Assembly (NCBI GenBank): GCA_963816145.1
Contig: CAWFJP010000014.1
Coordinates: 96,001 to 160,000, forward strand
Direction: 5' to 3'
From: an uncultured delta proteobacterium
GTDB lineage: Bacteria > Desulfobacterota > Binatia > UBA9968
DNA: 64,000 bases
This document shows, in pieces, positions 1-64,000 of the stretch. Numbering within the stretch: position 1 is the stretch's first letter; each line of letters opens with the position of its first letter. A model generated the notes under the pieces. That model did no database searches. It saw only the letters and a list, made by a program, of their open reading frames with translations, and had not been told where the DNA came from. Both the position numbers and the translations under genes were made by a program.

Positions 1-1
1 C

Positions 2-295
2 AGCGTAATCAAGGGCCGGGAGTATGGGCGCCGTTATCGCGACCAGACGATTGCGATCCTCGGCAAGTACACCCAGCGCAAACGCGAGTTCAACGAAGCC
101 GACTACGATTCCACGCTGCCGGTATTGACCGCCGAGGGCTGGGTCGGCGATGACATCATTAAGGAAGACGTCGCCATGCGCGCGGAACTGGTTAACGTCC
201 CGGCGCCGAGCGACTACCACAAGTTTTTCGATTACAGCATAGTCAGAAAAATTTACCGCGACCTGAAAAGCGCCGGCTGGAAGCCGACACCGTGA
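2..295 (+). CDS. C-terminal fragment of NMT1/THI5/SsuA-like ABC substrate-binding protein (5' truncated by window edge)
   Basis: Frame +2 open from base 2 to TGA 293-295; translates to ...SVIKGREYGRRYRDQTIAIL...FFDYSIVRKIYRDLKSAGWKPTP, resembling C-termini of the other SBP paralogs here (e.g. LFDFRLMQRVNDELQGWRP). Confidence 0.7.
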   Translation, partial: SVIKGREYGRRYRDQTIAILGKYTQRKREFNEADYDSTLPVLTAEGWVGDDIIKEDVAMRAELVNVPAPSDYHKFFDYSIVRKIYRDLKSAGWKPTP

Positions 296-316
296 GATCG
301 ACCCGAATCGGAGTAC

Positions 317-398
317 TCACCACGAAGAGCACGAAGGACACGAAGGTTTCGGACAAATAAATTTCCCAACTTCGTGTTCTTCGTGACCTTCGCGGTGA
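317..398. repeat. CACGAAG 9-bp-period palindromic element, copy 1
   Basis: tcac-cacgaag-ag-cacgaag-ga-cacgaag-gt-ttcgga-caaataaatt-tcccaa-cttcgtg-tt-cttcgtg-ac-cttcgcg-gtga. Confidence 0.9.
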
Positions 399-432
399 AA
401 AAATCTTTCACAATGAAGACAGGAGATTTACC

Positions 433-1548
433 ATGAGCACCCCCTATGAAGTCGCCGATATGATGATCGGCGTGCGCAACATGATCGAAGCGGCCGATCT
501 GCGGCGCGGCGACCAAGTGTTGCTGCTCGCCGACACGCGCAGCGACAAGATTACATTGGAAGCGTTAACCGCTGGTTTGCGCTTTTTCGGCGCCGAGCCG
601 ATGACGCTGGTGACCGAGCCAATCGCCCGCTACGGCGACGTGCCCAAGGCGGTAATGGACGCCATGCACGCCTCCGATGTGGCGATCTGGGTTTGGCCGG
701 TGTTTATTACCTTCACGCCGACCCATCGTGGCTTGGGACGCAAGCGCGAGGAGAGCGGCAGCCAGCTGCATGAAGCGCGCATGAAGCCGTATCATATTTA
801 TTTCGAGGGCAACGCCGGCTTGCTGGCGCGCGACTACGCCAAGTTCCCGAACAAAGTCTTATGGAAGCTCGCCGAAAAAGTCCGCGAAGTGGTGGCGCCC
901 GGCAAAGTTGTCCATATCGTCGACGATCTTGGCACCGATCTAACCGCGACTTACGACGGCAATCGGTTATACGGCATGCAGTTCCGCGCCGGCGATCCGC
1001 CGGGGCGCTGTCATTTCCCCTGGGGGCGCTGCGGCGTCTTCAACGGCGAGGGCAATTCCAACGGCGAAGTTTATCTGAGCTGTGTTCAAGGCGTCGCCGG
1101 GCGGCTTGCCGAACCTATGCGTTGGAAGGTGAAGGACAACATTATCACCGACGTCGACGGCGGCGGCGAAGTCGGCGAGGAGTGCAAACGCTTATTTCAA
1201 GAAGTGCCGGAATCCAATCGTTTGATCGAGATCATGTTCGGTTATCATCCCAAAGCGTCACCGGCCCATGGCATCGCCGATCCGATGCATTGGGAACTCA
1301 TCAGCAAGATGCCCTGGGCTGGCTTAGGCACGCCGCGCAAACATCCGAAATTCCGCCACATGGACGGGTCCGTGTTCGACGCTCGGCTTTACATCGACGA
1401 CCGGTTGGTGGTCGATAAGCATGGCATGCTCGACCGTTCGCTGTTGCATCATCCCGAGGTCCTCGAAGTAGCAGCGGAGTTCGGCGACCCGTATCAAGTG
1501 CTTGCGCCGGTGTCCCACGAGGCGCATGGTTCGAACACGGCGTGGTAG
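433..1548 (+). CDS. Peptidase M29 / NicX (2,5-dihydroxypyridine dioxygenase)-like fold metalloprotein
   Basis: 371 aa, AGGAG RBS; GTDLT motif, IEIMFGYHP segment and C-terminal HMD followed by LYIDDRLVVDKHG match the layout of the M29/NicX superfamily. Confidence 0.6.
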   Translation: MSTPYEVADMMIGVRNMIEAADLRRGDQVLLLADTRSDKITLEALTAGLRFFGAEPMTLVTEPIARYGDVPKAVMDAMHASDVAIWVWPVFITFTPTHRGLGRKREESGSQLHEARMKPYHIYFEGNAGLLARDYAKFPNKVLWKLAEKVREVVAPGKVVHIVDDLGTDLTATYDGNRLYGMQFRAGDPPGRCHFPWGRCGVFNGEGNSNGEVYLSCVQGVAGRLAEPMRWKVKDNIITDVDGGGEVGEECKRLFQEVPESNRLIEIMFGYHPKASPAHGIADPMHWELISKMPWAGLGTPRKHPKFRHMDGSVFDARLYIDDRLVVDKHGMLDRSLLHHPEVLEVAAEFGDPYQVLAPVSHEAHGSNTAW

Positions 1549-1561
1549 CACGAGGAATTCA

Positions 1562-1636
1562 TTCACCACGAAGGCACGAAGGACACGAAGGCCGGAGAAG
1601 AGATCATTCACCGAACCCCTAGTGCCTTCGTGGAGA
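1562..1636. repeat. CACGAAG palindromic element, copy 2 (right arm degenerate)
   Basis: ttcaccacgaaggcacgaaggacacgaag...ccgaac...agtgccttcgtggaga. Confidence 0.8.
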
Positions 1637-1709
1637 GAGTGCCCTCGGCCTTCGCCGTAGCCGTCCCATCGTCGCGGCCAATTCACAAATCGCAGCGCAT
1701 TTCTTTGTT

Positions 1710-1786
1710 TGTCATACCGGCGTAGGCCGGTATCCACGCATGAACGCCGCCGTCACTTCTGGATTCCCGCTTGCGCCGAAATGGCG
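1710..1786. repeat. REP-like doublet (GTCAT..CCGG..CCGG..TCCA / TGGATTC..ATG type)
   Basis: tgtcataccggcgtaggccggtatcca ... tggattcccgcttgcgccgaaatggcg: two imperfect palindromes in inverted orientation. Confidence 0.65.
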
Positions 1787-1800
1787 GAGGAGGGAGATTT

Positions 1801-1864
1801 TTCACCAGAGACCATAGAGATATTTACTCCGAACCCTCTGTGCTCTCTGTGACCTCTGTGGTGA
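1801..1864. repeat. CACAGAG variant of the 9-bp-period palindromic element
   Basis: ttcaccagagaccatagag...tccgaac-c-ctctgtg-ct-ctctgtg-ac-ctctgtg-gtga; same termini and TCCGAA arm as CACGAAG copies. Confidence 0.75.
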
Positions 1865-1912
1865 GATCGTCTTATTCCGACTTGGCAGCAGAATGACAGA
1901 TTAGGATTCTGC

Positions 1913-2980
1913 TCACAGCCCCGGCCGGTAGAACTTCATCGCGTTGCCGCCAAGCACCGCTTCTTTATCCTCTTGAGTGAGATCGTCGCGGGCGAGCAGC
2001 TCGTCGATCTCGTGACGGCACTTGGCGGCGTCGAAGACTTCGTGGGGGAAGTCGCTGCCGAAAAGGAATGATTGGCGCCCGCCTTTGGCCACCGCCGTGT
2101 TCAAACCGTCATCGTCACAGTCGAAGCCGACAAAGATGCGTCCTTCGCGCAATTGTGTCTTGAAGTAGTCGCTGGCTCTTTCACCGGGCGCCGGACCGCC
2201 GAGGCGATTGCCATGGATGTCCAGTTGCACATGGCCGTCATGATAAGAGCGGTCGAGCCGGTCCATCATGAACGGCACCCAAGTGGCGCCGCCTTCGAGA
2301 AAACCGACGCGCAGTTTGGGAAAGCGATCGAAAACTCCATGGCCGATCATCGCCGAGGCTTGGATCATCAAGCTGAACGGATGGCCTAGGGCATGCACGG
2401 GATAGTAGGTCGTGAACGCATCCATGCCCATATGGTGCAACGCGCCGACATGGACGGCGAGACAGCAGCCTAACTTTTCCGCTTCTTCATAGAGCGGCCA
2501 GTAGATCTTATTGCCGAAGTGGCCTTGGATCGCCTCGCCGTTGGAAGGCAGCATACCGCCCAACATGCCGAGCTCTTTGACCGCGCGGCGCAATTCGACT
2601 ATGGCGGCGTCGACATCTTGAAACGGAATCAGCGCGACGCCTTTGAGGCGCGGGTTTTTGGTCAAAAACTTTTCTTGGAGCCAGGTGTTGTAGGCTCGGC
2701 AGGCGATCACCGCCCAATCCGGGGCCATGATTCGGCCGACGGCGAGACCGGCGGTGGGGTAAAGGACGGTCCAGCTGATTCCGGTTTTTTCGAGAAACTC
2801 AGTCCAAGCCTCGGCATCGGGATTCCCGGTGGCGCGGCGATTCTGTTTCAAATAGCGAAAGTGCAGATGATCGAACTCGGGAAAGAGTTTCGCCATCTGA
2901 TTGCCCTTGGGCATGTACTGGGCGATCTCGTCGCCGCAGATATGGTCGTTGATATGGCCGTCGGCATCGATAATTTGCAT
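1913..2980 (-). CDS. Amidohydrolase_2 family protein (ACMSD/LigW/LigJ-like)
   Basis: IIDADGH N-terminal motif, LAVH, FLEGG, FGSDFPH; start moved to ATG 2980 behind GAGGAG RBS. Confidence 0.9.
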   Translation of the reverse strand: MQIIDADGHINDHICGDEIAQYMPKGNQMAKLFPEFDHLHFRYLKQNRRATGNPDAEAWTEFLEKTGISWTVLYPTAGLAVGRIMAPDWAVIACRAYNTWLQEKFLTKNPRLKGVALIPFQDVDAAIVELRRAVKELGMLGGMLPSNGEAIQGHFGNKIYWPLYEEAEKLGCCLAVHVGALHHMGMDAFTTYYPVHALGHPFSLMIQASAMIGHGVFDRFPKLRVGFLEGGATWVPFMMDRLDRSYHDGHVQLDIHGNRLGGPAPGERASDYFKTQLREGRIFVGFDCDDDGLNTAVAKGGRQSFLFGSDFPHEVFDAAKCRHEIDELLARDDLTQEDKEAVLGGNAMKFYRPGL

Positions 2981-3094
2981 TGAGGCAGCTCCTCGGGAAA
3001 TCTTGGTCAAAGTGAAATCTATGCCGTTTGCCCATTACTTTGCAATCTTTTCCCAGCTTCTGCTATGGTCGTGCGATTGAAGGGAAATCCGATC

Positions 3095-3297
3095 ATGCTC
3101 CGCGCAATTATTTTTATCATGTCGCTGGCCGGCTGGGCCGAACCGTCTGGGCTCAGAGCGCCGACAAAGCGATCATCGCCCACACCAGTGAAAGCATCAG
3201 CTTAGCGCCGGGCGTAAAGAATCAAGTTGCGGCCAACGATCTGGTCGACTTCCAGATTTTGCGCCAAGCGGCGAAAGATATTGACGGGACGTCCTAA
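3095..3297 (+). pseudogene. Internally deleted remnant of an NMT1-like substrate-binding protein gene
   Basis: Signal-peptide-like start MLRAIIFIMSLAG (frameshift) then VWAQSADKAIIAHTSESISLAP joined directly to SBP-type C-terminus GVKNQVAANDLVDFQILRQAAKDI. Confidence 0.6.
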
Positions 3298-3342
3298 ACC
3301 GCAGTAGATCAAGGCATTGTCAGCAGAAGGGGGAGCACATCA

Positions 3343-3777
3343 GTGGAGTGGATATTTCAAACCCAGGATACCTACGCATTTCTTTTTCTTCGGTTCGGTT
3401 TGGCGGTGACGTTTTTTATGCACGGGACGCAGCATGCGTTCGGTTGGCACGGTGGCAAGGGACCGAAAGCGCAAGTGACCAATTGGCGCGACAAATACGG
3501 CATCCCGGTGCCGATGGGTGTTCTAGCATTGGTCATCGAGCTGTCGACAGTGGTGTGCATGGTGCTGGGATTTTTCGTCCGGCCTGTGGCTTTGGGTCTG
3601 GCAGTCTTTATGGCGTTTGCGACGTTTCTTAGCCATTGGGAACATGGATTTTTTCTGTCATCCCAAGCGGGAAAGGGCAGCGGCATCGAGTACACGATGG
3701 CGTTGATGCTTATGGCTCTGACCATCGTGGTTGGCGGCGCCGGGGCGATGTCGGTGGACATCCTGTTGGGCCGCTGA
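3343..3777 (+). CDS. DoxX family membrane protein
   Basis: LRFGLAVTFFMHGTQH, GSGIEY, GAGAMSVD motifs; four hydrophobic segments; GGGGGAG RBS. Confidence 0.9.
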   Translation: MEWIFQTQDTYAFLFLRFGLAVTFFMHGTQHAFGWHGGKGPKAQVTNWRDKYGIPVPMGVLALVIELSTVVCMVLGFFVRPVALGLAVFMAFATFLSHWEHGFFLSSQAGKGSGIEYTMALMLMALTIVVGGAGAMSVDILLGR

Positions 3778-4111
3778 ACCATTGCTCGTTATGCCGGGCC
3801 AGCGTTAAAACCCTGCCAGTGTTAAGTTTGTTCGCGTTCGCGCTACTTCCTAACGCCGGCTGACGCTCGATCTCTCGTCAAGTGGCTCTAAAGCGGGGCC
3901 GTGTAAACGGGTTTTTTCCTATTCGGCGGCCAGTCTGGAATCGCTCCGATTAGGGTCATCGTGATGACTTCGCTCCGGTGCGAAGCGATCTCACCGGCCC
4001 GGAAGGCAAAGCCGAAATTTCAATTTTTTCCACCAAAACCGTGAAAAATGAGAGGTCGAACGCGCGCGCCGATTGGCAACACGCGTGGCGAAGCCGATGC
4101 TCTCTAATCCG

Positions 4112-4597
4112 TTACTGCAATTTTCTTTGCAATTCTTCGGTGAGCTGCGCGAGTTCGCTGTCGCCGGGATTGATCTGCAGGGCGCCACCAAATTCTTCCA
4201 ACGCCTTTTGGATCATGCCCTTGGTGAGATAGACGCGGCCGAGATTGATGTAAGGGAAGTGGCGCGGCTCGTAGCGCTTGGCGCTCTTGGCCCGTTCGAG
4301 CCAGGGGATGGCGTCGTCGAGTTTTTGCTGCTGCATTAGATAGACGCCGATGTCGTTATAAGGATTGCCGAACTCAGGGTCGAGTTCGATGGCGATCTCG
4401 CATTGAGCGATGGCTTCGTTCAAGCGGCCTTTGAAGCTGTAGGCCCAGCCTAGATAGGTGTGGGCGTCGGCGGTGGGGTAGAGCGCGATGGATTCCTTAT
4501 AGAGCCGGATGGCGTCGTCGAACTCCTCCGCCATCTGCAGTTTCATCGCCTCGCCGATCAGTTCGATGGCGCGCTCTTGATCCTTGGTCGTGGCCAT
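4112..4597 (-). CDS. Tetratricopeptide repeat protein
   Basis: Repeated TPR consensus (AHTYLGWAY..A...AIELDP; PYNDIGVYL; PYINLGRVY..A...ALQINP). Confidence 0.9.
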   Translation of the reverse strand: MATTKDQERAIELIGEAMKLQMAEEFDDAIRLYKESIALYPTADAHTYLGWAYSFKGRLNEAIAQCEIAIELDPEFGNPYNDIGVYLMQQQKLDDAIPWLERAKSAKRYEPRHFPYINLGRVYLTKGMIQKALEEFGGALQINPGDSELAQLTEELQRKLQ

Positions 4598-4635
4598 ATC
4601 TTTGCCGTTAGCTTACTCTTTTGCCGCGAGCTTTT

Positions 4636-5370
4636 TCAAACCCCCCAGGCGCCGCTCAACTGAATGTTTGCACCATTGACGTAACGTGCTTCGTCGGAAA
4701 GCAGATAGCGCACCGCCGCTACCGCATCGTCAACGCTGCCGACATAGCCGGCGGGAATCATTTTCACCATGCGCTCCAGTTCTTCTTTAGGCGCGCTGCC
4801 GGAATCGATAAATCCTGGTGAGACGCAATTCATGGTGATGCCGTCCGACGCGAGCAACTTCGCGAAGGAGCGCGACAACGCGAGCACGCCGACCTTGGTG
4901 ATGTAATGGGCGGTTAGCTGCGGCTGGGCGATCAACTGCTCGGCATTCGCCATGCTGAAAGAGACGATGCGTCCCCACTTTTGGATTTTCATAATCGGCA
5001 CGACCGCTTGGGTCAAGTAAAAAACCGGGTGGAGATTGTTATCGAACATGCCGTGCCAGCCGGCGTTGGTTTCTTGTAGCAGCGAGACCCGGTGATAGGG
5101 ACCGGCGCCATTGATCAGCGCATCGATGCGGCCGAATTCTTGGTGAACCCGCTCGACTAATTCGACGGCGGCCTGGCAATTCGAAACATCGCATTGGAGG
5201 GCCAATCCGGCGTTACCGGTTTGTTTAACGCCATCGATGACTTCGTCCGCTTCTCGCGCGCTGGTCCGATAGCAGATAGCCACTGACCAGCCGCGCGTGG
5301 CCAGATCCAAAGCGACACCGCGGCCGATACCTTTAGCGCCGCCGGTGATTAGTGCAACTTTGCTGCTCAT
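4636..5370 (-). CDS. Short-chain dehydrogenase/reductase (FabG/pteridine reductase-like)
   Basis: TGGAKGIG, INGAG, YITK (YxxxK), NCVSPG, YVNG. Confidence 0.9.
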   Translation of the reverse strand: MSSKVALITGGAKGIGRGVALDLATRGWSVAICYRTSAREADEVIDGVKQTGNAGLALQCDVSNCQAAVELVERVHQEFGRIDALINGAGPYHRVSLLQETNAGWHGMFDNNLHPVFYLTQAVVPIMKIQKWGRIVSFSMANAEQLIAQPQLTAHYITKVGVLALSRSFAKLLASDGITMNCVSPGFIDSGSAPKEELERMVKMIPAGYVGSVDDAVAAVRYLLSDEARYVNGANIQLSGAWGV

Positions 5371-5414
5371 GACGTGATCTACGTGGGGGAGTTGAGATTC
5401 AGATTCTACAAACT

Positions 5415-7691
5415 TCAGTCGTCGATGGCGAGTTCAGGTTCCTGGCTCGCGGCGCCATCGCCTTCGACCCAGGGTTTGAACTTTTCGTAGAGCTCGTTGA
5501 GCTTGGCTTTATAATGTTCGACGTTTTCGTCAGGATTCTTGGCGTCCCACTCCGAGGCGAGTTTGCAGTTGCCGCTGATTTTCACCTTGGCTTTGCCGCC
5601 GGTGACATAGTACGCGATCTGATCGCCGGCTTGATAGGGGCGTTCGGCTTTGAGCGCCAATTCGTAGGGGGCGGCGGCGTTGCGTTTTTTGGCTTTGACC
5701 TTGGCTTGATAGTTCTCCAGCGAGTCTTGCAACGTCTCGGTTTTTGCCAGCCAAGAAATATCTTTGCGATGATTGGCGATGTCATCGGCATAACGCGCAT
5801 AAAGCTCGGGGATTTTTTCTTTCTCGCCTTTGAGCAGCAGCGTCAGCATCTCCTCCAGCCATTCGCGCTGGAACAGTTCCAGGCCGCGCGAGCGCAGCCC
5901 CGAACCTTTGATGCGCAGCCGGCCCTGCTCGTCGAGCAGAGCGTAGTTTTTCATCTTGTAGCTAAACATGGCCGGATAGCGGCCGTCGAGTTCGAGTTCG
6001 ATACCCTTGGGTAGAATCTCGCCGAGATCGGCGATCAGTTTCTCTTCGTCCGCGGCGGATTTTACATCCTCCGGCGGGACGAAATAGATGCCGTCGGTGT
6101 CGACTTCGATGATCTTGGCGTCCTTGGCTTTCAGCCAGGCGACGGCAGATTGAATCAGCTCACGACCTTTTGCGGTGACCTGATTGGCTGCGCTGAAATC
6201 GTTGAAGTGCGCCATCTGAAAACCCAGGTAGCCGTAGAATGAATTGATGAGAATTTTAAACGTCGATTGCAGGGCGTTGAAATAAATTCGACCTTCCTCG
6301 TCACCAGCGTCGCGGGCGAGCTCCTTGGCCTTGACGCGGAAGGTGCGCAGATCGCTCAACAGGCCGGGAAAAACGCCGAGCTCGTCTTTCTTTGGCAGGT
6401 ATTTATAAACCAGCATGATCGACGGATAGAGCGAGGTGACGTCGCAGTGGAGCACGCGGTTCGCCGTGCCTTGATATTCCATATCGGTAAACCCGCCGAC
6501 GACATTGCCGACTTCGTCGGGGTAGGGCACCGAGTGACGCTGGTGCAGGTACTCGCGCAGGAAAAGCGCATCGATCTTGGTTGCATTGCCGCGCAGCGGT
6601 ATGTTCTGGTAGCTGAATGGAAATATCTGCGCCTCGACGAAATAACTGGGGGAAAGGATCTCCGAGATCGCCCGGGTCTCGCGCACGTCGTCGAGCGCGT
6701 AGCGAAATAGCGTGTCGGGATCATGGTCGAAGTACCAGCTGGTCTTGTCGCCGGGCACGTAGGTGCGCTCGGCGCCGGCGATGCCGAAGTGGCGCGCGAT
6801 GTCTTTCAAGCCGAAGCTTTCCAGCTCCCGGGTGGCGACGTCGTAGTGTTGGGCGAGGATCCAGGTGTCGATGATATGGCGGCCGAAGATTTCGTACTTG
6901 CGATAGGTGATCGTCCGCTCGGCCATCTGCATGCGCGATGCGTGGCCGCTCAGACGCGAGCCGTCGCGGCCGAAGTTGAGCGCGACTTTGTGGCGCTTGG
7001 CGCGCGCCTCGATGTATTCCAGATCGAAGCGGAACAGGTTATGCCCCTCGATCACGTCGGGGTCGCGCTGCTGGATTACTTTTACCAACTCGCGCAGCAT
7101 TTCCGCTTCGCTGTGCTCTTTGCCCGAGATCAGCCGTTCCCAGCCGGTGGAGTCGGACAGGGCGATGGCGGTGATGCGGTCGGTCTCCCGCGCCGCATTG
7201 GGAAAATTGAAGCCGCTCTGGCAATAGGTCTCGATGTCGAGCTGCAAGCGTTTCAAATCGCGAAAGGTCATGCCGAGAAAATGCGTCCGGCCGGAGAGCA
7301 AAAGAAACTGTTGCAATGGATCGCTGAAATACCAGTAGGGGGCGTCGCCGGCGGAAGGTGTCTTACCGGTCTTTTTTTGCAAATAGGATTTGGCGTCGTC
7401 GAGCTGTTTCAAGTCGGCGAATAGCGCCAGACGGTTGAAGGCGCCGCTGCCTGCGAGTTTTTCGATCTGCGCTTGGCCTTTCCAGCCGCTCAATGGCTCG
7501 TCGCCTTCGAGCAGCATCAAGGGCTGCAACGTGGCCGTTTCGCTGCGCAGGGTGTCGCCGTCGCGAAAGAATATTTTTACGCTGGCGTCGCCGTCGACCT
7601 CGTATCCGATGGCGCCTGGCGTGGCATCATGGCCGAATAAGACTTCGTTTTTTTGAAATAGCGGGAGCAGTTGTTGGCGTTGTGCTTGCAT
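5415..7691 (-). CDS. polB: Family B DNA polymerase with 3'-5' exonuclease domain
   Basis: ExoI LDIET, ExoII GHNLFRFDLEY, ExoIII YALDD; polymerase motifs DVTSLYPS, KILINSFYGYLG, EVDTDG. Confidence 0.93.
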   Translation of the reverse strand: MQAQRQQLLPLFQKNEVLFGHDATPGAIGYEVDGDASVKIFFRDGDTLRSETATLQPLMLLEGDEPLSGWKGQAQIEKLAGSGAFNRLALFADLKQLDDAKSYLQKKTGKTPSAGDAPYWYFSDPLQQFLLLSGRTHFLGMTFRDLKRLQLDIETYCQSGFNFPNAARETDRITAIALSDSTGWERLISGKEHSEAEMLRELVKVIQQRDPDVIEGHNLFRFDLEYIEARAKRHKVALNFGRDGSRLSGHASRMQMAERTITYRKYEIFGRHIIDTWILAQHYDVATRELESFGLKDIARHFGIAGAERTYVPGDKTSWYFDHDPDTLFRYALDDVRETRAISEILSPSYFVEAQIFPFSYQNIPLRGNATKIDALFLREYLHQRHSVPYPDEVGNVVGGFTDMEYQGTANRVLHCDVTSLYPSIMLVYKYLPKKDELGVFPGLLSDLRTFRVKAKELARDAGDEEGRIYFNALQSTFKILINSFYGYLGFQMAHFNDFSAANQVTAKGRELIQSAVAWLKAKDAKIIEVDTDGIYFVPPEDVKSAADEEKLIADLGEILPKGIELELDGRYPAMFSYKMKNYALLDEQGRLRIKGSGLRSRGLELFQREWLEEMLTLLLKGEKEKIPELYARYADDIANHRKDISWLAKTETLQDSLENYQAKVKAKKRNAAAPYELALKAERPYQAGDQIAYYVTGGKAKVKISGNCKLASEWDAKNPDENVEHYKAKLNELYEKFKPWVEGDGAASQEPELAIDD

Positions 7692-7833
7692 AATATCAGC
7701 GCCGACTATAGCAAACCGAGGGGGCTTCTCCTAGCCTCAGTCGCCCCGGTCATCGGGTTTTGGCTATAGATTTTTTCACCGAATGGCGCTTTTCACTGGA
7801 GCGATTGGGGCGGGATATGGTAAATTATTACTT

Positions 7834-8613
7834 ATGGATCCGCTCAGTTTTGAAAGCCGGCCAGTTTTGCGCAGCCCAATCTTGGTGCTGGCGTTTGCCG
7901 GTTGGAGCGACGCCGGCGCTTCAGCGACGACCGCGTTGCGTTATCTAGTCGATAACTTGATGGGCAAGAAGTTTGCCAGCATCGATCCCGAAGAGTTCTA
8001 TGATTTTTACCGCCAACGGCCGGTGGTGCGGCTCAATGACGCAAAAGTTCGCGAGATTCATTGGCCGTCATTCGATTTTTACCACGGCGCCGGAATCGGT
8101 CTCGATAAGGATTTTATTTTCGGCATCGGCGCCGAGCCGCATCTGCGCTGGCGGACCTTTACCGAGACCATGCTGCGTTTCGCCCGCGCGTGTGAGGCGG
8201 AAATGGTGGTGACGTTGGGCGCCTATCTCGATGAAGTGCTCTACACGCGGCCGGTGCCGTTGACCGGTTACTCCACCGACGCCAAATTGATGGAAGAGCT
8301 GGATCTCACGCCCTCCCGCTATCAGGGGCCCACCGGCATCGTCGGCGTGTTGACCGATGCCTGCCGGCAGAACAGCGTGGCGAACCTGAGCATCTGGGCG
8401 TCGCTGCCGCATTATCTGAATGTTTCACCCAACCCGCGCGGCAGTTTGGCGCTGCTGTTGCGGATGAACCAATGGCTCGGCTTGCGCGTCGACACGACGC
8501 CGTTGGAACGCGCCGCGGCCGACTTCCAAGCCAAGATCAACGAAGCCGTCAACGCCGACCCTAAACTTTCCGCTTACGTGCGTGAACTCAAAAAACGCGA
8601 ATTCGAACAGTGA
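7834..8613 (+). CDS. PAC2 family protein (proteasome assembly chaperone-like)
   Basis: AFAGWSDAG, IDPEEFYDF..RP, EPHLRW, VTLGA, YQGPTGIVGVL, WASLPHY, YVRELK are diagnostic of the bacterial PAC2 family; start chosen at ATG 7834. Confidence 0.88.
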   Translation: MDPLSFESRPVLRSPILVLAFAGWSDAGASATTALRYLVDNLMGKKFASIDPEEFYDFYRQRPVVRLNDAKVREIHWPSFDFYHGAGIGLDKDFIFGIGAEPHLRWRTFTETMLRFARACEAEMVVTLGAYLDEVLYTRPVPLTGYSTDAKLMEELDLTPSRYQGPTGIVGVLTDACRQNSVANLSIWASLPHYLNVSPNPRGSLALLLRMNQWLGLRVDTTPLERAAADFQAKINEAVNADPKLSAYVRELKKREFEQ

Positions 8614-9320
8614 AACTCTCCGTCCTCGTCCCGGTCTACAACGAAGAGTCCACGCTGGAAGAGGTCGTTAGGCGAGTGTGCGCGTTTCCCATGGCCAAGG
8701 AAATCATTCTCGTTGATGACGGATCGAAAGACCGCAGCCGCGAAATTCTCGAACGGCTCGCACAGGCGAACAAAGCGGCCAACGATCCGCTCAACCATAT
8801 CAAAGTTTTTTTTCAGCCGCACAACCAAGGTAAGGGGGCGGCGCTGCGCACGGCCCTGGGTCATGTCACCGGTGATATCGTGCTGGTGCAAGACGCCGAT
8901 CTCGAGTACGATCCCGACGATTATCCGGCTTTGTTAGAGCCGATTCAAAAAGGGCAGGCCGACGTTGTTTACGGTTCGCGTTTTATTGGCGGCGGCCCAC
9001 ACCGGGTACTTTTTTTCTGGCATTCGGTGGGCAACCGCGGCTTGACCCTGCTGTCGAACATGCTCACGAACCTTAATCTTTCCGACATGGAAGTCGGCTA
9101 CAAGGTTTTTCGCGCCGAGGTGCTGAAAGGTATTGAATTGAAGTCAAAGCGTTTTGGCTTCGAGCCCGAGATCACGATAAAGCTTGCCAAAAAACGTTGT
9201 CGTTTCTACGAAGTGCCGATCTCCTATTACGGCCGCACCTATGAAGAGGGCAAGAAGATCACCTGGAAAGACGGCATAGCGGCGCTGTACTACATGATTC
9301 GCTTTAAATTCTCCGATTGA
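8610..9320 (+). CDS. Glycosyltransferase family 2 (polyprenol-phosphate mannosyltransferase-like)
   Basis: VPVYNEE, VDDGSKD, NQGKGAAL, QDADLEYDP, FGFEPE, EGKKITWKDG; overlaps the PAC2 stop (GTGA). Confidence 0.92.
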   Translation: MKLSVLVPVYNEESTLEEVVRRVCAFPMAKEIILVDDGSKDRSREILERLAQANKAANDPLNHIKVFFQPHNQGKGAALRTALGHVTGDIVLVQDADLEYDPDDYPALLEPIQKGQADVVYGSRFIGGGPHRVLFFWHSVGNRGLTLLSNMLTNLNLSDMEVGYKVFRAEVLKGIELKSKRFGFEPEITIKLAKKRCRFYEVPISYYGRTYEEGKKITWKDGIAALYYMIRFKFSD

Positions 9321-9338
9321 CTGACCGCAAAAAAGAAA

Positions 9339-9362
9339 GGGCGCAGCATGCTGCGCCCCTAC
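9339..9362. repeat. GTAG-type REP palindrome / possible terminator between convergent genes
   Basis: Perfect palindrome gggcgcagcatgctgcgccc followed by ctac (GTAG on the - strand). Confidence 0.7.
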
Positions 9363-9386
9363 GGCTCATCCAAATTTGTCCGGTGA

Positions 9387-10337
9387 CTAGCCCCTCGCTC
9401 CCTCGTTCCACAATTCATCCATGTAATCGCGTAGCGCTTCTTTGAGCGGATATTTCGGGGTGTAGCCCAGTTCCGCTTGGCTCACGCTGATATCCATCGG
9501 GATGCTGCGGCTCTTGTCGGCCGCGCTGCTGCCGCTGACTTTGACGTCGAGTTTGGGCGCCACTTCGCGCACCACTTGGGCCAGTTGCTCGGCCCCATGG
9601 ACCGCGCCGGTGCCGGCGTTGTAGATGCGTTGCCTGGGATTTTGCGCTTGGCAGGCGAGCAAGAGCGCCTGGCCGACGTCTTTGCCGTAGACATATTCGT
9701 TGGGGCCGTAGGTCTTGGCGTCGATGGTAATCGGATCGCCCTTGATCATCGCCAACGCCAGATCGCGCATGACCATGCCGACGGTGGAGCCGCCGACATA
9801 GAAGCCGCGGCCGAAAACGCCGCCGGGACGGATGATGATGGTGTCGAGGTTGTACATGCTGGCGTAGGCGTGGAGCAAATGCTCGGAGCAAACTTTGGTC
9901 GTCGCGTACAGATTATGACCGCCGATGGGATGAAGTTCTTTGACGACGTTGTCGGTAATCTTGCCGCGTTCATAGACCCCGAAGGTGCTGACGTAGACTA
10001 CCCGGCGCAGTTTTCGTAGCCGCGCCGCTTCGAGAATATTGATCGTGCCGAGAATATTATTAGTCGCGCCGGTGTAGGAGTTTTCCTGAACCCGGCCGCC
10101 GATCAAGCCGGCGGTGTGCACCATGGTGTCGACGTTGAATTTTTCCAATGCGGTGAGCAGCGCCGGTAAGTCGAGCATGTTGGCGGCCACCACATCGGCT
10201 TTGTCTTTGCCGACGACCTTCTGAACGTAATCGCGATTGGGCGATAAATCGAAAAGCACGACTTTGTGGCCGGCGTCGACCATTTGCCGCGCTGCGTGGG
10301 CGCCGATCAGTCCGGCGCCGGTGATGAGAATGTTCAT
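9387..10337 (-). CDS. NAD-dependent epimerase/dehydratase (extended SDR)
   Basis: ITGAGLIG, HTAG, STFGVY, YATTK, YNAGTG. Confidence 0.9.
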   Translation of the reverse strand: MNILITGAGLIGAHAARQMVDAGHKVVLFDLSPNRDYVQKVVGKDKADVVAANMLDLPALLTALEKFNVDTMVHTAGLIGGRVQENSYTGATNNILGTINILEAARLRKLRRVVYVSTFGVYERGKITDNVVKELHPIGGHNLYATTKVCSEHLLHAYASMYNLDTIIIRPGGVFGRGFYVGGSTVGMVMRDLALAMIKGDPITIDAKTYGPNEYVYGKDVGQALLLACQAQNPRQRIYNAGTGAVHGAEQLAQVVREVAPKLDVKVSGSSAADKSRSIPMDISVSQAELGYTPKYPLKEALRDYMDELWNEGARG

Positions 10338-10426
10338 GTTGCCTCCTCTAGGTTTTTGATGAAGTTTTGCTTTATTGGTTTTTAAGGTTTCCGTGCGCGT
10401 GATTTGGCACTATCACTTTAAGTTCG

Positions 10427-10523
10427 TTCACCACGCAGATCGTAAAACGTTGGGATAACTAGGAAGGGTCGGATTGATGTCCGCCCCTACGAAATCTTTG
10501 TGCTCTTCGTGTCCTTCGTGGTG
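10427..10523. repeat. CACGAAG element with degraded left arm and an internal GTAG-type REP (10466-10490)
   Basis: ttcaccacgcag...gggtcggattgatgtccgcccctac...ctttgtg-ct-cttcgtg-tc-cttcgtg-gtg. Confidence 0.7.
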
Positions 10524-10557
10524 CCAATTCCTTCGCGGTAAAACCCGAGATTTCTCA

Positions 10558-11528
10558 TTATTTGATGCCCAACTCCTGGTTAATTTCCTTCTGTAGACTG
10601 AAGTCGAAAATCTTCGCCGCCGGCACCGGCTCTTTGAGCTTCAGCACTTCGGCGTCGGCGCGGAGAAATTCTTCCACTTCCTTGTCGGTGGGTATGCCAT
10701 TCGTTGTAAACGCCGGACGCGCCAGGCGATAGGATTCGAGCGCCACGGCGAGGTCGACGTTGAGAAATTTGGCCAAGACTTCGGCCGTGCCGCGTTCGTT
10801 TTCGAACAAGTAGCGGTGCGCACGGGAGCGGGCGCGCAGAATGCGTTTCACCAGGTCACGCTTCTCGCGAATGAGCTTGTCAGAAAAGGCCAGGCCGTTT
10901 TGTAGATTCGCCAGGTCTTCCAGAGTACTGCCGTGGATGCGCAGCTTGAACTTATCGCGCGCAACGATGACCGTCGGCGGCGATAGCGCGACTAACTGAA
11001 CCACACCGCTCAAGAGGCTCTGGAGTTGGGCTGGAACATCGCCGCCGATCACCACGGTGATGTCCTTGTCCGGGTCGAGCCCGGCTTTCTGCAGCAGGCG
11101 CAGAGCAGCCAGATGTTGGGAGCCGCCGAAGGTGGTGGTGCCGAAGGTTTTGCCTTTGAGCTCGGCCAGCGATTTGATTTCCGGCTTGGTCACCAGCCAA
11201 AATAGGTTTTTCTTGAGACTCTGTGACAAGACTTTGGCCGGCAGGTCGCTGCGCTCGGCGGCGCGGATCAGCGTGCCGACGTTATTGATCGCATGGGCGT
11301 CGCCGCTGAGCAGCGCGGTGACGCCGATGTTGCCGCGCACCTGGACGACATCGGCGAGCAGCCCCTCTTGGCGAAAAAAGCCGCGCTCCTGGGCGATGTA
11401 AAGATCGACCGAAGCGATGCTGCGGCTGGGGTAGGTGATGACGATGCGTTCGAGGGTCGATTGCGCGTTGGCCGTCGCGCCGCAAGAAGCCAGGCCAACC
11501 AGCCGAGGACAAAGAGAGTAGGTTTCAT
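10558..11528 (-). CDS. NMT1/SsuA-like substrate-binding protein (frameshift in signal peptide near 11480)
   Basis: ATG 11528 MKPTLFVLGWLAWLL; the frame of ORF 10558-11340 reads upstream ANAQSTLERIVITYPSRSIASVDLYIAQERGFFRQEGL; ELKGKTFG, GLDPDKDI, FDFSLQ. Confidence 0.82.
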
Positions 11529-11653
11529 TTGGCTGTCGATATTTAGTGGAAAAGCCGTGGATGTCAACCGAGCTCCGATCATGAGCCGCCAGCGTCTCTT
11601 GAAACCGCGCCGGAAGTTACAGTATACAGATGGAAACAAGGAGGACTGGTCCC

Positions 11654-12073
11654 ATGAAAGTAAAGCAAATCTATCACATCGGCTTACCCTGCAATGATCT
11701 TGAGCGCGGCGTTAAGTTCTACACCGAAGTTTTGGGCATGAAATGCACCAAAATCGGTTATGACACCGAGAGCGGCGGTCTGTACAAAGATAAATACGGC
11801 ATGTTCCCCAACATCGCCCGGCTTTTTATGGAAGACGGCATGTGTTTGGTGCTGTTCCAGCGGCCGGAAGAGGTCGAGCGCGGCGATTTCGATGAGGGTA
11901 CGTCGCACCTGGCATTGGAAGTGAGTTCGGAAGACTTCGACAAGGCCAACGATGAGCTTAAAAAAGCCGGCGTGAAAGTGACCATCGACAAGCCGGTGGT
12001 TCGGCCGACCGGCAAGGCGATTTATTTCTACGACACCGAACAGAACTACATTCAGCTCTGGGCGCGGCCGTAA
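11654..12073 (+). CDS. VOC/glyoxalase family protein
   Basis: YHIGLPCNDLERGVKFYTEVLGM, HLALEV, IYFYDTEQNYIQL; GAGGA RBS before ATG 11654. Confidence 0.9.
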   Translation: MKVKQIYHIGLPCNDLERGVKFYTEVLGMKCTKIGYDTESGGLYKDKYGMFPNIARLFMEDGMCLVLFQRPEEVERGDFDEGTSHLALEVSSEDFDKANDELKKAGVKVTIDKPVVRPTGKAIYFYDTEQNYIQLWARP

Positions 12074-12083
12074 TTGAGATGTA

Positions 12084-12145
12084 GTTTCGATTTACGGGTT
12101 TCACGTTCCGGGTTAACCCGAAATCCAAGACTCGAAACTCGAAAC
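12084..12145. repeat. 7-bp-period inverted repeat (GTTTCGA / TCGAAAC)
   Basis: gtttcga tttacgg gtttcac gttccgg gttaac ccgaaat ccaagac tcgaaac tcgaaac between convergent genes. Confidence 0.7.
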
Positions 12146-12183
12146 GTTTTTTCAATATTCCCCGAGTTTCCTGGACGAGCAGT

Positions 12184-13005
12184 TCAGGGGGCTCGGGGAA
12201 TGTCTTTTTGGCCGTCGGCGAGCCGTTTGGCCGAGGTGAGAAATCCGGTATGCGCGACCATGCGGTGTTGCGGTCGAGCGCTCATGCCCTTGAAATGCCA
12301 GAAGCGCATCAAGCTTTCGCTGGTTTCGATGCAGGCGAAACGTTTATCTTCGCGCAGGGTATCGACCAGGCTCTTCACTTGCAGTACCGTCGGCAAATAG
12401 CAAAGCAAAATGCCGCCGGGCCGCAGCGCCCGCCAGGCGCGCTCGATAACATGCCAGGGCTCGGGCAGGTCCAGTATGACGCGATCGATGTCGCTTTCAT
12501 TCAAATCGGTGGCGACGTTGCCGATCTTGATCGTCCAGTTGGGCGACGGACCGAAGTAGCGCGCGACGTTTTGCTGCGCCATCTCGGAAAAGTCCTCACG
12601 CAACTCGTAGGAAATTAGTTGCCCATCGCGGCCGATGGCGCGCAGGAGCGCCATGCTCAAAGCACCGGCACCGACACCGGCCTCGACGACCCGCGCGCCG
12701 GGAAAGAGGTCGGCCCAGATCAAGATCGGCCCGAGGTCTTTCGGATAGATGACCTGCGCGGTGCGCGGCAGGTTGGGAATCAGCTGCGGCAAACTCGGAC
12801 GAAAGACCAGAAACGGCTCATTTAACGACGAGCGTACGACGATGCCTTCGTCGTGACCGATGATGTCCTCGACGGCGATCTTGCCGCCGCGGATGGCGAT
12901 GGGGCGCCGCTGATCGAGGCGCGAGAGATATTCGCGATCTTTGCGGTCGAGCAAGATGACCGGCTCGTCGGCGGCCAATGGGCCTCTGCGATAGTTGCTG
13001 TCCAT
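12184..13005 (-). CDS. trmI: tRNA (adenine58-N1)-methyltransferase, TrmI/GCD14 family
   Basis: AQVIYPKD, VVEAGVGAGALS, YELREDF, ILDLPEPW, RPQHRMVAHTGFL. Confidence 0.92.
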   Translation of the reverse strand: MDSNYRRGPLAADEPVILLDRKDREYLSRLDQRRPIAIRGGKIAVEDIIGHDEGIVVRSSLNEPFLVFRPSLPQLIPNLPRTAQVIYPKDLGPILIWADLFPGARVVEAGVGAGALSMALLRAIGRDGQLISYELREDFSEMAQQNVARYFGPSPNWTIKIGNVATDLNESDIDRVILDLPEPWHVIERAWRALRPGGILLCYLPTVLQVKSLVDTLREDKRFACIETSESLMRFWHFKGMSARPQHRMVAHTGFLTSAKRLADGQKDIPRAP

Positions 13006-13049
13006 TTAAATTTAGGTGCGGGTTAGCGGATATCGTCGATCCAGGTCCT

Positions 13050-13131
13050 TTCACCACGAAGGCACGAAGGACACGAAGGGGTCAGATAAAATAATTCCGA
13101 ACTTCGTGATCTTCGTGTCCTTCGTGGTGAA
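13050..13131. repeat. CACGAAG palindromic element
   Basis: ttcac-cacgaag-g-cacgaag-ga-cacgaag-gggtcaga-taaaataat-tccgaa-cttcgtg-at-cttcgtg-tc-cttcgtg-gtgaa. Confidence 0.92.
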
Positions 13132-13178
13132 AACATGATTTTTATTCGGCCTTCCGCAGCAAACGCGGACGCGCCGAG

Positions 13179-14292
13179 TTATTTGATTGTGTAGTGACCC
13201 AGTCCCTGGCGGTGCAGTTCGTCGACGATCTCGCGCACTTCCTGGGAGCGATTGAGATCGCCGACTAGAATGGCGTCGGGGGTGTCGACGACGACGGCAT
13301 TGTCGATGCCCAAGAGCACGACTAGACGATCGGGAGAATGAATCAGGCAATTTTTTGCGCCCAATTGCACCCAGCGGCCGTTGCCGGCGTTGCCGTGAGC
13401 GTCTTTGCCCATCATGCGATGGACCGCCGACCAGCTGCCGACATCGCTCCAGCCGAAGTCGGCCTCGACGGTGACGACTTTGCCCTCGGCGCCGGCCTTT
13501 TCCAACACCGCGAAGTCGATGGAGATGCTCGGCATCTTGCCATACTCACGGCTGATGGTGCGCCGCAACGCCGGGCTTGGGTTTGCTAGGGTTTTTCCCG
13601 CGGCGGCTGTGCCAATGCGGCCGAGCGCCGCACCGATCTCGGGCTGGTAGCGATTCAATAGTTCCAAAAGCAGCGATGCCTTCCAGACAAAGATGCCGCT
13701 GTTCCACAGCGAGCCTTGGCGAATCAGTTTTTTGGCGGTCGCTTCGTTGGGCTTCTCGGTAAACTTTTTTACCTGGAAGGCGGTGCCGCCGGAAGCGGCA
13801 AATTGGCCGCTCTTCATGATGTAGCCATAGCCGGTTTCCGGATAATCGGGACGAATGCCGATGGTGACCAGTCGATCGTGTTTTTTCGCCAGCGCGACAG
13901 CCGACTTCAGCGTGCGGCGGAAACCCTTCCCATCGGTGACCCAATGGTCGGCAGGAAGCACGACCATCACGCCGTTGGGATCACGGCGCAGGACTTCCAA
14001 CGCCGCCAAGCCGATACAGGGCGCGGTATTTTTCCCTTGAGGTTCGGCGATAAAATTGTTTTTCGGCAGGGCTGACAGGTCTTTTTTGAGCGCGCTGACT
14101 TGCTCGGCTACGGTGACGACCAAGGTTCTGCTCGCGTCCGCCGAGGCCGAAGACCCGCTCGGCGGTTTCATCGATCAGGCTTTTGCCGCTCAAGATTTTT
14201 AACAACTGTTTGGGTCGCTGGGCGCGGCTCAAGGGCCAGAAGCGCGTGCCTTTGCCGCCGGCGATGATGACGTTGAAGCAGTGTTTATCCAT
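13179..14292 (-). CDS. manC: Mannose-1-phosphate guanylyltransferase (frameshift near 14130)
   Basis: N-terminal IIAGGKGTRFWPLSR..RPKQLL in ORF 13981-14292 joins EPQGKNTAPC, PADH, PETGYGYI, FTEKP, WNSGIF, GWSDVGSW in ORF 13179-14171. Confidence 0.88.
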
Positions 14293-14339
14293 GTTTTGCG
14301 CGAGTTGCTGAACGCGGTCGTTAGTGTACGGTAGGCGAC

Positions 14340-15324
14340 ATGGGCGATCAAGCAGAGGGCGGTGAAAACAAGTTTTGGCTGGCGCCGGACGGTGCGCCGC
14401 CAGTTCGGTTAGACGGCTTCTTGCGCCAGTGTTTGCCCCATTTGTCGCGCCAAGAAATTCATCGCGCCATTGCCGAAGACTTATTTCTACTTAACGGCCG
14501 CATCGCGCGTAAGGGCGATCGCGTTAGTGGCGGCGACCGGCTCTCCTTCATCGGACCGCTGGACTTGCTGGCCGACGCCCCGCCGCCAGCCGCGCAACTT
14601 AAGATCCCGATCATCTATGAGGACGAATCGATTCTCGCCGTCGACAAACCGGCGGGCGTGGCGACCCATGGTTTTTCCGGCCGGGACGGCGCCACGCTGG
14701 CGAACTTTCTTGCGGCTCATCGGCCTGAAGTTTTGCACATTGGCAAGAGCCGCTGGGAGCCCGGACTGGTGCACAGGCTCGATATCGAGACCTCTGGAGT
14801 CGTCGTGATTGCGAAGACGCAGGTCGCCTTCGACTCCCTGCGCGAGCAGTTTCGCCGCCGGGAGGTCAAGAAAATCTATATGGCGCTGATTTGGGGACAG
14901 CCGCTCGATCGCGGCACCATCGAGCTGGCGCTGGCCCATGATCGCGGCGATAGGACGGCGCATGGTCGCGGTGCGGCAACCCGAGCGGAGCCCCGACCGC
15001 CGGATTTGGCGGGCGATTACGCATTATCGCGTTGTTGCTAGTGCCCGCGGCCTAAGCTTGCTGGAGGTCGAGATGGAGACCGGTGTGACGCACCAGATTC
15101 GCGTGCATCTATCCGCCAACGGCTATCCGATCGTCGGCGATGCGCTTTATGGTGCGGATTACTCCGAGACTTTCGGCCTGGCGCGCCATTTCCTGCACGC
15201 GCGCAGCCTCACTCTGCGCCACCCGGCGAGTGGTAATATTCTGACTGTCGATGCCGCGCTGGCGGTGGAGCTGCGAGAGGTTTTGCAGCGAATCGGGCTG
15301 TCGTTTAGGCGGCGCTGGTTTTGA
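14340..15324 (+). CDS. RluA/RluD-family pseudouridine synthase (frameshift near 14955)
   Basis: S4-like RLDGFL, VDKPAGV, VHRLDIETSG catalytic motif; second frame AITHYRV, ETGVTHQIRVH, PIVGDALYG, FLHA. Confidence 0.88.
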
Positions 15325-15664
15325 TGCCTTTGGCCTTGGCGCAGGCGCCGCAGAAGTTGTTAAGCGTGACGGTTTCTTCCATCCAGCCGTCATCGAGGTT
15401 GTGGCAGATCTTCTTGCATTCGAAGCAGATGAAGTACAAACCGTCGATGCTTTTGTTGATTTTTTCGCGGTTAAGCACGCGGCCGCGCAGCTTGTCGATG
15501 CGAATGCCGAGCAGCTCTTCGTAGTTCTTCTTTATCTTGCGCCGTCCAGCTTCGTCACTTGGAAGATCTTCATCGTCGGATTCGTCTTGGGTGCCGTCGT
15601 CGATGTAGTCATGTGAGCGATCTTTGGCTGGCCGACCCGCGGTTTTCTTCTTGGCTCTTGCCAT
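15305..15664 (-). CDS. Hypothetical protein with basic/acidic N-terminus and CxxC..CxxC (putative Zn-binding)
   Basis: MARAKKK start, DESDDED tract, CFEC and CGAC pairs; no family recognised. Confidence 0.6.
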   Translation of the reverse strand: MARAKKKTAGRPAKDRSHDYIDDGTQDESDDEDLPSDEAGRRKIKKNYEELLGIRIDKLRGRVLNREKINKSIDGLYFICFECKKICHNLDDGWMEETVTLNNFCGACAKAKGIKTSAA

Positions 15665-15962
15665 TTTGATTCTTACTCCGTGCGATTTTGCTCCCGGCAT
15701 CTGATGGTAAATGGATCTATTTTCATAATGAACGCAGCTAGGGTTGTCAATAGTGAAGTAGGAAAGCGCCGCAATAAAGATTGCTCCTCGGTAACATCAT
15801 CGCGGGTGGCTGGCGTATCATTCTTCCGAATCCTGGCGGCGCCTTGCCAGACATCACCCTTTAGGCGTAAAAGGCGCTAGTTTGGCAATCGGCGTCTATG
15901 AGTTTCTTGGTCCGAATGAGTGTCGTCGTTCCTTACAAACTGAAAGATAGGAGGATGCGTCG

Positions 15963-16796
15963 ATGGAATCATCTTCGCACGGCGCCTTGAATCAGCAGGG
16001 ACTAAGCCCCATTCGCGCGGTCTTCGATCTCGATGCCTATTGTACTCGGGTCAACTACACGGGGTCCCGCGAATTGTCAGCGGTCACGTTAAAAGGACTT
16101 GCATTTCGCGCATGTGCATAACGTGCCGTTCGAAAATCTCGACATTCATTTGGGTAAGGCGCTGTCATTAAATCCCGCCGAGCTATTCGCAAAGATCGTC
16201 ACCAGGAAGCGCGGCGGCTACTGCTACGAGGTCAACAGTTTCTTTGCGATGATCTTGCAGGCTTTTGGTTTTCAGGTGCAATGCCTATTGGCCCGCGTTC
16301 TCTATGGTTTCTCCAACTTACGCCCGCGCAGCCATCAACTTCTTTTGGTCACCGTAGACAAATGAGTCATGGATCGCCGACGTCGGTTTCGGCAGTTGCT
16401 GCCTGCGCGAGCCGATGCGTCTGACGCCAGGTGTGGTGAGCGAGCAAGGCCCCGACAGTTTCCGACTCAGATCCGAGACCGCCCACACCTACATTTTAGA
16501 GGCGATGCTGGCGGGCCGCTGGCAAGACCTTTACGAGTTTACTTTGGAACCGTTCGACCTCGTCGACTTACGAGCCATTCAACTATTGGAACTCAACCTC
16601 GCCCGAAGTGCGCTGGACAAAGCAGAAGGTTTGCAGCTTGCCGACGCCAGAGGGACGCATCGTAGCGGTCGATTGGGAGTTCAAGATACACAGCGCCGAT
16701 TTAACGCAAACGGTTCGGGCAATGTCGGACGAAGAGTATCGGCGAATGTTGAGTCAGTATTTTCGGTTGGAGATATCGGGAGAATTTGTCAAATGA
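15963..16796 (+). pseudogene. Arylamine N-acetyltransferase, three frameshifts (about 16100, 16362, 16568)
   Basis: FDLDAY..RVNY, VPFENLDI, RGGYCYE (Cys), RSHQLL (His), WIADVGFG (Asp) spread over successive frames; GGAGG RBS. Confidence 0.85.
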
Positions 16797-16848
16797 GGAA
16801 TAGACTGAAGCAGCCGAAATATAATCGGCCGCCACGTTAGGAGGTATT

Positions 16849-17811
16849 ATGGAAGCAGCTGTAGCCCGAGCCGAAACTGTCGATTTATCTTTAGACAAAT
16901 GGGAGGGGACTATGCAATGCTTCATAGTAGCACTAGTTGCAGTCATGTTCAGTCTTACCGGGTGTGTGCTTACCCAAATTGAAGCACCCCAGATCAAGCA
17001 GATCAGCATCAATGGCGTCAATCTTACCTACCAAGAACAGGGGCGGGGCCGGCCGGTCGTCTTTGTTCACGGTGCGATCACCGATTACCGCACATGGGAG
17101 GGCCAGCGCGAGGCGGTTGCTGCCCACAACCGCTTTATCGCGCTGACGATGCGCTACTTCGGCACTGAACCGTGGTCCGATCAAGGTGCGAAGTATTCAA
17201 TGCAGACACATACCGATGATCTTGTCGCTTTCATTCAAAACTTAAACGCCGGTCCAGTAGACCTCGTTGGCTGGTCCTATAGCGGCCCGATTGCCTTAGT
17301 GGTCGCTGTGCAACACCCTGAACTTGTGCGCAGTCTTTTCCTTGACGAGCCGGCTACACTTGGCTTTGTTACTGATCCGGCGGACCTCAAAGTCGCGACG
17401 CAGGATCGCGGCGCCATGGCCGGCCCCGGCGCCGCAGCGGTCAAAGCCGGTGACATCGCGGGAGCGGTCAAAAGTCTTTTCAATGGGGTAAACGGCCAAC
17501 CCGATCTCTTCGACACCGTACCGCCAGAGGTGCGCACGATGCTGCTTGATAATGCCCGAACGTTGCCAATTGCCTTCGCCGCGCCACCCCCGCCTGCCAT
17601 CACCTGCGAACAACTCGGACAAATCAAGGTGCCAACAACCGTTGCTGTCGGCGAACTGACTCGACCGTTCTATAAGATTGCCGCCGGCGCGCTGGCCCGC
17701 TGCATCCCTGGAGCGAAACTTGTGGTGATACCGAGAGGCCGTCACGCCGCGGCCGTACAAGCTACATCTGCGTTCAACGACGCGTTGCTCCGATTTTTGA
17801 GTGGAAATTAG
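16849..17811 (+). CDS. Alpha/beta hydrolase (start may be ATG 16912, giving a lipoprotein-like LTGC signal)
   Basis: VVFVHG oxyanion motif, GWSYSG nucleophile elbow, C-terminal GRH. Confidence 0.88.
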   Translation: MEAAVARAETVDLSLDKWEGTMQCFIVALVAVMFSLTGCVLTQIEAPQIKQISINGVNLTYQEQGRGRPVVFVHGAITDYRTWEGQREAVAAHNRFIALTMRYFGTEPWSDQGAKYSMQTHTDDLVAFIQNLNAGPVDLVGWSYSGPIALVVAVQHPELVRSLFLDEPATLGFVTDPADLKVATQDRGAMAGPGAAAVKAGDIAGAVKSLFNGVNGQPDLFDTVPPEVRTMLLDNARTLPIAFAAPPPPAITCEQLGQIKVPTTVAVGELTRPFYKIAAGALARCIPGAKLVVIPRGRHAAAVQATSAFNDALLRFLSGN

Positions 17812-17871
17812 TGTGTCCGGGTTCTGCGGATAAGCTGCTAATATTTAGGCGCTAGTCAGTTAGAAGGTAGC

Positions 17872-19023
17872 ATGCGTCAAAGTGGATCTGATATATCCCT
17901 GTGGAACAACGCATTGGTGAGAATGCAAAAGCGGATTAACGACACCGCTAACATGGAGTTAAGCGGCTTCCCCCAAGTCGCTGACCCGCAAACGGGAAAA
18001 TGGTCAACCGTAACCGATGGAGATTGGACGGGTGGCTTTTGGGTTGGTCTTTTGTGGCTCGCCCATTATCGAAGCGGCGACGCGGTCCTTCTATCGCAAG
18101 CAGAGCGTTGGGCGGAGAGACTCCGCTCGCGCGCCCAATCACAATCAGTATTTCGTTGTTTTCTTTTTTATTATGGCGCAGCGATTGGGGCTATTTTATT
18201 GGACAATTCTATCGGTCGAGAACTAGGACTGTTAGGCGCCCAGGAACTCGCGACACTCTATAATCCGCGCGCTCGACTGATACCCATTGGCACGCAAGCG
18301 CCCAAACCCCAAGCGGCCCATCTGCGCGAGACCAATGTTGACGGTCTGGCCTCGACGGCTTTACTGGCTTGGGCAGCTGATAGGTCAGACGACGAAACGT
18401 TGCGGCAGATTGCTAGAGCACACGCGATCCGACATATCGGGCTATGTCTTCGTGGTGATGGTTCAGTACAGCAGTCGGCACGCTTTGATTCCGGCACGGG
18501 ACATCTGACCGGACTTTTTACTCACAAGGGCTATTCTGACGAAAGTACATGGGCACGAGCCCAAGCATGGGCAATGCTTGGCTATGCGCTTGCGGCCAAT
18601 TACATACCCAACGAACCGATACTTCTTGAGGCTGCAATGCGAGCTTCTGACTGGTGGATCAACCATGTACCGACAGATGGCGTGGCCTATTGGGATTTCA
18701 GCGATCCGGGAATTCCGGGCGTGCCGCGCGACACGTCTGCGACCGCCATCGCGTTGGCTTCCCTTCTAAAGCTCAGTGCATTGACTACACCCGAAGATCG
18801 AGCGCGTTATCGGACTGCCGCTGAAAACACGGCTGCGACTCTTGTTAGACATTTCTTGACGCCAGTGTCTGAACGAGACAAGCGTTTACCGGGGATGTTA
18901 GCCGAAGGTTGTTTTAACGGACGCACGGGACAGTCGACAAAGCACGAGCTTATTTGGGGTGACTATTTTCTGTTTGAGGCACTTTTGGTTCTCGCGGGGT
19001 TGTTAAATCCTTCGACCATCTAG
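17872..19023 (+). CDS. Unsaturated glucuronyl hydrolase-like protein (GH88)
   Basis: DWTGGFWVG, STWARAQAW, YWDF, RDTSATAI, LIWGDYFLFEAL. Confidence 0.87.
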   Translation: MRQSGSDISLWNNALVRMQKRINDTANMELSGFPQVADPQTGKWSTVTDGDWTGGFWVGLLWLAHYRSGDAVLLSQAERWAERLRSRAQSQSVFRCFLFYYGAAIGAILLDNSIGRELGLLGAQELATLYNPRARLIPIGTQAPKPQAAHLRETNVDGLASTALLAWAADRSDDETLRQIARAHAIRHIGLCLRGDGSVQQSARFDSGTGHLTGLFTHKGYSDESTWARAQAWAMLGYALAANYIPNEPILLEAAMRASDWWINHVPTDGVAYWDFSDPGIPGVPRDTSATAIALASLLKLSALTTPEDRARYRTAAENTAATLVRHFLTPVSERDKRLPGMLAEGCFNGRTGQSTKHELIWGDYFLFEALLVLAGLLNPSTI

Positions 19024-19237
19024 CGGTTTGAGTGACAAAATGACAAAACCCCCGCTGGTCTGATCCGGGTTGGACCCGCTTAAGCTTTAGGAAACGCGCT
19101 GTTTTCGTTCCCAAAGCGGGCGTTATCAAATCTTGGAGCATTACTAACGGATTTTATGGGCGCATATATGGAAATACGCCGCCTAGTCCTCCCCCGGCCG
19201 AGGATCCATGGCGATTTTTCGCCGGCCGTCTAGACGG

Positions 19238-19990
19238 ATGAAAGCGAACCTACGCCTGCGGGCAGGTGCCGCCCTGCTCGCGCTCCTGCTCGGCGGCTGC
19301 GCGCAACTGCCCCAGTACACCCGGCTTCCGGTCGTTGAGCATCCGTCGGTAAATTTCAACGAGCGCCGGCCGAGTTTCGTGATCCTGCACCACACCGGCA
19401 ATCGGGACACGAAGCGCGCCCTGGACACTTTATCCGAGAAGGTTTTCGAGGTCAGCGCGCATTATCTCGTTGCGCGCGACGGAAGGATCTACTACCTCGT
19501 CGACGAAATGAAGCGCGCCTGGCACGCGGGTGACTCCTGGTGGGGCGGGCCCATTGATATGAATTCAGCCTCGATCGGCATCGAGCTCGTCAACGACGGC
19601 AGCGAACCCTATGACGAATCGCAAATTGCCGTGCTGCTCGAATTGCTGGCTGACATTAAGCGGCGCTACGGGATTCCGGCAGCGAATTTCATCGGCCACG
19701 GCGACATCGCGCCTGGGCGCAAGGTCGACCCCGGCGCCGCATTTCCATGGCGGCGACTGGCTGAGCACGGCTTTGGCTTGTGGTGCGAGCCGCCCTTCGA
19801 GCCGGTGCCGCCAGCCCTCGACGCTGCAACGCTGCTCGGCACCTTGGGCTACGAGGTGTCCAGCATCGAGGCTGCGATCAGTGCGTTCAACCGGCATTTC
19901 GCCGGCGTCGAATCTCCGCGCATGACCGATGAAGGCCGCGCGCGCCTGTATTGCTTAGTACGGAAGAAATGGGCGGGAAAGCGCAGCTGA
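19238..19990 (+). CDS. N-acetylmuramoyl-L-alanine amidase (Amidase_2, AmiD/AmpD-like lipoprotein)
   Basis: Lipobox LLGGC; ILHHT, VSAHY, RAWHAG, NSASIGIEL, GHGDIAPGRKVDPG. Confidence 0.9.
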   Translation: MKANLRLRAGAALLALLLGGCAQLPQYTRLPVVEHPSVNFNERRPSFVILHHTGNRDTKRALDTLSEKVFEVSAHYLVARDGRIYYLVDEMKRAWHAGDSWWGGPIDMNSASIGIELVNDGSEPYDESQIAVLLELLADIKRRYGIPAANFIGHGDIAPGRKVDPGAAFPWRRLAEHGFGLWCEPPFEPVPPALDAATLLGTLGYEVSSIEAAISAFNRHFAGVESPRMTDEGRARLYCLVRKKWAGKRS

Positions 19991-20413
19991 TCTGTGGAGC
20001 GGCGGCCGCGTCTTTCGGCGCTGCTGATTCCGAGCACTGTGCAGATCGTCAACGGCCGAACAGCCCGCTCGCCCAGTTAACTTTGCGCGGACCGGCGGAG
20101 TATGTTTGCGAGATGCAGGCTCATCGCCGTGTTAACTCAGATGTCGGAAAAAATCAGTCGAACGAGACCCGCGCAAAAGTCGCAAAAGACTCTCATTGGA
20201 TTTTGTCCTTCTGTTCTTGGGATCAAATCGCTATATAAGCGAAAGACGCACTCCATGCTTAAAGCGGGTCCGGCAGAGGATGCCACGTATATAGCGAATG
20301 TGATCATGGTAAATTTCCGCCGCGACGGGGCGCTCGATACAATTTGAACATGTGGGAGTCCACCGAGACGATCCAGGTCTGAACAGGCAAAAATTGTTAA
20401 CAAGGAGACCGAT

Positions 20414-20818
20414 ATGAAAATTGACGGCGGCTGCCATTGCGGCAAGATTACCTACACGGCGGAAGTCGATCCCGAGAGTCGGCATCTGTCATTGCACGGA
20501 TTGTCAGACACTGTCCGGGACAGCGTTTCGCGTCAGTGTTTCGGCGGCTAAGGAAACTTTCACTTAGTGGGCGATCTGAAGATTTACGTAAAGACCGCCG
20601 AAAGCGGCGCCAAGCGCGCCCAGGCTTTCTGCCCTGAGTGCGGCACGCCGATCTACGCGACGGCGGCGAGCGATCCGCAAGTATTCAATATCCGCGTCGG
20701 CACGGTTCGCCAGCGCGCCGAGCTGAGGCCAAAAACCCAAGGGTGGTATCGATCCGCGCGGGATTGGGTGAATGATCTTCAATCTATGCCGCAGTTCGCT
20801 AAACAACGAACCGGTTGA
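20414..20818 (+). pseudogene. GFA/CENP-V family Zn protein, two frameshifts
   Basis: MKIDGGCHCG, then CHCTDCQ..SG in a second frame, then FCPECGTP in a third; AGGAG RBS. Confidence 0.85.
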
Positions 20819-20865
20819 GTTGAAGTATAACGGCAATCGGTCTCCCAAGACGAAAGGGATACTCC

Positions 20866-21731
20866 ATGAACGAGGAAGGCAACCGCAAGCGCGAAGAGAG
20901 CCGGCGGGTTTTTAGCGAAGCGGCTCCCATCTACGATCGAATTGGTCCGCCAATTTTTTCCACTGGTCAGCGGCTTGTTGATGTCTCGGAGATATCACTC
21001 GGCGCGAATGTTCTCGACGTTGCGGCGGGTCGTGGCGCCGTGTTGTTCCCGGCGGCCGCGAAAGTTGGCTCAAGCGGGCGCGTTATGGGCATAGATTTTA
21101 CTGCGGCATGGTCAGCGAGACCGCCAAGGATATTGCGAGCCGCAAGATCGCTAACGCTGAAATTCGCCAGATGGACGCCGAGCAGATGGAGTTTGACGAC
21201 GCGGCATTCGATTGCGTCACCTGCGGTTTTGCGATCTGGATGTTCGCCGAGCCGGCGCGGGTTCTGCAGGAATTCCGTCGCGTGCTGCGGCCAGGCGGAC
21301 AGGTAGCTCTCAGCACTTGGGCGGCGGATAACCCGGCCGAAACTTGGTGTCATGACGTGCTTCGACCCTTTGTGGCGGCACCCGCGTCCAAACTGTTGGC
21401 GACGAAAGACGTGAGATTCGACACGCCGTTGCAGTTAGAAACGGTGCTGCGACAGTCGGGCTTCACAGATATTCAAATCACAGTCGAAGAGATGGAGTTT
21501 GTTTATCGCAGCGAGGAACAGTATTGGTCTTCGCTCTGGTCGTCCGGTTTACGGCGCCCACTTGAAAAGATGACCGCGGATTTACTGGCACAGGCCAAGA
21601 GCGAAGTCCTGCGAAAATTTCAAACCTTTAGACAGCCAGATGGATTTCACAAACTGAGTCGCGCTTTATTCGCATCGGCACCAAGCCGCGGCGTAAGCCG
21701 GGCGGCGAATCAGGCGAAGCGACCGGCGTGA
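20866..21731 (+). CDS. Class I SAM-dependent methyltransferase (UbiE-like; frameshift near 21107)
   Basis: VLDVAAGRG and GIDF in first frame; MDAEQM, FDCVTC, RRVLRPGG in second. Confidence 0.82.
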
Positions 21732-21810
21732 CTGCCGTGGTCAGATCGCTCGGAGTTCATAGAGGCGCAAAGAGAGTTAGAGATTAACGGGCGATAGGAG
21801 GAATAGCTCG

Positions 21811-22882
21811 ATGGCTGCTGTTGAACAGATAAAAGCCAAACGTGCCGGTGTTGGCTTGCGCGCTTGCCGATCGCGACGAAGCGTTTGCGGGGTACACTTT
21901 GTTCGCGCGCAAAGCGGCGGCGGCAAAGTTTACTCTGATCGACATTGAAGGGAATGTATCGTCGCACTTGGCAGATGCCGTATGCTCCCGGCAACTCCGG
22001 ATATCTCACCGAAAGAGGCACTTTATTCTACAACGGAAAAATTTGAAGCGGACTCTTTTTCACTCGCAAGCGGACGGTCGGTGTTGGCTCGAAGCGGATT
22101 GGAGCGGCGAGTTCTCGGGAGGTGCGCAACCGGATCATCAACACGACGGCATCCGGGTACGATCGGCAACGTTCTGCTGATCGGCTGCGCGCAGTCGCCG
22201 CAGCATCTCGGTTTCGCAGGCAAAGGCGGCGGCCCGGCACCGAGCACAACGGCGAGATGTAGCGGACTATCTCGTGGAGATGACGACGCATGGCGCGTGG
22301 TTTGGGACTGGCGCACATCGGAGCACCTCGATGCCGCGTCCGACGATCCGGCTCTGCAAGATACGCGCGAAGCGTGGACTCAGCCAACGATCTTGCCGAG
22401 ACGGCGAATGGCGACATCGTGGTGAGCTTTCGGCAATATTTCTGCCGTGATCACCATCGACCGCATGACCGGTGAGGCTATCGGAGCTGGGCGCGCGGCG
22501 GCTCTCCGGTCAACGTGCGCCGATGCCGCTACGCGAACGGTAACATGCTACTGTTCGACAACGGTCCGCACCGGTTGGATCATACGACGGCTTTTTCGCG
22601 CATGATCGAAGTCGAGCTGGCGACCAAGCAAATCGTCTGGAAGTATCAGGAGAGGCGGAGTACGAATTTTACAGCCCGAGGATTCCAACGCTCGGCGCTC
22701 CCGAACGGCAATACATTGGTGCGAAGGCGACTCGCCGTTTTTCGAAGTTACGCGAAATGGCGGTTGCTTTCGGGTAAATCAGGCCCTATTTTGGCGAAGC
22801 ACCGAACGGCTTAACCAATCACGAATTGCGGCTATCGGCAACATCGCCGAGGAAATTGTCTGGGCGAAAGCAACGCAGGTGA
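21811..22882 (+). pseudogene. Arylsulfotransferase-like beta-propeller protein, heavily fragmented
   Basis: GGAGG RBS + MAAVEQIKAKRAGVGLRA; fragments AGYTLFA, LIDIEGN, WQMPY, VWDWR, ANGNMLLFDNGPHRLD, IVWKYQE, LPNGNTL occur in changing frames. Confidence 0.7.
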
Positions 22883-23832
22883 GCTGGGAAATATATTCTT
22901 AGCGTGGTCGGTTCTCTTTTTCTTCAAGGATCGTTTACGCCGCCGAAAAGATTCGCATCGGCTTCCCGGAATTTAACTCCTCGACGTTTACGCTGCCTAT
23001 GGCGCATATCAAAGGATTCTTCCAAGAAGAAGGATTGCAGGCCGAGCTGATTCGAATCCGCTCGGCGATTGCTTTGCCGTCGCTTACCAGCGGGGAGATC
23101 GACTACCATACAGTGGTCGCGCCCGCAGTTACCGCGGCGCTGCGCGGCATTCCGGTGCGCGTCGTCGCTTGTTTTACGCCGGGGCTGACCACGGCGATCA
23201 TTGCGCGCCCAGAGATCAAGACGGTGCAAGATCTCAAAGGCAAGACCATCGGTCTCAATAGCATCGGTGGCGGTCTCGAGAGTACTGTCCGGCTGATGCT
23301 GAAGCACTACGGCCTCGATCCCGACAAGGATGTGAAGTTCCTCGCTACGGGAGGGATCGAGACGCGTTTTGCCGCCTTGAGACAGGGCTTGACCGTGGCG
23401 ACGGCGGGTTCAACGCCGGCCGACTATCTAGGTAAGAAATTTGGCTACGTGGTACTGGCCCGAGCGTACGACTTGTTCAGCTATCCGAACACCGGTTTGG
23501 TCGCCAGCGTGAAAAGCATAAAGGAAAATCCCGATCGGCTTAAGCGGGTGATCAGAGCCGGCATTAAAGCCAATCGTTACATACTGATAAATCGCGAGGG
23601 CACGATTCAAGTCATGATGCAGTGGATGAAAGTCGACCGGGATACTGCGACGGCGACTTACGACGGCTCGGTGAAATCCTTCAATGACGATGGCGCCGTG
23701 TCCGACGCGGGTTTGCGCATCGCCATCGACGAAGCGCGCAAGGCCACGAATATTACGCGCGAGGTGGCATTTAGCGAAGTGTCGGATTTTTCGGTGCTGC
23801 GAGAGGCGCAGCGGGAGATGGGGACGAAATGA
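22879..23832 (+). CDS. NMT1/SsuA-like substrate-binding protein (start uncertain; signal region frameshifted)
   Basis: AAEKIRIGFP upstream in frame, KGFFQEEGL, DLKGKTIG, GLDPDKDV, SDFSVLREAQ. Confidence 0.82.
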
Positions 23833-24857
23833 TTTTGGATTTTGGATTGTCGATTTTGGATTGTCGATCGATTCCCGATGAGCAAATCGTCTCCACGGGA
23901 GCGCTAGGCAAGATTTTGACCAGTGTCTTTGTTCTGTTGTTTCTCGGAGCACCTTCTCAAGCCGCCGATAAGATCAGAATCTCTATGACCGGGTTTGCCG
24001 GGCAGTTCATGACCTTTCCGCTGGCGCAGAAGCGCGGCTTTCTCAAAGAGGAAGGGTTCGAAACTGAGATTGTCCGCATCTCGGCGGGCGCCGGCCGGGC
24101 AGCTTTGACGAACGGCGATATCGATTATTCGACGGGCATCGGCGGGACCGCGATCAATGGCGCGCTTGCCGGCATTCCAATTCGAGTCGTGGCCTGCTTT
24201 GTCCCTGCTCCGGTGCTTGGGCTGGTGGCGCGGCCGGAATTCAAAAGCGTGCAGGCGCTCAAAGGCAAGACCATCGCGATTCTCATTCCCGGCGGGGTGG
24301 CGCATGCGGCCGCGCGGGCGATGGTCAGACATTTCGGTCTCGATCCGGAAAAGGAAATGAAATATCTCGCCGTCGGCCCGCCCGATGCCCGATACGCCGC
24401 GTTGACTCAGAGTTTGGTCGAGGCGGCTATACTCGGACCGCCACTGGATTTCGAGGCGCGCAAACAGGGTTTCAATATTCTCGTTCGGGCCGATGAGGTG
24501 ATGGTTTTGCCGGAGACCGGCCTGGTTGCCGGATTGAAGAAAATCAACGATAAGCCCGACGAGGTCAAGCGCGTCATTCGCGCCGGTATCAAAGCCAATC
24601 GTTACATCCGCGCTAATCGCGATGGCACGGTTCAATTTTTGACGGAATGGCTCAAGCTCAATCGGGAATCCGCTGCTGCAACCTACGACAGCGTCGTCCG
24701 GGTCTATAACGAAGATGTCGACGTCTGCGACAAGGGTCTGCGCGTGATCGTCGACGAAACCAAGAAAACCATGAAGCTCAGCCGCGACGTGCCGTACAGT
24801 GAGGTGGCCCATCTGTCGATTTCTAGAGAAGCGCAGCGGGAACTAGCGGGAAAGTAG
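23829..24857 (+). CDS. NMT1/SsuA-like substrate-binding protein (alternative start TTG 23916)
   Basis: SQAADKIRIS, KRGFLKEEG, ALKGKTIA, GLDPEKEM; close paralog of the upstream gene (VIRAGIKANRYI shared). Confidence 0.85.
   Translation: MILDFGLSILDCRSIPDEQIVSTGALGKILTSVFVLLFLGAPSQAADKIRISMTGFAGQFMTFPLAQKRGFLKEEGFETEIVRISAGAGRAALTNGDIDYSTGIGGTAINGALAGIPIRVVACFVPAPVLGLVARPEFKSVQALKGKTIAILIPGGVAHAAARAMVRHFGLDPEKEMKYLAVGPPDARYAALTQSLVEAAILGPPLDFEARKQGFNILVRADEVMVLPETGLVAGLKKINDKPDEVKRVIRAGIKANRYIRANRDGTVQFLTEWLKLNRESAAATYDSVVRVYNEDVDVCDKGLRVIVDETKKTMKLSRDVPYSEVAHLSISREAQRELAGK
23831..23865. repeat. 7-bp tandem repeat GATTTTG/GATTGTC x5
   Basis: gattttg gattttg gattgtc gattttg gattgtc directly at the stop/start junction. 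Confidence 0.8.
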
Positions 24858-24923
24858 CGGCACAAATTCAATTGCGTTAGGCGGCAACAACAACATCGAA
24901 TACATTGTTCGAAAGGATTGACG

Positions 24924-25748
24924 ATGATCTCAAAAACCATCATTAGATTGATAGCTGTGGGAGGATTTTTATTCTTGTTGTTGGTCGCCAAGCCGTTTGT
25001 CATCGTGCGCGCGGGGACGGTCGGTGTCGTTTATAGCTTCGGCTCGATCGTCGGCCAGTTGGACGAAGGGTTTCATCTGATCTGGCCCTGGTGGTTCGTC
25101 ACCCATACGGATATCAAAGTGCAAAGGGCGGTGTTGGATAAATTGCCGTCCTTCAGCGCCGAGACCCAAGACGTCTTTGTCCGGGCCAGTCTCAACTATC
25201 AGGTGTCACCCAAAGCAGTGCAGACGTTGTTTCGCACGGTCGGGCCGGACTATTTTCATATCTTGATCGAGCCCCGGGTGGCGCAGAACTTCAAGGACGA
25301 AACGGTCAAGTATAAGAGCGTCGACATCGCGCCCAACCGCGAGAAGATCCGCCAGGCGGTGCGCCAGCGGCTCGAAGCGGAACTGTCGCCGTACTCGATC
25401 CATATCATCGATTTATTACTCGACAACGTCGACTTTAGCGCCGCCTTCAAGCAGTCCATCGAAAACAAGCAGATCGCCACGCAGAAGGCCCTCGAGCAAG
25501 AGCAGCTGGTCTCCGCCGCTAAATTCTCCGCCCAGCAACGCGTCGAAACCGAAAAGGGCGAAGGTGAAGCCAAGCTCGCTCGGGCTGAGAAGGAAGCGCT
25601 CGCCAATCAAAGACTGTCGGCCTCGCTGACGCCGTTGCTGGTGCAACATGAAATGATCGACAAGTTGTCTGATAAAATTCAGATCATGGTCGTGCCTCAG
25701 GGGCAGAATTTTCTCATGCAGCTGCCTAATCTCGGGGCCCAGAAATGA
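24924..25748 (+). CDS. SPFH/prohibitin family membrane protein
   Basis: N-terminal TM, GTVGVV..FG, EGFHLIWPW, DFSAAFKQSIENKQIA coiled segment. Confidence 0.88.
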   Translation: MISKTIIRLIAVGGFLFLLLVAKPFVIVRAGTVGVVYSFGSIVGQLDEGFHLIWPWWFVTHTDIKVQRAVLDKLPSFSAETQDVFVRASLNYQVSPKAVQTLFRTVGPDYFHILIEPRVAQNFKDETVKYKSVDIAPNREKIRQAVRQRLEAELSPYSIHIIDLLLDNVDFSAAFKQSIENKQIATQKALEQEQLVSAAKFSAQQRVETEKGEGEAKLARAEKEALANQRLSASLTPLLVQHEMIDKLSDKIQIMVVPQGQNFLMQLPNLGAQK

Positions 25749-25763
25749 TTAGGAGGACAAGCG

Positions 25764-26552
25764 ATGGATTTGGGTCTGCGAGATAAGGTGGCGATTGTGA
25801 CCGGTTCGAGCGATGGTATCGGTCTGGTCACGGCGCGGGCCTTGGCACGGGAAGGCGTGCGCGTGGTAGTCTGCGCACGGCGCGCGGCCAAGCTCTTCGA
25901 CGCTAGGGATATGATGGTCAAGGATACCGGTGCCGAGGTGCTGGCCGTGCAGTGCGATGTGCGCACGCTCGACGACGTCCAGCGCCTGGTCGGTGACACG
26001 CTGCAACGATTCGGCGCGATTCATATTCTGATCAACAATGCCGGCAGTGTGCCATCGATCAAGTTCACCGAGGTTAGCGACGCGCAATGGTACGAGTACT
26101 TGGAGCGCAAATTGATGGGCTTTCTGCGCGTCACGCGGGAAATTGTGCCGCATATGCAAAAGGCGGGTTGGGGACGCATTATCAATGTTGCGGGCACGGC
26201 TGGCTGGGAGCCGAGCCACACCGGGATGGCCGTCGGTCTCAACAATGCCGCGGTGATGAACTGGACGAAATCGATGTCGCTGCAATATGCAAGCGACGGC
26301 ATCTTGGTAAACACGGTCGCGCCCGGCTCCATCGATACGCCGCGTCAGGTTGGCAACCGCCAGCGCGAATCCGAAGTCACCGGCAAAAGCGTCGAGGAAT
26401 TGCGCATGGCGCGGGTGAAAGACATCCCGCTCGGCCGCCTCGGCCGGCCGGAGGAAGTGGCCAACCTGATCGTCTTCCTCGCTTCGGAGTGCTCGAGTTA
26501 TATGACAGGGACTTGCGTAACAATCGATGGCGGCGTAGTGCGCGGGATTTGA
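25764..26552 (+). CDS. Short-chain dehydrogenase/reductase (atypical active site)
   Basis: TGSSDGIG, INNAG, VNTVAPG, IPLGRLG, IDGG; YxxxK replaced by VGLNN; AGGAGG RBS. Confidence 0.9.
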   Translation: MDLGLRDKVAIVTGSSDGIGLVTARALAREGVRVVVCARRAAKLFDARDMMVKDTGAEVLAVQCDVRTLDDVQRLVGDTLQRFGAIHILINNAGSVPSIKFTEVSDAQWYEYLERKLMGFLRVTREIVPHMQKAGWGRIINVAGTAGWEPSHTGMAVGLNNAAVMNWTKSMSLQYASDGILVNTVAPGSIDTPRQVGNRQRESEVTGKSVEELRMARVKDIPLGRLGRPEEVANLIVFLASECSSYMTGTCVTIDGGVVRGI

Positions 26553-26592
26553 TGCGGTGGAGTATCGACGCCAGGTTGATTAGGAGGCGAAT

Positions 26593-27054
26593 ATGCGAGA
26601 CAAAGCGATCGTCTTTGACTCCGGTGAAGGCAAGTTACTCAGTGCACGCGGCAGCGCGATGTTCTTCAAGGCAACCCGTGAAAGCACCAACGGCGCGTTT
26701 TCGTTCATGGAGCGCAGCTTGCCGCCCGGCGGCAGGAAGCCGCCGCCGCATATTCACACCAATTGCGAAGAGGCATTTTACGTTCTCGACGGCGAAATCG
26801 AATTTTTTCTCGGCGAGGAAACAGTTATGGGTCGGCCAGGCTCCTTCGTGCATGTGCCTGGCGGCATCTCGCATACATTCGGCAATGCGGCGAAAACTCC
26901 GTCGCGCCTGCTCATCATCCACGCACCCGCGATGGACTCTTACTTTGAAGAATTACAGGAGCTTTGGTCTAGGCAGGTTCGACCGAGCGTGGATGATGAA
27001 CGAGCCTTGATGAAGCGGCATGGTATGGAGCCGGGCAATGTAAGGGAGTCGTAG
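26593..27054 (+). CDS. Cupin domain protein (quercetinase-like)
   Basis: PPHIH..EEAFYVLDG and VPGGISHTF cupin motifs; AGGAGG RBS. Confidence 0.88.
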   Translation: MRDKAIVFDSGEGKLLSARGSAMFFKATRESTNGAFSFMERSLPPGGRKPPPHIHTNCEEAFYVLDGEIEFFLGEETVMGRPGSFVHVPGGISHTFGNAAKTPSRLLIIHAPAMDSYFEELQELWSRQVRPSVDDERALMKRHGMEPGNVRES

Positions 27055-27129
27055 TCGGTACCTGCCAAACTCACAAATAAGGTCCGTAGGACGATGGAGA
27101 TGCATCCGAATTTCTCAGGAGGATAGGCC

Positions 27130-28242
27130 ATGGCCAAGAATGGTTTCCGCGCATTCGATAGCGATATGCATGTTTTCGAGCCGGCGGACTTGTACACGAC
27201 GTACATGAATCCCAAATGGGGCGAACGGATTCCTGTGGGTCGGCCGCGCGCCAAGCATGGCATGACCCGTTATTTCTTGGGCGATGGCAAGCCGATCCGG
27301 CCGCCGAGTGACGTGGTTGATTTTCATGAGAACAAGATGGCGGAGCGGTTCGCTGAGTCGTTGGCGCGGGACTATGACAATGTGTCGCAACTGGCGGCAA
27401 TGGACAAAGAAGGGCTCGACATCGCAGTGCTGTTTCGCACTTCGCCACTGCATACCAACGAGAGCTTCGAGCCGGAATACGCCAACGATCTGTGCAAGGC
27501 CTGGAATGATTGGATGGCGGACTTCTGCAAGGCGGATTCGCAACGGCTGAAGGGCTCGGCGCTGATCACGCTGCATGACGTCAATCTCGCGGTTCAGGAA
27601 GCCAAGCGCGCGGTGAAGAATGGCGCCGTCGGGCTGTCGCTTTGCCCCGAGCCGATCAATGGCCGGCAGATTCACGACCGCTACTTCGATCCGCTCTGGC
27701 ACGAAGCGCAGGAGATGAATATCCCGATCTGTTTTCACCCACCGGCGCGGCCGCAGCAGCCGCAGGTGTCCAAGGATCGTTTCGAAGGACATCCGAACCA
27801 GGCCTTGCTGGTCAACCCGCTGCGCAATCCCATCGAGCAGATCCTCGCCGTCAGCGCCTTCACTGCCGGCGGCGTGCTGGAACGCTTCCCGCGACTTAAG
27901 GTCGCTTTTCTCGAAGGCAACTGCGCGTGGCTGCCGTGGTTGCTCTATCGCATCGACGAGTATTGGGAGATGCAGGGGGCGATGGCGGATATCCCGCTGC
28001 GCCAGAAGCCAAGCGAGTATTTCAAGCAACAGTGCTTCATTTCCGTCGATGTCGACGAGAAGTTGGTCAAGAATGTCATCGACTATTTGGGCGATGACAA
28101 CATCGTGATCTCGACCGATTATCCGCATATCGATTGCCGCTGGCCGCACGCCTTGGATGAGTTCTTGTCGATTCCGGTCGCCGAACCTTCGAAACGAAAA
28201 ATTCTTTGGGATAATTGCGCCAGGCTCTATAACCATCACTAA
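27130..28242 (+). CDS. Amidohydrolase_2 family protein
   Basis: FDSDMHVFEP, ICFH, FLEGN, ISTDYPH, ILWDNCARLY. Confidence 0.92.
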   Translation: MAKNGFRAFDSDMHVFEPADLYTTYMNPKWGERIPVGRPRAKHGMTRYFLGDGKPIRPPSDVVDFHENKMAERFAESLARDYDNVSQLAAMDKEGLDIAVLFRTSPLHTNESFEPEYANDLCKAWNDWMADFCKADSQRLKGSALITLHDVNLAVQEAKRAVKNGAVGLSLCPEPINGRQIHDRYFDPLWHEAQEMNIPICFHPPARPQQPQVSKDRFEGHPNQALLVNPLRNPIEQILAVSAFTAGGVLERFPRLKVAFLEGNCAWLPWLLYRIDEYWEMQGAMADIPLRQKPSEYFKQQCFISVDVDEKLVKNVIDYLGDDNIVISTDYPHIDCRWPHALDEFLSIPVAEPSKRKILWDNCARLYNHH

Positions 28243-28256
28243 ATGTTGGAGTTGCC

Positions 28257-29213
28257 GTGGTTTATTTCACGTCGTTGCTGTCAGTCGTCGTTTGTTTTTT
28301 GGCGCTAGTCCGTGGCGAAGGGCTGGCGCAAACCCGTTTCCGCGCTTCCTACGGATCCCTTTCGGTGTCCCAAGTCGTTTTACCGTTGGGTGCGCGTGCC
28401 GGGATCTTTCAAAAAAATGGCCTCACCGTCGAACCGATTTATATCGGCGGCCGATCGGTTTCGGCCTTGATCAGCGGCGATGTCCAATTCGGTATCATGG
28501 GCGGACCGCCGGCGATTTTGGCGCGGGTCGGCGGCGCCGATGTGGTGATGATCGCGGGACTGAATGGCCTCGATCAAATTCTCGTCGCGGTACCGGCGAT
28601 CAAGCGCGCTGCGGACTTGATCGGCAAACGGGTCGGCATCAGCCGTTTCGGGACCACGGCGGATTATGGCGCGCGTATCGGTCTTAAGAAGCTAAAGCTG
28701 CAAGCCCAGAAAGATGTGACACTGATACAGATAGGCGATACCCCGGCGCGCATTGGCGGCATGTTGTCGGGTGCCATCGAAGCGGCGACTTTGAACAGCA
28801 GCGAGAAAGAGTTAGCGTCGCGCTATGGTTTCCACGTGATCGCGGACCCCGCCGACATCGAGTTTCCCAGCAATGCGATCGTGACGACGCGGGCGTTGAT
28901 GAAATCCAATCGGGAGGATGTCAAACGATTTTTGCGCGGCTTGGTTGAAGTCATTCAACTCAGCAAAACCCAACCGGAGCGAACCAAAAAATTACTCCAG
29001 GAAATTTATCGGCAGAACGACGACGGCGTGATTGGCAAGCGCTACCAGGCGATGGTCGAGATGTTCCCCGATTATCCGGTTTTAACCAAAGGCGCGATTC
29101 AGTCGTTTCTCGAAATTCTCCGTGACGAGGGCAAGCTGAAAGAACCTTTCGCTCCAGAATCCTATATCGACATGAGCTTGATGGCTGAGTTGGAGCGGGA
29201 GCGGAAGAAGTAA
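28257..29213 (+). CDS. NMT1/SsuA-like substrate-binding protein
   Basis: Signal peptide GLAQ, GIFQKNGL, DLIGKRVG, KDVTLIQIG, YIDMSL. Confidence 0.87.
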   Translation: MVYFTSLLSVVVCFLALVRGEGLAQTRFRASYGSLSVSQVVLPLGARAGIFQKNGLTVEPIYIGGRSVSALISGDVQFGIMGGPPAILARVGGADVVMIAGLNGLDQILVAVPAIKRAADLIGKRVGISRFGTTADYGARIGLKKLKLQAQKDVTLIQIGDTPARIGGMLSGAIEAATLNSSEKELASRYGFHVIADPADIEFPSNAIVTTRALMKSNREDVKRFLRGLVEVIQLSKTQPERTKKLLQEIYRQNDDGVIGKRYQAMVEMFPDYPVLTKGAIQSFLEILRDEGKLKEPFAPESYIDMSLMAELERERKK

Positions 29214-29243
29214 ATTGGCCTGACGGCGGCAAGGGTGGGATTC

Positions 29244-30190
29244 ATGGCTTGTTGGTTTGCCAGTTTTGTCTTTGTGATACTTCTTTCGTTGCCGAGTTTA
29301 GCTCTCAGTCAGATCAAGGTACGAGGGGCTTACGGCACTCCGAGTCTCAGCCAGGTCGTTTTTCCCCTCGGTGTCCAGACCGGCATGTTTGAGCGCCAGG
29401 GACTCAATATGGAGTCGGTCTACATCGCAGGACGGTCTGTTAACATTCTATTGAGCGGCGATGTGCAATTTGGTTTTACCGGCGGGCCCCAGGTCGTCCT
29501 TGCGCGCGTCTCCGGCGCGGATCTCGTTACGATCGCCGGTCTCAATCGCTTGGGTCAAATGATAGCAGCCCATCCATCAATTAAATCACCGGCGGATCTT
29601 ATCGGCAAAAAAGTCGGTATCGGCGTTTTCGGCACCACCGCCGACTACGGCATGCGGCTCGGTCTGCGCAAGCTCAACCTGCGCGCGAACAAAGAGGTTA
29701 CGTTCATACAAGTCGGCGATGTGCCGGCGCGCATCGCTGCCGTAACTTCCGGCGCGGTTCATGCGGTGGTGCTGAGCAGCTATGATAAACATTTCCTCCA
29801 ACAGCATGGCTTGCGCTTGCTCGCGGAGACCGAAGATATCGACTTCATGGGCTCGGGCATCATGACCACGGAATCCTACGCGCGGACCAACCGGGATGTC
29901 GTTCTCAGATTGCTGCGCGGCGTGGTCGAAACTATCCGATTCATTAAAACCGAACCGAAACGAACTACTGACCTGCTGGGTCGAATCTATCGTGAAAATG
30001 ACCAAGCGATATTGGCGCGGCGCTACCAGACTCTGCTCACCGTCTATCCCGACTATCCGTATGTTTCGGTAGCGTCGATTCAATCGATCTCGATGTGCTC
30101 AAGGAAGACGGCAAGATTAAAGATGCGCCGCCCGCGCAGAGCTTCATTGATATGAGTTATTTGCGAACGGTGGAGAAGGAGCGGAGATAA
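29244..30190 (+). CDS. NMT1/SsuA-like substrate-binding protein (frameshift near 30090)
   Basis: Tandem paralog of 28257-29213; the C-terminus DVLKEDGKIKDAPPAQSFIDMSYLRTVEKERR is in a shifted frame ending TAA 30188-30190. Confidence 0.83.
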
Positions 30191-30193
30191 GTC

Positions 30194-30269
30194 GTTCAAC
30201 AGTTCGAAGGTTCAAAGTTTCAAGGTTTCGTTCCGCACGTTGAACCTTTGAACGGTTGAAAATTGAACC
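30194..30269. repeat. 8-bp-period inverted repeat (GTTCAAnn / nnTTGAAC)
   Basis: gttcaaca gttcgaag gttcaaag tttcaagg ... ttgaacct ttgaacgg ttgaaaa ttgaacc. Confidence 0.78.
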
Positions 30270-31414
30270 GATGGCGTTAGCTCGTCAATCCCATAAAACT
30301 TCACGCAGTTGTCCCACAGTATTTTCTTCCGACTAGCGCCCGGCATTTCCTGATGGAAAAACTCTTGTGTTGCTTTGGGGAAGTCGGAGTCGCTGTGCGG
30401 GTAGTCCGATGAGAAGACGATGTTATCGTCGCCGATCTGTTGGACGACAAAGCCGACATCGGCTTCGTCGCCTTCGCAGCCGATCACGCATTGCCGTTTG
30501 AAATATTCGCTTGGTTTCATGGTCAGCAGCGGCGCGTCGTTCTTGCCCAGTTGGCCCCAGTGACGGTCCATGCGTTGCAGCCAGGCCGGGGCCCAGCCGC
30601 AATTGCATTCCAAGAAGCCGACTTTCAGCTGGGGAAAACGTTCCAAGACGCCGCCGACAATGATGTCGACCATGGTCACCATCTGGCCGGTGACATGGGT
30701 GCAGATATGGCGCAGCAAGCGATTGCCCATGCCGAAGCGTTCGAGATGGGGATAATGACCGGAGTTCGTGCATTCGTGAAAGCCGACGGTCATGCCGGTT
30801 TCTTCGAGCTCGGCCCAGAGCGGTTCCCAATAGACGCTGAACCAAGTCTGCCCCGGCAACGGCGTGGCGCGAAGAAAGGCGGTAACAAATCCGAGTTTCT
30901 CTCGCGCACGGCGGGCTTCGCGCACCGCGAGGGAAACATCGTGGGGCGGCAGCAGGGCGGCGCCGTACAAACGTTTGGGATTCTCCCGGCAGAAGTCGTA
31001 GAGCCAATCGTTGTAGGCCCGGCAAATCGCCTCCGCGAGCAACGGGTCCATATCCGGCATGGTCATGATGTGCAAGCACGCCGTTGGGAACAGCACGGCG
31101 ACATCGATGCCCTCGATGTCCATGGCTTCGAGTTGCGACTTGGCGTTGAAGTTTTGCCTGCGCGCGAAGTCTATGACATCGCCGCGGGTATTGTTGCGCT
31201 TGCCGCTGATCATGCGCAAATCATTCGCCAGCGTTGGGCTGTTCTGGCGCGGCTCCTTGCCGTCGATCATCAACAGATTCAAGTCGCCGCGCGTCGGCAC
31301 CCGAACCGGCCGCGGCGCGCGGTCTTTGAAACGCGGCTCGATATATTTCTCCCACAAGTCCAATGGCTCCATGATGTGCATGTCGGAATCGATGATTTTA
31401 AAGCCATTTTTCAT
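30212..31414 (-). CDS. Amidohydrolase_2 family protein (C-terminus reads into the repeat)
   Basis: IDSDMHIMEP, VGFH, FLECN, FSSDYPH, ILWDNCVKFY. Confidence 0.92.
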   Translation of the reverse strand: MKNGFKIIDSDMHIMEPLDLWEKYIEPRFKDRAPRPVRVPTRGDLNLLMIDGKEPRQNSPTLANDLRMISGKRNNTRGDVIDFARRQNFNAKSQLEAMDIEGIDVAVLFPTACLHIMTMPDMDPLLAEAICRAYNDWLYDFCRENPKRLYGAALLPPHDVSLAVREARRAREKLGFVTAFLRATPLPGQTWFSVYWEPLWAELEETGMTVGFHECTNSGHYPHLERFGMGNRLLRHICTHVTGQMVTMVDIIVGGVLERFPQLKVGFLECNCGWAPAWLQRMDRHWGQLGKNDAPLLTMKPSEYFKRQCVIGCEGDEADVGFVVQQIGDDNIVFSSDYPHSDSDFPKATQEFFHQEMPGASRKKILWDNCVKFYGIDELTPSVQFSTVQRFNVRNETLKL

Positions 31415-31434
31415 GAGCAGCCTCTGCGGCGAAG

Positions 31435-31683
31435 CTATTTCTTACCGATAAAATAGTCGGCATTGATTTTGGTGTATTCTTTCCATCGATCCGGCACCTC
31501 GCTGTCGGTAAAAATGGCGTTTACCGGACAGGCGGGGATGCACGCGCCGCAGTCGATGCAATCATCGGGATCGATGTAAAGCATCGGGTCACTGTCGGTG
31601 CCGTGGATGCAGTCCATGGGACAAACATCGATGCAGCCCTTGTCCTTCACTCCAATGCAAGGTTGGGTGATCACGTAGGTCAT
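31435..31683 (-). CDS. Dicluster (7Fe-type) ferredoxin
   Basis: MTYVITQPCIGVKD..CIDVCPMDCIH and CIDCGACIPACPV. Confidence 0.95.
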   Translation of the reverse strand: MTYVITQPCIGVKDKGCIDVCPMDCIHGTDSDPMLYIDPDDCIDCGACIPACPVNAIFTDSEVPDRWKEYTKINADYFIGKK

Positions 31684-31720
31684 GGTGTCAATGCTCCAAG
31701 CCGCGGCTATAAATTCAATC

Positions 31721-31801
31721 TCACCACGAAGGACACGAAGTTCGGAAAAGAGTCTTGTTTATATTTTTTCCCTTCGTGAGCTTCGTGCCCTTCGTGGTGA
31801 A
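31721..31801. repeat. CACGAAG palindromic element (2+3 units)
   Basis: tcac-cacgaag-ga-cacgaag-ttcgga...cttcgtg-ag-cttcgtg-cc-cttcgtg-gtgaa; followed at 31817-31861 by a cccttcg..ctcaggg hairpin and ctttgcg-cc-ctttgcg units. Confidence 0.88.
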
Positions 31802-31893
31802 GTATTCCGTTGCGAACCCTTCGATATAACTCAGGGCATGCTTTGCGCCCTTTGCGGGAGATATTTCCGAAATGCACTTGCAGCTTTGCTGCG

Positions 31894-33090
31894 TTACGCC
31901 GTGTGCAGTTTCTTGTGCTGCAATTTTGCGTGCTTGGCGGTGCAGTTGGGGATGGTACAGTACACCGGCTCAGGCGCGTTGTCGTAGCCTAACCACTTCA
32001 TGCGTTTCCAAGGCCGCTTGCCCCAAATGAGATCGTCGATCCAGAGTAACGGTTTAACGATCAGAACTCTTAGCTTTGGCGGGGTCGTTTTAACCGACCA
32101 CATCGCCAAATCATGATACCAAGTATCGGCTTTGTTGTAACAGCAAGAAGACACGCAGACGACGCAATTGGTCCATTCGCCGCGGCCGGCGAGCTTGTAT
32201 TTGTAACAGCTCTCGACGTTGATCGCGTATTTCTCGACGCCGTTGACCACCGTCTTGCCGCCAAACGGGATGCTGTGCGACGGACAAGTGCGCGCGCACT
32301 TTTTACAATACTTGCAAAACTCCTCGACACCGATGTCTACGGGCTTGTCCACCTTCAGCGGTAGGTCGCAGGTAACCACCGTCAAATGCAAACGCGATCC
32401 GTACTTTTCATGAATCAGCATGCCATGGCGCCCAAGCTCGCCCAGTCCGGCGCTGATAGCCAACGGTATGGGATTGACGGAGGAGCGGCCATGGTGGTGC
32501 GCCGTGGCGGGATAGCCCATCTCGCGAATGTAGGAGGCCAGCTGGAATGTCGGCACGATGGCGTGGTTGTTGCCGAACTGGTACTCGGTGTCGGAGATTT
32601 TGCTGTTATTGCTCATATACCGCTCGTAGGAGCTGGCGAAACCGAGGCAGATGGCATAGCGATGCGGCATGTTGATAGGGTCGCCCGGCTTCTCACCCAT
32701 GGCGGCATTGCCGCGCGCGCGATGGGAATAGACATAGAGCGGGTTGAGTTCGCAAATGCCGACCACGTCGGCGCCGAGGTATTGAGCGACGCCTTTGATT
32801 TGTTTTGCCATCTCGGCCGGATCGTCCACCGGGATTTGGTTCGGATTGACCTTTCCCTCGGGCGCCTGCTTCATGATCTGCTGCAGCGTGTTATTAGGAT
32901 CGCCTTCGCCGCCGCCGCCGAACAGCCGCCGGAACGGATCGCTGCCGGCGCGATTCTTGCGCCAGTCGCGCAGCCGCGCCCCGAACTCGCCGCGGTCGAC
33001 GCGGGGATGCGGCGTTTCGCGCTCGTCGAGTTGCCGCTGCGGGCCAACGATGCGGTAACTTCTGGGTGAGCTCTGTTTCGATGACAGCAT
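31894..33090 (-). CDS. Reductive dehalogenase-like cobalamin/Fe-S protein, no Tat signal
   Basis: DERET, IKGVAQYLGADVVGICEL, LASYIREMGYPATAH, AGLGELGRHG..I..KYGSRL...VTCDLPL..DKPVDIG, FCKYCKKCARTCP and CVVCVSSCCYN Fe-S motifs. Confidence 0.85.
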   Translation of the reverse strand: MLSSKQSSPRSYRIVGPQRQLDERETPHPRVDRGEFGARLRDWRKNRAGSDPFRRLFGGGGEGDPNNTLQQIMKQAPEGKVNPNQIPVDDPAEMAKQIKGVAQYLGADVVGICELNPLYVYSHRARGNAAMGEKPGDPINMPHRYAICLGFASSYERYMSNNSKISDTEYQFGNNHAIVPTFQLASYIREMGYPATAHHHGRSSVNPIPLAISAGLGELGRHGMLIHEKYGSRLHLTVVTCDLPLKVDKPVDIGVEEFCKYCKKCARTCPSHSIPFGGKTVVNGVEKYAINVESCYKYKLAGRGEWTNCVVCVSSCCYNKADTWYHDLAMWSVKTTPPKLRVLIVKPLLWIDDLIWGKRPWKRMKWLGYDNAPEPVYCTIPNCTAKHAKLQHKKLHTA

Positions 33091-33142
33091 GGGAAAATCT
33101 CCTTTCTGCTGTTCTCAAGAGGGTGTCGGACCGATGTCGCGG

Positions 33143-33219
33143 AATATACGCCTGCCCGACGAAGTGCGTCAAGGCTACGGAAATCCTGCTTGACAGTTGC
33201 GCGGGTGGAAGAATAGAAC
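33143..33219. promoter_or_regulatory. Candidate back-to-back sigma70 promoters
   Basis: Minus strand TTGACG-N18-TATATT (33172-33143) toward the dehalogenase-like gene; plus strand TTGACA-N18-TAGAAC (33190-33219) toward the SBP gene. Confidence 0.4.
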
Positions 33220-33246
33220 TTTTGCAGTCCATGCCGGGAGGTTTAG

Positions 33247-34227
33247 ATGAAGGCCAAACGGCTGTATTTGGCGTTGCTCATTTTCAGTTTTGCTGTGAGT
33301 TGGGTTCGCGTTGCCGCGCCGGCATCCGTGGAGCCGACGCGCCTGCGCATCAGTATCCCCGGTCTCGGTTCTACTTCCTACCCGTTGATCATGGCCCAGA
33401 AGAAGGGTTATTTCCGCGCCGAAGGTTTTGACGTCGAGCTGATACCCATGAGCGGCGGCCTGGCGGTGAAAACTTTGATGGCCGGCGAGGTTAATCTCAC
33501 TTCCGCCGGCACACTAGTGGCAACCATGCAGGGCGCCAAGCTGCGCTTGTTGATGGCATTTATCCGCCAGCTGCCCTACGACCTGGTGGCGGCGCCGGAG
33601 ATCAAGCGCGTCGAAGATTTGCGCGGCAAAAAAGTAGCTGTCGCCGATCGCGGCAGTGTGACGTTCATGGTGGCGCGGTCGATCCTTCAGGGGCATGGTT
33701 TGGAAGTCGACAAGGATGTGACGATCCTCGCCTTGGGCCGGCCCGATGTGCGCTATCAGGCGCTGATGATGGGCACGGTGCAGGGTGTGATTGCCAACAC
33801 CGACGGCACTGGCTTGCTCGAACCCAAGGGATTTCATTCGGTGGCCCAAGCCGGGAAGTACGGCAAGGGTTTCGCCGGCTCGATCTCGGTGACGCAGGAG
33901 TTGCTCGATAAACGGCCCGAAGAAGTCATGAAATATTTGCGCGCGACGTTGAAGGGTTCTCGCGCCTATCTAGCGTTGCGCGACGAAGCGATCAAGATTA
34001 CTTCCCAATGGACCAAGATCACCCCGGCAAACGCCGCCAAGGTCCATGATTATTTGTCTTCCGGTGCCTTGGCGCCGGATGGTATGCTCGATCGCGACAC
34101 CATGGAAGCGGCGATAAACGAAGCGCGCGAGTCGAGCGGCATCAAACGCGCCGTTAGGACCGAGGAGCTTTTCGATTTCCGCCTGATGCAGCGGGTCAAC
34201 GATGAACTGCAGGGTTGGCGGCCGTAA
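33247..34227 (+). CDS. NMT1/SsuA-like substrate-binding protein
   Basis: Signal peptide, AQKKGYFRAEG, DLRGKKVA, DKDVTIL, LFDFRL. Confidence 0.87.
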   Translation: MKAKRLYLALLIFSFAVSWVRVAAPASVEPTRLRISIPGLGSTSYPLIMAQKKGYFRAEGFDVELIPMSGGLAVKTLMAGEVNLTSAGTLVATMQGAKLRLLMAFIRQLPYDLVAAPEIKRVEDLRGKKVAVADRGSVTFMVARSILQGHGLEVDKDVTILALGRPDVRYQALMMGTVQGVIANTDGTGLLEPKGFHSVAQAGKYGKGFAGSISVTQELLDKRPEEVMKYLRATLKGSRAYLALRDEAIKITSQWTKITPANAAKVHDYLSSGALAPDGMLDRDTMEAAINEARESSGIKRAVRTEELFDFRLMQRVNDELQGWRP

Positions 34228-34237
34228 CAAAAATACG

Positions 34238-34273
34238 GTTCCAATCGTTCCAGCCGTTTCAGTTGTTCCAATG
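34238..34273. repeat. 9-bp tandem repeat GTTCCAnnn x4
   Basis: gttccaatc gttccagcc gtttcagtt gttccaatg. Confidence 0.78.
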
Positions 34274-34291
34274 GTTTTAGGAGGAATACGA

Positions 34292-35359
34292 ATGAGATTG
34301 CGAGTTGTCTGCGTTTTGTTTGTTGCTGCGGTTCAATTGTTAGTAGCTTCGCATCTGTTTGCCCAGGAAACGGCGGGCGCGCTACTTGCCAAGCTTGCCA
34401 AACTTTCTCCCGAAGCGCGGCAAAAGGCGCTTATCGATGGTGCGCGCGCGGAGAAAGAGGTTACTTTCTATAGCTCGCTGCAGCCGCCGCAAGTTGAACC
34501 TTTTTCACGCGCGTTTCAGAAGCGCTACCCGTTCATCAAGGTGAATGGTGTGCGAATTTCCGGTAGCAAGGTGGTGGTGCGGATTCAATCGGAGATGAAC
34601 GCCGGCAAGTCTCTTGTCGATGTGATCAATGTCTCCGGCGAGGAAGCGGCGGCGCTGAAAAAAGTCGGCACCCTCGACCCCTACCTTTCCCCGCAGCGCG
34701 AATTTTATCCGCCGTCGGCCAAAGACAAGGAAGGCTATTTTACCGCGATGTCCTTCCTAACGATGGTTTTGGGCTACAACACTAATTTGGTTAAACGCGC
34801 CGATGTGCCGAAGAGTTACGATGATCTGCTGCAGCCCAAGTGGAAAGGGCAAATGTATCTCGACAACGAGGCCTATGACTGGTTCGCCGTCCTGCTCAAG
34901 CACTTTGGCCGGGAGAAGGGGCTGCAATATATGCGTGCCTTGGCGAAACAGGATCTGACCATGATGCGCGGACGCACGGCCCAAGCCCAGCTTCTGGTGG
35001 CCGGGGAACGTTCCATCGGCATCGTTCAATCCGGTAACACCATGTTGGATTATAAAGCCAAGGGCGCGCCGGTCGACATGTCGATCTTGGACCCGTATCT
35101 CGCGTTGTCGAATTCCATCATGCTCGCCAAGCACGCGCTCCATCCCCACGCCGCAGCGCTATTGATCGATTGGTCGCTGTCGGAGGAGGGGCAGAGCGTG
35201 GTGACGAGCTTTGGCCGCGTCGTGTTGCGCAAAGGCGTCAAACAAAGATTCCCCGAGCTGATGGAAAAAGAGCTGTTCGTCGCCGACGGAGAATTCCTCG
35301 GGCCGATCTTAGAGGATAGCGCCAAGGAGTTCCGGCAGATTTTTCTAGGCGGACGATAA
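34292..35359 (+). CDS. Extracellular solute-binding protein (Fe3+/polyamine/thiamine, AfuA-like cluster)
   Basis: AGGAGG RBS; signal peptide; FQKRYPFI, GYNTNLV..PKSYDDLLQPKWKG, HPHAAALLIDW.LS.EGQ. Confidence 0.87.
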   Translation: MRLRVVCVLFVAAVQLLVASHLFAQETAGALLAKLAKLSPEARQKALIDGARAEKEVTFYSSLQPPQVEPFSRAFQKRYPFIKVNGVRISGSKVVVRIQSEMNAGKSLVDVINVSGEEAAALKKVGTLDPYLSPQREFYPPSAKDKEGYFTAMSFLTMVLGYNTNLVKRADVPKSYDDLLQPKWKGQMYLDNEAYDWFAVLLKHFGREKGLQYMRALAKQDLTMMRGRTAQAQLLVAGERSIGIVQSGNTMLDYKAKGAPVDMSILDPYLALSNSIMLAKHALHPHAAALLIDWSLSEEGQSVVTSFGRVVLRKGVKQRFPELMEKELFVADGEFLGPILEDSAKEFRQIFLGGR

Positions 35360-35533
35360 GATAGCTGTTCGGTTATTTTATCATTCATCTAGCCGGCATA
35401 GTTGAACCCGGCTGGGCCGTCGTCTCGTCGCCTATCGAATGAGTGGGCCACCCGAGCTGATTAACTGTCATAGCCCCACCCGAAGTCCCGGGTATGATGC
35501 GCGTTGCAAGAATCGCTTGTTCAAAAGCTCTGC

Positions 35534-36764
35534 TCAAGATCGAATTGGTTCAGGAGCTTCGACCAGGAGTCTGCGCACGATCCAGATGAAGGCTCCTGTG
35601 AGCACCAGATTGAGCGCGAGGCTTAAGGCCGCCACGGTGACGATCGGTCCACCGATACCGTAGCTGATACTGACGACCAGCACGCCGGCACCGACTTCGC
35701 CCCGCGGCCACATGCCGACGGCCAGGGCTAGTCGCTCCCGCCATTTGGCTTCTCGACGGTAACAGACCGCCGGAAACATTTTCCCTAAGATTCGCCAACA
35801 CAGTTACAACTAGTACATGAAAGAGCAGGGCGCTGATTTCCAGTGCGGGTTGCTGCGCGGTTACCGTATTGGCCGCATTGGCGCCGCCCGCACCAGCGAA
35901 TACGCTGGCCATACTGAGTCCAACACAGATCATGAAGACGCCCGAAATAATCGCCGCGACTCTCTGTTCGCCGGGATCTTCGGGTCCTTCTTGATGGCCC
36001 TCGACGGCATCGTCTCGATGGGGATCCGCGCCGGCGGGCCGCCGCATCATGCAGCCCAACACAAAGGCGGGCAGCAGCACTTCGATATGTATCGGCACTT
36101 CGTCGTTAATCATACTGGCGCCAATGGAAACCAATTCGCAGACCATCGAGATCGCGACGGCGTAAGTCAAAACCCAAGGCCAACTCGTCGGGATCGACCA
36201 CTGATGCAGATAGCGCCAGGCCAGCCAAAGCATGGCGATCATGAGGAGTACGACGGCGCCAAGTTGCCATGCGATACCGACGATCATCATCTTTAGCGGT
36301 ATCATTAAGAGGACGGTGTCGAGATCGTCAAATATCGCCAATACGCGCGCTTTGCGAAATAACCAGGTTCCGCTCAAGCCGGCGGCGGCTAGCATGGAAA
36401 ACAATACTCCGGCCGAGGTTGGGGCCGAAAACCGCCCGGCGAGCAAAATCTCGGTCCAGGCGGTCCATGACGCCCAGGCTGTCGCGGGCAGCATGACGAA
36501 GACAAAGTAGAGGCTAACAAAGACCCATGGAAATGCCGCCGCGGTCATGGCGACAAGGTAATCCCAGCCGTAGAGTTTCAGGTTCGATTTGTCGACCTCG
36601 AACTCATAGCCGACGTGGATCATGATAAATCCAAGACCGGTCAAGGTTAGAAAGCTGACGATACCATCGACGATCGCGAAATTCGAACCGGCCAGTTCCG
36701 GCAAAAACTTGGCAGTAACGAGACCGAAGACGAGAAGCGCTGAGAACGCTGCGACTTTCTTCAC
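35534..36764 (-). CDS. Cation:proton antiporter-like membrane protein (frameshift near 35785)
   Basis: Multiple TM segments, SAPTSAGVL, LAIFDDLD (CPA2-like DD motif), GMWPRGEVGAG in the shifted frame; lies downstream of a Ca/Na antiporter near nhaR. Confidence 0.75.
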
Positions 36765-36772
36765 GGGCGGCC

Positions 36773-37357
36773 TTATGTTGCAGCAGCCATGTCGTCGGGC
36801 TTGGCAGCGTATCTGACGTAGGCAATCGCCAGCGTCAATAGCGTTAGCGGCAGGATGAACTCCAACATGATCGCGCTGAAGGCAGGAAGGCTGTCGTGCG
36901 CTTGCGCTTTCAAGATGAGATAGGCGGTGTACGCGCCGTAGTAGAGCAGGAACAGAGCGCCTTCCCAGCGTGCGATCAGATGTCCCGTGAGAAAGATCGG
37001 CGCGCAAGCGAGCGCGACCGCGATCATGATCGGAATATCGAAAGTCAGCGCCGCTGGCGCGACGTTGATTCCCTCGGGAGTGACCGCGCTCGAAAGACCA
37101 AGAACCGCGAGGACGTTGAATATATTGCTGCCGACGACATTGCCAAGCGCGATATCAGCCTGGCCGGAGTAGGCCGACTCGACGCTGACCGCCATTTCGG
37201 GTGAACTGGTGCCGTAGGCGACAACCGTCAAGCCTATCACCAAAGGGGAAATTCCAGCGATCCCTGCCAGTCGGGAAGCACCGCGCACCAAGAAGTCGGC
37301 GCCGACGGTAAGCAGTAGTAATCCGCCGCAAAGAAATAAGATTTGTTCTAAGCTCAT
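36773..37357 (-). CDS. Ca2+/Na+ antiporter (YrbG/CaCA family), half-length, probably internally deleted
   Basis: GLTVVAYGTSSPE alpha repeat and only one GNVVGSNIFN; 194 aa versus two repeats in typical members. Confidence 0.75.
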   Translation of the reverse strand: MSLEQILFLCGGLLLLTVGADFLVRGASRLAGIAGISPLVIGLTVVAYGTSSPEMAVSVESAYSGQADIALGNVVGSNIFNVLAVLGLSSAVTPEGINVAPAALTFDIPIMIAVALACAPIFLTGHLIARWEGALFLLYYGAYTAYLILKAQAHDSLPAFSAIMLEFILPLTLLTLAIAYVRYAAKPDDMAAAT

Positions 37358-37447
37358 CGAATAACCGTCATTATTGATTTCTAACTAAATTAACTGGCTG
37401 GGTGGTGTCGATGGTTCGCGACTGCGGCTGTTGAATCTCTTCGGGTT

Positions 37448-37635
37448 GATTCCCCGCAGCTTGCTGCGTCAGAGATATCGCTAAGCCACCGTCCGTCATT
37501 CCCGCATGTTTTTAGCGGGAATCTAGGCGAATCCGGAACTGGACCCCCGATAAAGGCATTCGGGGGTGACGAGATTCGGAATCGTTCACATGCTGGGCTT
37601 TCGATACCCCGTAGCTTGCTGCGGGGTAGTTCATT
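37448..37635. repeat. Nested palindromic cluster: outer CCCCGYAGCTTGCTGCG direct repeats around a GTCATTCCCGC..GCGGGAATC / CCCCCG..CGGGGGTGAC doublet
   Basis: gattccccgcagcttgctgcg (37448) ... cgtcattcccgcatgtttttagcgggaatct ... ggacccccgataaaggcattcgggggtgacg ... gataccccgtagcttgctgcggggtagttcatt. Confidence 0.75.
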
Positions 37636-37661
37636 TTCCAGCCTTTGGAGTATTCCTGGCT

Positions 37662-38087
37662 CTAACCGGCTCGAAGCCTAATCGTCTTACGCCTGGGCGA
37701 GGTGTACTTTTTTAACCCGGCGCCAGCAAGTGGTAGTCGGTGGCGGTTTTCAATACTTTTCCGAATCAATCCTTGCCGCAGATAATCCGGATCGATTGCC
37801 AAGGTCTCGCAGATGTTGGCGAACGAAAATACCGAGCCTTGGTCCGTGCGGCCATGGAGCCAATTCAAAGCGTCGGCGAAATCGCGCCGTTGACGACTCG
37901 TGCAGCGGCGCAGATCCGTCATCAGCGTCGCCACGGCATCCTCAAGGATCGCCCCCATGAGCCGCAACTCCGGTTGCATTCGGGTGCTGCGCCGGTTAGT
38001 CGCCAGATACTGCGCCTCGGCCAGTGGGTCGGGCTGGAAAATCTTTTTGTAATCGACGGTTGTCTCACCAGATATGTACGTCGTCAT
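37662..38087 (-). CDS. Conserved hypothetical protein (ELRLM.AILEDA...FSF.NICE.L.IDPDYLR type)
   Basis: GAGGAG RBS, coherent helical sequence; motif recalled from uncharacterised proteins, no function assignable. Confidence 0.7.
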   Translation of the reverse strand: MTTYISGETTVDYKKIFQPDPLAEAQYLATNRRSTRMQPELRLMGAILEDAVATLMTDLRRCTSRQRRDFADALNWLHGRTDQGSVFSFANICETLAIDPDYLRQGLIRKSIENRHRLPLAGAGLKKYTSPRRKTIRLRAG

Positions 38088-38182
38088 TTGCCGTTCTCCT
38101 CTTTAGGGGGAAATCTCGCTGTCGAGTGGCAACATAATCATGGCCCGATAGTTTGACAAATTCATAATTTCGACTTAATCAT

Positions 38183-38199
38183 TAGTTAATTTCTAACTA
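38183..38199. promoter_or_regulatory. Putative LysR-type (NhaR) operator
   Basis: Inverted repeat TAGTTA-atttc-TAACTA just upstream of nhaR; similar sequence at 37369-37387 upstream of the antiporter. Confidence 0.5.
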
Positions 38200-38210
38200 C
38201 CGTCAGAACC

Positions 38211-39110
38211 ATGGAATGGCTCAACTATCACCATCTGCTTTATTTTTGGACTTTTGCCCGGGTCGGCAGCGTGGTGCGCGCCAGTGAAGAGCTTCATCTC
38301 ACCCAGGCCACGGTCAGTACACAGCTCAAGTCCTTGGAAGAGTCTCTTGGCGAAAAGCTTTTCCGAAAGGCCGGACGTAATCTTGTGTTAACCGAGACCG
38401 GCAAAGTGGTCTACCGCTACGCGGACGAGATCTTCTCACTAGGCAAGGAGATGTTGGGAACGCTTAAAGGCCGAGCGGATGGCCGCCTGGCCCGGCTCAC
38501 GGTCGGGGTCACGGACGTCGTGCCGAAATTCGTCGCCTATCTATTGATAGAACCGGCCCTCAAGCTTGCGGAGTCCTACCGAATCGTCTGCCGCGAGGGA
38601 ACTAACGAAGAACTGCTGCCGGCGCTGGCGCTGCATGAGATCGATGTAGTGTTGACCGACGCGCCAATCGCCCCGTCCTTAAATGTAAAAGCCTTTAATC
38701 ATTTGCTCGGCGAGTGCGGTATGACTCTTTTTGGCAGCGCCAATTTGGCTCAATCGTATCGCCGTAATTTCCCGAAATCCCTGGACGGTGCACCGTTTCT
38801 GTTGCCAACACGGAACACCACGGCGCGCCGTTCTTTGGATCAGTGGTTCGAGAGCCTGAATATCCGTCCACGGATCCTCGCTGAGTTTGAAGATAGTGCC
38901 TTGCTCAAAGTGTTTGGCAGCCACGGATTGGGTTGTTTCTTTGCTCCAACCCTGATCGTCGACGACGTCCGGCAACAATACAATGTGAAGGAAATTGGCC
39001 AGGTCGATAGTCTTCGCGAGCGGTTCTATGCGATTTCCCTCGACCGTAAACTCAAGCATCCCGCCGTGGTGGCGATTTCGCAGGCGGCAAAAATCAAACT
39101 GGGCGACTGA
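38211..39110 (+). CDS. nhaR: LysR-family transcriptional activator NhaR
   Basis: MEWLNYHHLLYFW N-terminus, EFEDSALLKVFG, FYAIS..RKLKHPAV; divergent from antiporter genes. Confidence 0.88.
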   Translation: MEWLNYHHLLYFWTFARVGSVVRASEELHLTQATVSTQLKSLEESLGEKLFRKAGRNLVLTETGKVVYRYADEIFSLGKEMLGTLKGRADGRLARLTVGVTDVVPKFVAYLLIEPALKLAESYRIVCREGTNEELLPALALHEIDVVLTDAPIAPSLNVKAFNHLLGECGMTLFGSANLAQSYRRNFPKSLDGAPFLLPTRNTTARRSLDQWFESLNIRPRILAEFEDSALLKVFGSHGLGCFFAPTLIVDDVRQQYNVKEIGQVDSLRERFYAISLDRKLKHPAVVAISQAAKIKLGD

Positions 39111-39306
39111 ATTCGAGCTGCTTGTTGGTCACCCTGATCGCATCGCTCCAGACAAAATTCTTGATCAATGTGCCACTGCGCGCCCAATGACCGCGTGGGT
39201 GCTGGTAGATTCTTGGCATGGTGAAACTGATGTTATACAGTCAGCCGACGCCGTGGCGGACTAGGTTTGCCGCGGTTGCAGGAACAACCGGAGTCTGGAG
39301 GATTGC

Positions 39307-40341
39307 ATGGAAGTAAAATCGATTAAAGAAACCCATACCGAACTGATGATGCAAAGCGTCAAGTTCGCCAAGGACGAGCAAGGACGGCGCAAGGGACAGG
39401 CGATTTTGTTCAAGTGGCCGGAAATCGAAAAGCAGTTGGGCGAGCATAAGCATATATATGTCGTCGATGCCCGGCTCGGTTCGAACAATCATACCCATCG
39501 GCTATGGTACGACGTGATCCCGCCGCATACCGAAGAAGGCCAGGAGTGGAAATCCCTCGGCCATCGCCACACGGTCGAAGCGATCATCTATTTTCTCAAG
39601 GGCAAGGGCCATAGCATCATCGATGGCGTGCGCTACGATTGGGGGCCGGGAGATCTGCTCAGCGTGCCGATGTTCTCCTGGCACCGCCATGTCAACGACG
39701 GCGATGAGCCGGTGCTACGCATCGCTTCGACCACTGGCCCGTTATCCTTGGCGCTGGGCCAAGCGGTGTATGAAGACGAACGCTATCCGGAGTTCTGGAT
39801 CTACGCGCAGGAAGGCGAGGATGCGCGCAATACCTTGATCCCTGGCGGCGGTGGCAGTGTCGAAGCCGCTAAGATCGGCAATAACCGCGCGGCGGAAATG
39901 TATGCCGAGCAGGTCGCCTTCGCCATGCACGAGGAGCAGCTGCGGCGCAAGAGCAAGGTTCTAGTGAAACAAAAGGATTTAGTGTTTGAGCCGACCGCGA
40001 TGGGCAATCTCGCCTATGTGGTCGATCCGCGCATCGGCTTCCACGCCAAAGCGCTCGGCGTGGTGATGGCGGAAATCCCGCCGGGCAAGCGGTCCGGCGC
40101 GCATCGACATCTTTACGATGAAATCAATCTCGTGGTTGGCGGCAAAGGCAAGATCATCGTCGAAGACAAGGAGTATAACTTCGATACCCTCGACGTGTTG
40201 TCGATTCCAGTGTTTCAGTGGCATCAGTACTTCAATACTGGCAGTGAGCCGTTGCGCATTCTCGGCATCAACACCCGCTTGGCGATGGACAATCTCGGCT
40301 TGTCGTTGACGCATCAGGGCGAGCAGGCGGACTATGTGTGA
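39307..40341 (+). CDS. Bicupin protein (gentisate 1,2-dioxygenase-like fold)
   Basis: Two cupin domains: HRHTVEAIIY..G.G / WHRH and HRHLYDEI / WHQY; GGAGG RBS. Confidence 0.8.
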   Translation: MEVKSIKETHTELMMQSVKFAKDEQGRRKGQAILFKWPEIEKQLGEHKHIYVVDARLGSNNHTHRLWYDVIPPHTEEGQEWKSLGHRHTVEAIIYFLKGKGHSIIDGVRYDWGPGDLLSVPMFSWHRHVNDGDEPVLRIASTTGPLSLALGQAVYEDERYPEFWIYAQEGEDARNTLIPGGGGSVEAAKIGNNRAAEMYAEQVAFAMHEEQLRRKSKVLVKQKDLVFEPTAMGNLAYVVDPRIGFHAKALGVVMAEIPPGKRSGAHRHLYDEINLVVGGKGKIIVEDKEYNFDTLDVLSIPVFQWHQYFNTGSEPLRILGINTRLAMDNLGLSLTHQGEQADYV

Positions 40342-40422
40342 GGAAAAAAGACGTGCACGTTGTTCGTGGTTCGTGATCGTCGCAATCGGCCGGGCATAAG
40401 ACCGGCAATCACGGACGTAAAT

Positions 40423-40687
40423 ATGATCGTGATTTTTACGTTCTTTCTAGCATTTTGTTCATCGGCCGGACGATCCGCCGGTGGCGCGGTTGCTGGTCGA
40501 TTTTTACCTGTCGGAGGAAGGACAGCGAGCGCTCAAGGAGATCGACAAGATTCCGTTGCGCAAGGGCGTCGAGCCGGATTCCAAGCGGGTGGCGGAGCTG
40601 ATCGAGCAAAGTCCGCATGTGATCAAGTATGAGGGCGATCCGGGTAAACAAATCAAGCAGTTCAATGAGATTTTTTTGGGACGGTAG
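40423..40687 (+). pseudogene. Internally deleted remnant of an AfuA-like solute-binding protein gene
   Basis: Signal-like MIVIFTFFLAFCSSAG followed out of frame by ARLLVDFYLSEEGQ...IPLRKGV...FNEIFLGR, matching the C-terminus of 34292-35359. Confidence 0.7.
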
Positions 40688-40702
40688 GCCGGAGAAAAAA
40701 TT

Positions 40703-40738
40703 GTTCCAGCGGTTCCAAAGGTTCCAATAGTTCCATTC
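40703..40738. repeat. 9-bp tandem repeat GTTCCAnnn x4
   Basis: gttccagcg gttccaaag gttccaata gttccattc. Confidence 0.82.
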
Positions 40739-40761
40739 GGATTTCACGAGAGGGAAAGATC

Positions 40762-41913
40762 GTGGAAGTGAAGTTTGGGTTATTTAGCTGCGATTCGCAT
40801 GCACAACTTGACCAAGATGCTTGGACCAAGCGCATGTCCAAGCAGAAGTGGGGCGAGCGGATCCCGCAGATCGTCGAGGTCGACGAGAACGGCAAGACGG
40901 TCGATCGCTGGATGGTCAACGGCAAAGTGCGCAGCGAGTGGGTGTGCAATTGTCCAGCGGCGATGGAAGGCGGCGTGGCACGCGGCTACTATCCGCGCCG
41001 TTGGGACGAAGTCCCGAAGATCGTTTACGATCCCGCCGAACGATTGAAAGCGCTCGATGAGGATCGCGTCGACGGCGAAGTGCTCTATCCCAACGGGCCG
41101 GTGTCGAACTTTGCTTTTCTTCAGGCCGATGCCGAGTTCGAGCTCGCCTGCGTGCAGGCGCATAACGACGCGCTGGCCGAGTGGCGCGACCTGAGCGACC
41201 GTTATGTGCCGGTGGCGATCATTCCCTACATGAGCGAGATTGACGTAGTCGTTGCCGAAGTGGAGCGCTCGGTCAAGCGCGGCCACCGCGGCGTGGTGAT
41301 GTTGGCCGAGCCCGCGTTCACTAAAAAAGGTTTGAAGCGCATGAACGATCCGTTCTGGGAGCCGCTCTGGGCTTGCTGCGCCGAGTTGGGCGTGCCGATG
41401 CATTGGCATGGATCGTCGGGTCTGGTCGAGCAGTTGTCGCTGCCCAAGTGGAGCGGCTTCAGCAAAAGAGAAATGCACACCGTTTCGACATCGCGCTTAT
41501 GTGCCACGCCGGCGCAGCTGATACCCAATTTAATTTTCTCCGGTATCCTCGACCGCCATCCGCGCCTCAACTGGGCCTGCGCCGAAACCGGCTTCGGTTG
41601 GGTGAGCTACGTGCTCGAAGCCAGCGATCACGAATGGGAGACGCGCCAACTGTGGAAGGAAGGGATCAAGACCCGGCCAAGCGAAGTGTTTCGCCGGCAG
41701 ATTTACGTCGACTTTTGGTACGAGAAGGCCGGCATCGAGCTGCGCGAATTGGTTGGCGTCGACAATATCATGTGGGAGTCGGATTATCCGCATATTGCGG
41801 CGACCTATCCACGGTCGTGGAAGTTCGTCGAGGATTCGCTGGCCGGTGTGTCGGAAGCCGAGCGCAAGAAGATGTGTTATGGCAACGCGCTGCGGTTGTA
41901 CGGGCTGGCGTAG
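40762..41913 (+). CDS. Amidohydrolase_2 family protein
   Basis: SCDSH, MHWH, AETG, IMWESDYPH, GNALRLY. Confidence 0.92.
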   Translation: MEVKFGLFSCDSHAQLDQDAWTKRMSKQKWGERIPQIVEVDENGKTVDRWMVNGKVRSEWVCNCPAAMEGGVARGYYPRRWDEVPKIVYDPAERLKALDEDRVDGEVLYPNGPVSNFAFLQADAEFELACVQAHNDALAEWRDLSDRYVPVAIIPYMSEIDVVVAEVERSVKRGHRGVVMLAEPAFTKKGLKRMNDPFWEPLWACCAELGVPMHWHGSSGLVEQLSLPKWSGFSKREMHTVSTSRLCATPAQLIPNLIFSGILDRHPRLNWACAETGFGWVSYVLEASDHEWETRQLWKEGIKTRPSEVFRRQIYVDFWYEKAGIELRELVGVDNIMWESDYPHIAATYPRSWKFVEDSLAGVSEAERKKMCYGNALRLYGLA

Positions 41914-41931
41914 CGGTCGAATAATGGCTCT

Positions 41932-42000
41932 TTGTCATTTCGAACGAAGTGAGAAATCTGCCTACCGCGGAGATTTCTCGGCTCCGCCTCGAAATGACAA
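41932..42000. repeat. REP-like inverted doublet (TGTCATTTCGA..GAGAAATCT / AGATTTCTC..TCGAAATGACA)
   Basis: ttgtcatttcgaacgaagtgagaaatct-gcctaccgcgg-agatttctcggctccgcctcgaaatgacaa. Confidence 0.85.
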
Positions 42001-42027
42001 CGTGTGAAGATTGGAATCACCACGAAA

Positions 42028-43155
42028 ATGACTTTCATCAGTGTCGACGAACATGTTCAGGAACATCCTGAAGTCTGGACCAATCGCTTGTCGCGGCAAA
42101 AGTGGGGCGAGCGCGTGCCGCATATTGGCAAGACCGCCGACGGCAGCGATCGCTGGTTGATCGACGGGCGAGAGATCTCTTTGGACGGCGTCGCCGATTG
42201 CGGCGCGGTGATGGCGAAGCGGACCGAGTGCCCGCAGCGCTGGGCCGATGTGCCGGCGGCGGTTTGCGATCCCAAGGAACGATTGCAGGCGATGGACGCG
42301 GCGGGCATTGAATACGCCGTGCTTTATCCGACCGTCGCCGGTATCGGCGGGCAAAATTTCGGTCGCATCGAAGATACCGAGTTAGAGCTTGCCTGCGTGC
42401 AAGCTTACAACGATTGGCTGCTCGAAGAGTGGGTCAGTGTCAGCCCGCGCTTCGTGCCGCAGTGCCTTGTGCCGCTTTCTCCGATTCAATCGACGGTTAA
42501 GGAAATCCGCCGCTGTGTCGCCAACGGCCACCGGGGCGTGATCTATCCGTCGATTCCGATGGAGCTGCGTGATCTGCCGCATATCAACGACGCGGTCTAC
42601 GATCCGGTGTGGAGGGTGTGCCAAGAACTCGGCGTGCCGGTCTGTTTTCATGCCGGCGCGTCGGCGAAGATCCAGATTCCGGCCTACGACGGCTATGCGC
42701 CGGCCACCGCGGCGGCGATCCGGGCGATCACCCGGCCGGCGAGTTCCGTTTCCGTCTTGGTCAATCTGTTGATCTCGAAAATCTTAATGCGTTTTCCCAA
42801 GTTGAAATTCGTCCTGGCCGAGAGCGGTCTCGGTTGGGGCGCCTATTTGTTGGAGTACACCGACTTTCAGGCTACCGGCGACCAGCTGCCGCAGAACGGC
42901 TACGATCTCATGCCGTCGGAACTGTTCAAGCGGCAGTGTTATTTGGTGGGTTGGTACGACCGCGCCAGCTTGCGCGTGCGCGATTATATCGGCACGGAAA
43001 ACATTCTTTGGTCGAGCCAATTTCCACAGGCGACGTCGACGTGGCCGAATACCAAGGCGGCGCTAGAGAAAAGTTTCACCGGCGTAGCGGCCGCCGATAA
43101 ACAAAAAATTCTCTGGCAGAACGCGGCGCAGTTGTACAAGCTCCCCGTCCTGTGA
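42028..43155 (+). CDS. Amidohydrolase_2 family protein with degenerate active site
   Basis: SVDEH, VCFH, AESG retained, but the strand-8 SD(Y/F)PH motif reads SQFPQ. Confidence 0.88.
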   Translation: MTFISVDEHVQEHPEVWTNRLSRQKWGERVPHIGKTADGSDRWLIDGREISLDGVADCGAVMAKRTECPQRWADVPAAVCDPKERLQAMDAAGIEYAVLYPTVAGIGGQNFGRIEDTELELACVQAYNDWLLEEWVSVSPRFVPQCLVPLSPIQSTVKEIRRCVANGHRGVIYPSIPMELRDLPHINDAVYDPVWRVCQELGVPVCFHAGASAKIQIPAYDGYAPATAAAIRAITRPASSVSVLVNLLISKILMRFPKLKFVLAESGLGWGAYLLEYTDFQATGDQLPQNGYDLMPSELFKRQCYLVGWYDRASLRVRDYIGTENILWSSQFPQATSTWPNTKAALEKSFTGVAAADKQKILWQNAAQLYKLPVL

Positions 43156-43193
43156 TCGATACGTCATCTGAGACAGATAACGGAGTACTAACG

Positions 43194-43874
43194 ATGTCCC
43201 ATTGGCCTAAAATTCGCCCGACCATCGATGCCATGGTCAACCAGCAGTTCGACACCCCGGAGTTCAAAAAGCTATTTGCCGTCACGCTCACGCCAAAGCG
43301 GGTCCAAGTCTATCAAAATCATATGACATTTTATGCCAACAACCGGCGCGACTGTTGGGCGTTTGTCGCCGGCAAGGCGCCGCTCGATGTCAAACGCGCG
43401 ATCTGGGCGCATGAGAAGGACGAGCTGATTCATGACGAGCGCATGGGACGCGCCCATGTGACTGAGGACGATTTACAGTCGGGTGATGAGTGGTTGCTCG
43501 CACCCGGCGCCAAAGTCGCGCATTACGCCTGGCTCTACTGCGCGCGGGAGAAGCCATGGTTGGAGGGTTTGATCTACTCGCATATCCTCGAACGGCGCAA
43601 CAACAACGCCATCGTCAAAGGCGGCGGCTTGGTCGAGCGTTGGAAGCGCAAGCAGCGCGCTGAGCTAGGCGGCAAAAGCGCCGACAAGGATTTTCAAACC
43701 GAAGTGCACGCGGTCGCGGACGAAGATCATTCGGATATTTTCGAGCCGATCTTCGAGCGCTATGTCAATAGTGACGCGGCGGCCGAAGCGGTCCTGGCGG
43801 CGACGCGCGACGGTTTACTGATCGATCGCGCTTTGCGCGGCGCGCTCGCCGACGCGATGTTGGCGGTTGAGTGA
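43194..43874 (+). CDS. Heme-oxygenase-like diiron (HDO; PqqC/CADD/TenA-fold) protein
   Basis: All-helical; HEKDEL..AH, ILE, EVHAVADEDH pattern fits the E..H / E / HxxxDxxH diiron ligand arrangement. Confidence 0.7.
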   Translation: MSHWPKIRPTIDAMVNQQFDTPEFKKLFAVTLTPKRVQVYQNHMTFYANNRRDCWAFVAGKAPLDVKRAIWAHEKDELIHDERMGRAHVTEDDLQSGDEWLLAPGAKVAHYAWLYCAREKPWLEGLIYSHILERRNNNAIVKGGGLVERWKRKQRAELGGKSADKDFQTEVHAVADEDHSDIFEPIFERYVNSDAAAEAVLAATRDGLLIDRALRGALADAMLAVE

Positions 43875-43925
43875 GAGAAATGGGAATGCGGGATGTCACA
43901 TTTCTGTGGCGCGAAGTTATCCGGA

Positions 43926-44026
43926 TCCTTCCCCCTTTGACGGGGGAAGGCTAGGATAGGGGTGCTGCGCAGGCTATGTAAAAGCACCGGCACCCTTTTC
44001 TCACTCCTTCCCCGTCCAAGGGAAGG
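43926..44026. repeat. REP-like doublet (CCTTCCCCC..GGGGGAAGG type)
   Basis: tccttccccctttgacgggggaaggctaggatagggg ... cacccttttctcactccttcccgtccaagggaagga. Confidence 0.75.
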
Positions 44027-44119
44027 ATGCAAGACAAAGACGAGGAAGCGAGTTGCAGCTTTGATGTATATTTAAACTAGGTATTTCATAGTTCGAATCA
44101 ACACCAGAGGAGAACGATC

Positions 44120-45211
44120 ATGGCAGACACACCGGTCACGGCGGAGGAAGAAGTTAGGGAGCGGGTTGCCTATATCTCGCCTTATGAGCAGTGGAAAAAG
44201 TCGGAAGGCTTGCAGACCTATCGGGGGTTGGCGATCAAAAATCTTTACGATCTCGAGCTGTCGCCGTGGAAATCGAGCGGCGATGGTTTGGCAGCGTTTC
44301 TCAATCTCGAGGGCACCGGTGGGTTTAACGATTCCTACGTCGCCGAGATTCCGCCGGGGAAATCGCTCAAGGCGCACCGCCACTTGTTCGAAGAAACCAT
44401 CTACATTCTCAAAGGCCAGGGCGCGACCTCGGTGTGGATCGATCCGAGCCGCAAGGAAACCTTCGAGTGGCAGGAGGGCAGTTATTTCTCTATACCCATG
44501 AATGCCTGGCATGAACATCATAACGCGTCCGGTTTGGATTCGGCGCGCTACATCGCCATGACCAGCGCACCGCGGGTCATCGACACCTTCAACAACTATG
44601 AGTTCGTTTTCGAGAATCCATTTGTTTTCAAGGATCGATACAACTCGGAAGAGGGTTACTTCAAGCAGGCGGCGCCGGCGCAGCAGTGGGCGACCAATTT
44701 TGTCGCCGACGTGCGCGTCTGCGAGACTTACTCCGGCGGCTTCGACCGCGGCGGCGGCGCCAAGAGCACGGTGTTTCGCATGGTCAAGCAGACCGTCAAG
44801 TCACATGTGTCGCACTGGGGCGTCGGTGCCTACAAGAAGGCGCACCGCCATGGCCCGGGAATTCACGTATTAATCATTCGCGGTACCGGCTACTCGATCC
44901 TTTGGCAGGAGGGCAAACCCTTGGAGCGCGTCGAGTGGGGCCCCGGCAGCGTGTTTGTGCCGCCGGAAATGTGGTTTCACCAGCATTTCAATGGCAGCGC
45001 CGAGCCGGTGTTTTTTCTCGCCATCGGCTGGGGCAGTGATAAACCGAAAGCCGGCGGTAAGGCCTATGTCTATAAAAGCGTCAAAGATGGCGGCGATCAG
45101 ATCGAGTACGAAGATGAAGATCCCAAGATCCACGCCGAATTCGAAACCGCGATGAAAAAGGCCGGCGCGCGCTGCAAAATGGATTATCATCCGCACTGCA
45201 CGATGAAGTAG
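44120..45211 (+). CDS. Bicupin protein (gentisate dioxygenase-like fold)
   Basis: EIPPG..HRHLFEETIYILKGQG / WHEH and YKKAHRHGPG / WFHQHFN; GAGGAG RBS. Confidence 0.82.
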   Translation: MADTPVTAEEEVRERVAYISPYEQWKKSEGLQTYRGLAIKNLYDLELSPWKSSGDGLAAFLNLEGTGGFNDSYVAEIPPGKSLKAHRHLFEETIYILKGQGATSVWIDPSRKETFEWQEGSYFSIPMNAWHEHHNASGLDSARYIAMTSAPRVIDTFNNYEFVFENPFVFKDRYNSEEGYFKQAAPAQQWATNFVADVRVCETYSGGFDRGGGAKSTVFRMVKQTVKSHVSHWGVGAYKKAHRHGPGIHVLIIRGTGYSILWQEGKPLERVEWGPGSVFVPPEMWFHQHFNGSAEPVFFLAIGWGSDKPKAGGKAYVYKSVKDGGDQIEYEDEDPKIHAEFETAMKKAGARCKMDYHPHCTMK

Positions 45212-45245
45212 GCTGGGGCTGAAGATCGACGATGGAGGATTGAGG

Positions 45246-46328
45246 ATGGCGCGCAAGCACTGGGCGTTCGTTTCCACCGGGGTACTGATGGCGGTAGCTA
45301 CCTGCCTTGCAGTGGCCAGCGCTGCTTCGATCGAACCAATCTTCGGCGAAATCGCCAAACTTTCCGGCGAGGCTCGGCAAAAACGGTTAGAAGAGGGCGC
45401 CCGCAAAGAGGGCGCCTTTATTTACTATTCGATTTCCAATGCCGATTTGATTGGCGCCTACGTCAAAGGGTTCACCGCTCGCTATCCATTTATCCGCGGT
45501 GAATTTTATCGCGGCAGCGGCAACCAATTGGTCGTGCGCACGATGATGGAGCATAAGTCGGGACGGCTGGCCGCCGACGTCATTTCGGTGGGAACTGAAA
45601 ATGTCATGGCCCTCAAACGCTCGGGGATTTGGACGCCTTACCGCTCGCCGGAGGCGCAGTTCTACCCGCGCGAGCAATACGATAAGGACGGCTATTTCCA
45701 TTCCGATAGTCTCGGCCTGGCGACTATGGTGTACAACACCCAGCTGGTCAAAAAGGGCGAAGCGCCCAAGGGCTACAACGATCTGCTCGATCCCAAGTGG
45801 AAAAACAGCATGACCATCGACCTGGAGCCCGAGCGCGCCATGTTGGCGTGGTTGTCGGCGTGGGGCGAAGCGCGCACGCGCGACTTCGTGCAAAAACTGC
45901 TTGGCAATGGCGCCAGCGTGCGTCGCGGCCATACCCTGCAGGCGCAGCTGCTTTGCGCCGGTGAGTTCAAGGTCGCCGTGGAACTCTATCCCGACGCGGT
46001 CCTGCGGATGCGCCAAAAGGGTTGCCCGGCGGAAATTGTTTTTCCCAATCCCACTCCAGCGCTCGCCGGCGGCAACTACGGCGTCAACATCAATGCGCCG
46101 CACCCCCATGCGGCGGCGCTGTTCGTCGATTTTGTCCTGTCGGCGGAAGGGGCGAAGATCCTAGCCGGCACCGGGCGCATTCCCACGCGCAAGGGCGCCC
46201 GTTCGATCTACGATGAGCTCAACAATTTGGAAGAAAAAGGCGTAACGCTGCATGTCGTCACCGCCGAGCAGACCGACCACGTATCCAAGGCGATGGAAAA
46301 GATTATGAAAGAGATGCTGGTGCGCTAA
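45246..46328 (+). CDS. Extracellular solute-binding protein (AfuA-like)
   Basis: Signal peptide, GARKEG, YNTQLV..PKGYNDLLDPKWK, APHPHAAALFVDFVLS.EG; paralog of 34292-35359. Confidence 0.87.
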   Translation: MARKHWAFVSTGVLMAVATCLAVASAASIEPIFGEIAKLSGEARQKRLEEGARKEGAFIYYSISNADLIGAYVKGFTARYPFIRGEFYRGSGNQLVVRTMMEHKSGRLAADVISVGTENVMALKRSGIWTPYRSPEAQFYPREQYDKDGYFHSDSLGLATMVYNTQLVKKGEAPKGYNDLLDPKWKNSMTIDLEPERAMLAWLSAWGEARTRDFVQKLLGNGASVRRGHTLQAQLLCAGEFKVAVELYPDAVLRMRQKGCPAEIVFPNPTPALAGGNYGVNINAPHPHAAALFVDFVLSAEGAKILAGTGRIPTRKGARSIYDELNNLEEKGVTLHVVTAEQTDHVSKAMEKIMKEMLVR

Positions 46329-46426
46329 TGCTTGTTAAGAGTTATGGTCCTACGCAGTTCAGCTCCGCTGGTTGTTGCAAATCTTTTCTGAATCATAACA
46401 AATAGAATTTGACGTGCCGGTCATAA

Positions 46427-46517
46427 CCCCCCCTTGAGAAAGGGGGGGCAGGGAGGATTTATCGAGTGCGGAATCTGCAGAATAAATCCCCCTGGATCCC
46501 CCTTAACCAAAGGGGGA
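46427..46517. repeat. REP-like doublet (CCCCCCTT..AAGGGGGG..GGATTT / AAATCCC..CCCCCTT..AAGGGGG)
   Basis: ccccccttgagaaagggggggcagggaggattta ... taaatccccctggatcccccttaaccaaaggggga. Confidence 0.8.
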
Positions 46518-46557
46518 AATCAGTAAAGCCCGATGCACACCAGAGGAGGTTTATTCG

Positions 46558-47721
46558 ATGTCCCGCCAGTACCGTTATTTTTCCGCCGATAGCCACTACG
46601 AATCGCTGCCGGAATCATGGACGCACCGGGTGCCGGTCAAGTATCGCGACCGCGCGCCGCGTCGCATTAAGCTTGCCGATGGCCGCGATGCGATCGTCGA
46701 TGAGGGCCAGCCGCTGGAATACCGCGGCACCAATTTATTTGCCGGTAAGGGACCGGAAAACTTCAATCCCACCCGGCTCGACTTCGACAACTCGGTTGGC
46801 GCCGGCTCGCCGCAGCAGCGCATAAAGGAGCAGGATGCCGACGGCATCGACGGTGAATTGCTGTTCGCCACCGAAGCGCGCAATACCAAGATCAAGGACC
46901 GCGACGCCTTCCTCGCCATCATCCGCGCGTTCAACGATTATTTCATCGAGGAATACTGCGCCGTCGACCCGGACCGCTTGATCGGCGTCGCGGTGATGCC
47001 GGACATGGGCGCCGATGAAAACGTCGCCGAGATGAAACGCTGCAAAGCAAAGGGCTTCAAAGCGGTACGCTTGCACACATTCCCAAGCGGTAAGAATTTT
47101 CCGACGCCGGAGGACGATCAGTTTTACGCGGCGGCGATCGATCTCGATATGCCGGTAACGATTCACACGTCGTTTCCTCGCCGTACTGATGAGCGCGACG
47201 TTTACTTGATGAAGTATCCCAAAGATCCCCAGGGTGAAGACCGCCCGTTCGATTTTCTCCAGCGCTTGGCGCGGCAGGGGATCTATCACTGCGGCGCGGT
47301 GGAGGCGACGCAATTGATTTTCACCGGGGTGTTCGACCGTTTCCCCAGGCTGCAAATTTTCTGGGCCGAGAATAACATCGGCTGGATCCCCTACTTCTAC
47401 CAGCAGATGGATCAGACCTATAAGGTCAATTGCCACTGGGCGGAGAAACTTTTGGGGTTGCCCAAGTTAAAGAAGCTCCCGAGCGAATACCTGCGCGAGC
47501 ACGCCCACTGGGGCGTCTTCGACGATCCCATCGGCATCCAGCTGCGCCATATGGTCGGTGTCGACAAGGTGATGTGGTCCACCGACTTTCCGCATATCGT
47601 GACGGTATGGCCCGATTCGCTGAAGCTGGTCGAAGAACAATTCGCCGGTGTGCCGGAAAATGAAAAGCACGCGATGCTCGCCGGCAACGCGGTGAAGTTT
47701 TTTCATCTCGATGCGGCATAA
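46558..47721 (+). CDS. Amidohydrolase_2 family protein
   Basis: SADSH, VTIH, WAENN, MWSTDFPH, GNAVKFF; GGAGG RBS. Confidence 0.92.
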   Translation: MSRQYRYFSADSHYESLPESWTHRVPVKYRDRAPRRIKLADGRDAIVDEGQPLEYRGTNLFAGKGPENFNPTRLDFDNSVGAGSPQQRIKEQDADGIDGELLFATEARNTKIKDRDAFLAIIRAFNDYFIEEYCAVDPDRLIGVAVMPDMGADENVAEMKRCKAKGFKAVRLHTFPSGKNFPTPEDDQFYAAAIDLDMPVTIHTSFPRRTDERDVYLMKYPKDPQGEDRPFDFLQRLARQGIYHCGAVEATQLIFTGVFDRFPRLQIFWAENNIGWIPYFYQQMDQTYKVNCHWAEKLLGLPKLKKLPSEYLREHAHWGVFDDPIGIQLRHMVGVDKVMWSTDFPHIVTVWPDSLKLVEEQFAGVPENEKHAMLAGNAVKFFHLDAA

Positions 47722-47732
47722 CCGGAGAACAC

Positions 47733-47771
47733 GTTCCAGTCGTTTCAAACGTTCAAGCCGTTCAAATCGTT
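47733..47771. repeat. 9-bp tandem repeat GTTC(C/A)Annn x4
   Basis: gttccagtc gtttcaaac gttcaagcc gttcaaatc. Confidence 0.78.
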
Positions 47772-47867
47772 GACGGAAGAAGATGCGGATTCGGAGGGGA
47801 GGGCCGCAAACCTTGTCCAGAGCGCATGCCACGGTACTAAAGCTTTGCGAACAACGCAGAAATGCGG

Positions 47868-47950
47868 TTCACCACGAAGGACACGACGAGCACGAAGTTC
47901 GGAATCTTAATCGTCCGATACCTTCGTGTCCTTCGTGATCTTCGTGGTGA
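47868..47950. repeat. CACGAAG palindromic element
   Basis: ttcac-cacgaag-ga-cacgacg-ag-cacgaag-ttcgga-atcttaatcg-tccgatac-cttcgtg-tc-cttcgtg-at-cttcgtg-gtga. Confidence 0.92.
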
Positions 47951-47985
47951 GATCCATCCTTCCCGGCATCGCACGCTGTTCAAGT

Positions 47986-48987
47986 TCACACGCCCAGCAG
48001 CTTGCGCAGTATCCGGTCGTCGATTAAGTCCTCGACCTTCAGATTTCCTACCTTGGGGTTTTGTTGTTTCATCAGGCGCTGGACGTTGCGCAGGCCCTCC
48101 AACGACGGATAGGGTTTGGCTTCGACACCGGTGATGAGATCCTGGTAGCCTGCCTCGGCGCTGTTGGCGTCGGGGATGCGCAGGCGCGTCGTCATCGTTT
48201 TAATAACCGCTGCCTTGTTGGCCGGCGCCAGGCTGAACTGGATACCTTCAAGAAGGCTTTTCAAAAAATTCTCGATCACGTTTGACTGCTTCTGCAGAAA
48301 TGTTCGTGAAACGACAATCCCTTGGCCGGGAAACGGAATGTTGGCTTTGCCGAACTCGGCGATGACTTTGAATCCCTTTTGCTTCAATCGATGGGTGTAA
48401 ACGCCGTCGAGGGTAGCGACGTCGACATTGCCGGCTTCGAGAGCTTGAGTGTTGTTGGTCTGGTCGCCAACGATCATGAGCGAAATCTGATCCCGCGTGG
48501 CTTCCAAGCCCAAGTGTTCCAGGCCGAGCAGAGCGCCCATCCATAAACTGCCGCCAATGCCGCCGGTGCCTAGGCGTTTGCCGCGCAAGTCTTCGACCTT
48601 GTTGATTCCTGGGCGGGCGATTAAATCATAAGTCAACCGATTTGACATCATGGCAAGTATTTTCAACTCAGCGCCGTTGGCGGCTGCGCCGAGCGCGGTA
48701 TTGGAGCCGCCGTAGACGATCTGCAGCTCGCCGGCGAGTAAGGCGGCCACTGCTGGCTGGGAGAGGCGCGTCAGAACTAAGATTACGTCGAGTCCGTTTT
48801 TGGCAAAAAAGCCGCGCTCCTGGGCGATCCACAGCGGCGAAACGCGTGAGTTGAGCGTCGACAGACCGACGATGAGTTTAGTTTGGGCGGAGGATTGGAC
48901 CGGCAGTAAGAAGCAGAAACAAATGAGGATAGTTACTGCAGTACGGCGCAAATAGTTTTTTGCGCAAGTTGCAAAGTTCTGCTCCAT
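47986..48987 (-). CDS. NMT1/SsuA-like substrate-binding protein
   Basis: SSAQTKL, WIAQERGFFAKNGL, DLRGKRLG, PYPSLEG, LIDDRIL; start uncertain. Confidence 0.85.
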   Translation of the reverse strand: MEQNFATCAKNYLRRTAVTILICFCFLLPVQSSAQTKLIVGLSTLNSRVSPLWIAQERGFFAKNGLDVILVLTRLSQPAVAALLAGELQIVYGGSNTALGAAANGAELKILAMMSNRLTYDLIARPGINKVEDLRGKRLGTGGIGGSLWMGALLGLEHLGLEATRDQISLMIVGDQTNNTQALEAGNVDVATLDGVYTHRLKQKGFKVIAEFGKANIPFPGQGIVVSRTFLQKQSNVIENFLKSLLEGIQFSLAPANKAAVIKTMTTRLRIPDANSAEAGYQDLITGVEAKPYPSLEGLRNVQRLMKQQNPKVGNLKVEDLIDDRILRKLLGV

Positions 48988-48995
48988 TAGTTTCG

Positions 48996-49040
48996 CCCTC
49001 ACTCTCACCCTCGCCATCTCCCATCGGAATGGGCGAGGGG
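48996..49040. repeat. REP-like element (CCCTCAC..CTCCC..GGGCGAGGG type)
   Basis: ccctcactctcaccctcgccatctcccatcggaatgggcgagggg. Confidence 0.65.
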
Positions 49041-49073
49041 GATAAGAGAAAGTTTATTTTGATCTTAGCCGAA

Positions 49074-50246
49074 TTATTTTCCGTGCCAGTTGATCCATAG
49101 GCCGAGCAACGCCACGCCGGCGGTGGCGAGATACATGATTCGAAAACTCTGGTCGACCAAATCAAGTAACGCGCCGAGGGTCAAGGAGCCGATGCCGATG
49201 CCCAGGTCGTAGAAGAACTGAAACTGCGCCAGCGATTGGCCGCGCCGTTGGCCGTCGCTGCGATCCACCGCTTGAGTCATGAGCGCCGGTTGGGCGGCGC
49301 CGGTGCCGAAGCCGCAGACGATGGCAGCGGCCATCAAGCCGTTCGAGGTTGTCGCGAACGCCAGAAGGACGATGCCGGCCAGATTCAATATCAGTCCGGG
49401 AATGATCGCGGCGCGGCGGCTGATTTTATCCGAAATCGGTCCGGCGATGGGCCGGCTGAGAAGGATGCAGGCGGCGTAGACGCCGAACCAGATGCCGGGA
49501 TTGGTGACGCCGATTTTCAAAGCTTGAATCGGTAAAAACGTCAGAATGCCGCCGTGGCCGAAGGACAGAAACGCCACGCCGATGGCCGGGTCGAGGGATT
49601 CTTTGACCATGATGTTGTCGATCCAGCGCTTGGCTTTGTCGGGTTCAGTGAAGGAACGCTTCGGTTCGGTGACGGGAACGGCGAAGATAAAACTCAGAAT
49701 CAGCAATGCGCTGGCGCCGAGAAACACGCCGGAATAATCGAAGCGATGGAACAGCGCGAAGCCCAACACCGGACCCAGCGCTGAAGCCAGGCTGCTGGCC
49801 ATAGCGGCGTAACCCATCAAGTCGCCGCGCCGCGCTTTCGGTACGATGTCGGCGCTGATGGTCGACACCGCGGTGGTGCAGCCCGACCAGCCTAGGCCAT
49901 GGAGCACGCGAAACGGCAACATGAGTAAAATCGACGGCGCCCATAAGTAGCCCAACTTGCCGGCGGTGAAAAACGCGATGCCATAGAGTAGAAATGGCTT
50001 GCGGCCGATGCGATCGATGAGCAAACCGACGGGAATGCGCGTCGCCGTGGTGGTGATCGTGAATACCGCCATCACCGCACCGATGACGGTGGACGAGGCG
50101 CCGAAGGTGATCAAATAGAGCGGCAGCAGCGGCCGGGTGACATGATGAGCGAGAAAGATGCCGAAGCGGCTCAACCAAGTGAGTACGAAATCCTTGAGCC
50201 AAGGGCGGTCTGATGATGCTTGCTCGGATGCTTCACTCTTGGCCAT
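49074..50246 (-). CDS. MFS transporter
   Basis: GLLIDRIGRK and GPISDKISRR motif-A repeats; about 12 TM segments. Confidence 0.92.
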   Translation of the reverse strand: MAKSEASEQASSDRPWLKDFVLTWLSRFGIFLAHHVTRPLLPLYLITFGASSTVIGAVMAVFTITTTATRIPVGLLIDRIGRKPFLLYGIAFFTAGKLGYLWAPSILLMLPFRVLHGLGWSGCTTAVSTISADIVPKARRGDLMGYAAMASSLASALGPVLGFALFHRFDYSGVFLGASALLILSFIFAVPVTEPKRSFTEPDKAKRWIDNIMVKESLDPAIGVAFLSFGHGGILTFLPIQALKIGVTNPGIWFGVYAACILLSRPIAGPISDKISRRAAIIPGLILNLAGIVLLAFATTSNGLMAAAIVCGFGTGAAQPALMTQAVDRSDGQRRGQSLAQFQFFYDLGIGIGSLTLGALLDLVDQSFRIMYLATAGVALLGLWINWHGK

Positions 50247-50319
50247 GGGAAGCTTCGATCATTGCGGTAGGAGTGTGACAAAGTCAATTGCGTGAAATAC
50301 AAGATATCGGAGAGATTCC

Positions 50320-50398
50320 TTCACCACGAAGGCACGAAGAGCACGAAGTTCGGAATCTAATTTTCCGAAACCTTCGTGTCCTTCGTGCCTTCGTGGTG
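50320..50398. repeat. CACGAAG palindromic element
   Basis: ttcac-cacgaag-g-cacgaag-ag-cacgaag-ttcgga-atctaattt-tccgaaac-cttcgtg-tc-cttcgtg-c-cttcgtg-gtg. Confidence 0.92.
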
Positions 50399-50510
50399 GA
50401 TCCTCTGTTTCGTCCACCACAGCTGCCTACTGGTAGTACAAATTTCTCGTTGCAAACTTTCTGGAGTCCTGACAGAGTGAGGCCGTTTTGCCGACGGGAG
50501 GAGTGAATTT

Positions 50511-52259
50511 ATGACGATGCCAAACAAGACCGTGCCGGTTTCCACCGGCGCCGAGGCGTTTCTCGCGCAGATGCGCGCGCTCGGTTCGGTGCGTTACATG
50601 TTCGCCAACACCGGCACAGATCATGGTCCGTTGATCGAGGCGATGGCGCGGACGGCGGGCGAAGATCCGCGCGAGATTCGGCCCATCGTGGTGCCGCACG
50701 AGCAGGCGGCGGTATCGATGGCCCATGGTTATTACAACGTCACCCAACAGCCGCAGATGGTGCTGGTGCACACGCTGCCGGGCACGGCCAATGCTCTCGG
50801 CGGCGTCATCAACGCGGCGTCGGCCAACGTGCCGCTGTTTCTTTGCGCTGGGCGCACGCCGATCACCGAGGGCGAGCTGCGCGGCGGCAAGAGCCAGAAC
50901 ATTCACTGGCGTCAGGAATCGCGCGATCAAGGCGCTGTCGTCCGCGAATTCGTCAAGTGGGATTATGAAATTCGCACCAATCAAAACCTCGCCGCGGTAG
51001 TCGCGCGCGCCTACAAGATCGCCATGAGCGAGCCGCGCGGCCCCGTCTATATGACGCTGCCGCGCGAGTGGTTGGCCGAAGCGATGGAATCGACGCAGGT
51101 GTTTGCGCCGGACGCGCTGGCGCCGGCGAGTAAGACCCAAGCCGATCAAGCGTCGTTGGAGAAAACCGCCGACTGGCTGATCGCCTCCGATAGTCCGTTG
51201 ATCGTCACCAAGTATCTCGGCCGCAACCCCGAAGCGGTGCAGTCGTTGATCGAGTTGAGCGAGCTGTTGGCGATCCCCGTCGTGCAACAAATGACCTACG
51301 TCAATTTCCCCACTGACCATCCACTGCACTTGGGCACCCAGGTGACGAAATATGTGCGCAACGCGGACATGTTGTTTTTCATCGACACCGACGTGCCGTG
51401 GGAGCCGCCCAACCGCAATGTGTTGCGCGACGGTGTGAAGATCGTTCACCTCGAGCGCGATCCGCTGTTCACCGGCATTCCCGGTTGGGGGTTTCCCGCT
51501 GATTTGCCGGTGAGCGGTTGTTCCGAGGTCTCGCTGCCGGTGCTGAACGCAATCATCCGAAACAAGCTCAATGGCGGCGCGGTGACGCAAGCGAAATTGG
51601 ACGAGCGGCGCAAACAAACCGAAGCGGAACATCAAGTCATGATCCGCGAGATGGATGCCAGCGTCGAAGCGGTGAAAAATCAGTCGCCGATTCATCCGTA
51701 TTGGTTGTCGAAGTGCATCGCCGATGCGATGGACGATAAGACGATCATCGCCAATGAAACGATTACTTCGAAGCTCGCCGAGGTGATTCACTTGAATCGG
51801 CCGGGCTCGATGTTCAACACGCCGCTTGCCGGTCATCTCGGCTGGGGACTAGGCGCGGCGATCGGCATGAAGTTGGGAAATCCGGACGCCACCGTCATCG
51901 CCGCCGAAGGCGACGGTTCCTACATGTTCTGTGCGCCGACGGCCTGTCATTTCACCGCGCAGAAATATCAGATCCCATTTCTGACGGTGATCTATAACAA
52001 CCAGGTGTGGAACGCGAGTTTGAATGCAGCGCGCGGCCTCTATCCCGATGGCGTGGCAGCCAGGACGCGTAACTTTCCCGGCACCGATCTGACGCCGTCG
52101 CCCAACTTCGAGCTGACGGCGCAAGCCTGCGGCGCTTATGCGGCGCGAGTGGAAGACCCGGCGGCGTTGGCGGATGCGCTGGCGAAGGCGCTCAAAGTGG
52201 TGAAGGATGAAAAACGCCAGGCTCTGCTCAATGTAATCTGCAAAAATCCGCTGGCGTAA
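50511..52259 (+). CDS. Thiamine-diphosphate-dependent enzyme (acetolactate synthase/benzoylformate decarboxylase family)
   Basis: FANTGTD, PHEQAAVSMAHGY (catalytic Glu), GPVY, GDGS..NN ThDP motif. Confidence 0.9.
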   Translation: MTMPNKTVPVSTGAEAFLAQMRALGSVRYMFANTGTDHGPLIEAMARTAGEDPREIRPIVVPHEQAAVSMAHGYYNVTQQPQMVLVHTLPGTANALGGVINAASANVPLFLCAGRTPITEGELRGGKSQNIHWRQESRDQGAVVREFVKWDYEIRTNQNLAAVVARAYKIAMSEPRGPVYMTLPREWLAEAMESTQVFAPDALAPASKTQADQASLEKTADWLIASDSPLIVTKYLGRNPEAVQSLIELSELLAIPVVQQMTYVNFPTDHPLHLGTQVTKYVRNADMLFFIDTDVPWEPPNRNVLRDGVKIVHLERDPLFTGIPGWGFPADLPVSGCSEVSLPVLNAIIRNKLNGGAVTQAKLDERRKQTEAEHQVMIREMDASVEAVKNQSPIHPYWLSKCIADAMDDKTIIANETITSKLAEVIHLNRPGSMFNTPLAGHLGWGLGAAIGMKLGNPDATVIAAEGDGSYMFCAPTACHFTAQKYQIPFLTVIYNNQVWNASLNAARGLYPDGVAARTRNFPGTDLTPSPNFELTAQACGAYAARVEDPAALADALAKALKVVKDEKRQALLNVICKNPLA

Positions 52260-52270
52260 CTCCCACTTCA

Positions 52271-52428
52271 TCCTCCCCCGCTATGCGGGGGAGGAAAGAG
52301 GAGGGGGATCGGCCGCAAAGCATGCAAAAGACGCAAAGTGGAACGAAGTATTCTTTCCACCACGAAGGTCACGAAGGACATGAAGTTTAGAAAATTAACT
52401 ATCCGAACCCTTCGCGCTCTTTGTGGTA
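52271..52428. repeat. Cluster of three repeat types: CCTCCCCC..GGGGGAGG hairpin, CGCAAAG 9-bp units, CACGAAG element
   Basis: tcctcccccgctatgcgggggagga (52271); cgcaaag-ca-tgcaaaa-ga-cgcaaag (52314); ccac-cacgaag-gt-cacgaag-ga-catgaag-tttaga..tccgaacc-cttcgcg-ct-ctttgtg-gt (52357). Confidence 0.82.
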
Positions 52429-52532
52429 AATGATCTCTGTGAGCAGCGCAGCAATGGCTTGCTTGCGCGTGGTTTTGACCATCGGCCGCCGACACGGAAA
52501 CAAGCGGGGTATAGAGTTAGTCGAGGTGAACT

Positions 52533-53240
52533 GTGAAAACGATTCGTCAGCAAATACATGTCGACGGCAGCGCGATGAATTTATTTTCGGCGCAGCCTGA
52601 TTCCAATGGGGCCTTGCCGGCGGTGCTGGTGATACAGCATCAGTATGGGGTGGACAAGTTCATGGAGGAGATGACCGAGCGTTTCGCGCGCGACGGCTTT
52701 TTCGCAATTTGTCCGGATCTGTACCATCGCGATGGGCCGGACTGTAAGGACGACGGGCCGACGCGGCGCGGCCGGGCGCGCGACAGCAATATCATCAACG
52801 ATGTCAACGCGACGATGGCGCACCTGCGCGCGAACAAACTTGTCGACAGCAAACGGGTGGCGATTCTCGGCTTCTGCATGGGCGGACGGGTCGCCTATTT
52901 GATGGCGGCGGCGAGCAAGGATTTCAAAGCGGCGATCACCTGGTATGGCGGCAGTTGCTTCCGCCAGTGGGGCGACGGGCCGACGCCGTTCGAACGGACA
53001 GCGCAGATCTCCTGTCCGATCCAAGGCCATTTTGGCGCGACTGATCAAAATCCGACGCTGGAAGATATGGCCAAGATGGACGCCGAGTTGACGAAGTTTG
53101 GCAAGGAGCATGAGTTTTTCGTCTACCAAGACACCGGCCACTCGTTCATGGACCCGCATCATCCCGACCGTTACGTGGAAAAGTCGGACCGGGAGTCATG
53201 GGCGCGCGGCTTGGAGTTCTTGCGGAAGAATTTGGGATAG
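52533..53240 (+). CDS. Dienelactone hydrolase family protein
   Basis: PDLYHR, GFCMGG (Cys nucleophile), GATD, GHSF; GAGG RBS with GTG start. Confidence 0.92.
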   Translation: MKTIRQQIHVDGSAMNLFSAQPDSNGALPAVLVIQHQYGVDKFMEEMTERFARDGFFAICPDLYHRDGPDCKDDGPTRRGRARDSNIINDVNATMAHLRANKLVDSKRVAILGFCMGGRVAYLMAAASKDFKAAITWYGGSCFRQWGDGPTPFERTAQISCPIQGHFGATDQNPTLEDMAKMDAELTKFGKEHEFFVYQDTGHSFMDPHHPDRYVEKSDRESWARGLEFLRKNLG

Positions 53241-53245
53241 GGATC

Positions 53246-53327
53246 TCACCACGAAGATCACGAAGGACACGAAGGGTTCGGAAAAATATTAATCCGAACT
53301 TCGTGCTCTTCGTGTCCTTCGTGGTGA
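53246..53327. repeat. CACGAAG palindromic element
   Basis: tcac-cacgaag-at-cacgaag-ga-cacgaag-gg-ttcgga-aaaatattaa-tccgaa-cttcgtg-ct-cttcgtg-tc-cttcgtg-gtga. Confidence 0.93.
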
Positions 53328-53361
53328 TCAAGGAATTTAACAATTAGGAGCAGCTGCGGAC

Positions 53362-54351
53362 ATGGCGAACAAACCGAAAATCACTTTCTCGACCAATCCG
53401 AATCCGCGCAATCGCGCGCTCATCGACGGACTGATCCCGGTCGACGGTTACGATCTGGAATACGTCGGTGACAAATACTCGCCCGGCGAAATGCATTATC
53501 GTTTCGTCCAGGGCGAATTCGATATCGCCGAGATGTCGACAGCGACCTTGATGCGCGCCAAGGAAAAGGGCAAGCGTTTCTTGGCCTTGCCGGTGTTCTT
53601 CCAGCGCGGGCCGCGCCAGCGCAATATTTTTCACTGCGCCGGCAAGGTTAATCACCCGAGTGAACTTAAAGGCAAACAGATCGGCGCCTTTCGTTACGGC
53701 GCCACGGCGGTGTCCTGGGCGCGCGGTTATCTGCTCGACGAGCATGGCATTAAGACTACCGATGTCGGTTGGTTCGTGTCGGGACAGGAAGTTTACATCG
53801 GCAACGAACTGCCGGTGAAGGTCGAGCGGCTCGATCCGCCGCCGCCGTTCGGCCAAGAGAAGTCGCATTTGTCCCGGCTGTTGAGCGAAGGCAAGCTCGG
53901 GGCCGCATTGGTAGCAGGAGATTCGGGCTACACGGGCTTGTTCGGCGGCGGCTCGCTGCCGGGCGCGATGGGGCAATTCCCCGGTGTGAAGCCGCTGTTC
54001 GACGATACTGAAGAAATTGTCCGCTACGTCAAACGGACGCAGATCTATCCGATCATCCATATCATGGCGATCAACGAGGAGACTGCGGAGAAATATCCCG
54101 ACCTGGCGGCCAAACTGATCGAAGCGTTTCGGGAAGCGAATCGACTGGCGCCGAGGTATCTGACGGCAGCGCAGGCGGAAGGTTATGCGAAGGAGCGCGA
54201 CGTATTGGGGTATGATCCCTATGCCGGCGTATTGACGGAGGCGGATAAGAAATCTTTGCACGCTCTCAACCGCTACCAGATCGAGCAGGGTTTGGTGAAG
54301 AAAGAGCTGCCGATCGAGAGCTTGTTCGTCAAGGAAGCGTTCACAATGTAA
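53362..54351 (+). CDS. 4,5-dihydroxyphthalate decarboxylase-like protein (periplasmic-binding-protein fold, no signal peptide)
   Basis: RALIDG, EFDIAEMS, LALPVFF.R, TAVSWARG.L, IYPIIH, QGL. Confidence 0.75.
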   Translation: MANKPKITFSTNPNPRNRALIDGLIPVDGYDLEYVGDKYSPGEMHYRFVQGEFDIAEMSTATLMRAKEKGKRFLALPVFFQRGPRQRNIFHCAGKVNHPSELKGKQIGAFRYGATAVSWARGYLLDEHGIKTTDVGWFVSGQEVYIGNELPVKVERLDPPPPFGQEKSHLSRLLSEGKLGAALVAGDSGYTGLFGGGSLPGAMGQFPGVKPLFDDTEEIVRYVKRTQIYPIIHIMAINEETAEKYPDLAAKLIEAFREANRLAPRYLTAAQAEGYAKERDVLGYDPYAGVLTEADKKSLHALNRYQIEQGLVKKELPIESLFVKEAFTM

Positions 54352-54425
54352 GGCTGAAGTTCGAAGGATGAAGGCTGAAGTTCTCGATCTCCTTTTCATC
54401 CTTCCGCCCTCCGACTTCATCCTTT
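54351..54425. repeat. 7-bp-period inverted repeat (AGGATGA / TCATCCT)
   Basis: aggctga agttcga aggatga aggctga ag ... ttcatcc ttccgcc ctccgac ttcatcc tt. Confidence 0.8.
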
Positions 54426-54456
54426 AATTAATTGATCCGTTTACATCGAGGTGACC

Positions 54457-56349
54457 ATGGCAGCGAGTGACGATCTGTTCCCGGCGCGACGCACAACCCC
54501 GCTCCCCGGTGGATACATGGGTAAGATTTTGCGCGTCGATATGACCACCGGTACGCTGACCGACGAGAACTTGCCGGAGGAGCCGGATCTGCGCCGGTTC
54601 ATCGGCGGCCAGGCGCTGGCGCTTTACATTCTCATGCGCGAACAAGCGTTGAATGTGAAACCTCTCGATCCGGCGGCAAAGATGGTGATGATGACCGGAC
54701 CGCTGACGGGCACGGGGTTGACGCCTGGCGGGACGAAAGTTTGTGCGGTGTTCTTGAGCCCCATGACCAACAATACGCTCGGCCGCGGCGCGGCGAGCGG
54801 CTACTGGGCTGCCTATCTCAAACAAGCGGGTTACGACGGCATCATCATTCAAGGCGCGGCAAAGTCGCCGCAGTATTTATTCATCGACGATGGCAAGCCC
54901 GAGCTGCGCAATGCGCGCGAGTTTTGGGGCAAAGGGTCGCGTGACACTGAGAAGCTGCTACGCGCTGACGTCGGTATCAAGGACGCGCGCGTCATGGGTA
55001 TCGGCCCTGCCGGCGAGCATTTAGTCAATGCGGCGATGCTGTGCAACGACTTCAATCATTCGGCGTCACACAGCGGCGGCGCGATCTTCGGCTCGAAGAT
55101 GCTCAAGGGAATCGTGGTGTACGGCACCAAGCGGCCGCCGTTGCACGATAAGGCGGCGCTCATCGAAGCCGGTCTGCGCTGGCGCAAGACGTTGCAGCAA
55201 TATTCCCTTAAAGACCGCTACAGCACCGGCCATGCGCGCCATCTCGAAGCGCTGCCCAACAATAACATGCAGAGCACGTTGATCGGCGATCACAACCGCG
55301 GCTTCGATCAGAATCGGGTCGTCCAGAGACCATGCTTTCAATGCGCGCGGCTTTGTCCTTGGGATGTCGAGATCGGCGAGGGCGAGTTCAAAGGCAAGGT
55401 CGGCCACTTCAACGCTGGCGCCGAGTGGTTAGATACTTTTTGGAATCTCGGCGTCAAAGGCAACGCGACGCTTTATCTGGCCGAGCGCATCAACGATCTC
55501 GGCATCGAGTGCGGCCACTTTTCCTTTGGCGCCGGGGTCTTGTTCGAAGCGTATGAGAAAGGTTTGGTCACCGAGAAGGATTGCGACGGAATGAAACTCG
55601 AATGGGGCAACGTCGAAGCGATCGATAAATTATTGACGATGACCGCGCGGCGCCAGGGCAAGTGGGGAAACTTGATCGCCGACGGGCCGCTCGAAGTGGC
55701 CGAGGCGATCGGCGGTGACGCTGTACACTGGGTAGTCCACACCAAGCGCGGAGTGCCGGCGATGCACGACTGGCGGCCGCATTTCTCGAACATGCTGCGC
55801 GAGATAGTCGCCAGCGGCGGCATGAAACCGCAGGGCGGAGGTCAGGCCAATCCACCGCCGGATTTGAAGTACCGCGAAAAGTGGGGGCCGCTCGACCGCG
55901 ACGATCCGGCGGGCTGGCCGCAGTCCAACGTCAACGCTGAACAGTATCGTCAATTCGTCGGCATCATGGGCGGCTGCTGGTTCGCCCAGATGCATGGCAA
56001 ACCGGATGGATTAAAGAGCATCGTCGATTCGTTCAACGCCATCACCGGCTGGAATTTCACACTCGACGACGCGATGTTGGCCGGCCACCGCAGCGCGATT
56101 TTACAAAGCCTCTTCGCCACCCAGCGTGGCTGGATCGCTGACCACGACTGGCAGCAGGTGGGCCAACGCTTCCTCGACCCGGTGCCCGACGGCAAATACC
56201 AAGGCTTCACCATCGCCAAGTGGCTTCCCGAAATGGTCCGCGAATACTATCAACTCTCCGGCCGTCACGAAAAAACCGGACGGCCATTCATGGACACGTT
56301 GAAGTTGTTAGGGTTGGAAGAATTCAGCGAGTGGGCGCAGTTGGATTAG
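54457..56349 (+). CDS. Aldehyde:ferredoxin oxidoreductase family (W/Mo-pterin)
   Basis: GYMGKILRVDMT, TGPLTG, SPMT, LKQAGYDGIII.G, IGPAGE, GAIFGSK.LK, CFQCARLC and GGCWF cysteines. Confidence 0.9.
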   Translation: MAASDDLFPARRTTPLPGGYMGKILRVDMTTGTLTDENLPEEPDLRRFIGGQALALYILMREQALNVKPLDPAAKMVMMTGPLTGTGLTPGGTKVCAVFLSPMTNNTLGRGAASGYWAAYLKQAGYDGIIIQGAAKSPQYLFIDDGKPELRNAREFWGKGSRDTEKLLRADVGIKDARVMGIGPAGEHLVNAAMLCNDFNHSASHSGGAIFGSKMLKGIVVYGTKRPPLHDKAALIEAGLRWRKTLQQYSLKDRYSTGHARHLEALPNNNMQSTLIGDHNRGFDQNRVVQRPCFQCARLCPWDVEIGEGEFKGKVGHFNAGAEWLDTFWNLGVKGNATLYLAERINDLGIECGHFSFGAGVLFEAYEKGLVTEKDCDGMKLEWGNVEAIDKLLTMTARRQGKWGNLIADGPLEVAEAIGGDAVHWVVHTKRGVPAMHDWRPHFSNMLREIVASGGMKPQGGGQANPPPDLKYREKWGPLDRDDPAGWPQSNVNAEQYRQFVGIMGGCWFAQMHGKPDGLKSIVDSFNAITGWNFTLDDAMLAGHRSAILQSLFATQRGWIADHDWQQVGQRFLDPVPDGKYQGFTIAKWLPEMVREYYQLSGRHEKTGRPFMDTLKLLGLEEFSEWAQLD

Positions 56350-56463
56350 GGCGCTGCACCACCGCGCTTTTCAAGTTTCAACAATCATTGTTCAACTTTA
56401 GGTATTCGGATTTGGCGCGGCAACATTTTTGGACATCATGAACCGAGTATTCTTGGATTTAAG

Positions 56464-57495
56464 ATGAAAAATATTTGTGTGGCGATTTTAATCGCTTTTT
56501 CGATTTTAGGATCGCCAGTTTTTGCCCAAACGCCTTTCTACCAGGGTAAAACCGTCCAGATCCGCGTCGGCTTCGCCGCCGGCGGGGCATTCGATGTTTG
56601 GGCGCGGGTGATTGCCAGTTATCTGGGCCGGTTCGTGCCGGGGAATCCGACGTTTGTCGTGCAAAACATGACCGGCGGCGGGTCGATGATTGCGGCGAAT
56701 TACGTTTACGGCGTGGCCAAACCGGATGGCTTGACGCTCGGTGTGGTCAGTCCGGCGATGTATATCGAGCAAGTGACGGGGAAGAAGGAAGTTCAGTACG
56801 ATTGGTTCAAGTTTAGCTTTGTCGGTTCGCCGGAGAAGACCGATCGGATATTTTACATGCGTGCCGATACCGGCATTAAAACGCTGGAAGATATGCGCAC
56901 GGTGGCGGATCCGCCGCGCTGCGGCTCCACCGGCATCGGCAGCGCTGCTTACTATTTCCCGCGGCTGTTGCAGGATGCTTTCGGACTTAAACTCATGATC
57001 GTGCCTGGCTATCCTGGGGCAGCCGACGTTAATTTGGCGATCGAGAAGGGTGAGGTTCAATGTTTCAGCGGCACGGTGCAGGCTTTTTTCGGCAGCGAAC
57101 CGCTGCGTAGTTGGTCGAAAACCGGTTTCACCCGTGTGCTGGTTCAGGGCGGCGCCAAACGCGATGCGCGCATGTCGAGCGTCCCGACTCTGTGGGAGTT
57201 GATGGATAAAAATAAGACCAACGAGATATACCGCCGCTTGGCGAAGATTCTTCTCATCCCCGACGATATGGGCCGGCCGCTCTTCGGATCGCCGGGGATG
57301 CCGGCGGATCGTCTGAAAATATTGCGTGACGGTTTCAACAAGATGATGAACGATTCTGAGCTGATCGCCGAGGCGAAGAAAAAGGGGCTGGATGTCACGC
57401 CATTGAGCGGCGAGGATCTCGACGCGTTGATCAAAGAGGCCGGCGTGCCTTCGGCTGATATGGTTCAACGGCTGAAACCGCTGATGGAGAATTAG
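56464..57495 (+). CDS. Tripartite tricarboxylate transporter substrate-binding protein (TctC/Bug-like)
   Basis: FYQGKT..VGFAAGGAFD..AR, VQNMTGGG, KPDGLT, GYPG, VPT, PGMP. Confidence 0.88.
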   Translation: MKNICVAILIAFSILGSPVFAQTPFYQGKTVQIRVGFAAGGAFDVWARVIASYLGRFVPGNPTFVVQNMTGGGSMIAANYVYGVAKPDGLTLGVVSPAMYIEQVTGKKEVQYDWFKFSFVGSPEKTDRIFYMRADTGIKTLEDMRTVADPPRCGSTGIGSAAYYFPRLLQDAFGLKLMIVPGYPGAADVNLAIEKGEVQCFSGTVQAFFGSEPLRSWSKTGFTRVLVQGGAKRDARMSSVPTLWELMDKNKTNEIYRRLAKILLIPDDMGRPLFGSPGMPADRLKILRDGFNKMMNDSELIAEAKKKGLDVTPLSGEDLDALIKEAGVPSADMVQRLKPLMEN

Positions 57496-57602
57496 CGACA
57501 GAGAGTTGGCTCCACAGAACCCAACGAACGATTGGGCTTTGTCGGGGTGGCATCAAATCCGCCTTAATGGCGCTCCGGCGCAACCGAAAGAGTGACTCAA
57601 GC

Positions 57603-58361
57603 ATGGCAAGCACGATTTACGACGTCACCGGTCAAACGGCGTTGATTACTGGCGGCGCTAGCGGAATCGGCCGGGCGATGGCGGAAGCGCTGGGTAAGGC
57701 CGGCGCGAAGGTTTGGCTGGCGTCGCGGGATGCAGCGGCGATCGGCCGGGCGGTGGATGAGTTGCGCAGCGCCGGTATCACGGCGGAAGGGGCGCAACTC
57801 GATGTCACGCATCGTATTCAAATCGAGAATCTTACCGGGCACATTGTCAAGCAGGATGGCAAGATTGATATCCTGATTAACTGTGCCGGAGTGATGATCA
57901 AACATCCGGTGCTGGAAATGCCAGATGAGGTTTGGGACCACGTGATCGGCGTTAATTTGAAGGGCGCCTTTCTGTGCACCCAGGCGGTGGCGCGCGGCAT
58001 GATCGCGCGCGGCTACGGCCGGATCATTCATTTTTCCTCGGGCCATGTGAAAGGCAACGCGACCAACTCGGCCTACGCTGCGTCGAAGGGCGGGGTTGAA
58101 GCCTTCACGCGTACGTTCGCCGCGGAGTTAGCACAACTCAACGTCGACGTGACGATCAATGCGGTGGAGCCGGGCGGCACCGATACGCCGATGTGGCGCC
58201 GCGGCAAGAGCAAGGAGTATATCCAGCAGGCGCTGAAGTCCGGCCGGATACGTTCTGCGGATCATATGGCTTCGACGATCGTTTATTTGGCGAGCCGCGC
58301 GAGCGCGGCGATCAACGGGCAAGTGATCGAGCGGGGGGCTAAGCCCCCGCTCGGTTCGTAG
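57603..58361 (+). CDS. Short-chain dehydrogenase/reductase
   Basis: TGGASGIG, INCAG, YAASKGG, NAVEPG. Confidence 0.9.
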   Translation: MASTIYDVTGQTALITGGASGIGRAMAEALGKAGAKVWLASRDAAAIGRAVDELRSAGITAEGAQLDVTHRIQIENLTGHIVKQDGKIDILINCAGVMIKHPVLEMPDEVWDHVIGVNLKGAFLCTQAVARGMIARGYGRIIHFSSGHVKGNATNSAYAASKGGVEAFTRTFAAELAQLNVDVTINAVEPGGTDTPMWRRGKSKEYIQQALKSGRIRSADHMASTIVYLASRASAAINGQVIERGAKPPLGS

Positions 58362-58399
58362 CTGCTGGATTTCAGTCTTTGAGTGCTCGACTCGAATCT

Positions 58400-58434
58400 T
58401 ACTCGTGCCTCAAGCCTCGCGCCTCATGCCTTCT
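58400..58434. repeat. 7-bp tandem repeat GCCTCnn x4
   Basis: gcctcaa gcctcgc gcctcat gccttct between convergent genes. Confidence 0.6.
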
Positions 58435-59516
58435 CAGAAATTAATAACCGCTTTGACGACCGAGTAGCTGGCCATCGCTTGCATCGCTTCGTTGATCTGA
58501 TCGAGCTTGTAGCTCTTGCTGATCATCTCTTCGAAGGGAAAGATTTTCCGCCGCGAGGCGAGAAAGTCGATGGCCTGGAGCCAGTGGCGCGGTTCGCCCG
58601 AACGGATCGTGATGAACAACATTTCTTGCGGAATTTTCTCCACCGCGATATTGGCTTTGCCGCCGGCGCCGATGTTCAAGTAGCGGCCGCCGTCGCGCAG
58701 CAGTGTTAATCCTTCCGGCACCGCCATGTTGTTGGCGACCTGGACCACGACGTCAGCGCCGCGGCCGTCGGTGTGATCCTTGACCCACTGGCGGCGCAGT
58801 TTCTCGTCGGTCACCTCTTCGAGATTCAGTACCGCGTCGGCGCCCATTTTTTTGGTGACTTCCAAACGATTGGCCGGCGCACCGATGACTAAAACTTTTT
58901 TCGCGCCATGATCTTTGGCGACCGCGGTGGCAAAATTGCCGAGCGGGCCGCTGCCTTGGATCACCACGGTCTCATGGCTTTTGATCGCGCCGAGCCGGTC
59001 GTAGCCATGCATGACCGTGCGGTAGGCGCAGGCCGAGGCGGCTGCCGACGCCGAGGTCACTTCGTCGGGAACTTTGATGATCAAACATTCCTTGGGCACA
59101 TACATGTACTCGGCGCAGCTGCCGAGCAGATAGGGATGCTGGTCGCTGCGATTGTGGCCCCAGGATGCGCGGCCGCGGCAGATGCACGGCTGGCAGGCGA
59201 CAGTGCAATAGTAACAAGAACCGCAAGCAACATAGCTCCAGACAACGCGATCGCCGCGTTTTACTGGATTGCCCAAAATATCGGTGCGCTCACCGGCGAT
59301 GTCTTGGACCGTGCCGCAAGGCTCGTGGCCCGTGATGATCGGTAGCGTGTCCTTATCACCCAGCGGCCCATGCCAGCGGTGTACGTCGGTGCCGCACAGC
59401 GTCGAAGCGGTGATTTTGATCAGTAACGATCCCGGATCGAGATTGGGGATTTGCACCTTTTGAATGGTCAGCGGTTTGTTGTGTTCGGTGATGACAGCGG
59501 CATTGCAAGTTTCCAT
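58434..59516 (-). CDS. Zinc-binding alcohol dehydrogenase (MDR family)
   Basis: LCGTDVH, GHE, CGSCYYC..C structural Zn motif, QGSGPLG. Confidence 0.92.
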   Translation of the reverse strand: METCNAAVITEHNKPLTIQKVQIPNLDPGSLLIKITASTLCGTDVHRWHGPLGDKDTLPIITGHEPCGTVQDIAGERTDILGNPVKRGDRVVWSYVACGSCYYCTVACQPCICRGRASWGHNRSDQHPYLLGSCAEYMYVPKECLIIKVPDEVTSASAAASACAYRTVMHGYDRLGAIKSHETVVIQGSGPLGNFATAVAKDHGAKKVLVIGAPANRLEVTKKMGADAVLNLEEVTDEKLRRQWVKDHTDGRGADVVVQVANNMAVPEGLTLLRDGGRYLNIGAGGKANIAVEKIPQEMLFITIRSGEPRHWLQAIDFLASRRKIFPFEEMISKSYKLDQINEAMQAMASYSVVKAVINF

Positions 59517-59546
59517 GGCGTTTCCTTTCGTCGCGACGGTTTAAGT

Positions 59547-59614
59547 TTGGAACATCTGGAACCCCTGGAACGATTGGAACCGTTCCAAAAGTTCCAATCG
59601 TTCCAGCCGTTCCA
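59547..59614. repeat. 9-bp-period inverted repeat TGGAAC x4 / GTTCCA x4
   Basis: ttggaacat ctggaaccc ctggaacga ttggaac c gttccaaaa gttccaatc gttccagcc gttcca. Confidence 0.88.
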
Positions 59615-59630
59615 CTCGGAATTGGCAATT

Positions 59631-60716
59631 CTAGAGCGGCAGTTTGTAAAACGTCTCGGCATTACGCCAGAGCATGGCGGCCTTATCGTCCGCGGTGATT
59701 TCGTCGCTCTCCATCAACTCGCCGATGTCATGCTTGCAGCTCTCGTGGGTGACTTCATGGGGAAAGTCTGACGAATAGAGAAACGGCGAATTGCCGACGA
59801 CTTTGATCGCGAAGGGCATGGTCAGCTCTTCGGTTTCGATGCCCAGATAGATGCGGTTGTCTTTGATCAGCTTTTTAAGCGTTTTGGCCGGGTCTTGTTC
59901 CTCGCGGATGCCGAACTCGCCTTCGGGAATATGTTGGAAGTGGGTCTCATGAGAGGCATGGAGCCGTTCGAGCAGAAGCAGCAACCAAGCGATGCCGCCC
60001 TCGAGGAAGGCGATGCGCACGCGCGGGAAGCGCTCGTAGATGCCGTTGTATAGAATATCGGCGCAATTGATCGTCAGTCCCCAAGGATGACCGAGAGCAT
60101 GCACGGGCACGTACATGTTCATGTGATCCATGCCGAAGCGGTCATGGGCACCGCCATGGACGGCGAGGCAGCAGCCGAGGCGGTTGGCTTCTTCATAAAC
60201 CGGCCAAAACTGTTTGGCGCCCAACGGTTGAGAGAGGCCGTTGGAAGGCATCATGCCACCCAGCATGCCCAACTCGGTGACCGCACGGCGCAGCTCCTTG
60301 GCGGCTTCTTCCGGGTCCTGCATGGGGATAATCGCCATGCCTTTGAAACGCGAATTGTATTTCAAATAGGTGTCCGACAACCAATCGTTGTACGCTTTAC
60401 AAACCGCTACGGCGTAGTCGCGGCTGACGATCTTGCCGTAGGATAGAGCCAGAGTCGGATACATGACGGTCCATTCGATGCCGATATCGTCAAGAAAATC
60501 GAGCCAGCCTTTCGGGCCGACCGGCGCACGCCCATCGCGTTGCGGCGGGGTTTCGACGGCGCGACCGGAGTGAAGGTGATCCAAGGGCGGAAAGCAGGTG
60601 CCCTTGCGCCCGGCGATTTCGCGGTAGGTGCCTTCCATATGGGCGATGATGCCCGCGTTGTCTTCCATAATGTGTCCGTCGCCGTCAATTATTCGCGTGC
60701 CGAGATTTGCGCTCAT
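59631..60716 (-). CDS. Amidohydrolase_2 family protein (paralog of 1913-2980)
   Basis: IIDGDGH, CLAVH, FLEGG, YSSDFPHE; start at ATG 60716. Confidence 0.92.
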   Translation of the reverse strand: MSANLGTRIIDGDGHIMEDNAGIIAHMEGTYREIAGRKGTCFPPLDHLHSGRAVETPPQRDGRAPVGPKGWLDFLDDIGIEWTVMYPTLALSYGKIVSRDYAVAVCKAYNDWLSDTYLKYNSRFKGMAIIPMQDPEEAAKELRRAVTELGMLGGMMPSNGLSQPLGAKQFWPVYEEANRLGCCLAVHGGAHDRFGMDHMNMYVPVHALGHPWGLTINCADILYNGIYERFPRVRIAFLEGGIAWLLLLLERLHASHETHFQHIPEGEFGIREEQDPAKTLKKLIKDNRIYLGIETEELTMPFAIKVVGNSPFLYSSDFPHEVTHESCKHDIGELMESDEITADDKAAMLWRNAETFYKLPL

Positions 60717-60908
60717 GGTAAAAGTCCCCCTAAATATTTTGCATCGATAACGGATAGATCTAGAAATCTGTCGTCTCTTCTTATAATCCGACTTGAGGAC
60801 CGGGTTCAAGCCGGTTGCGCGCGCTCCAGCGCCCTCGCGTTGTCGCGAGCTTTGCGATAAGAGGTTCGAAAGACAAAGTTGTGGTGACGAAATCATAATG
60901 GAGGACCT

Positions 60909-61160
60909 ATGGCTGAAGAATCCATCGAAGAGAAGCTGGCACGGCTCGAAGCCGAAAATCAGGCGCTAAAAAAACAGGTCGATCGCAAGTCCGGAGAGTT
61001 GCGCCTGAAGGTCAGCGAAAAGGGCGGGCTGTCGATTTACGGGCTGGGCCGATTTCCGGTGACGCTTTATAAAGAACAGTGGAATCGGCTTCTTGACCAC
61101 GCCGATGAGATCCGCGAATTTCTCAAGGCCAACGACCAGCAACTCAAGGCGAAGCAATAA
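60909..61160 (+). CDS. Small conserved hypothetical protein
   Basis: GGAGG RBS; N-terminal coiled coil then LKVSEKGGLSIYGLGRFPVTLYKEQW. Confidence 0.8.
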   Translation: MAEESIEEKLARLEAENQALKKQVDRKSGELRLKVSEKGGLSIYGLGRFPVTLYKEQWNRLLDHADEIREFLKANDQQLKAKQ

Positions 61161-61199
61161 ACTACATCACCTTTCACCAATGATCCATTCGGAGTTTTT

Positions 61200-62270
61200 A
61201 TGGCAACGACTACACAACCGATCAATCTTTTTGAATTCGAAGATGCCGCCAAAGAGCTGTTGCCGAAAGCGGAATACGACTACATCGCCGGCGGCGCCAC
61301 CGATGAGATTAGCGTCGATCGCAACCGGCGCGCCTATGCATCATGGGCGTTTCGGCCGCGGGTGTTGCGCGATGTCAGTAAGCTCGACCTGTCGACGACG
61401 GTTTTAGGTACGCGCGTCGAATTGCCGGTGTTGATCGCGCCCTGCGGCGGTCATAAGCGCGCCCATCCTGAGGGCGAACTCGCCACCTATCGTGCGGCGG
61501 CTTCCTGCGGCACGGTGCTGGCGGTAAGCGCCAACGCCAACACTTCGTTTGAAGATCTCGCCAAAGCCGCAAACGGAAGCTTGTGGGTGCAGCTCTATCC
61601 GTTCCGCGACAAAGCCATGACCCAAGATTGGCTCGACCGCGCCAAGGCCAACGGTTACAAGGCGATTGTCGTGACCCTCGATTCGCAGTGGCCGCCCAAG
61701 CGTGAACGTAATATTCGCAATCGTTATCAGCGCACCCGCGGCGCTAATTATCCCGCCGGCGGCGAACATCCCGAAGCGCCGCGTCCAGCCGGCAGCGGTG
61801 CCGGTTCGGATCCAGCGGCGACTTGGAAGGACCTTGAGTGGATCAAAGCGGCGACCAGCTTGCCGGTGGTTGCCAAGGGGGTCATGACTGGCGAAGATGT
61901 CGAACTCTGCGCCGAAGTCGGCGCCGACGGCGTAATTGTTTCCAACCATGGTGGGCGCCACCTCGATAACACCTTGGCGACGGTGGAAGTCTTAAGCGAA
62001 GCGGTGGCGGCGGCCAAAGGGAAAATGGAGGTGCTGCTCGACGGTGGGATTCGGCGCGGCGCCGACGTCGTGAAAGCGATCGCTCTCGGGGCGAACGCCG
62101 TGTTTATCGGCCGGCCGCTGTTCTGGGGACTCGCTGTCGGCGGCGAGCAGGGGGTTGTGCGCGTCCTCAATTTGCTCCGTGAAGAAATCGAAATAACCAT
62201 GGCCAAGTGTGGTCGGCCGACTCTCGCCAGCATCGACAGTTCGACTATAGTTAAAGCACCGCCGCTTTGA
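61200..62270 (+). CDS. FMN-dependent alpha-hydroxy acid oxidase/dehydrogenase
   Basis: YDYIAGGA.DE, RPRVLRDV, WVQLY, VAKG, VSNHGGR, DGGIRRG.DVVKA, GRP. Confidence 0.93.
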   Translation: MATTTQPINLFEFEDAAKELLPKAEYDYIAGGATDEISVDRNRRAYASWAFRPRVLRDVSKLDLSTTVLGTRVELPVLIAPCGGHKRAHPEGELATYRAAASCGTVLAVSANANTSFEDLAKAANGSLWVQLYPFRDKAMTQDWLDRAKANGYKAIVVTLDSQWPPKRERNIRNRYQRTRGANYPAGGEHPEAPRPAGSGAGSDPAATWKDLEWIKAATSLPVVAKGVMTGEDVELCAEVGADGVIVSNHGGRHLDNTLATVEVLSEAVAAAKGKMEVLLDGGIRRGADVVKAIALGANAVFIGRPLFWGLAVGGEQGVVRVLNLLREEIEITMAKCGRPTLASIDSSTIVKAPPL

Positions 62271-62595
62271 TATTCTAGACAATAATGGACTTTTGTTGCC
62301 ATTAAAAGACAAACTTGCTTAAGTCAAAACGTTGTCGACGGCGGTATGGAATGGCGGTACCGGGGACTGAGATGCTAGTTTCGGGGGAGCGAGCATTTGA
62401 TCTGCCGAGTTAAAAATTTCCCTAATCCAGCGCACAACGCAGTACTTTTAGTAAGATTCCCATCGATACATTCCTCGCCATTAAAATGGTTCGGTTATCC
62501 AGCCGGAATTTCCTTTGGCAAATAGCTTCCCAGACGTTACAATATCCCAGTCTGGCAACGTCACATTTTTGCCAACTAAACGAATGTAGGAAGCT

Positions 62596-64000
62596 ATGCG
62601 GACTCGGGAAAAAATCCTTATCGCCGTTGTTGTTGCCGCCTTGATGCTGGGCGCCGTGATTGTCTACTTGTTGCAAGGTAGTAGTGAAGTCGAAGCGAAT
62701 TACACCCGCTGGCTTTTTGCCCGCAACTTGAGCCAGTTTATATCTGCGCCGATAGCGTTTGTGTTCGGCAATTCCGAATCCGGTCAATCTACAAGCGCCT
62801 GGTTTTACGGCATGCTCGGCGGTTTTGGAGTGATCGTCATGTTGGTCATTCTGAAGCTGTTCCGTGACGGCCAAATCATGGCGCTCAAGGAGAGGGTGCA
62901 AACACTGGGCGCGGCGAAACAAGAAGCCGAAAACATGCTTCAGGAAGAAGTGTGGAAGGGCAAGACCGCGCGCCAAGCCAAAGACAGCGTGACGCGCGAC
63001 CTCGAAGAGAGCATCGAGCGCATCGAGTTGATGATCGTCGAGCTCACGGCAAAAGAGCAGGCGCTCAAAGCGCGCGATGACGAGTTGCGCGCGCTCAAAT
63101 CTAGCGGCACAGTCGCCAAGCCCATCGTTATCGGCGCGGGCGCCGGCGACCAAGCCATGCGGGCGGAAATGGTGCGGCTCGCCGAAGCGCTCCAAGCCAG
63201 GGATGGCGAAGTCAAAGAGCTGCGGCAACTGATGAGTGGCAAAGCCCGGCTATGGGAAAGCCAGCTGCAAACCAAGGACGATCTGCTCAAGCGCCGCGCA
63301 GCGGAGTTAGAGATTGCCCGCAGTGAAACCGGCGAGCTCAGCGCTCAGGTCAAAGAGTTGGAAGCAGCGGGCCGGCGCGCCGAAGAGCTGCTGCAAAAAG
63401 AGCTTCACAGCAAGAAAGAGGTCCTCGAGGCGAGCGATGCCGCGAACCGTAATCTCGAGAAGCGCCTGCAAGAAACAATGCGCAGCCTCGAGGAGCACGC
63501 TCGCGAACGGGAGCGGCTGATCGAGAGCCATGGCAGTGAACTTGCGATTCTCAACAAGCAGTTGCAGGAATCGAACCTGGCAAAGGATCAGGCCGAATCC
63601 CAGCTCGAGACTGCGCGGGCGGAACTTGAGAAGGAACATGATGCAAAGGAAAGCGAGTTCAAGGAACTCGGATTTCGCCTCGGCACCAACATCCGCGGTC
63701 TGCAAAATCAGATCGAGGAGCGCGACATGCTTGTTCAGGTGCGCGACGGTGAGATCAACTCGCTCAAGTCGGAAGTTCACGCGCTCAGCACCAAGATCGA
63801 AGAAGCCCGGACGGCCAGGGAACAAGCCGAGGCCGCTCTCAACGCGGCGCTCAGTAAAGGCCAGCATATCAGCGACGAAAAAGCTGCCACAATCCGCGAG
63901 TTGGAAGAGCGTTACGGCAGATCGTTGCGCCAGTTGGAACTTCAACTAGGCGAGAAGGAGCAGTTTTTACAAATTCGGAATGCTGAAATTCAATCCTTAA
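62596..64000 (+). CDS. Membrane-anchored long coiled-coil protein (3' truncated by window edge)
   Basis: ATG 62596 MRTREKILIAVVVAALMLGAVIVYLL, second hydrophobic segment WFYGMLGGFGVIVMLVIL, then E/K/L/Q/R-rich heptads open to 64000; absent from the ORF track because it has no stop. Confidence 0.82.
   Translation, partial: MRTREKILIAVVVAALMLGAVIVYLLQGSSEVEANYTRWLFARNLSQFISAPIAFVFGNSESGQSTSAWFYGMLGGFGVIVMLVILKLFRDGQIMALKERVQTLGAAKQEAENMLQEEVWKGKTARQAKDSVTRDLEESIERIELMIVELTAKEQALKARDDELRALKSSGTVAKPIVIGAGAGDQAMRAEMVRLAEALQARDGEVKELRQLMSGKARLWESQLQTKDDLLKRRAAELEIARSETGELSAQVKELEAAGRRAEELLQKELHSKKEVLEASDAANRNLEKRLQETMRSLEEHARERERLIESHGSELAILNKQLQESNLAKDQAESQLETARAELEKEHDAKESEFKELGFRLGTNIRGLQNQIEERDMLVQVRDGEINSLKSEVHALSTKIEEARTAREQAEAALNAALSKGQHISDEKAATIRELEERYGRSLRQLELQLGEKEQFLQIRNAEIQSL

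Follow-up and report, generated by a model that had tools for sequence, protein, structure and literature searches.

Transposable systems of the Tn7, Mu and CACTA types carry several copies of a short recognition word in each of their inverted ends, and combine these with a DDE transposase and target duplications. IS-derived MITEs have inverted repeats of about 15-30 bp and a total length of 70-300 bp, and contain no ORF. A REP unit is a 20-40-bp palindrome, one end of which bears an unpaired GTAG or CGTC tag (available text of PMC3733652). In REPIN-RAYT systems, as portrayed in the available text of PMC3337134 and PMC3733652, a hairpin of 80-100 nt arises from two inverted units separated by about 20-30 nt, many gene-less copies lie between co-directional and convergent genes, and one small gene is found inside inverted units, whose product the short form is thought to use in trans. 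The 23S rRNA intervening sequence of the Leptospira/Coxiella type is a selfish insert with a stem of about 28 bp and one small ORF, which spreads horizontally and is co-transcribed with its host gene (available text of PMC4990558). The GxxExxY/PDDEXK_3 family was classed as 'Unknown', with 'multiple transfers', in the available text of a 2012 survey (PMC3424549).

Here we describe ten copies of a CACGAAG hairpin repeat in a 64,000-nucleotide stretch of DNA (the window) from an uncultured delta proteobacterium (Binatia), and compare them with related loci. The repeat appears to be a gene-less version of a selfish element that is present in many phyla and has been little studied. Its likeness to REPIN-RAYT pairs covers the hairpin, the positions of the many gene-less copies and the single small gene of the long form, and the window copies are inverted, hairpin-capable doublets with a short spacer. 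However, three 7-bp words in a row make up the CACGAAG unit, where REPs have a single palindrome of 20-40 bp, and the partner gene encodes a PD-(D/E)XK nuclease in place of an HUH tyrosine transposase. REPINs are inherited vertically according to a preprint abstract, whereas CACGAAG arms and near-identical genes cross phyla. The term REP-like, used in the initial annotation, is apt as an analogy, but the defining GTAG/CGTC tag is absent from the termini of 88 elements and of the window copies, and the window has no RAYT gene. Neither CACGAAG nor CTTCGTG occurs in the available text of the REP paper PMC3733652.

As with IS-derived MITEs, the window elements are short (63-96 bp, within the MITE size range), have terminal inverted repeats of 25-29 nt and no coding capacity, and possess a longer relative with the same ends and a gene, as well as a deletion intermediate (locus L043). 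They differ from such MITEs in that they show no target-site duplication, the gene is no recognised transposase and the ends are internally periodic. Like 23S intervening sequences, GxxExxY elements sit co-directionally inside operons, for example between fabD and fabG; in contrast, each window copy has protein-coding genes as its neighbours, and the ORF belongs to the GxxExxY family instead of encoding the S23p four-helix bundle. An insertion in helix 9, 25 or 45 of 23S rRNA was rejected, as the window contains no rRNA. As compared to Tn7, Mu and CACTA ends, the words are only 7 bp long with a spacing of 8-9 bp, and no DDE transposase was seen.

Results

Ten hairpins between genes

CACGAAG has 48 exact matches on the two strands of the window, as compared to a mean of 9.96 (sd 3.43, maximum 21) in 100 dinucleotide shuffles, none of which reached this count. 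A covariance model of 14 oriented copies (seven from the window and seven from related loci), run unfiltered over the whole window, returned the ten copies proposed in the initial annotation, exact or within a few bases, and nothing else below an E-value of about 1e-4. Alignments of seven copies agree with the consensus proposed there: TCAC, two or three CACGAAG cores each followed by 1-2 nt, TTCGGA, an AT-rich interior, TCCGAA, three CTTCGTG cores each followed by 1-2 nt, and GTGA. The arms are thus inverted and capped by TCAC...GTGA. The copies are also intergenic, as had been claimed, with respect to the 65 longest non-overlapping ORFs and their Pfam matches, and Pfam-supported genes lie on either side. 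The repeat fills about one in six or seven intergenic regions of the window.

Six copies are intact, with predicted RNA folds of -43.4 to -59.2 kcal/mol (z -6.0 to -13.7). Copy 1 (317-398, plus strand; 3+3 cores; 102.9 bits; -45.0 kcal/mol, z -8.3) begins 22 nt after the stop of the ORF 2-295(+) and ends 35 nt before the start of 433-1548(+). Copy 5 (13051-13130, plus; 3+3 cores; 96.1 bits; -47.2 kcal/mol, z -9.8) is flanked by 12184-13005(-) and 13179-14171(-), while copy 6 (31721-31800, plus; 69.1 bits; -43.4 kcal/mol, z -9.8), which has 2+3 cores and a longer AT-rich loop, is flanked by 31435-31683(-) and 31894-33090(-). Copy 7 (47869-47950, minus; 100.9 bits; -45.2 kcal/mol, z -6.0) has 3+3 cores, one of them CACGACG, and lies between the convergent genes 46558-47721(+) and 47986-49017(-). 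Copy 8 (50321-50398, minus; 89.7 bits) is the most stable (-59.2 kcal/mol, z -13.7); its neighbours, 49074-50246(-) and 50511-52259(+), are Pfam-supported and divergent, so that no gene 3' end adjoins it. Copy 10 (53246-53327, plus; -49.4 kcal/mol, z -9.6), the best model match with 104.5 bits, begins 6 nt past the stop of 52533-53240(+).

The four eroded copies (at about 1562, 1801, 10427 and 52357) fold at -23 to -34 kcal/mol (z -1.1 to -5.0). Copy 2 (1563-1638, minus; 42.8 bits; -34.2 kcal/mol, z -5.0), located between the convergent genes 433-1548(+) and 1913-3010(-), retains an intact left arm of three cores and one exact core in the right arm. In copy 4 (10428-10523, plus; 33.4 bits), between 9387-10337(-) and 10558-11340(-), only TCACCACGCAG remains of the left arm, and an interior of about 55 nt precedes a right arm of three cores; with a z of -1.1 it no longer forms a significant hairpin. 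Copy 9 (52357-52428, minus; 71.2 bits; -23.8 kcal/mol, z -3.4), between 50511-52259(+) and 52533-53240(+), has three left cores, one of them CATGAAG, and two degenerate right cores. Copy 3 (1802-1864, minus; 30.9 bits; -23.3 kcal/mol) is a CACAGAG/CTCTGTG variant with three exact CTCTGTG words in the right arm and an eroded left arm. Its arm type also flanks GxxExxY genes at two Bacteroidota loci (L126 and L128), and its inner TCCGAACC is common to the CACGAAG copies of the window; this combination of CACAGAG arms with the local inner sequence is unexplained by plain copy-and-paste of one master.

Sister families are also present. The hairpin at 59547-59614 consists of four TGGAAC words followed directly by four GTTCCA words, each with 3 nt (period 9). 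Its architecture is like that of the CACGAAG copies with a different word, and it gave the next, weak match of the covariance model (59550-59612, E=0.1). A solo arm of this family, with four GTTCCA words at period 9, lies at 40703-40735. At 30195-30275, four GTTCAA-like words face four TTGAAC words, each with 2-3 nt (period 8-9).

The very stable predicted stems might suggest an element that serves the host as RNA, in which the stem would be an RNase III site, a 3' stabiliser or a U-tract-independent terminator and GxxExxY an occasional passenger. In agreement with such a role, nine of the ten window copies adjoin at least one gene 3' end, the exception being the one in a divergent context, as do 31 of the 34 classifiable copies at related loci. 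REPs likewise lie beside gene 3' ends (available text of PMC3733652), and RNase III cuts 23S rRNA intervening sequences, in which a terminal stem of 28 bp encloses an ORF (available text of PMC4990558). We nevertheless consider this explanation improbable. Between co-directional genes the oriented model occurs either way round (1/5 versus 4/5), and copy 8 lies between divergent genes. As had been noted initially, there is no consistent U-tract: the flanks read TTTCAC...GTGAAA, with GTGAA(A) directly after the stem. A terminator scan of 46000-54500 flagged none of the four copies there, and an intrinsic terminator was rejected on these grounds together with the position of copy 8. Rfam gave no match at the gathering score in the whole window and none at E<=10 in 53150-53450, and we found no Rfam family or paper describing the CACGAAG hairpin repeat.

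Conserved words without covariation

The pattern of conservation also speaks against a structural RNA. Among the linkers of 94 elements, 90 of 245 pairs were Watson-Crick (37%), as compared to 33.6 +/- 3.7% in 1000 partner shuffles; pairing is thus no better than chance. The mismatches G.T (44) and A.C (38) are about equally common in these elements, so that neither strand is favoured, which counts against an RNA element. The linkers are purines in the left arm and pyrimidines in the right arm. The cores of 58 elements (1225 positions) contain 45 deviations, none of them compensated on the opposite arm. Moreover, a purely structural role would not require the same 7-bp word across many phyla. 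Words conserved without covariation are more readily explained by iterated binding sites for a protein than by selection for a stem structure. Together with the missing U-tract and the divergent neighbours of copy 8, they sustain the initial proposal of protein-recognition sites as opposed to plain terminators.

The protein in question could be a chromosomal host factor. Nucleoid-associated or topology-factor binding has been proposed for some BIME/REP clusters, and iterated, evenly spaced, sequence-conserved words with unconstrained linkers would suit arrays for such a protein, unrelated to GxxExxY. We regard this as very improbable, given that it would require such a factor to have kept one specificity throughout more than 15 phylum-level groups, and that the arms are physically linked to one horizontally moving gene family.

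Arms in many phyla and their GxxExxY genes

A three-core pattern search of genome contigs (596 Gb) returned at least 125 stretches, whereas by our own arithmetic about one match to 21 fixed bases is expected by chance. Among the matches listed, with phyla read from record titles, CACGAAG arms occur in more than 15 phylum-level groups: Pseudomonadota (alpha, beta and gamma), 'Deltaproteobacteria'/Thermodesulfobacteriota, SAR324, Binatia, Acidobacteriota, Planctomycetota, Verrucomicrobiota/Lentisphaerae/Kiritimatiellae, Chloroflexota (including Herpetosiphon aurantiacus DSM 785), Nitrospirota, Gemmatimonadota, Cyanobacteria, Actinomycetota, Bacteroidota, Thermotogae, Methylomirabilota and Schekmanbacteria. 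At 77 of the 125 listed loci a right arm comes no more than 600 bp after a left arm, and at 48 no more than 70 bp after it. The termini of 88 elements read T-T-(C/A)-A-C before the cores and G-T-(G/T)-A-A after them. With crude ORF calling in 2-kb loci, 34 short hairpins could be classified, 20 as co-directional, 11 as convergent and three as divergent. The same caller placed about 13 of 43 inside some ORF of at least 120 aa; most such ORFs are, we believe, artefacts of GC-rich sequence.

The longer form of the element is exemplified by locus L063, in which TCAC and three CACGAAG cores, an ORF of 123 aa, and three CTTCGTG cores and GTGA follow one another. The ORF matches TIGR04256 GxxExxY (E=7e-45; 152.1 bits, cut-off 35) and PF13366 PDDEXK_3 (E=2e-43; 148.1 bits, cut-off 22). 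A GxxExxY gene abuts an arm at six of the 125 listed loci, which were selected by their arms; the gene always fits precisely into the space between the arms, its start codon following the last core by 0-3 nt. The other long interiors (100-500 bp) contain no convincing ORF. Among the best 120 homologues, all six N-extended proteins translate an arm just before the start codon, as HEEHEG, TTKGTK or RRARRTRR. Period-3 dipeptides such as TTKDTKSTK, TTEGTEDTE and HQAHQGHQ were found in 20 of 70 N-extensions (50%-identity representatives), as compared to 64 of 600 control windows. The link to GxxExxY, which the initial annotation had suggested, is therefore real, given the gene between the arms at L063, the six listed loci and the six N-extensions.

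In a sample chosen independently of the arms, four of eight plasmid-borne GxxExxY genes had periodic inverted arms of the CACGAAG-like type: CACAGAG in Bacteroides and Bernardetia, CGCGAAG in Sphingomonas, and CGCAGAG hairpins on both sides in Gemmatirosa. The other four had direct repeats (Fusobacteria and Prevotella), a non-periodic inverted repeat (Treponema) or no flanking repeat (Persicobacter). The gene is co-directional with its annotated neighbours at all six annotated plasmid loci, which would also suit a host-serving RNA element.

D67, E77, K79, Q91 and Y95 are invariant in an alignment of 25 GxxExxY sequences, the PD-(D/E)XK catalytic residues being present, and residues 54-98 weakly match Cas4 (E=0.005). 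Proteins 85% identical to that of L063 are named from Lacimicrobium, Desantisbacteria and Bipolaricaulota, and at E<=1e-10 there are 14,252 matching cluster representatives. Judged from these sequences, the GxxExxY nuclease is intact and spreads horizontally. Its similarity does not track arm type cleanly: identity to L063 is 56% for the Bacteroides protein with CACAGAG arms, and 54% and 48% for those of L086 and L003 with CACGAAG arms. To our knowledge, GxxExxY is no known transposase. In agreement with the initial suggestion of a factor encoded elsewhere, tblastn and a Pfam search of the 65 ORFs found no GxxExxY homologue in the window, and Pfam found no transposase domain in these ORFs.

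Signs of mobility

In Sphingomonas parapaucimobilis, a gene-carrying element of about 440 bp separates fabD from fabG, while in S. paeninsulae the two genes are about 32 nt apart, with no hairpin in the spacer; the species are only 73% identical at this site. Loci L008 and L048, in two genomes, have in common a gene-less composite of about 265 bp that is 88% identical, sharply bounded and set in unrelated flanks. At L043, about 67 GxxExxY codons are fused to the right arm at a CTCGTG microhomology, as expected of a deletion intermediate. No relative had flanks that matched the window. A search for target-site duplications of 3-5 nt at offsets 0-7 in 88 elements gave an excess over shuffled partners in at most a single element (maximum z for 3 nt, 2.4), and a 2-nt signal at offset 0 stems from the self-complementary GC terminal variant; the classical cut-and-paste signature of at least 3 nt is thus missing. 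The non-autonomous mobile family of the initial annotation is supported only indirectly, by the cross-phylum arms, the filled and empty gene-carrying site and the composite; movement of the short copies in this genome and the role of the nuclease in it are inferred.

These loci also bear on a homing model, in which the short hairpins are older and primary, and GxxExxY is a homing-type nuclease gene that copies into empty hairpin centres; the window would then show uninvaded targets, not deletion derivatives. The exact position of the gene and its start codon between the arms, the small minority of gene-carrying copies (six of 125 listed) and the high conservation and horizontal transfer of the nuclease accord with this model. 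So do hairpins whose interiors have received other arm families (L017, L097 and L008); one of these, L017, is a concentric nest of arms (CACAGAG > CACGAAG > CGCAGAT). However, the empty fabD-fabG spacer lacks a hairpin, so that in this one case, between species of the limited identity given above, arms and gene appear to have arrived together. In addition, L043 indicates that gene loss by internal deletion does occur, and the model leaves unexplained some ten gene-less hairpins at different intergenic sites in 64 kb. We accordingly rate homing as unlikely.

Discussion

On balance, we favour the reading that the ten hairpins are gene-less, MITE- or REPIN-like members of a horizontally spreading selfish family, mobilised in trans. 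Full-length members would carry one small gene between the arms, encoding a 123-aa GxxExxY protein, a minimal RecB/Cas4-like PD-(D/E)XK nuclease; loss of the gene would bring the arms to within about 25 nt of each other, so that the element resembles an 80-nt hairpin. The iterated words would be putative protein binding or cutting sites, most plausibly of the GxxExxY nuclease, which may act in trans from a gene elsewhere in the genome. Copies might multiply by cut-and-repair or cut-and-paste, with a preference for intergenic DNA and the loops of resident hairpins, and inserted copies may be tolerated mainly downstream of genes. Effects at the RNA level, such as a long read-through stem and a possible RNase III substrate, would be a by-product and not the cause of conservation.

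A bolder reading, which we put forward tentatively and think rather doubtful, is that the hairpins and their sister families form an undescribed cross-phylum class of mobile elements, spread by a RecB/Cas4-like PD-(D/E)XK nuclease of about 120 aa with no transposase of a known class. The ends of the element would be arrays of the 7-bp word of this nuclease, and new copies would prefer the loops of resident hairpins, giving rise to concentric nests. The class would include the CACAGAG, CGCGAAG, CGCAGAG, CGCAGAT and CACCAGG families, and perhaps also TGGAAC and GTTCAA. On this bolder reading GxxExxY, with its 14,252 cluster representatives at E<=1e-10, would rank among the commonest unrecognised mobile-element genes of bacteria.

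The repeat probably yields many spurious 'HEGHE/TKDTK/LRVLRVFVV' peptides in gene predictions. If our interpretation is true, it explains the repeat in about one of six or seven intergenic regions of the window, and gives a function and a DNA partner to the very large GxxExxY/PDDEXK_3 family. The pair would then take its place beside REPIN-RAYT and MITE-IS as one built on a nuclease, and the persistence of a 7-bp word in so many phyla would indicate a small sequence-specific nuclease that merits characterisation.

Ten copies of a hairpin element

The word CACGAAG matches 48 times on the two strands of the window, as compared to a mean of 9.96 (sd 3.43, maximum 21) in 100 dinucleotide-preserving shuffles of it, and the matches group into left arms of two to three words at 8-9 bp spacing opposite CTTCGTG right arms. 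The initial annotation had named ten dispersed copies, which we aligned (A1); a second alignment (A2) combined seven of these with seven copies from related genomes in a common orientation. The covariance model derived from A2 (R1), run unfiltered on all 64 kb, matched exactly these ten places, on one or both strands, with 104.5 to 30.9 bits, and the next match appeared only at E=0.1. The count of ten stands. Six copies are intact and fold with -43 to -59 kcal/mol (z of -6 to -14), and the four at 1563-1638, 1802-1864, 10428-10523 and 52357-52428 are eroded.

All ten copies are intergenic, as had been claimed, when placed against 65 non-overlapping ORFs with their Pfam matches. Five lie between co-directional genes and three between convergent genes; that at 50321-50398 is the sole copy between divergent genes, and the downstream neighbour of the copy at 53246-53327 (copy 10) is ambiguous. 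An orientation preference relative to transcription was considered and set aside, the five co-directional cases, split 4:1, being too few. The rest of the window consists of ordinary metabolic genes, and Pfam detected no transposase or PD-(D/E)XK gene among the 65 ORFs. Rfam returned no family over the window, nor any at E<=10 in the surroundings of copy 10. The flanking sequence is TT(C/A)AC...GT(G/T)AA with no T run after the stem, and a terminator scan of 46000-54500 flagged none of the four copies there, in line with the earlier remark that a consistent U-tract is lacking.

Copy 3 (1802-1864) bears CACAGAG arms, yet its inner TCCGAACC is identical to that of the local CACGAAG copies. We cannot explain this: the arm words may have been swapped in situ, or one small inner hairpin may have entered both types of arms. 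Short runs of CTTTGCG / CGCAAAG words adjoin copies 6 and 9, at 31836-31862 and 52314-52340, and look like solo arms of a further family; the CGCAAAG word also occurs inside the CACGAAG elements of three loci from other genomes (L008, L048 and L081).

Other repeats and genes in the window

Two further hairpins have the same build with other words: one at 59547-59614, (TGGAAC+3)x4/(GTTCCA+3)x4 with a nearly absent loop, and one at 30195-30275, of GTTCAA/TTGAAC words at a period of 8-9. A solo arm of four GTTCCA words lies at 40703-40735, and the TGGAAC pattern had no match among the 134 loci examined. Three intergenic inverted repeats outside the CACGAAG family, at 46428-46516, 41917-42015 and 12083-12139, are made of G/C runs (35-nt arms, 74% complementary), of 27-nt arms and of GTTTCG-like words. 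The ORFs at 16099-16365 and 16415-16840 match consecutive parts of Acetyltransf_2 (profile positions 9-96 and 115-178 of 240), and the pair appears to be an arylamine N-acetyltransferase gene that has been split or frameshifted. Paralogy in the window is dense, with Amidohydro_2 in six ORFs and NMT1/THI5-like solute-binding proteins in seven. A family-B DNA polymerase gene adjoins a PAC2-family gene, and the nearest named relatives of the polymerase are MAG proteins titled 'Deltaproteobacteria bacterium' (82% and 75% identity), which suggests this uncultured lineage as that of the host.

Conservation of words and pairing in the stem

The analysis of pairing covered 94 distinct left/right pairs, both of the window and of related loci. 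In the linkers of 1-2 nt, 90 of 245 positions (37%) are Watson-Crick, as compared to 33.6 +/- 3.7% with shuffled partners; the other positions comprise 44 G.T, 38 A.C and 73 other mismatches, the linker bases being purines in the left arm and pyrimidines in the right arm. In the words of 58 elements with equal word numbers, 45 deviations occur over 1225 positions, with none compensated on the opposite arm. Since the linkers pair at chance level and the words are uncompensated, the stem consists of 7-bp helices split by small mismatched loops, which agrees with the periodic small internal loops of the initial annotation. The only pairwise co-variation lies in the cap, xAC/GTx, where 62 elements have A-T and 15 have G-C as the middle base.

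The word, not the pairing, is conserved, which is the pattern expected of two inverted ends that carry arrays of protein-recognition sites. That the protein is a DNA-binding protein of the host, with the arms as its sites, is highly improbable, set beside a gene bracketed by the same arms in another genome. With stable folds on one side and uncompensated words on the other, an RNA-level function of the hairpins in the host appears unlikely.

A nuclease gene between the arms

In a Desulfobacteraceae MAG (locus L063), TCAC-(CACGAAG)x3 and (CTTCGTG)x3-GTGA enclose an ORF of 123 aa, with its start codon immediately behind the last left word. NCBIfam assigns the ORF to TIGR04256 'GxxExxY protein' (152 bits at a cut-off of 35, E=7.3e-45), and Pfam assigns it to PF13366 PDDEXK_3 (E=1.7e-43). 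When its protein was used in tblastn, six of the 125 loci listed gave a match, abutting an arm in all six, and the window gave none. The two forms share their ends, and the gene is physically linked to them. The association with GxxExxY genes, which the initial annotation had raised, is borne out, and the lack of a GxxExxY homologue in the window agrees with its proposal of a factor not encoded here.

At E<=1e-10, homologues of this protein fill at least 8000 clusters. Identity is 80-95% in the best 120, yet the named ones come from Lacimicrobium (Gammaproteobacteria), Candidatus Desantisbacteria and Candidatus Bipolaricaulota, and all six N-extended members of the 120 show, directly before MEFDEL, HEEHEG, TTKGTK or RRARRTRR, which are translations of the left arm in its three frames. 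Searched with a profile, a set of 1.84 billion cluster representatives contained 33,494 members at E<=0.001, of which 14,252 remained at E<=1e-10. Among the best 150 matches, a period-3 dipeptide is present in 20 of 70 N-terminal extensions, as compared to 64 of 600 control windows, and the clear cases stem from several words (TTKDTKSTK, TTEGTEDTE, HQAHQGHQ). Many of the best representatives (P0241-P0256 and others) are 240-295 aa long and carry two GxxExxY domains per predicted protein; they are genuine tandem fusions or else the result of reading through two neighbouring genes.

Across an alignment of 25 GxxExxY sequences, D67, E77, K79, Q91 and Y95 do not vary. The sole other model matched by the protein was Cas4 (E=0.005, residues 54-98), and we take the D...ExK...QxxxY arrangement to be RecB/Cas4-like. 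PDB sequence searches, with the single protein and with the profile at E<=10, gave no match, nor did tblastn against a phage collection at E<=1e-6. Such arms may also be linked to the four-helix-bundle '23S rRNA IVS proteins'. The idea that the window loop, TTCGGA...TCCGAA, is a remnant of the first and last codons of the gene was unconvincing when compared to five gene starts (ATGGA(A/G)TTCGA...) and was dropped.

Eight GxxExxY genes were chosen without reference to arms, from 72,556 plasmid records searched by tblastn with the protein, and their flanks were read. TCAC-CACAGAG-type arms flank the gene of Bacteroides finegoldii; those of Bernardetia are CACAGAG-type arms with TAAC...GTTA caps, their word being that of window copy 3. 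Sphingomonas parapaucimobilis has CGCGAAG arms, and Gemmatirosa a complete CGCAGAG hairpin on each side. On a Prevotella nigrescens plasmid (L131), period-9 ACAAATnnn words in direct orientation come after a small GC hairpin on both sides of the gene. The flanks are direct repeats of ~45 nt on a Fusobacteria plasmid (L130) and a non-periodic inverted repeat in Treponema, with nothing obvious in Persicobacter. In all six annotated plasmid records, the gene lies among housekeeping genes, e.g. radA, ade, or fabD and fabG, and is co-directional with its annotated neighbours.

Spread of the arms across genomes

A scan of the genomes of 185,579 species for three words with 1-2-nt gaps matched at least 125 stretches, against a chance expectation, by our own arithmetic, of about one. 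The record titles of the matches listed cover more than 15 phylum-level groups, the cultured carriers including Herpetosiphon aurantiacus DSM 785, Methylobacter tundripaludum, Desulfobacter vibrioformis and Thiohalophilus thiocyanatoxydans. A right arm follows a left arm within 600 bp in 77 of the 125 loci listed, and within 70 bp in 48 of them. Many of the remaining 48 loci have a degenerate partner arm and a few are tandem word arrays; the match of L011, in coding DNA, appears to be due to chance. The interiors measure 6 to several hundred bases, depending on the lineage, and the inner TTCGGA...TCCGAA of the window is shared, among the loci listed, only with records titled 'Candidatus Binatia' or 'delta proteobacterium' (L061, L096, L102-L104 and L114). 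In BLAST of the window against all loci, the elements matched and the flanks never did. The ends have spread horizontally, as has the gene. Copy 10 had no blastn match in plasmids, a search in which the low-complexity filter may have masked it, and inward reading from single arms led mostly to neighbouring genes and to no second cargo family.

In a Vicinamibacterales MAG (L098:228-1556), about nine whole elements run head to tail with a period of ~155 bp, which is a tandem array of entire elements and not a set of dispersed copies. A single arm word is repeated five to nine times in tandem with no nearby partner at L036:2001-2079, L085:301-379, L125:62-108 and L075:1912-1950, and in L025 and L080; at L003:1377-1433, eight CACGGAG/CACGAAG words directly follow a complete element.

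Signs of movement and rearrangement

In S. parapaucimobilis, fabD is followed by 7 nt, an element of ~440 bp and fabG. Only ~32 nt separate fabD from fabG in S. paeninsulae, and the interval is equally short in three further alphaproteobacterial records, which gives one filled and empty site. Two loci from different MAGs, L008 and L048, have in common a gene-less composite of ~265 bp (88% identity) with abrupt edges on both sides, built of an outer inverted repeat of ~20 nt, CGCAAAG words and a CACGAAG hairpin. In 88 elements, a search for target duplications of at least 3 nt found none. In L043, ~67 codons of the GxxExxY gene run into the right arm at a word-like CTCGTG, which makes this locus a deletion intermediate that links the long form to the short one.

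L017 contains a concentric nest of CACAGAG, CACGAAG and CGCAGAT arms, from outside to inside, with no convincing ORF in its interior of ~390 bp. Foreign periodic arms also lie within the CACGAAG arms of L097 and L008, and in L015 a CACAGAG left arm is paired with a CTTCGTG right arm. Judging by these nests and the mixed pair, hairpin loops appear to be favoured for insertion, and arms recombine. Homing of the GxxExxY gene into pre-existing hairpins would fit such loops; beside the short empty interval between fabD and fabG and the truncated gene of L043, we consider it improbable. Both homing and an RNA-level side-effect could coexist with the reading of the window copies as a gene-less form of the GxxExxY-carrying element.

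Among 34 short hairpins classifiable in 2-kb loci by a crude ORF call, 20 lie between co-directional, 11 between convergent and three between divergent genes. PMC3733652 gives the same gene-context bias for REPs.

Relation to known systems and proposed mechanism

In its working, the element is closest to REPIN-RAYT and MITE-IS pairs; it differs from the former in having neither a GTAG or CGTC tag nor a RAYT, and from the latter in having neither target duplication nor a recognised transposase. The long form resembles the 23S rRNA intervening sequences, in which, according to an excerpt of PMC4990558, an ORF is enclosed within a 28-bp stem; the window element is not in rRNA. In a survey of 2012, PDDEXK_3 is entered as 'Unknown', with 'multiple transfers' (PMC3424549). 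The literature searched, with subscription journals and database family notes outside its scope, held no description of the family, and the text of the main REP survey has none. The GxxExxY matches in this literature do not concern repeats, and the matches to four 16-nt arm strings are, by title or abstract, unrelated to bacterial repeats. An earlier remark on GxxExxY-flanking repeats may exist.

The best-supported reading is that the window copies represent a GxxExxY-carrying element in its gene-less form, the hairpin being its two inverted ends joined. Against it stand the absent target duplication, the lack of a known transposase chemistry and of a GxxExxY gene in the window, the imperfect correspondence of arm word and protein clade, and copy 3 with its CACAGAG arms around the local inner stem. 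We propose that the nuclease would recognise the 7-bp word and mobilise the short form in trans, and that the copies of this genome have probably moved. There is a substantial chance that the family constitutes a distinct class of mobile elements.
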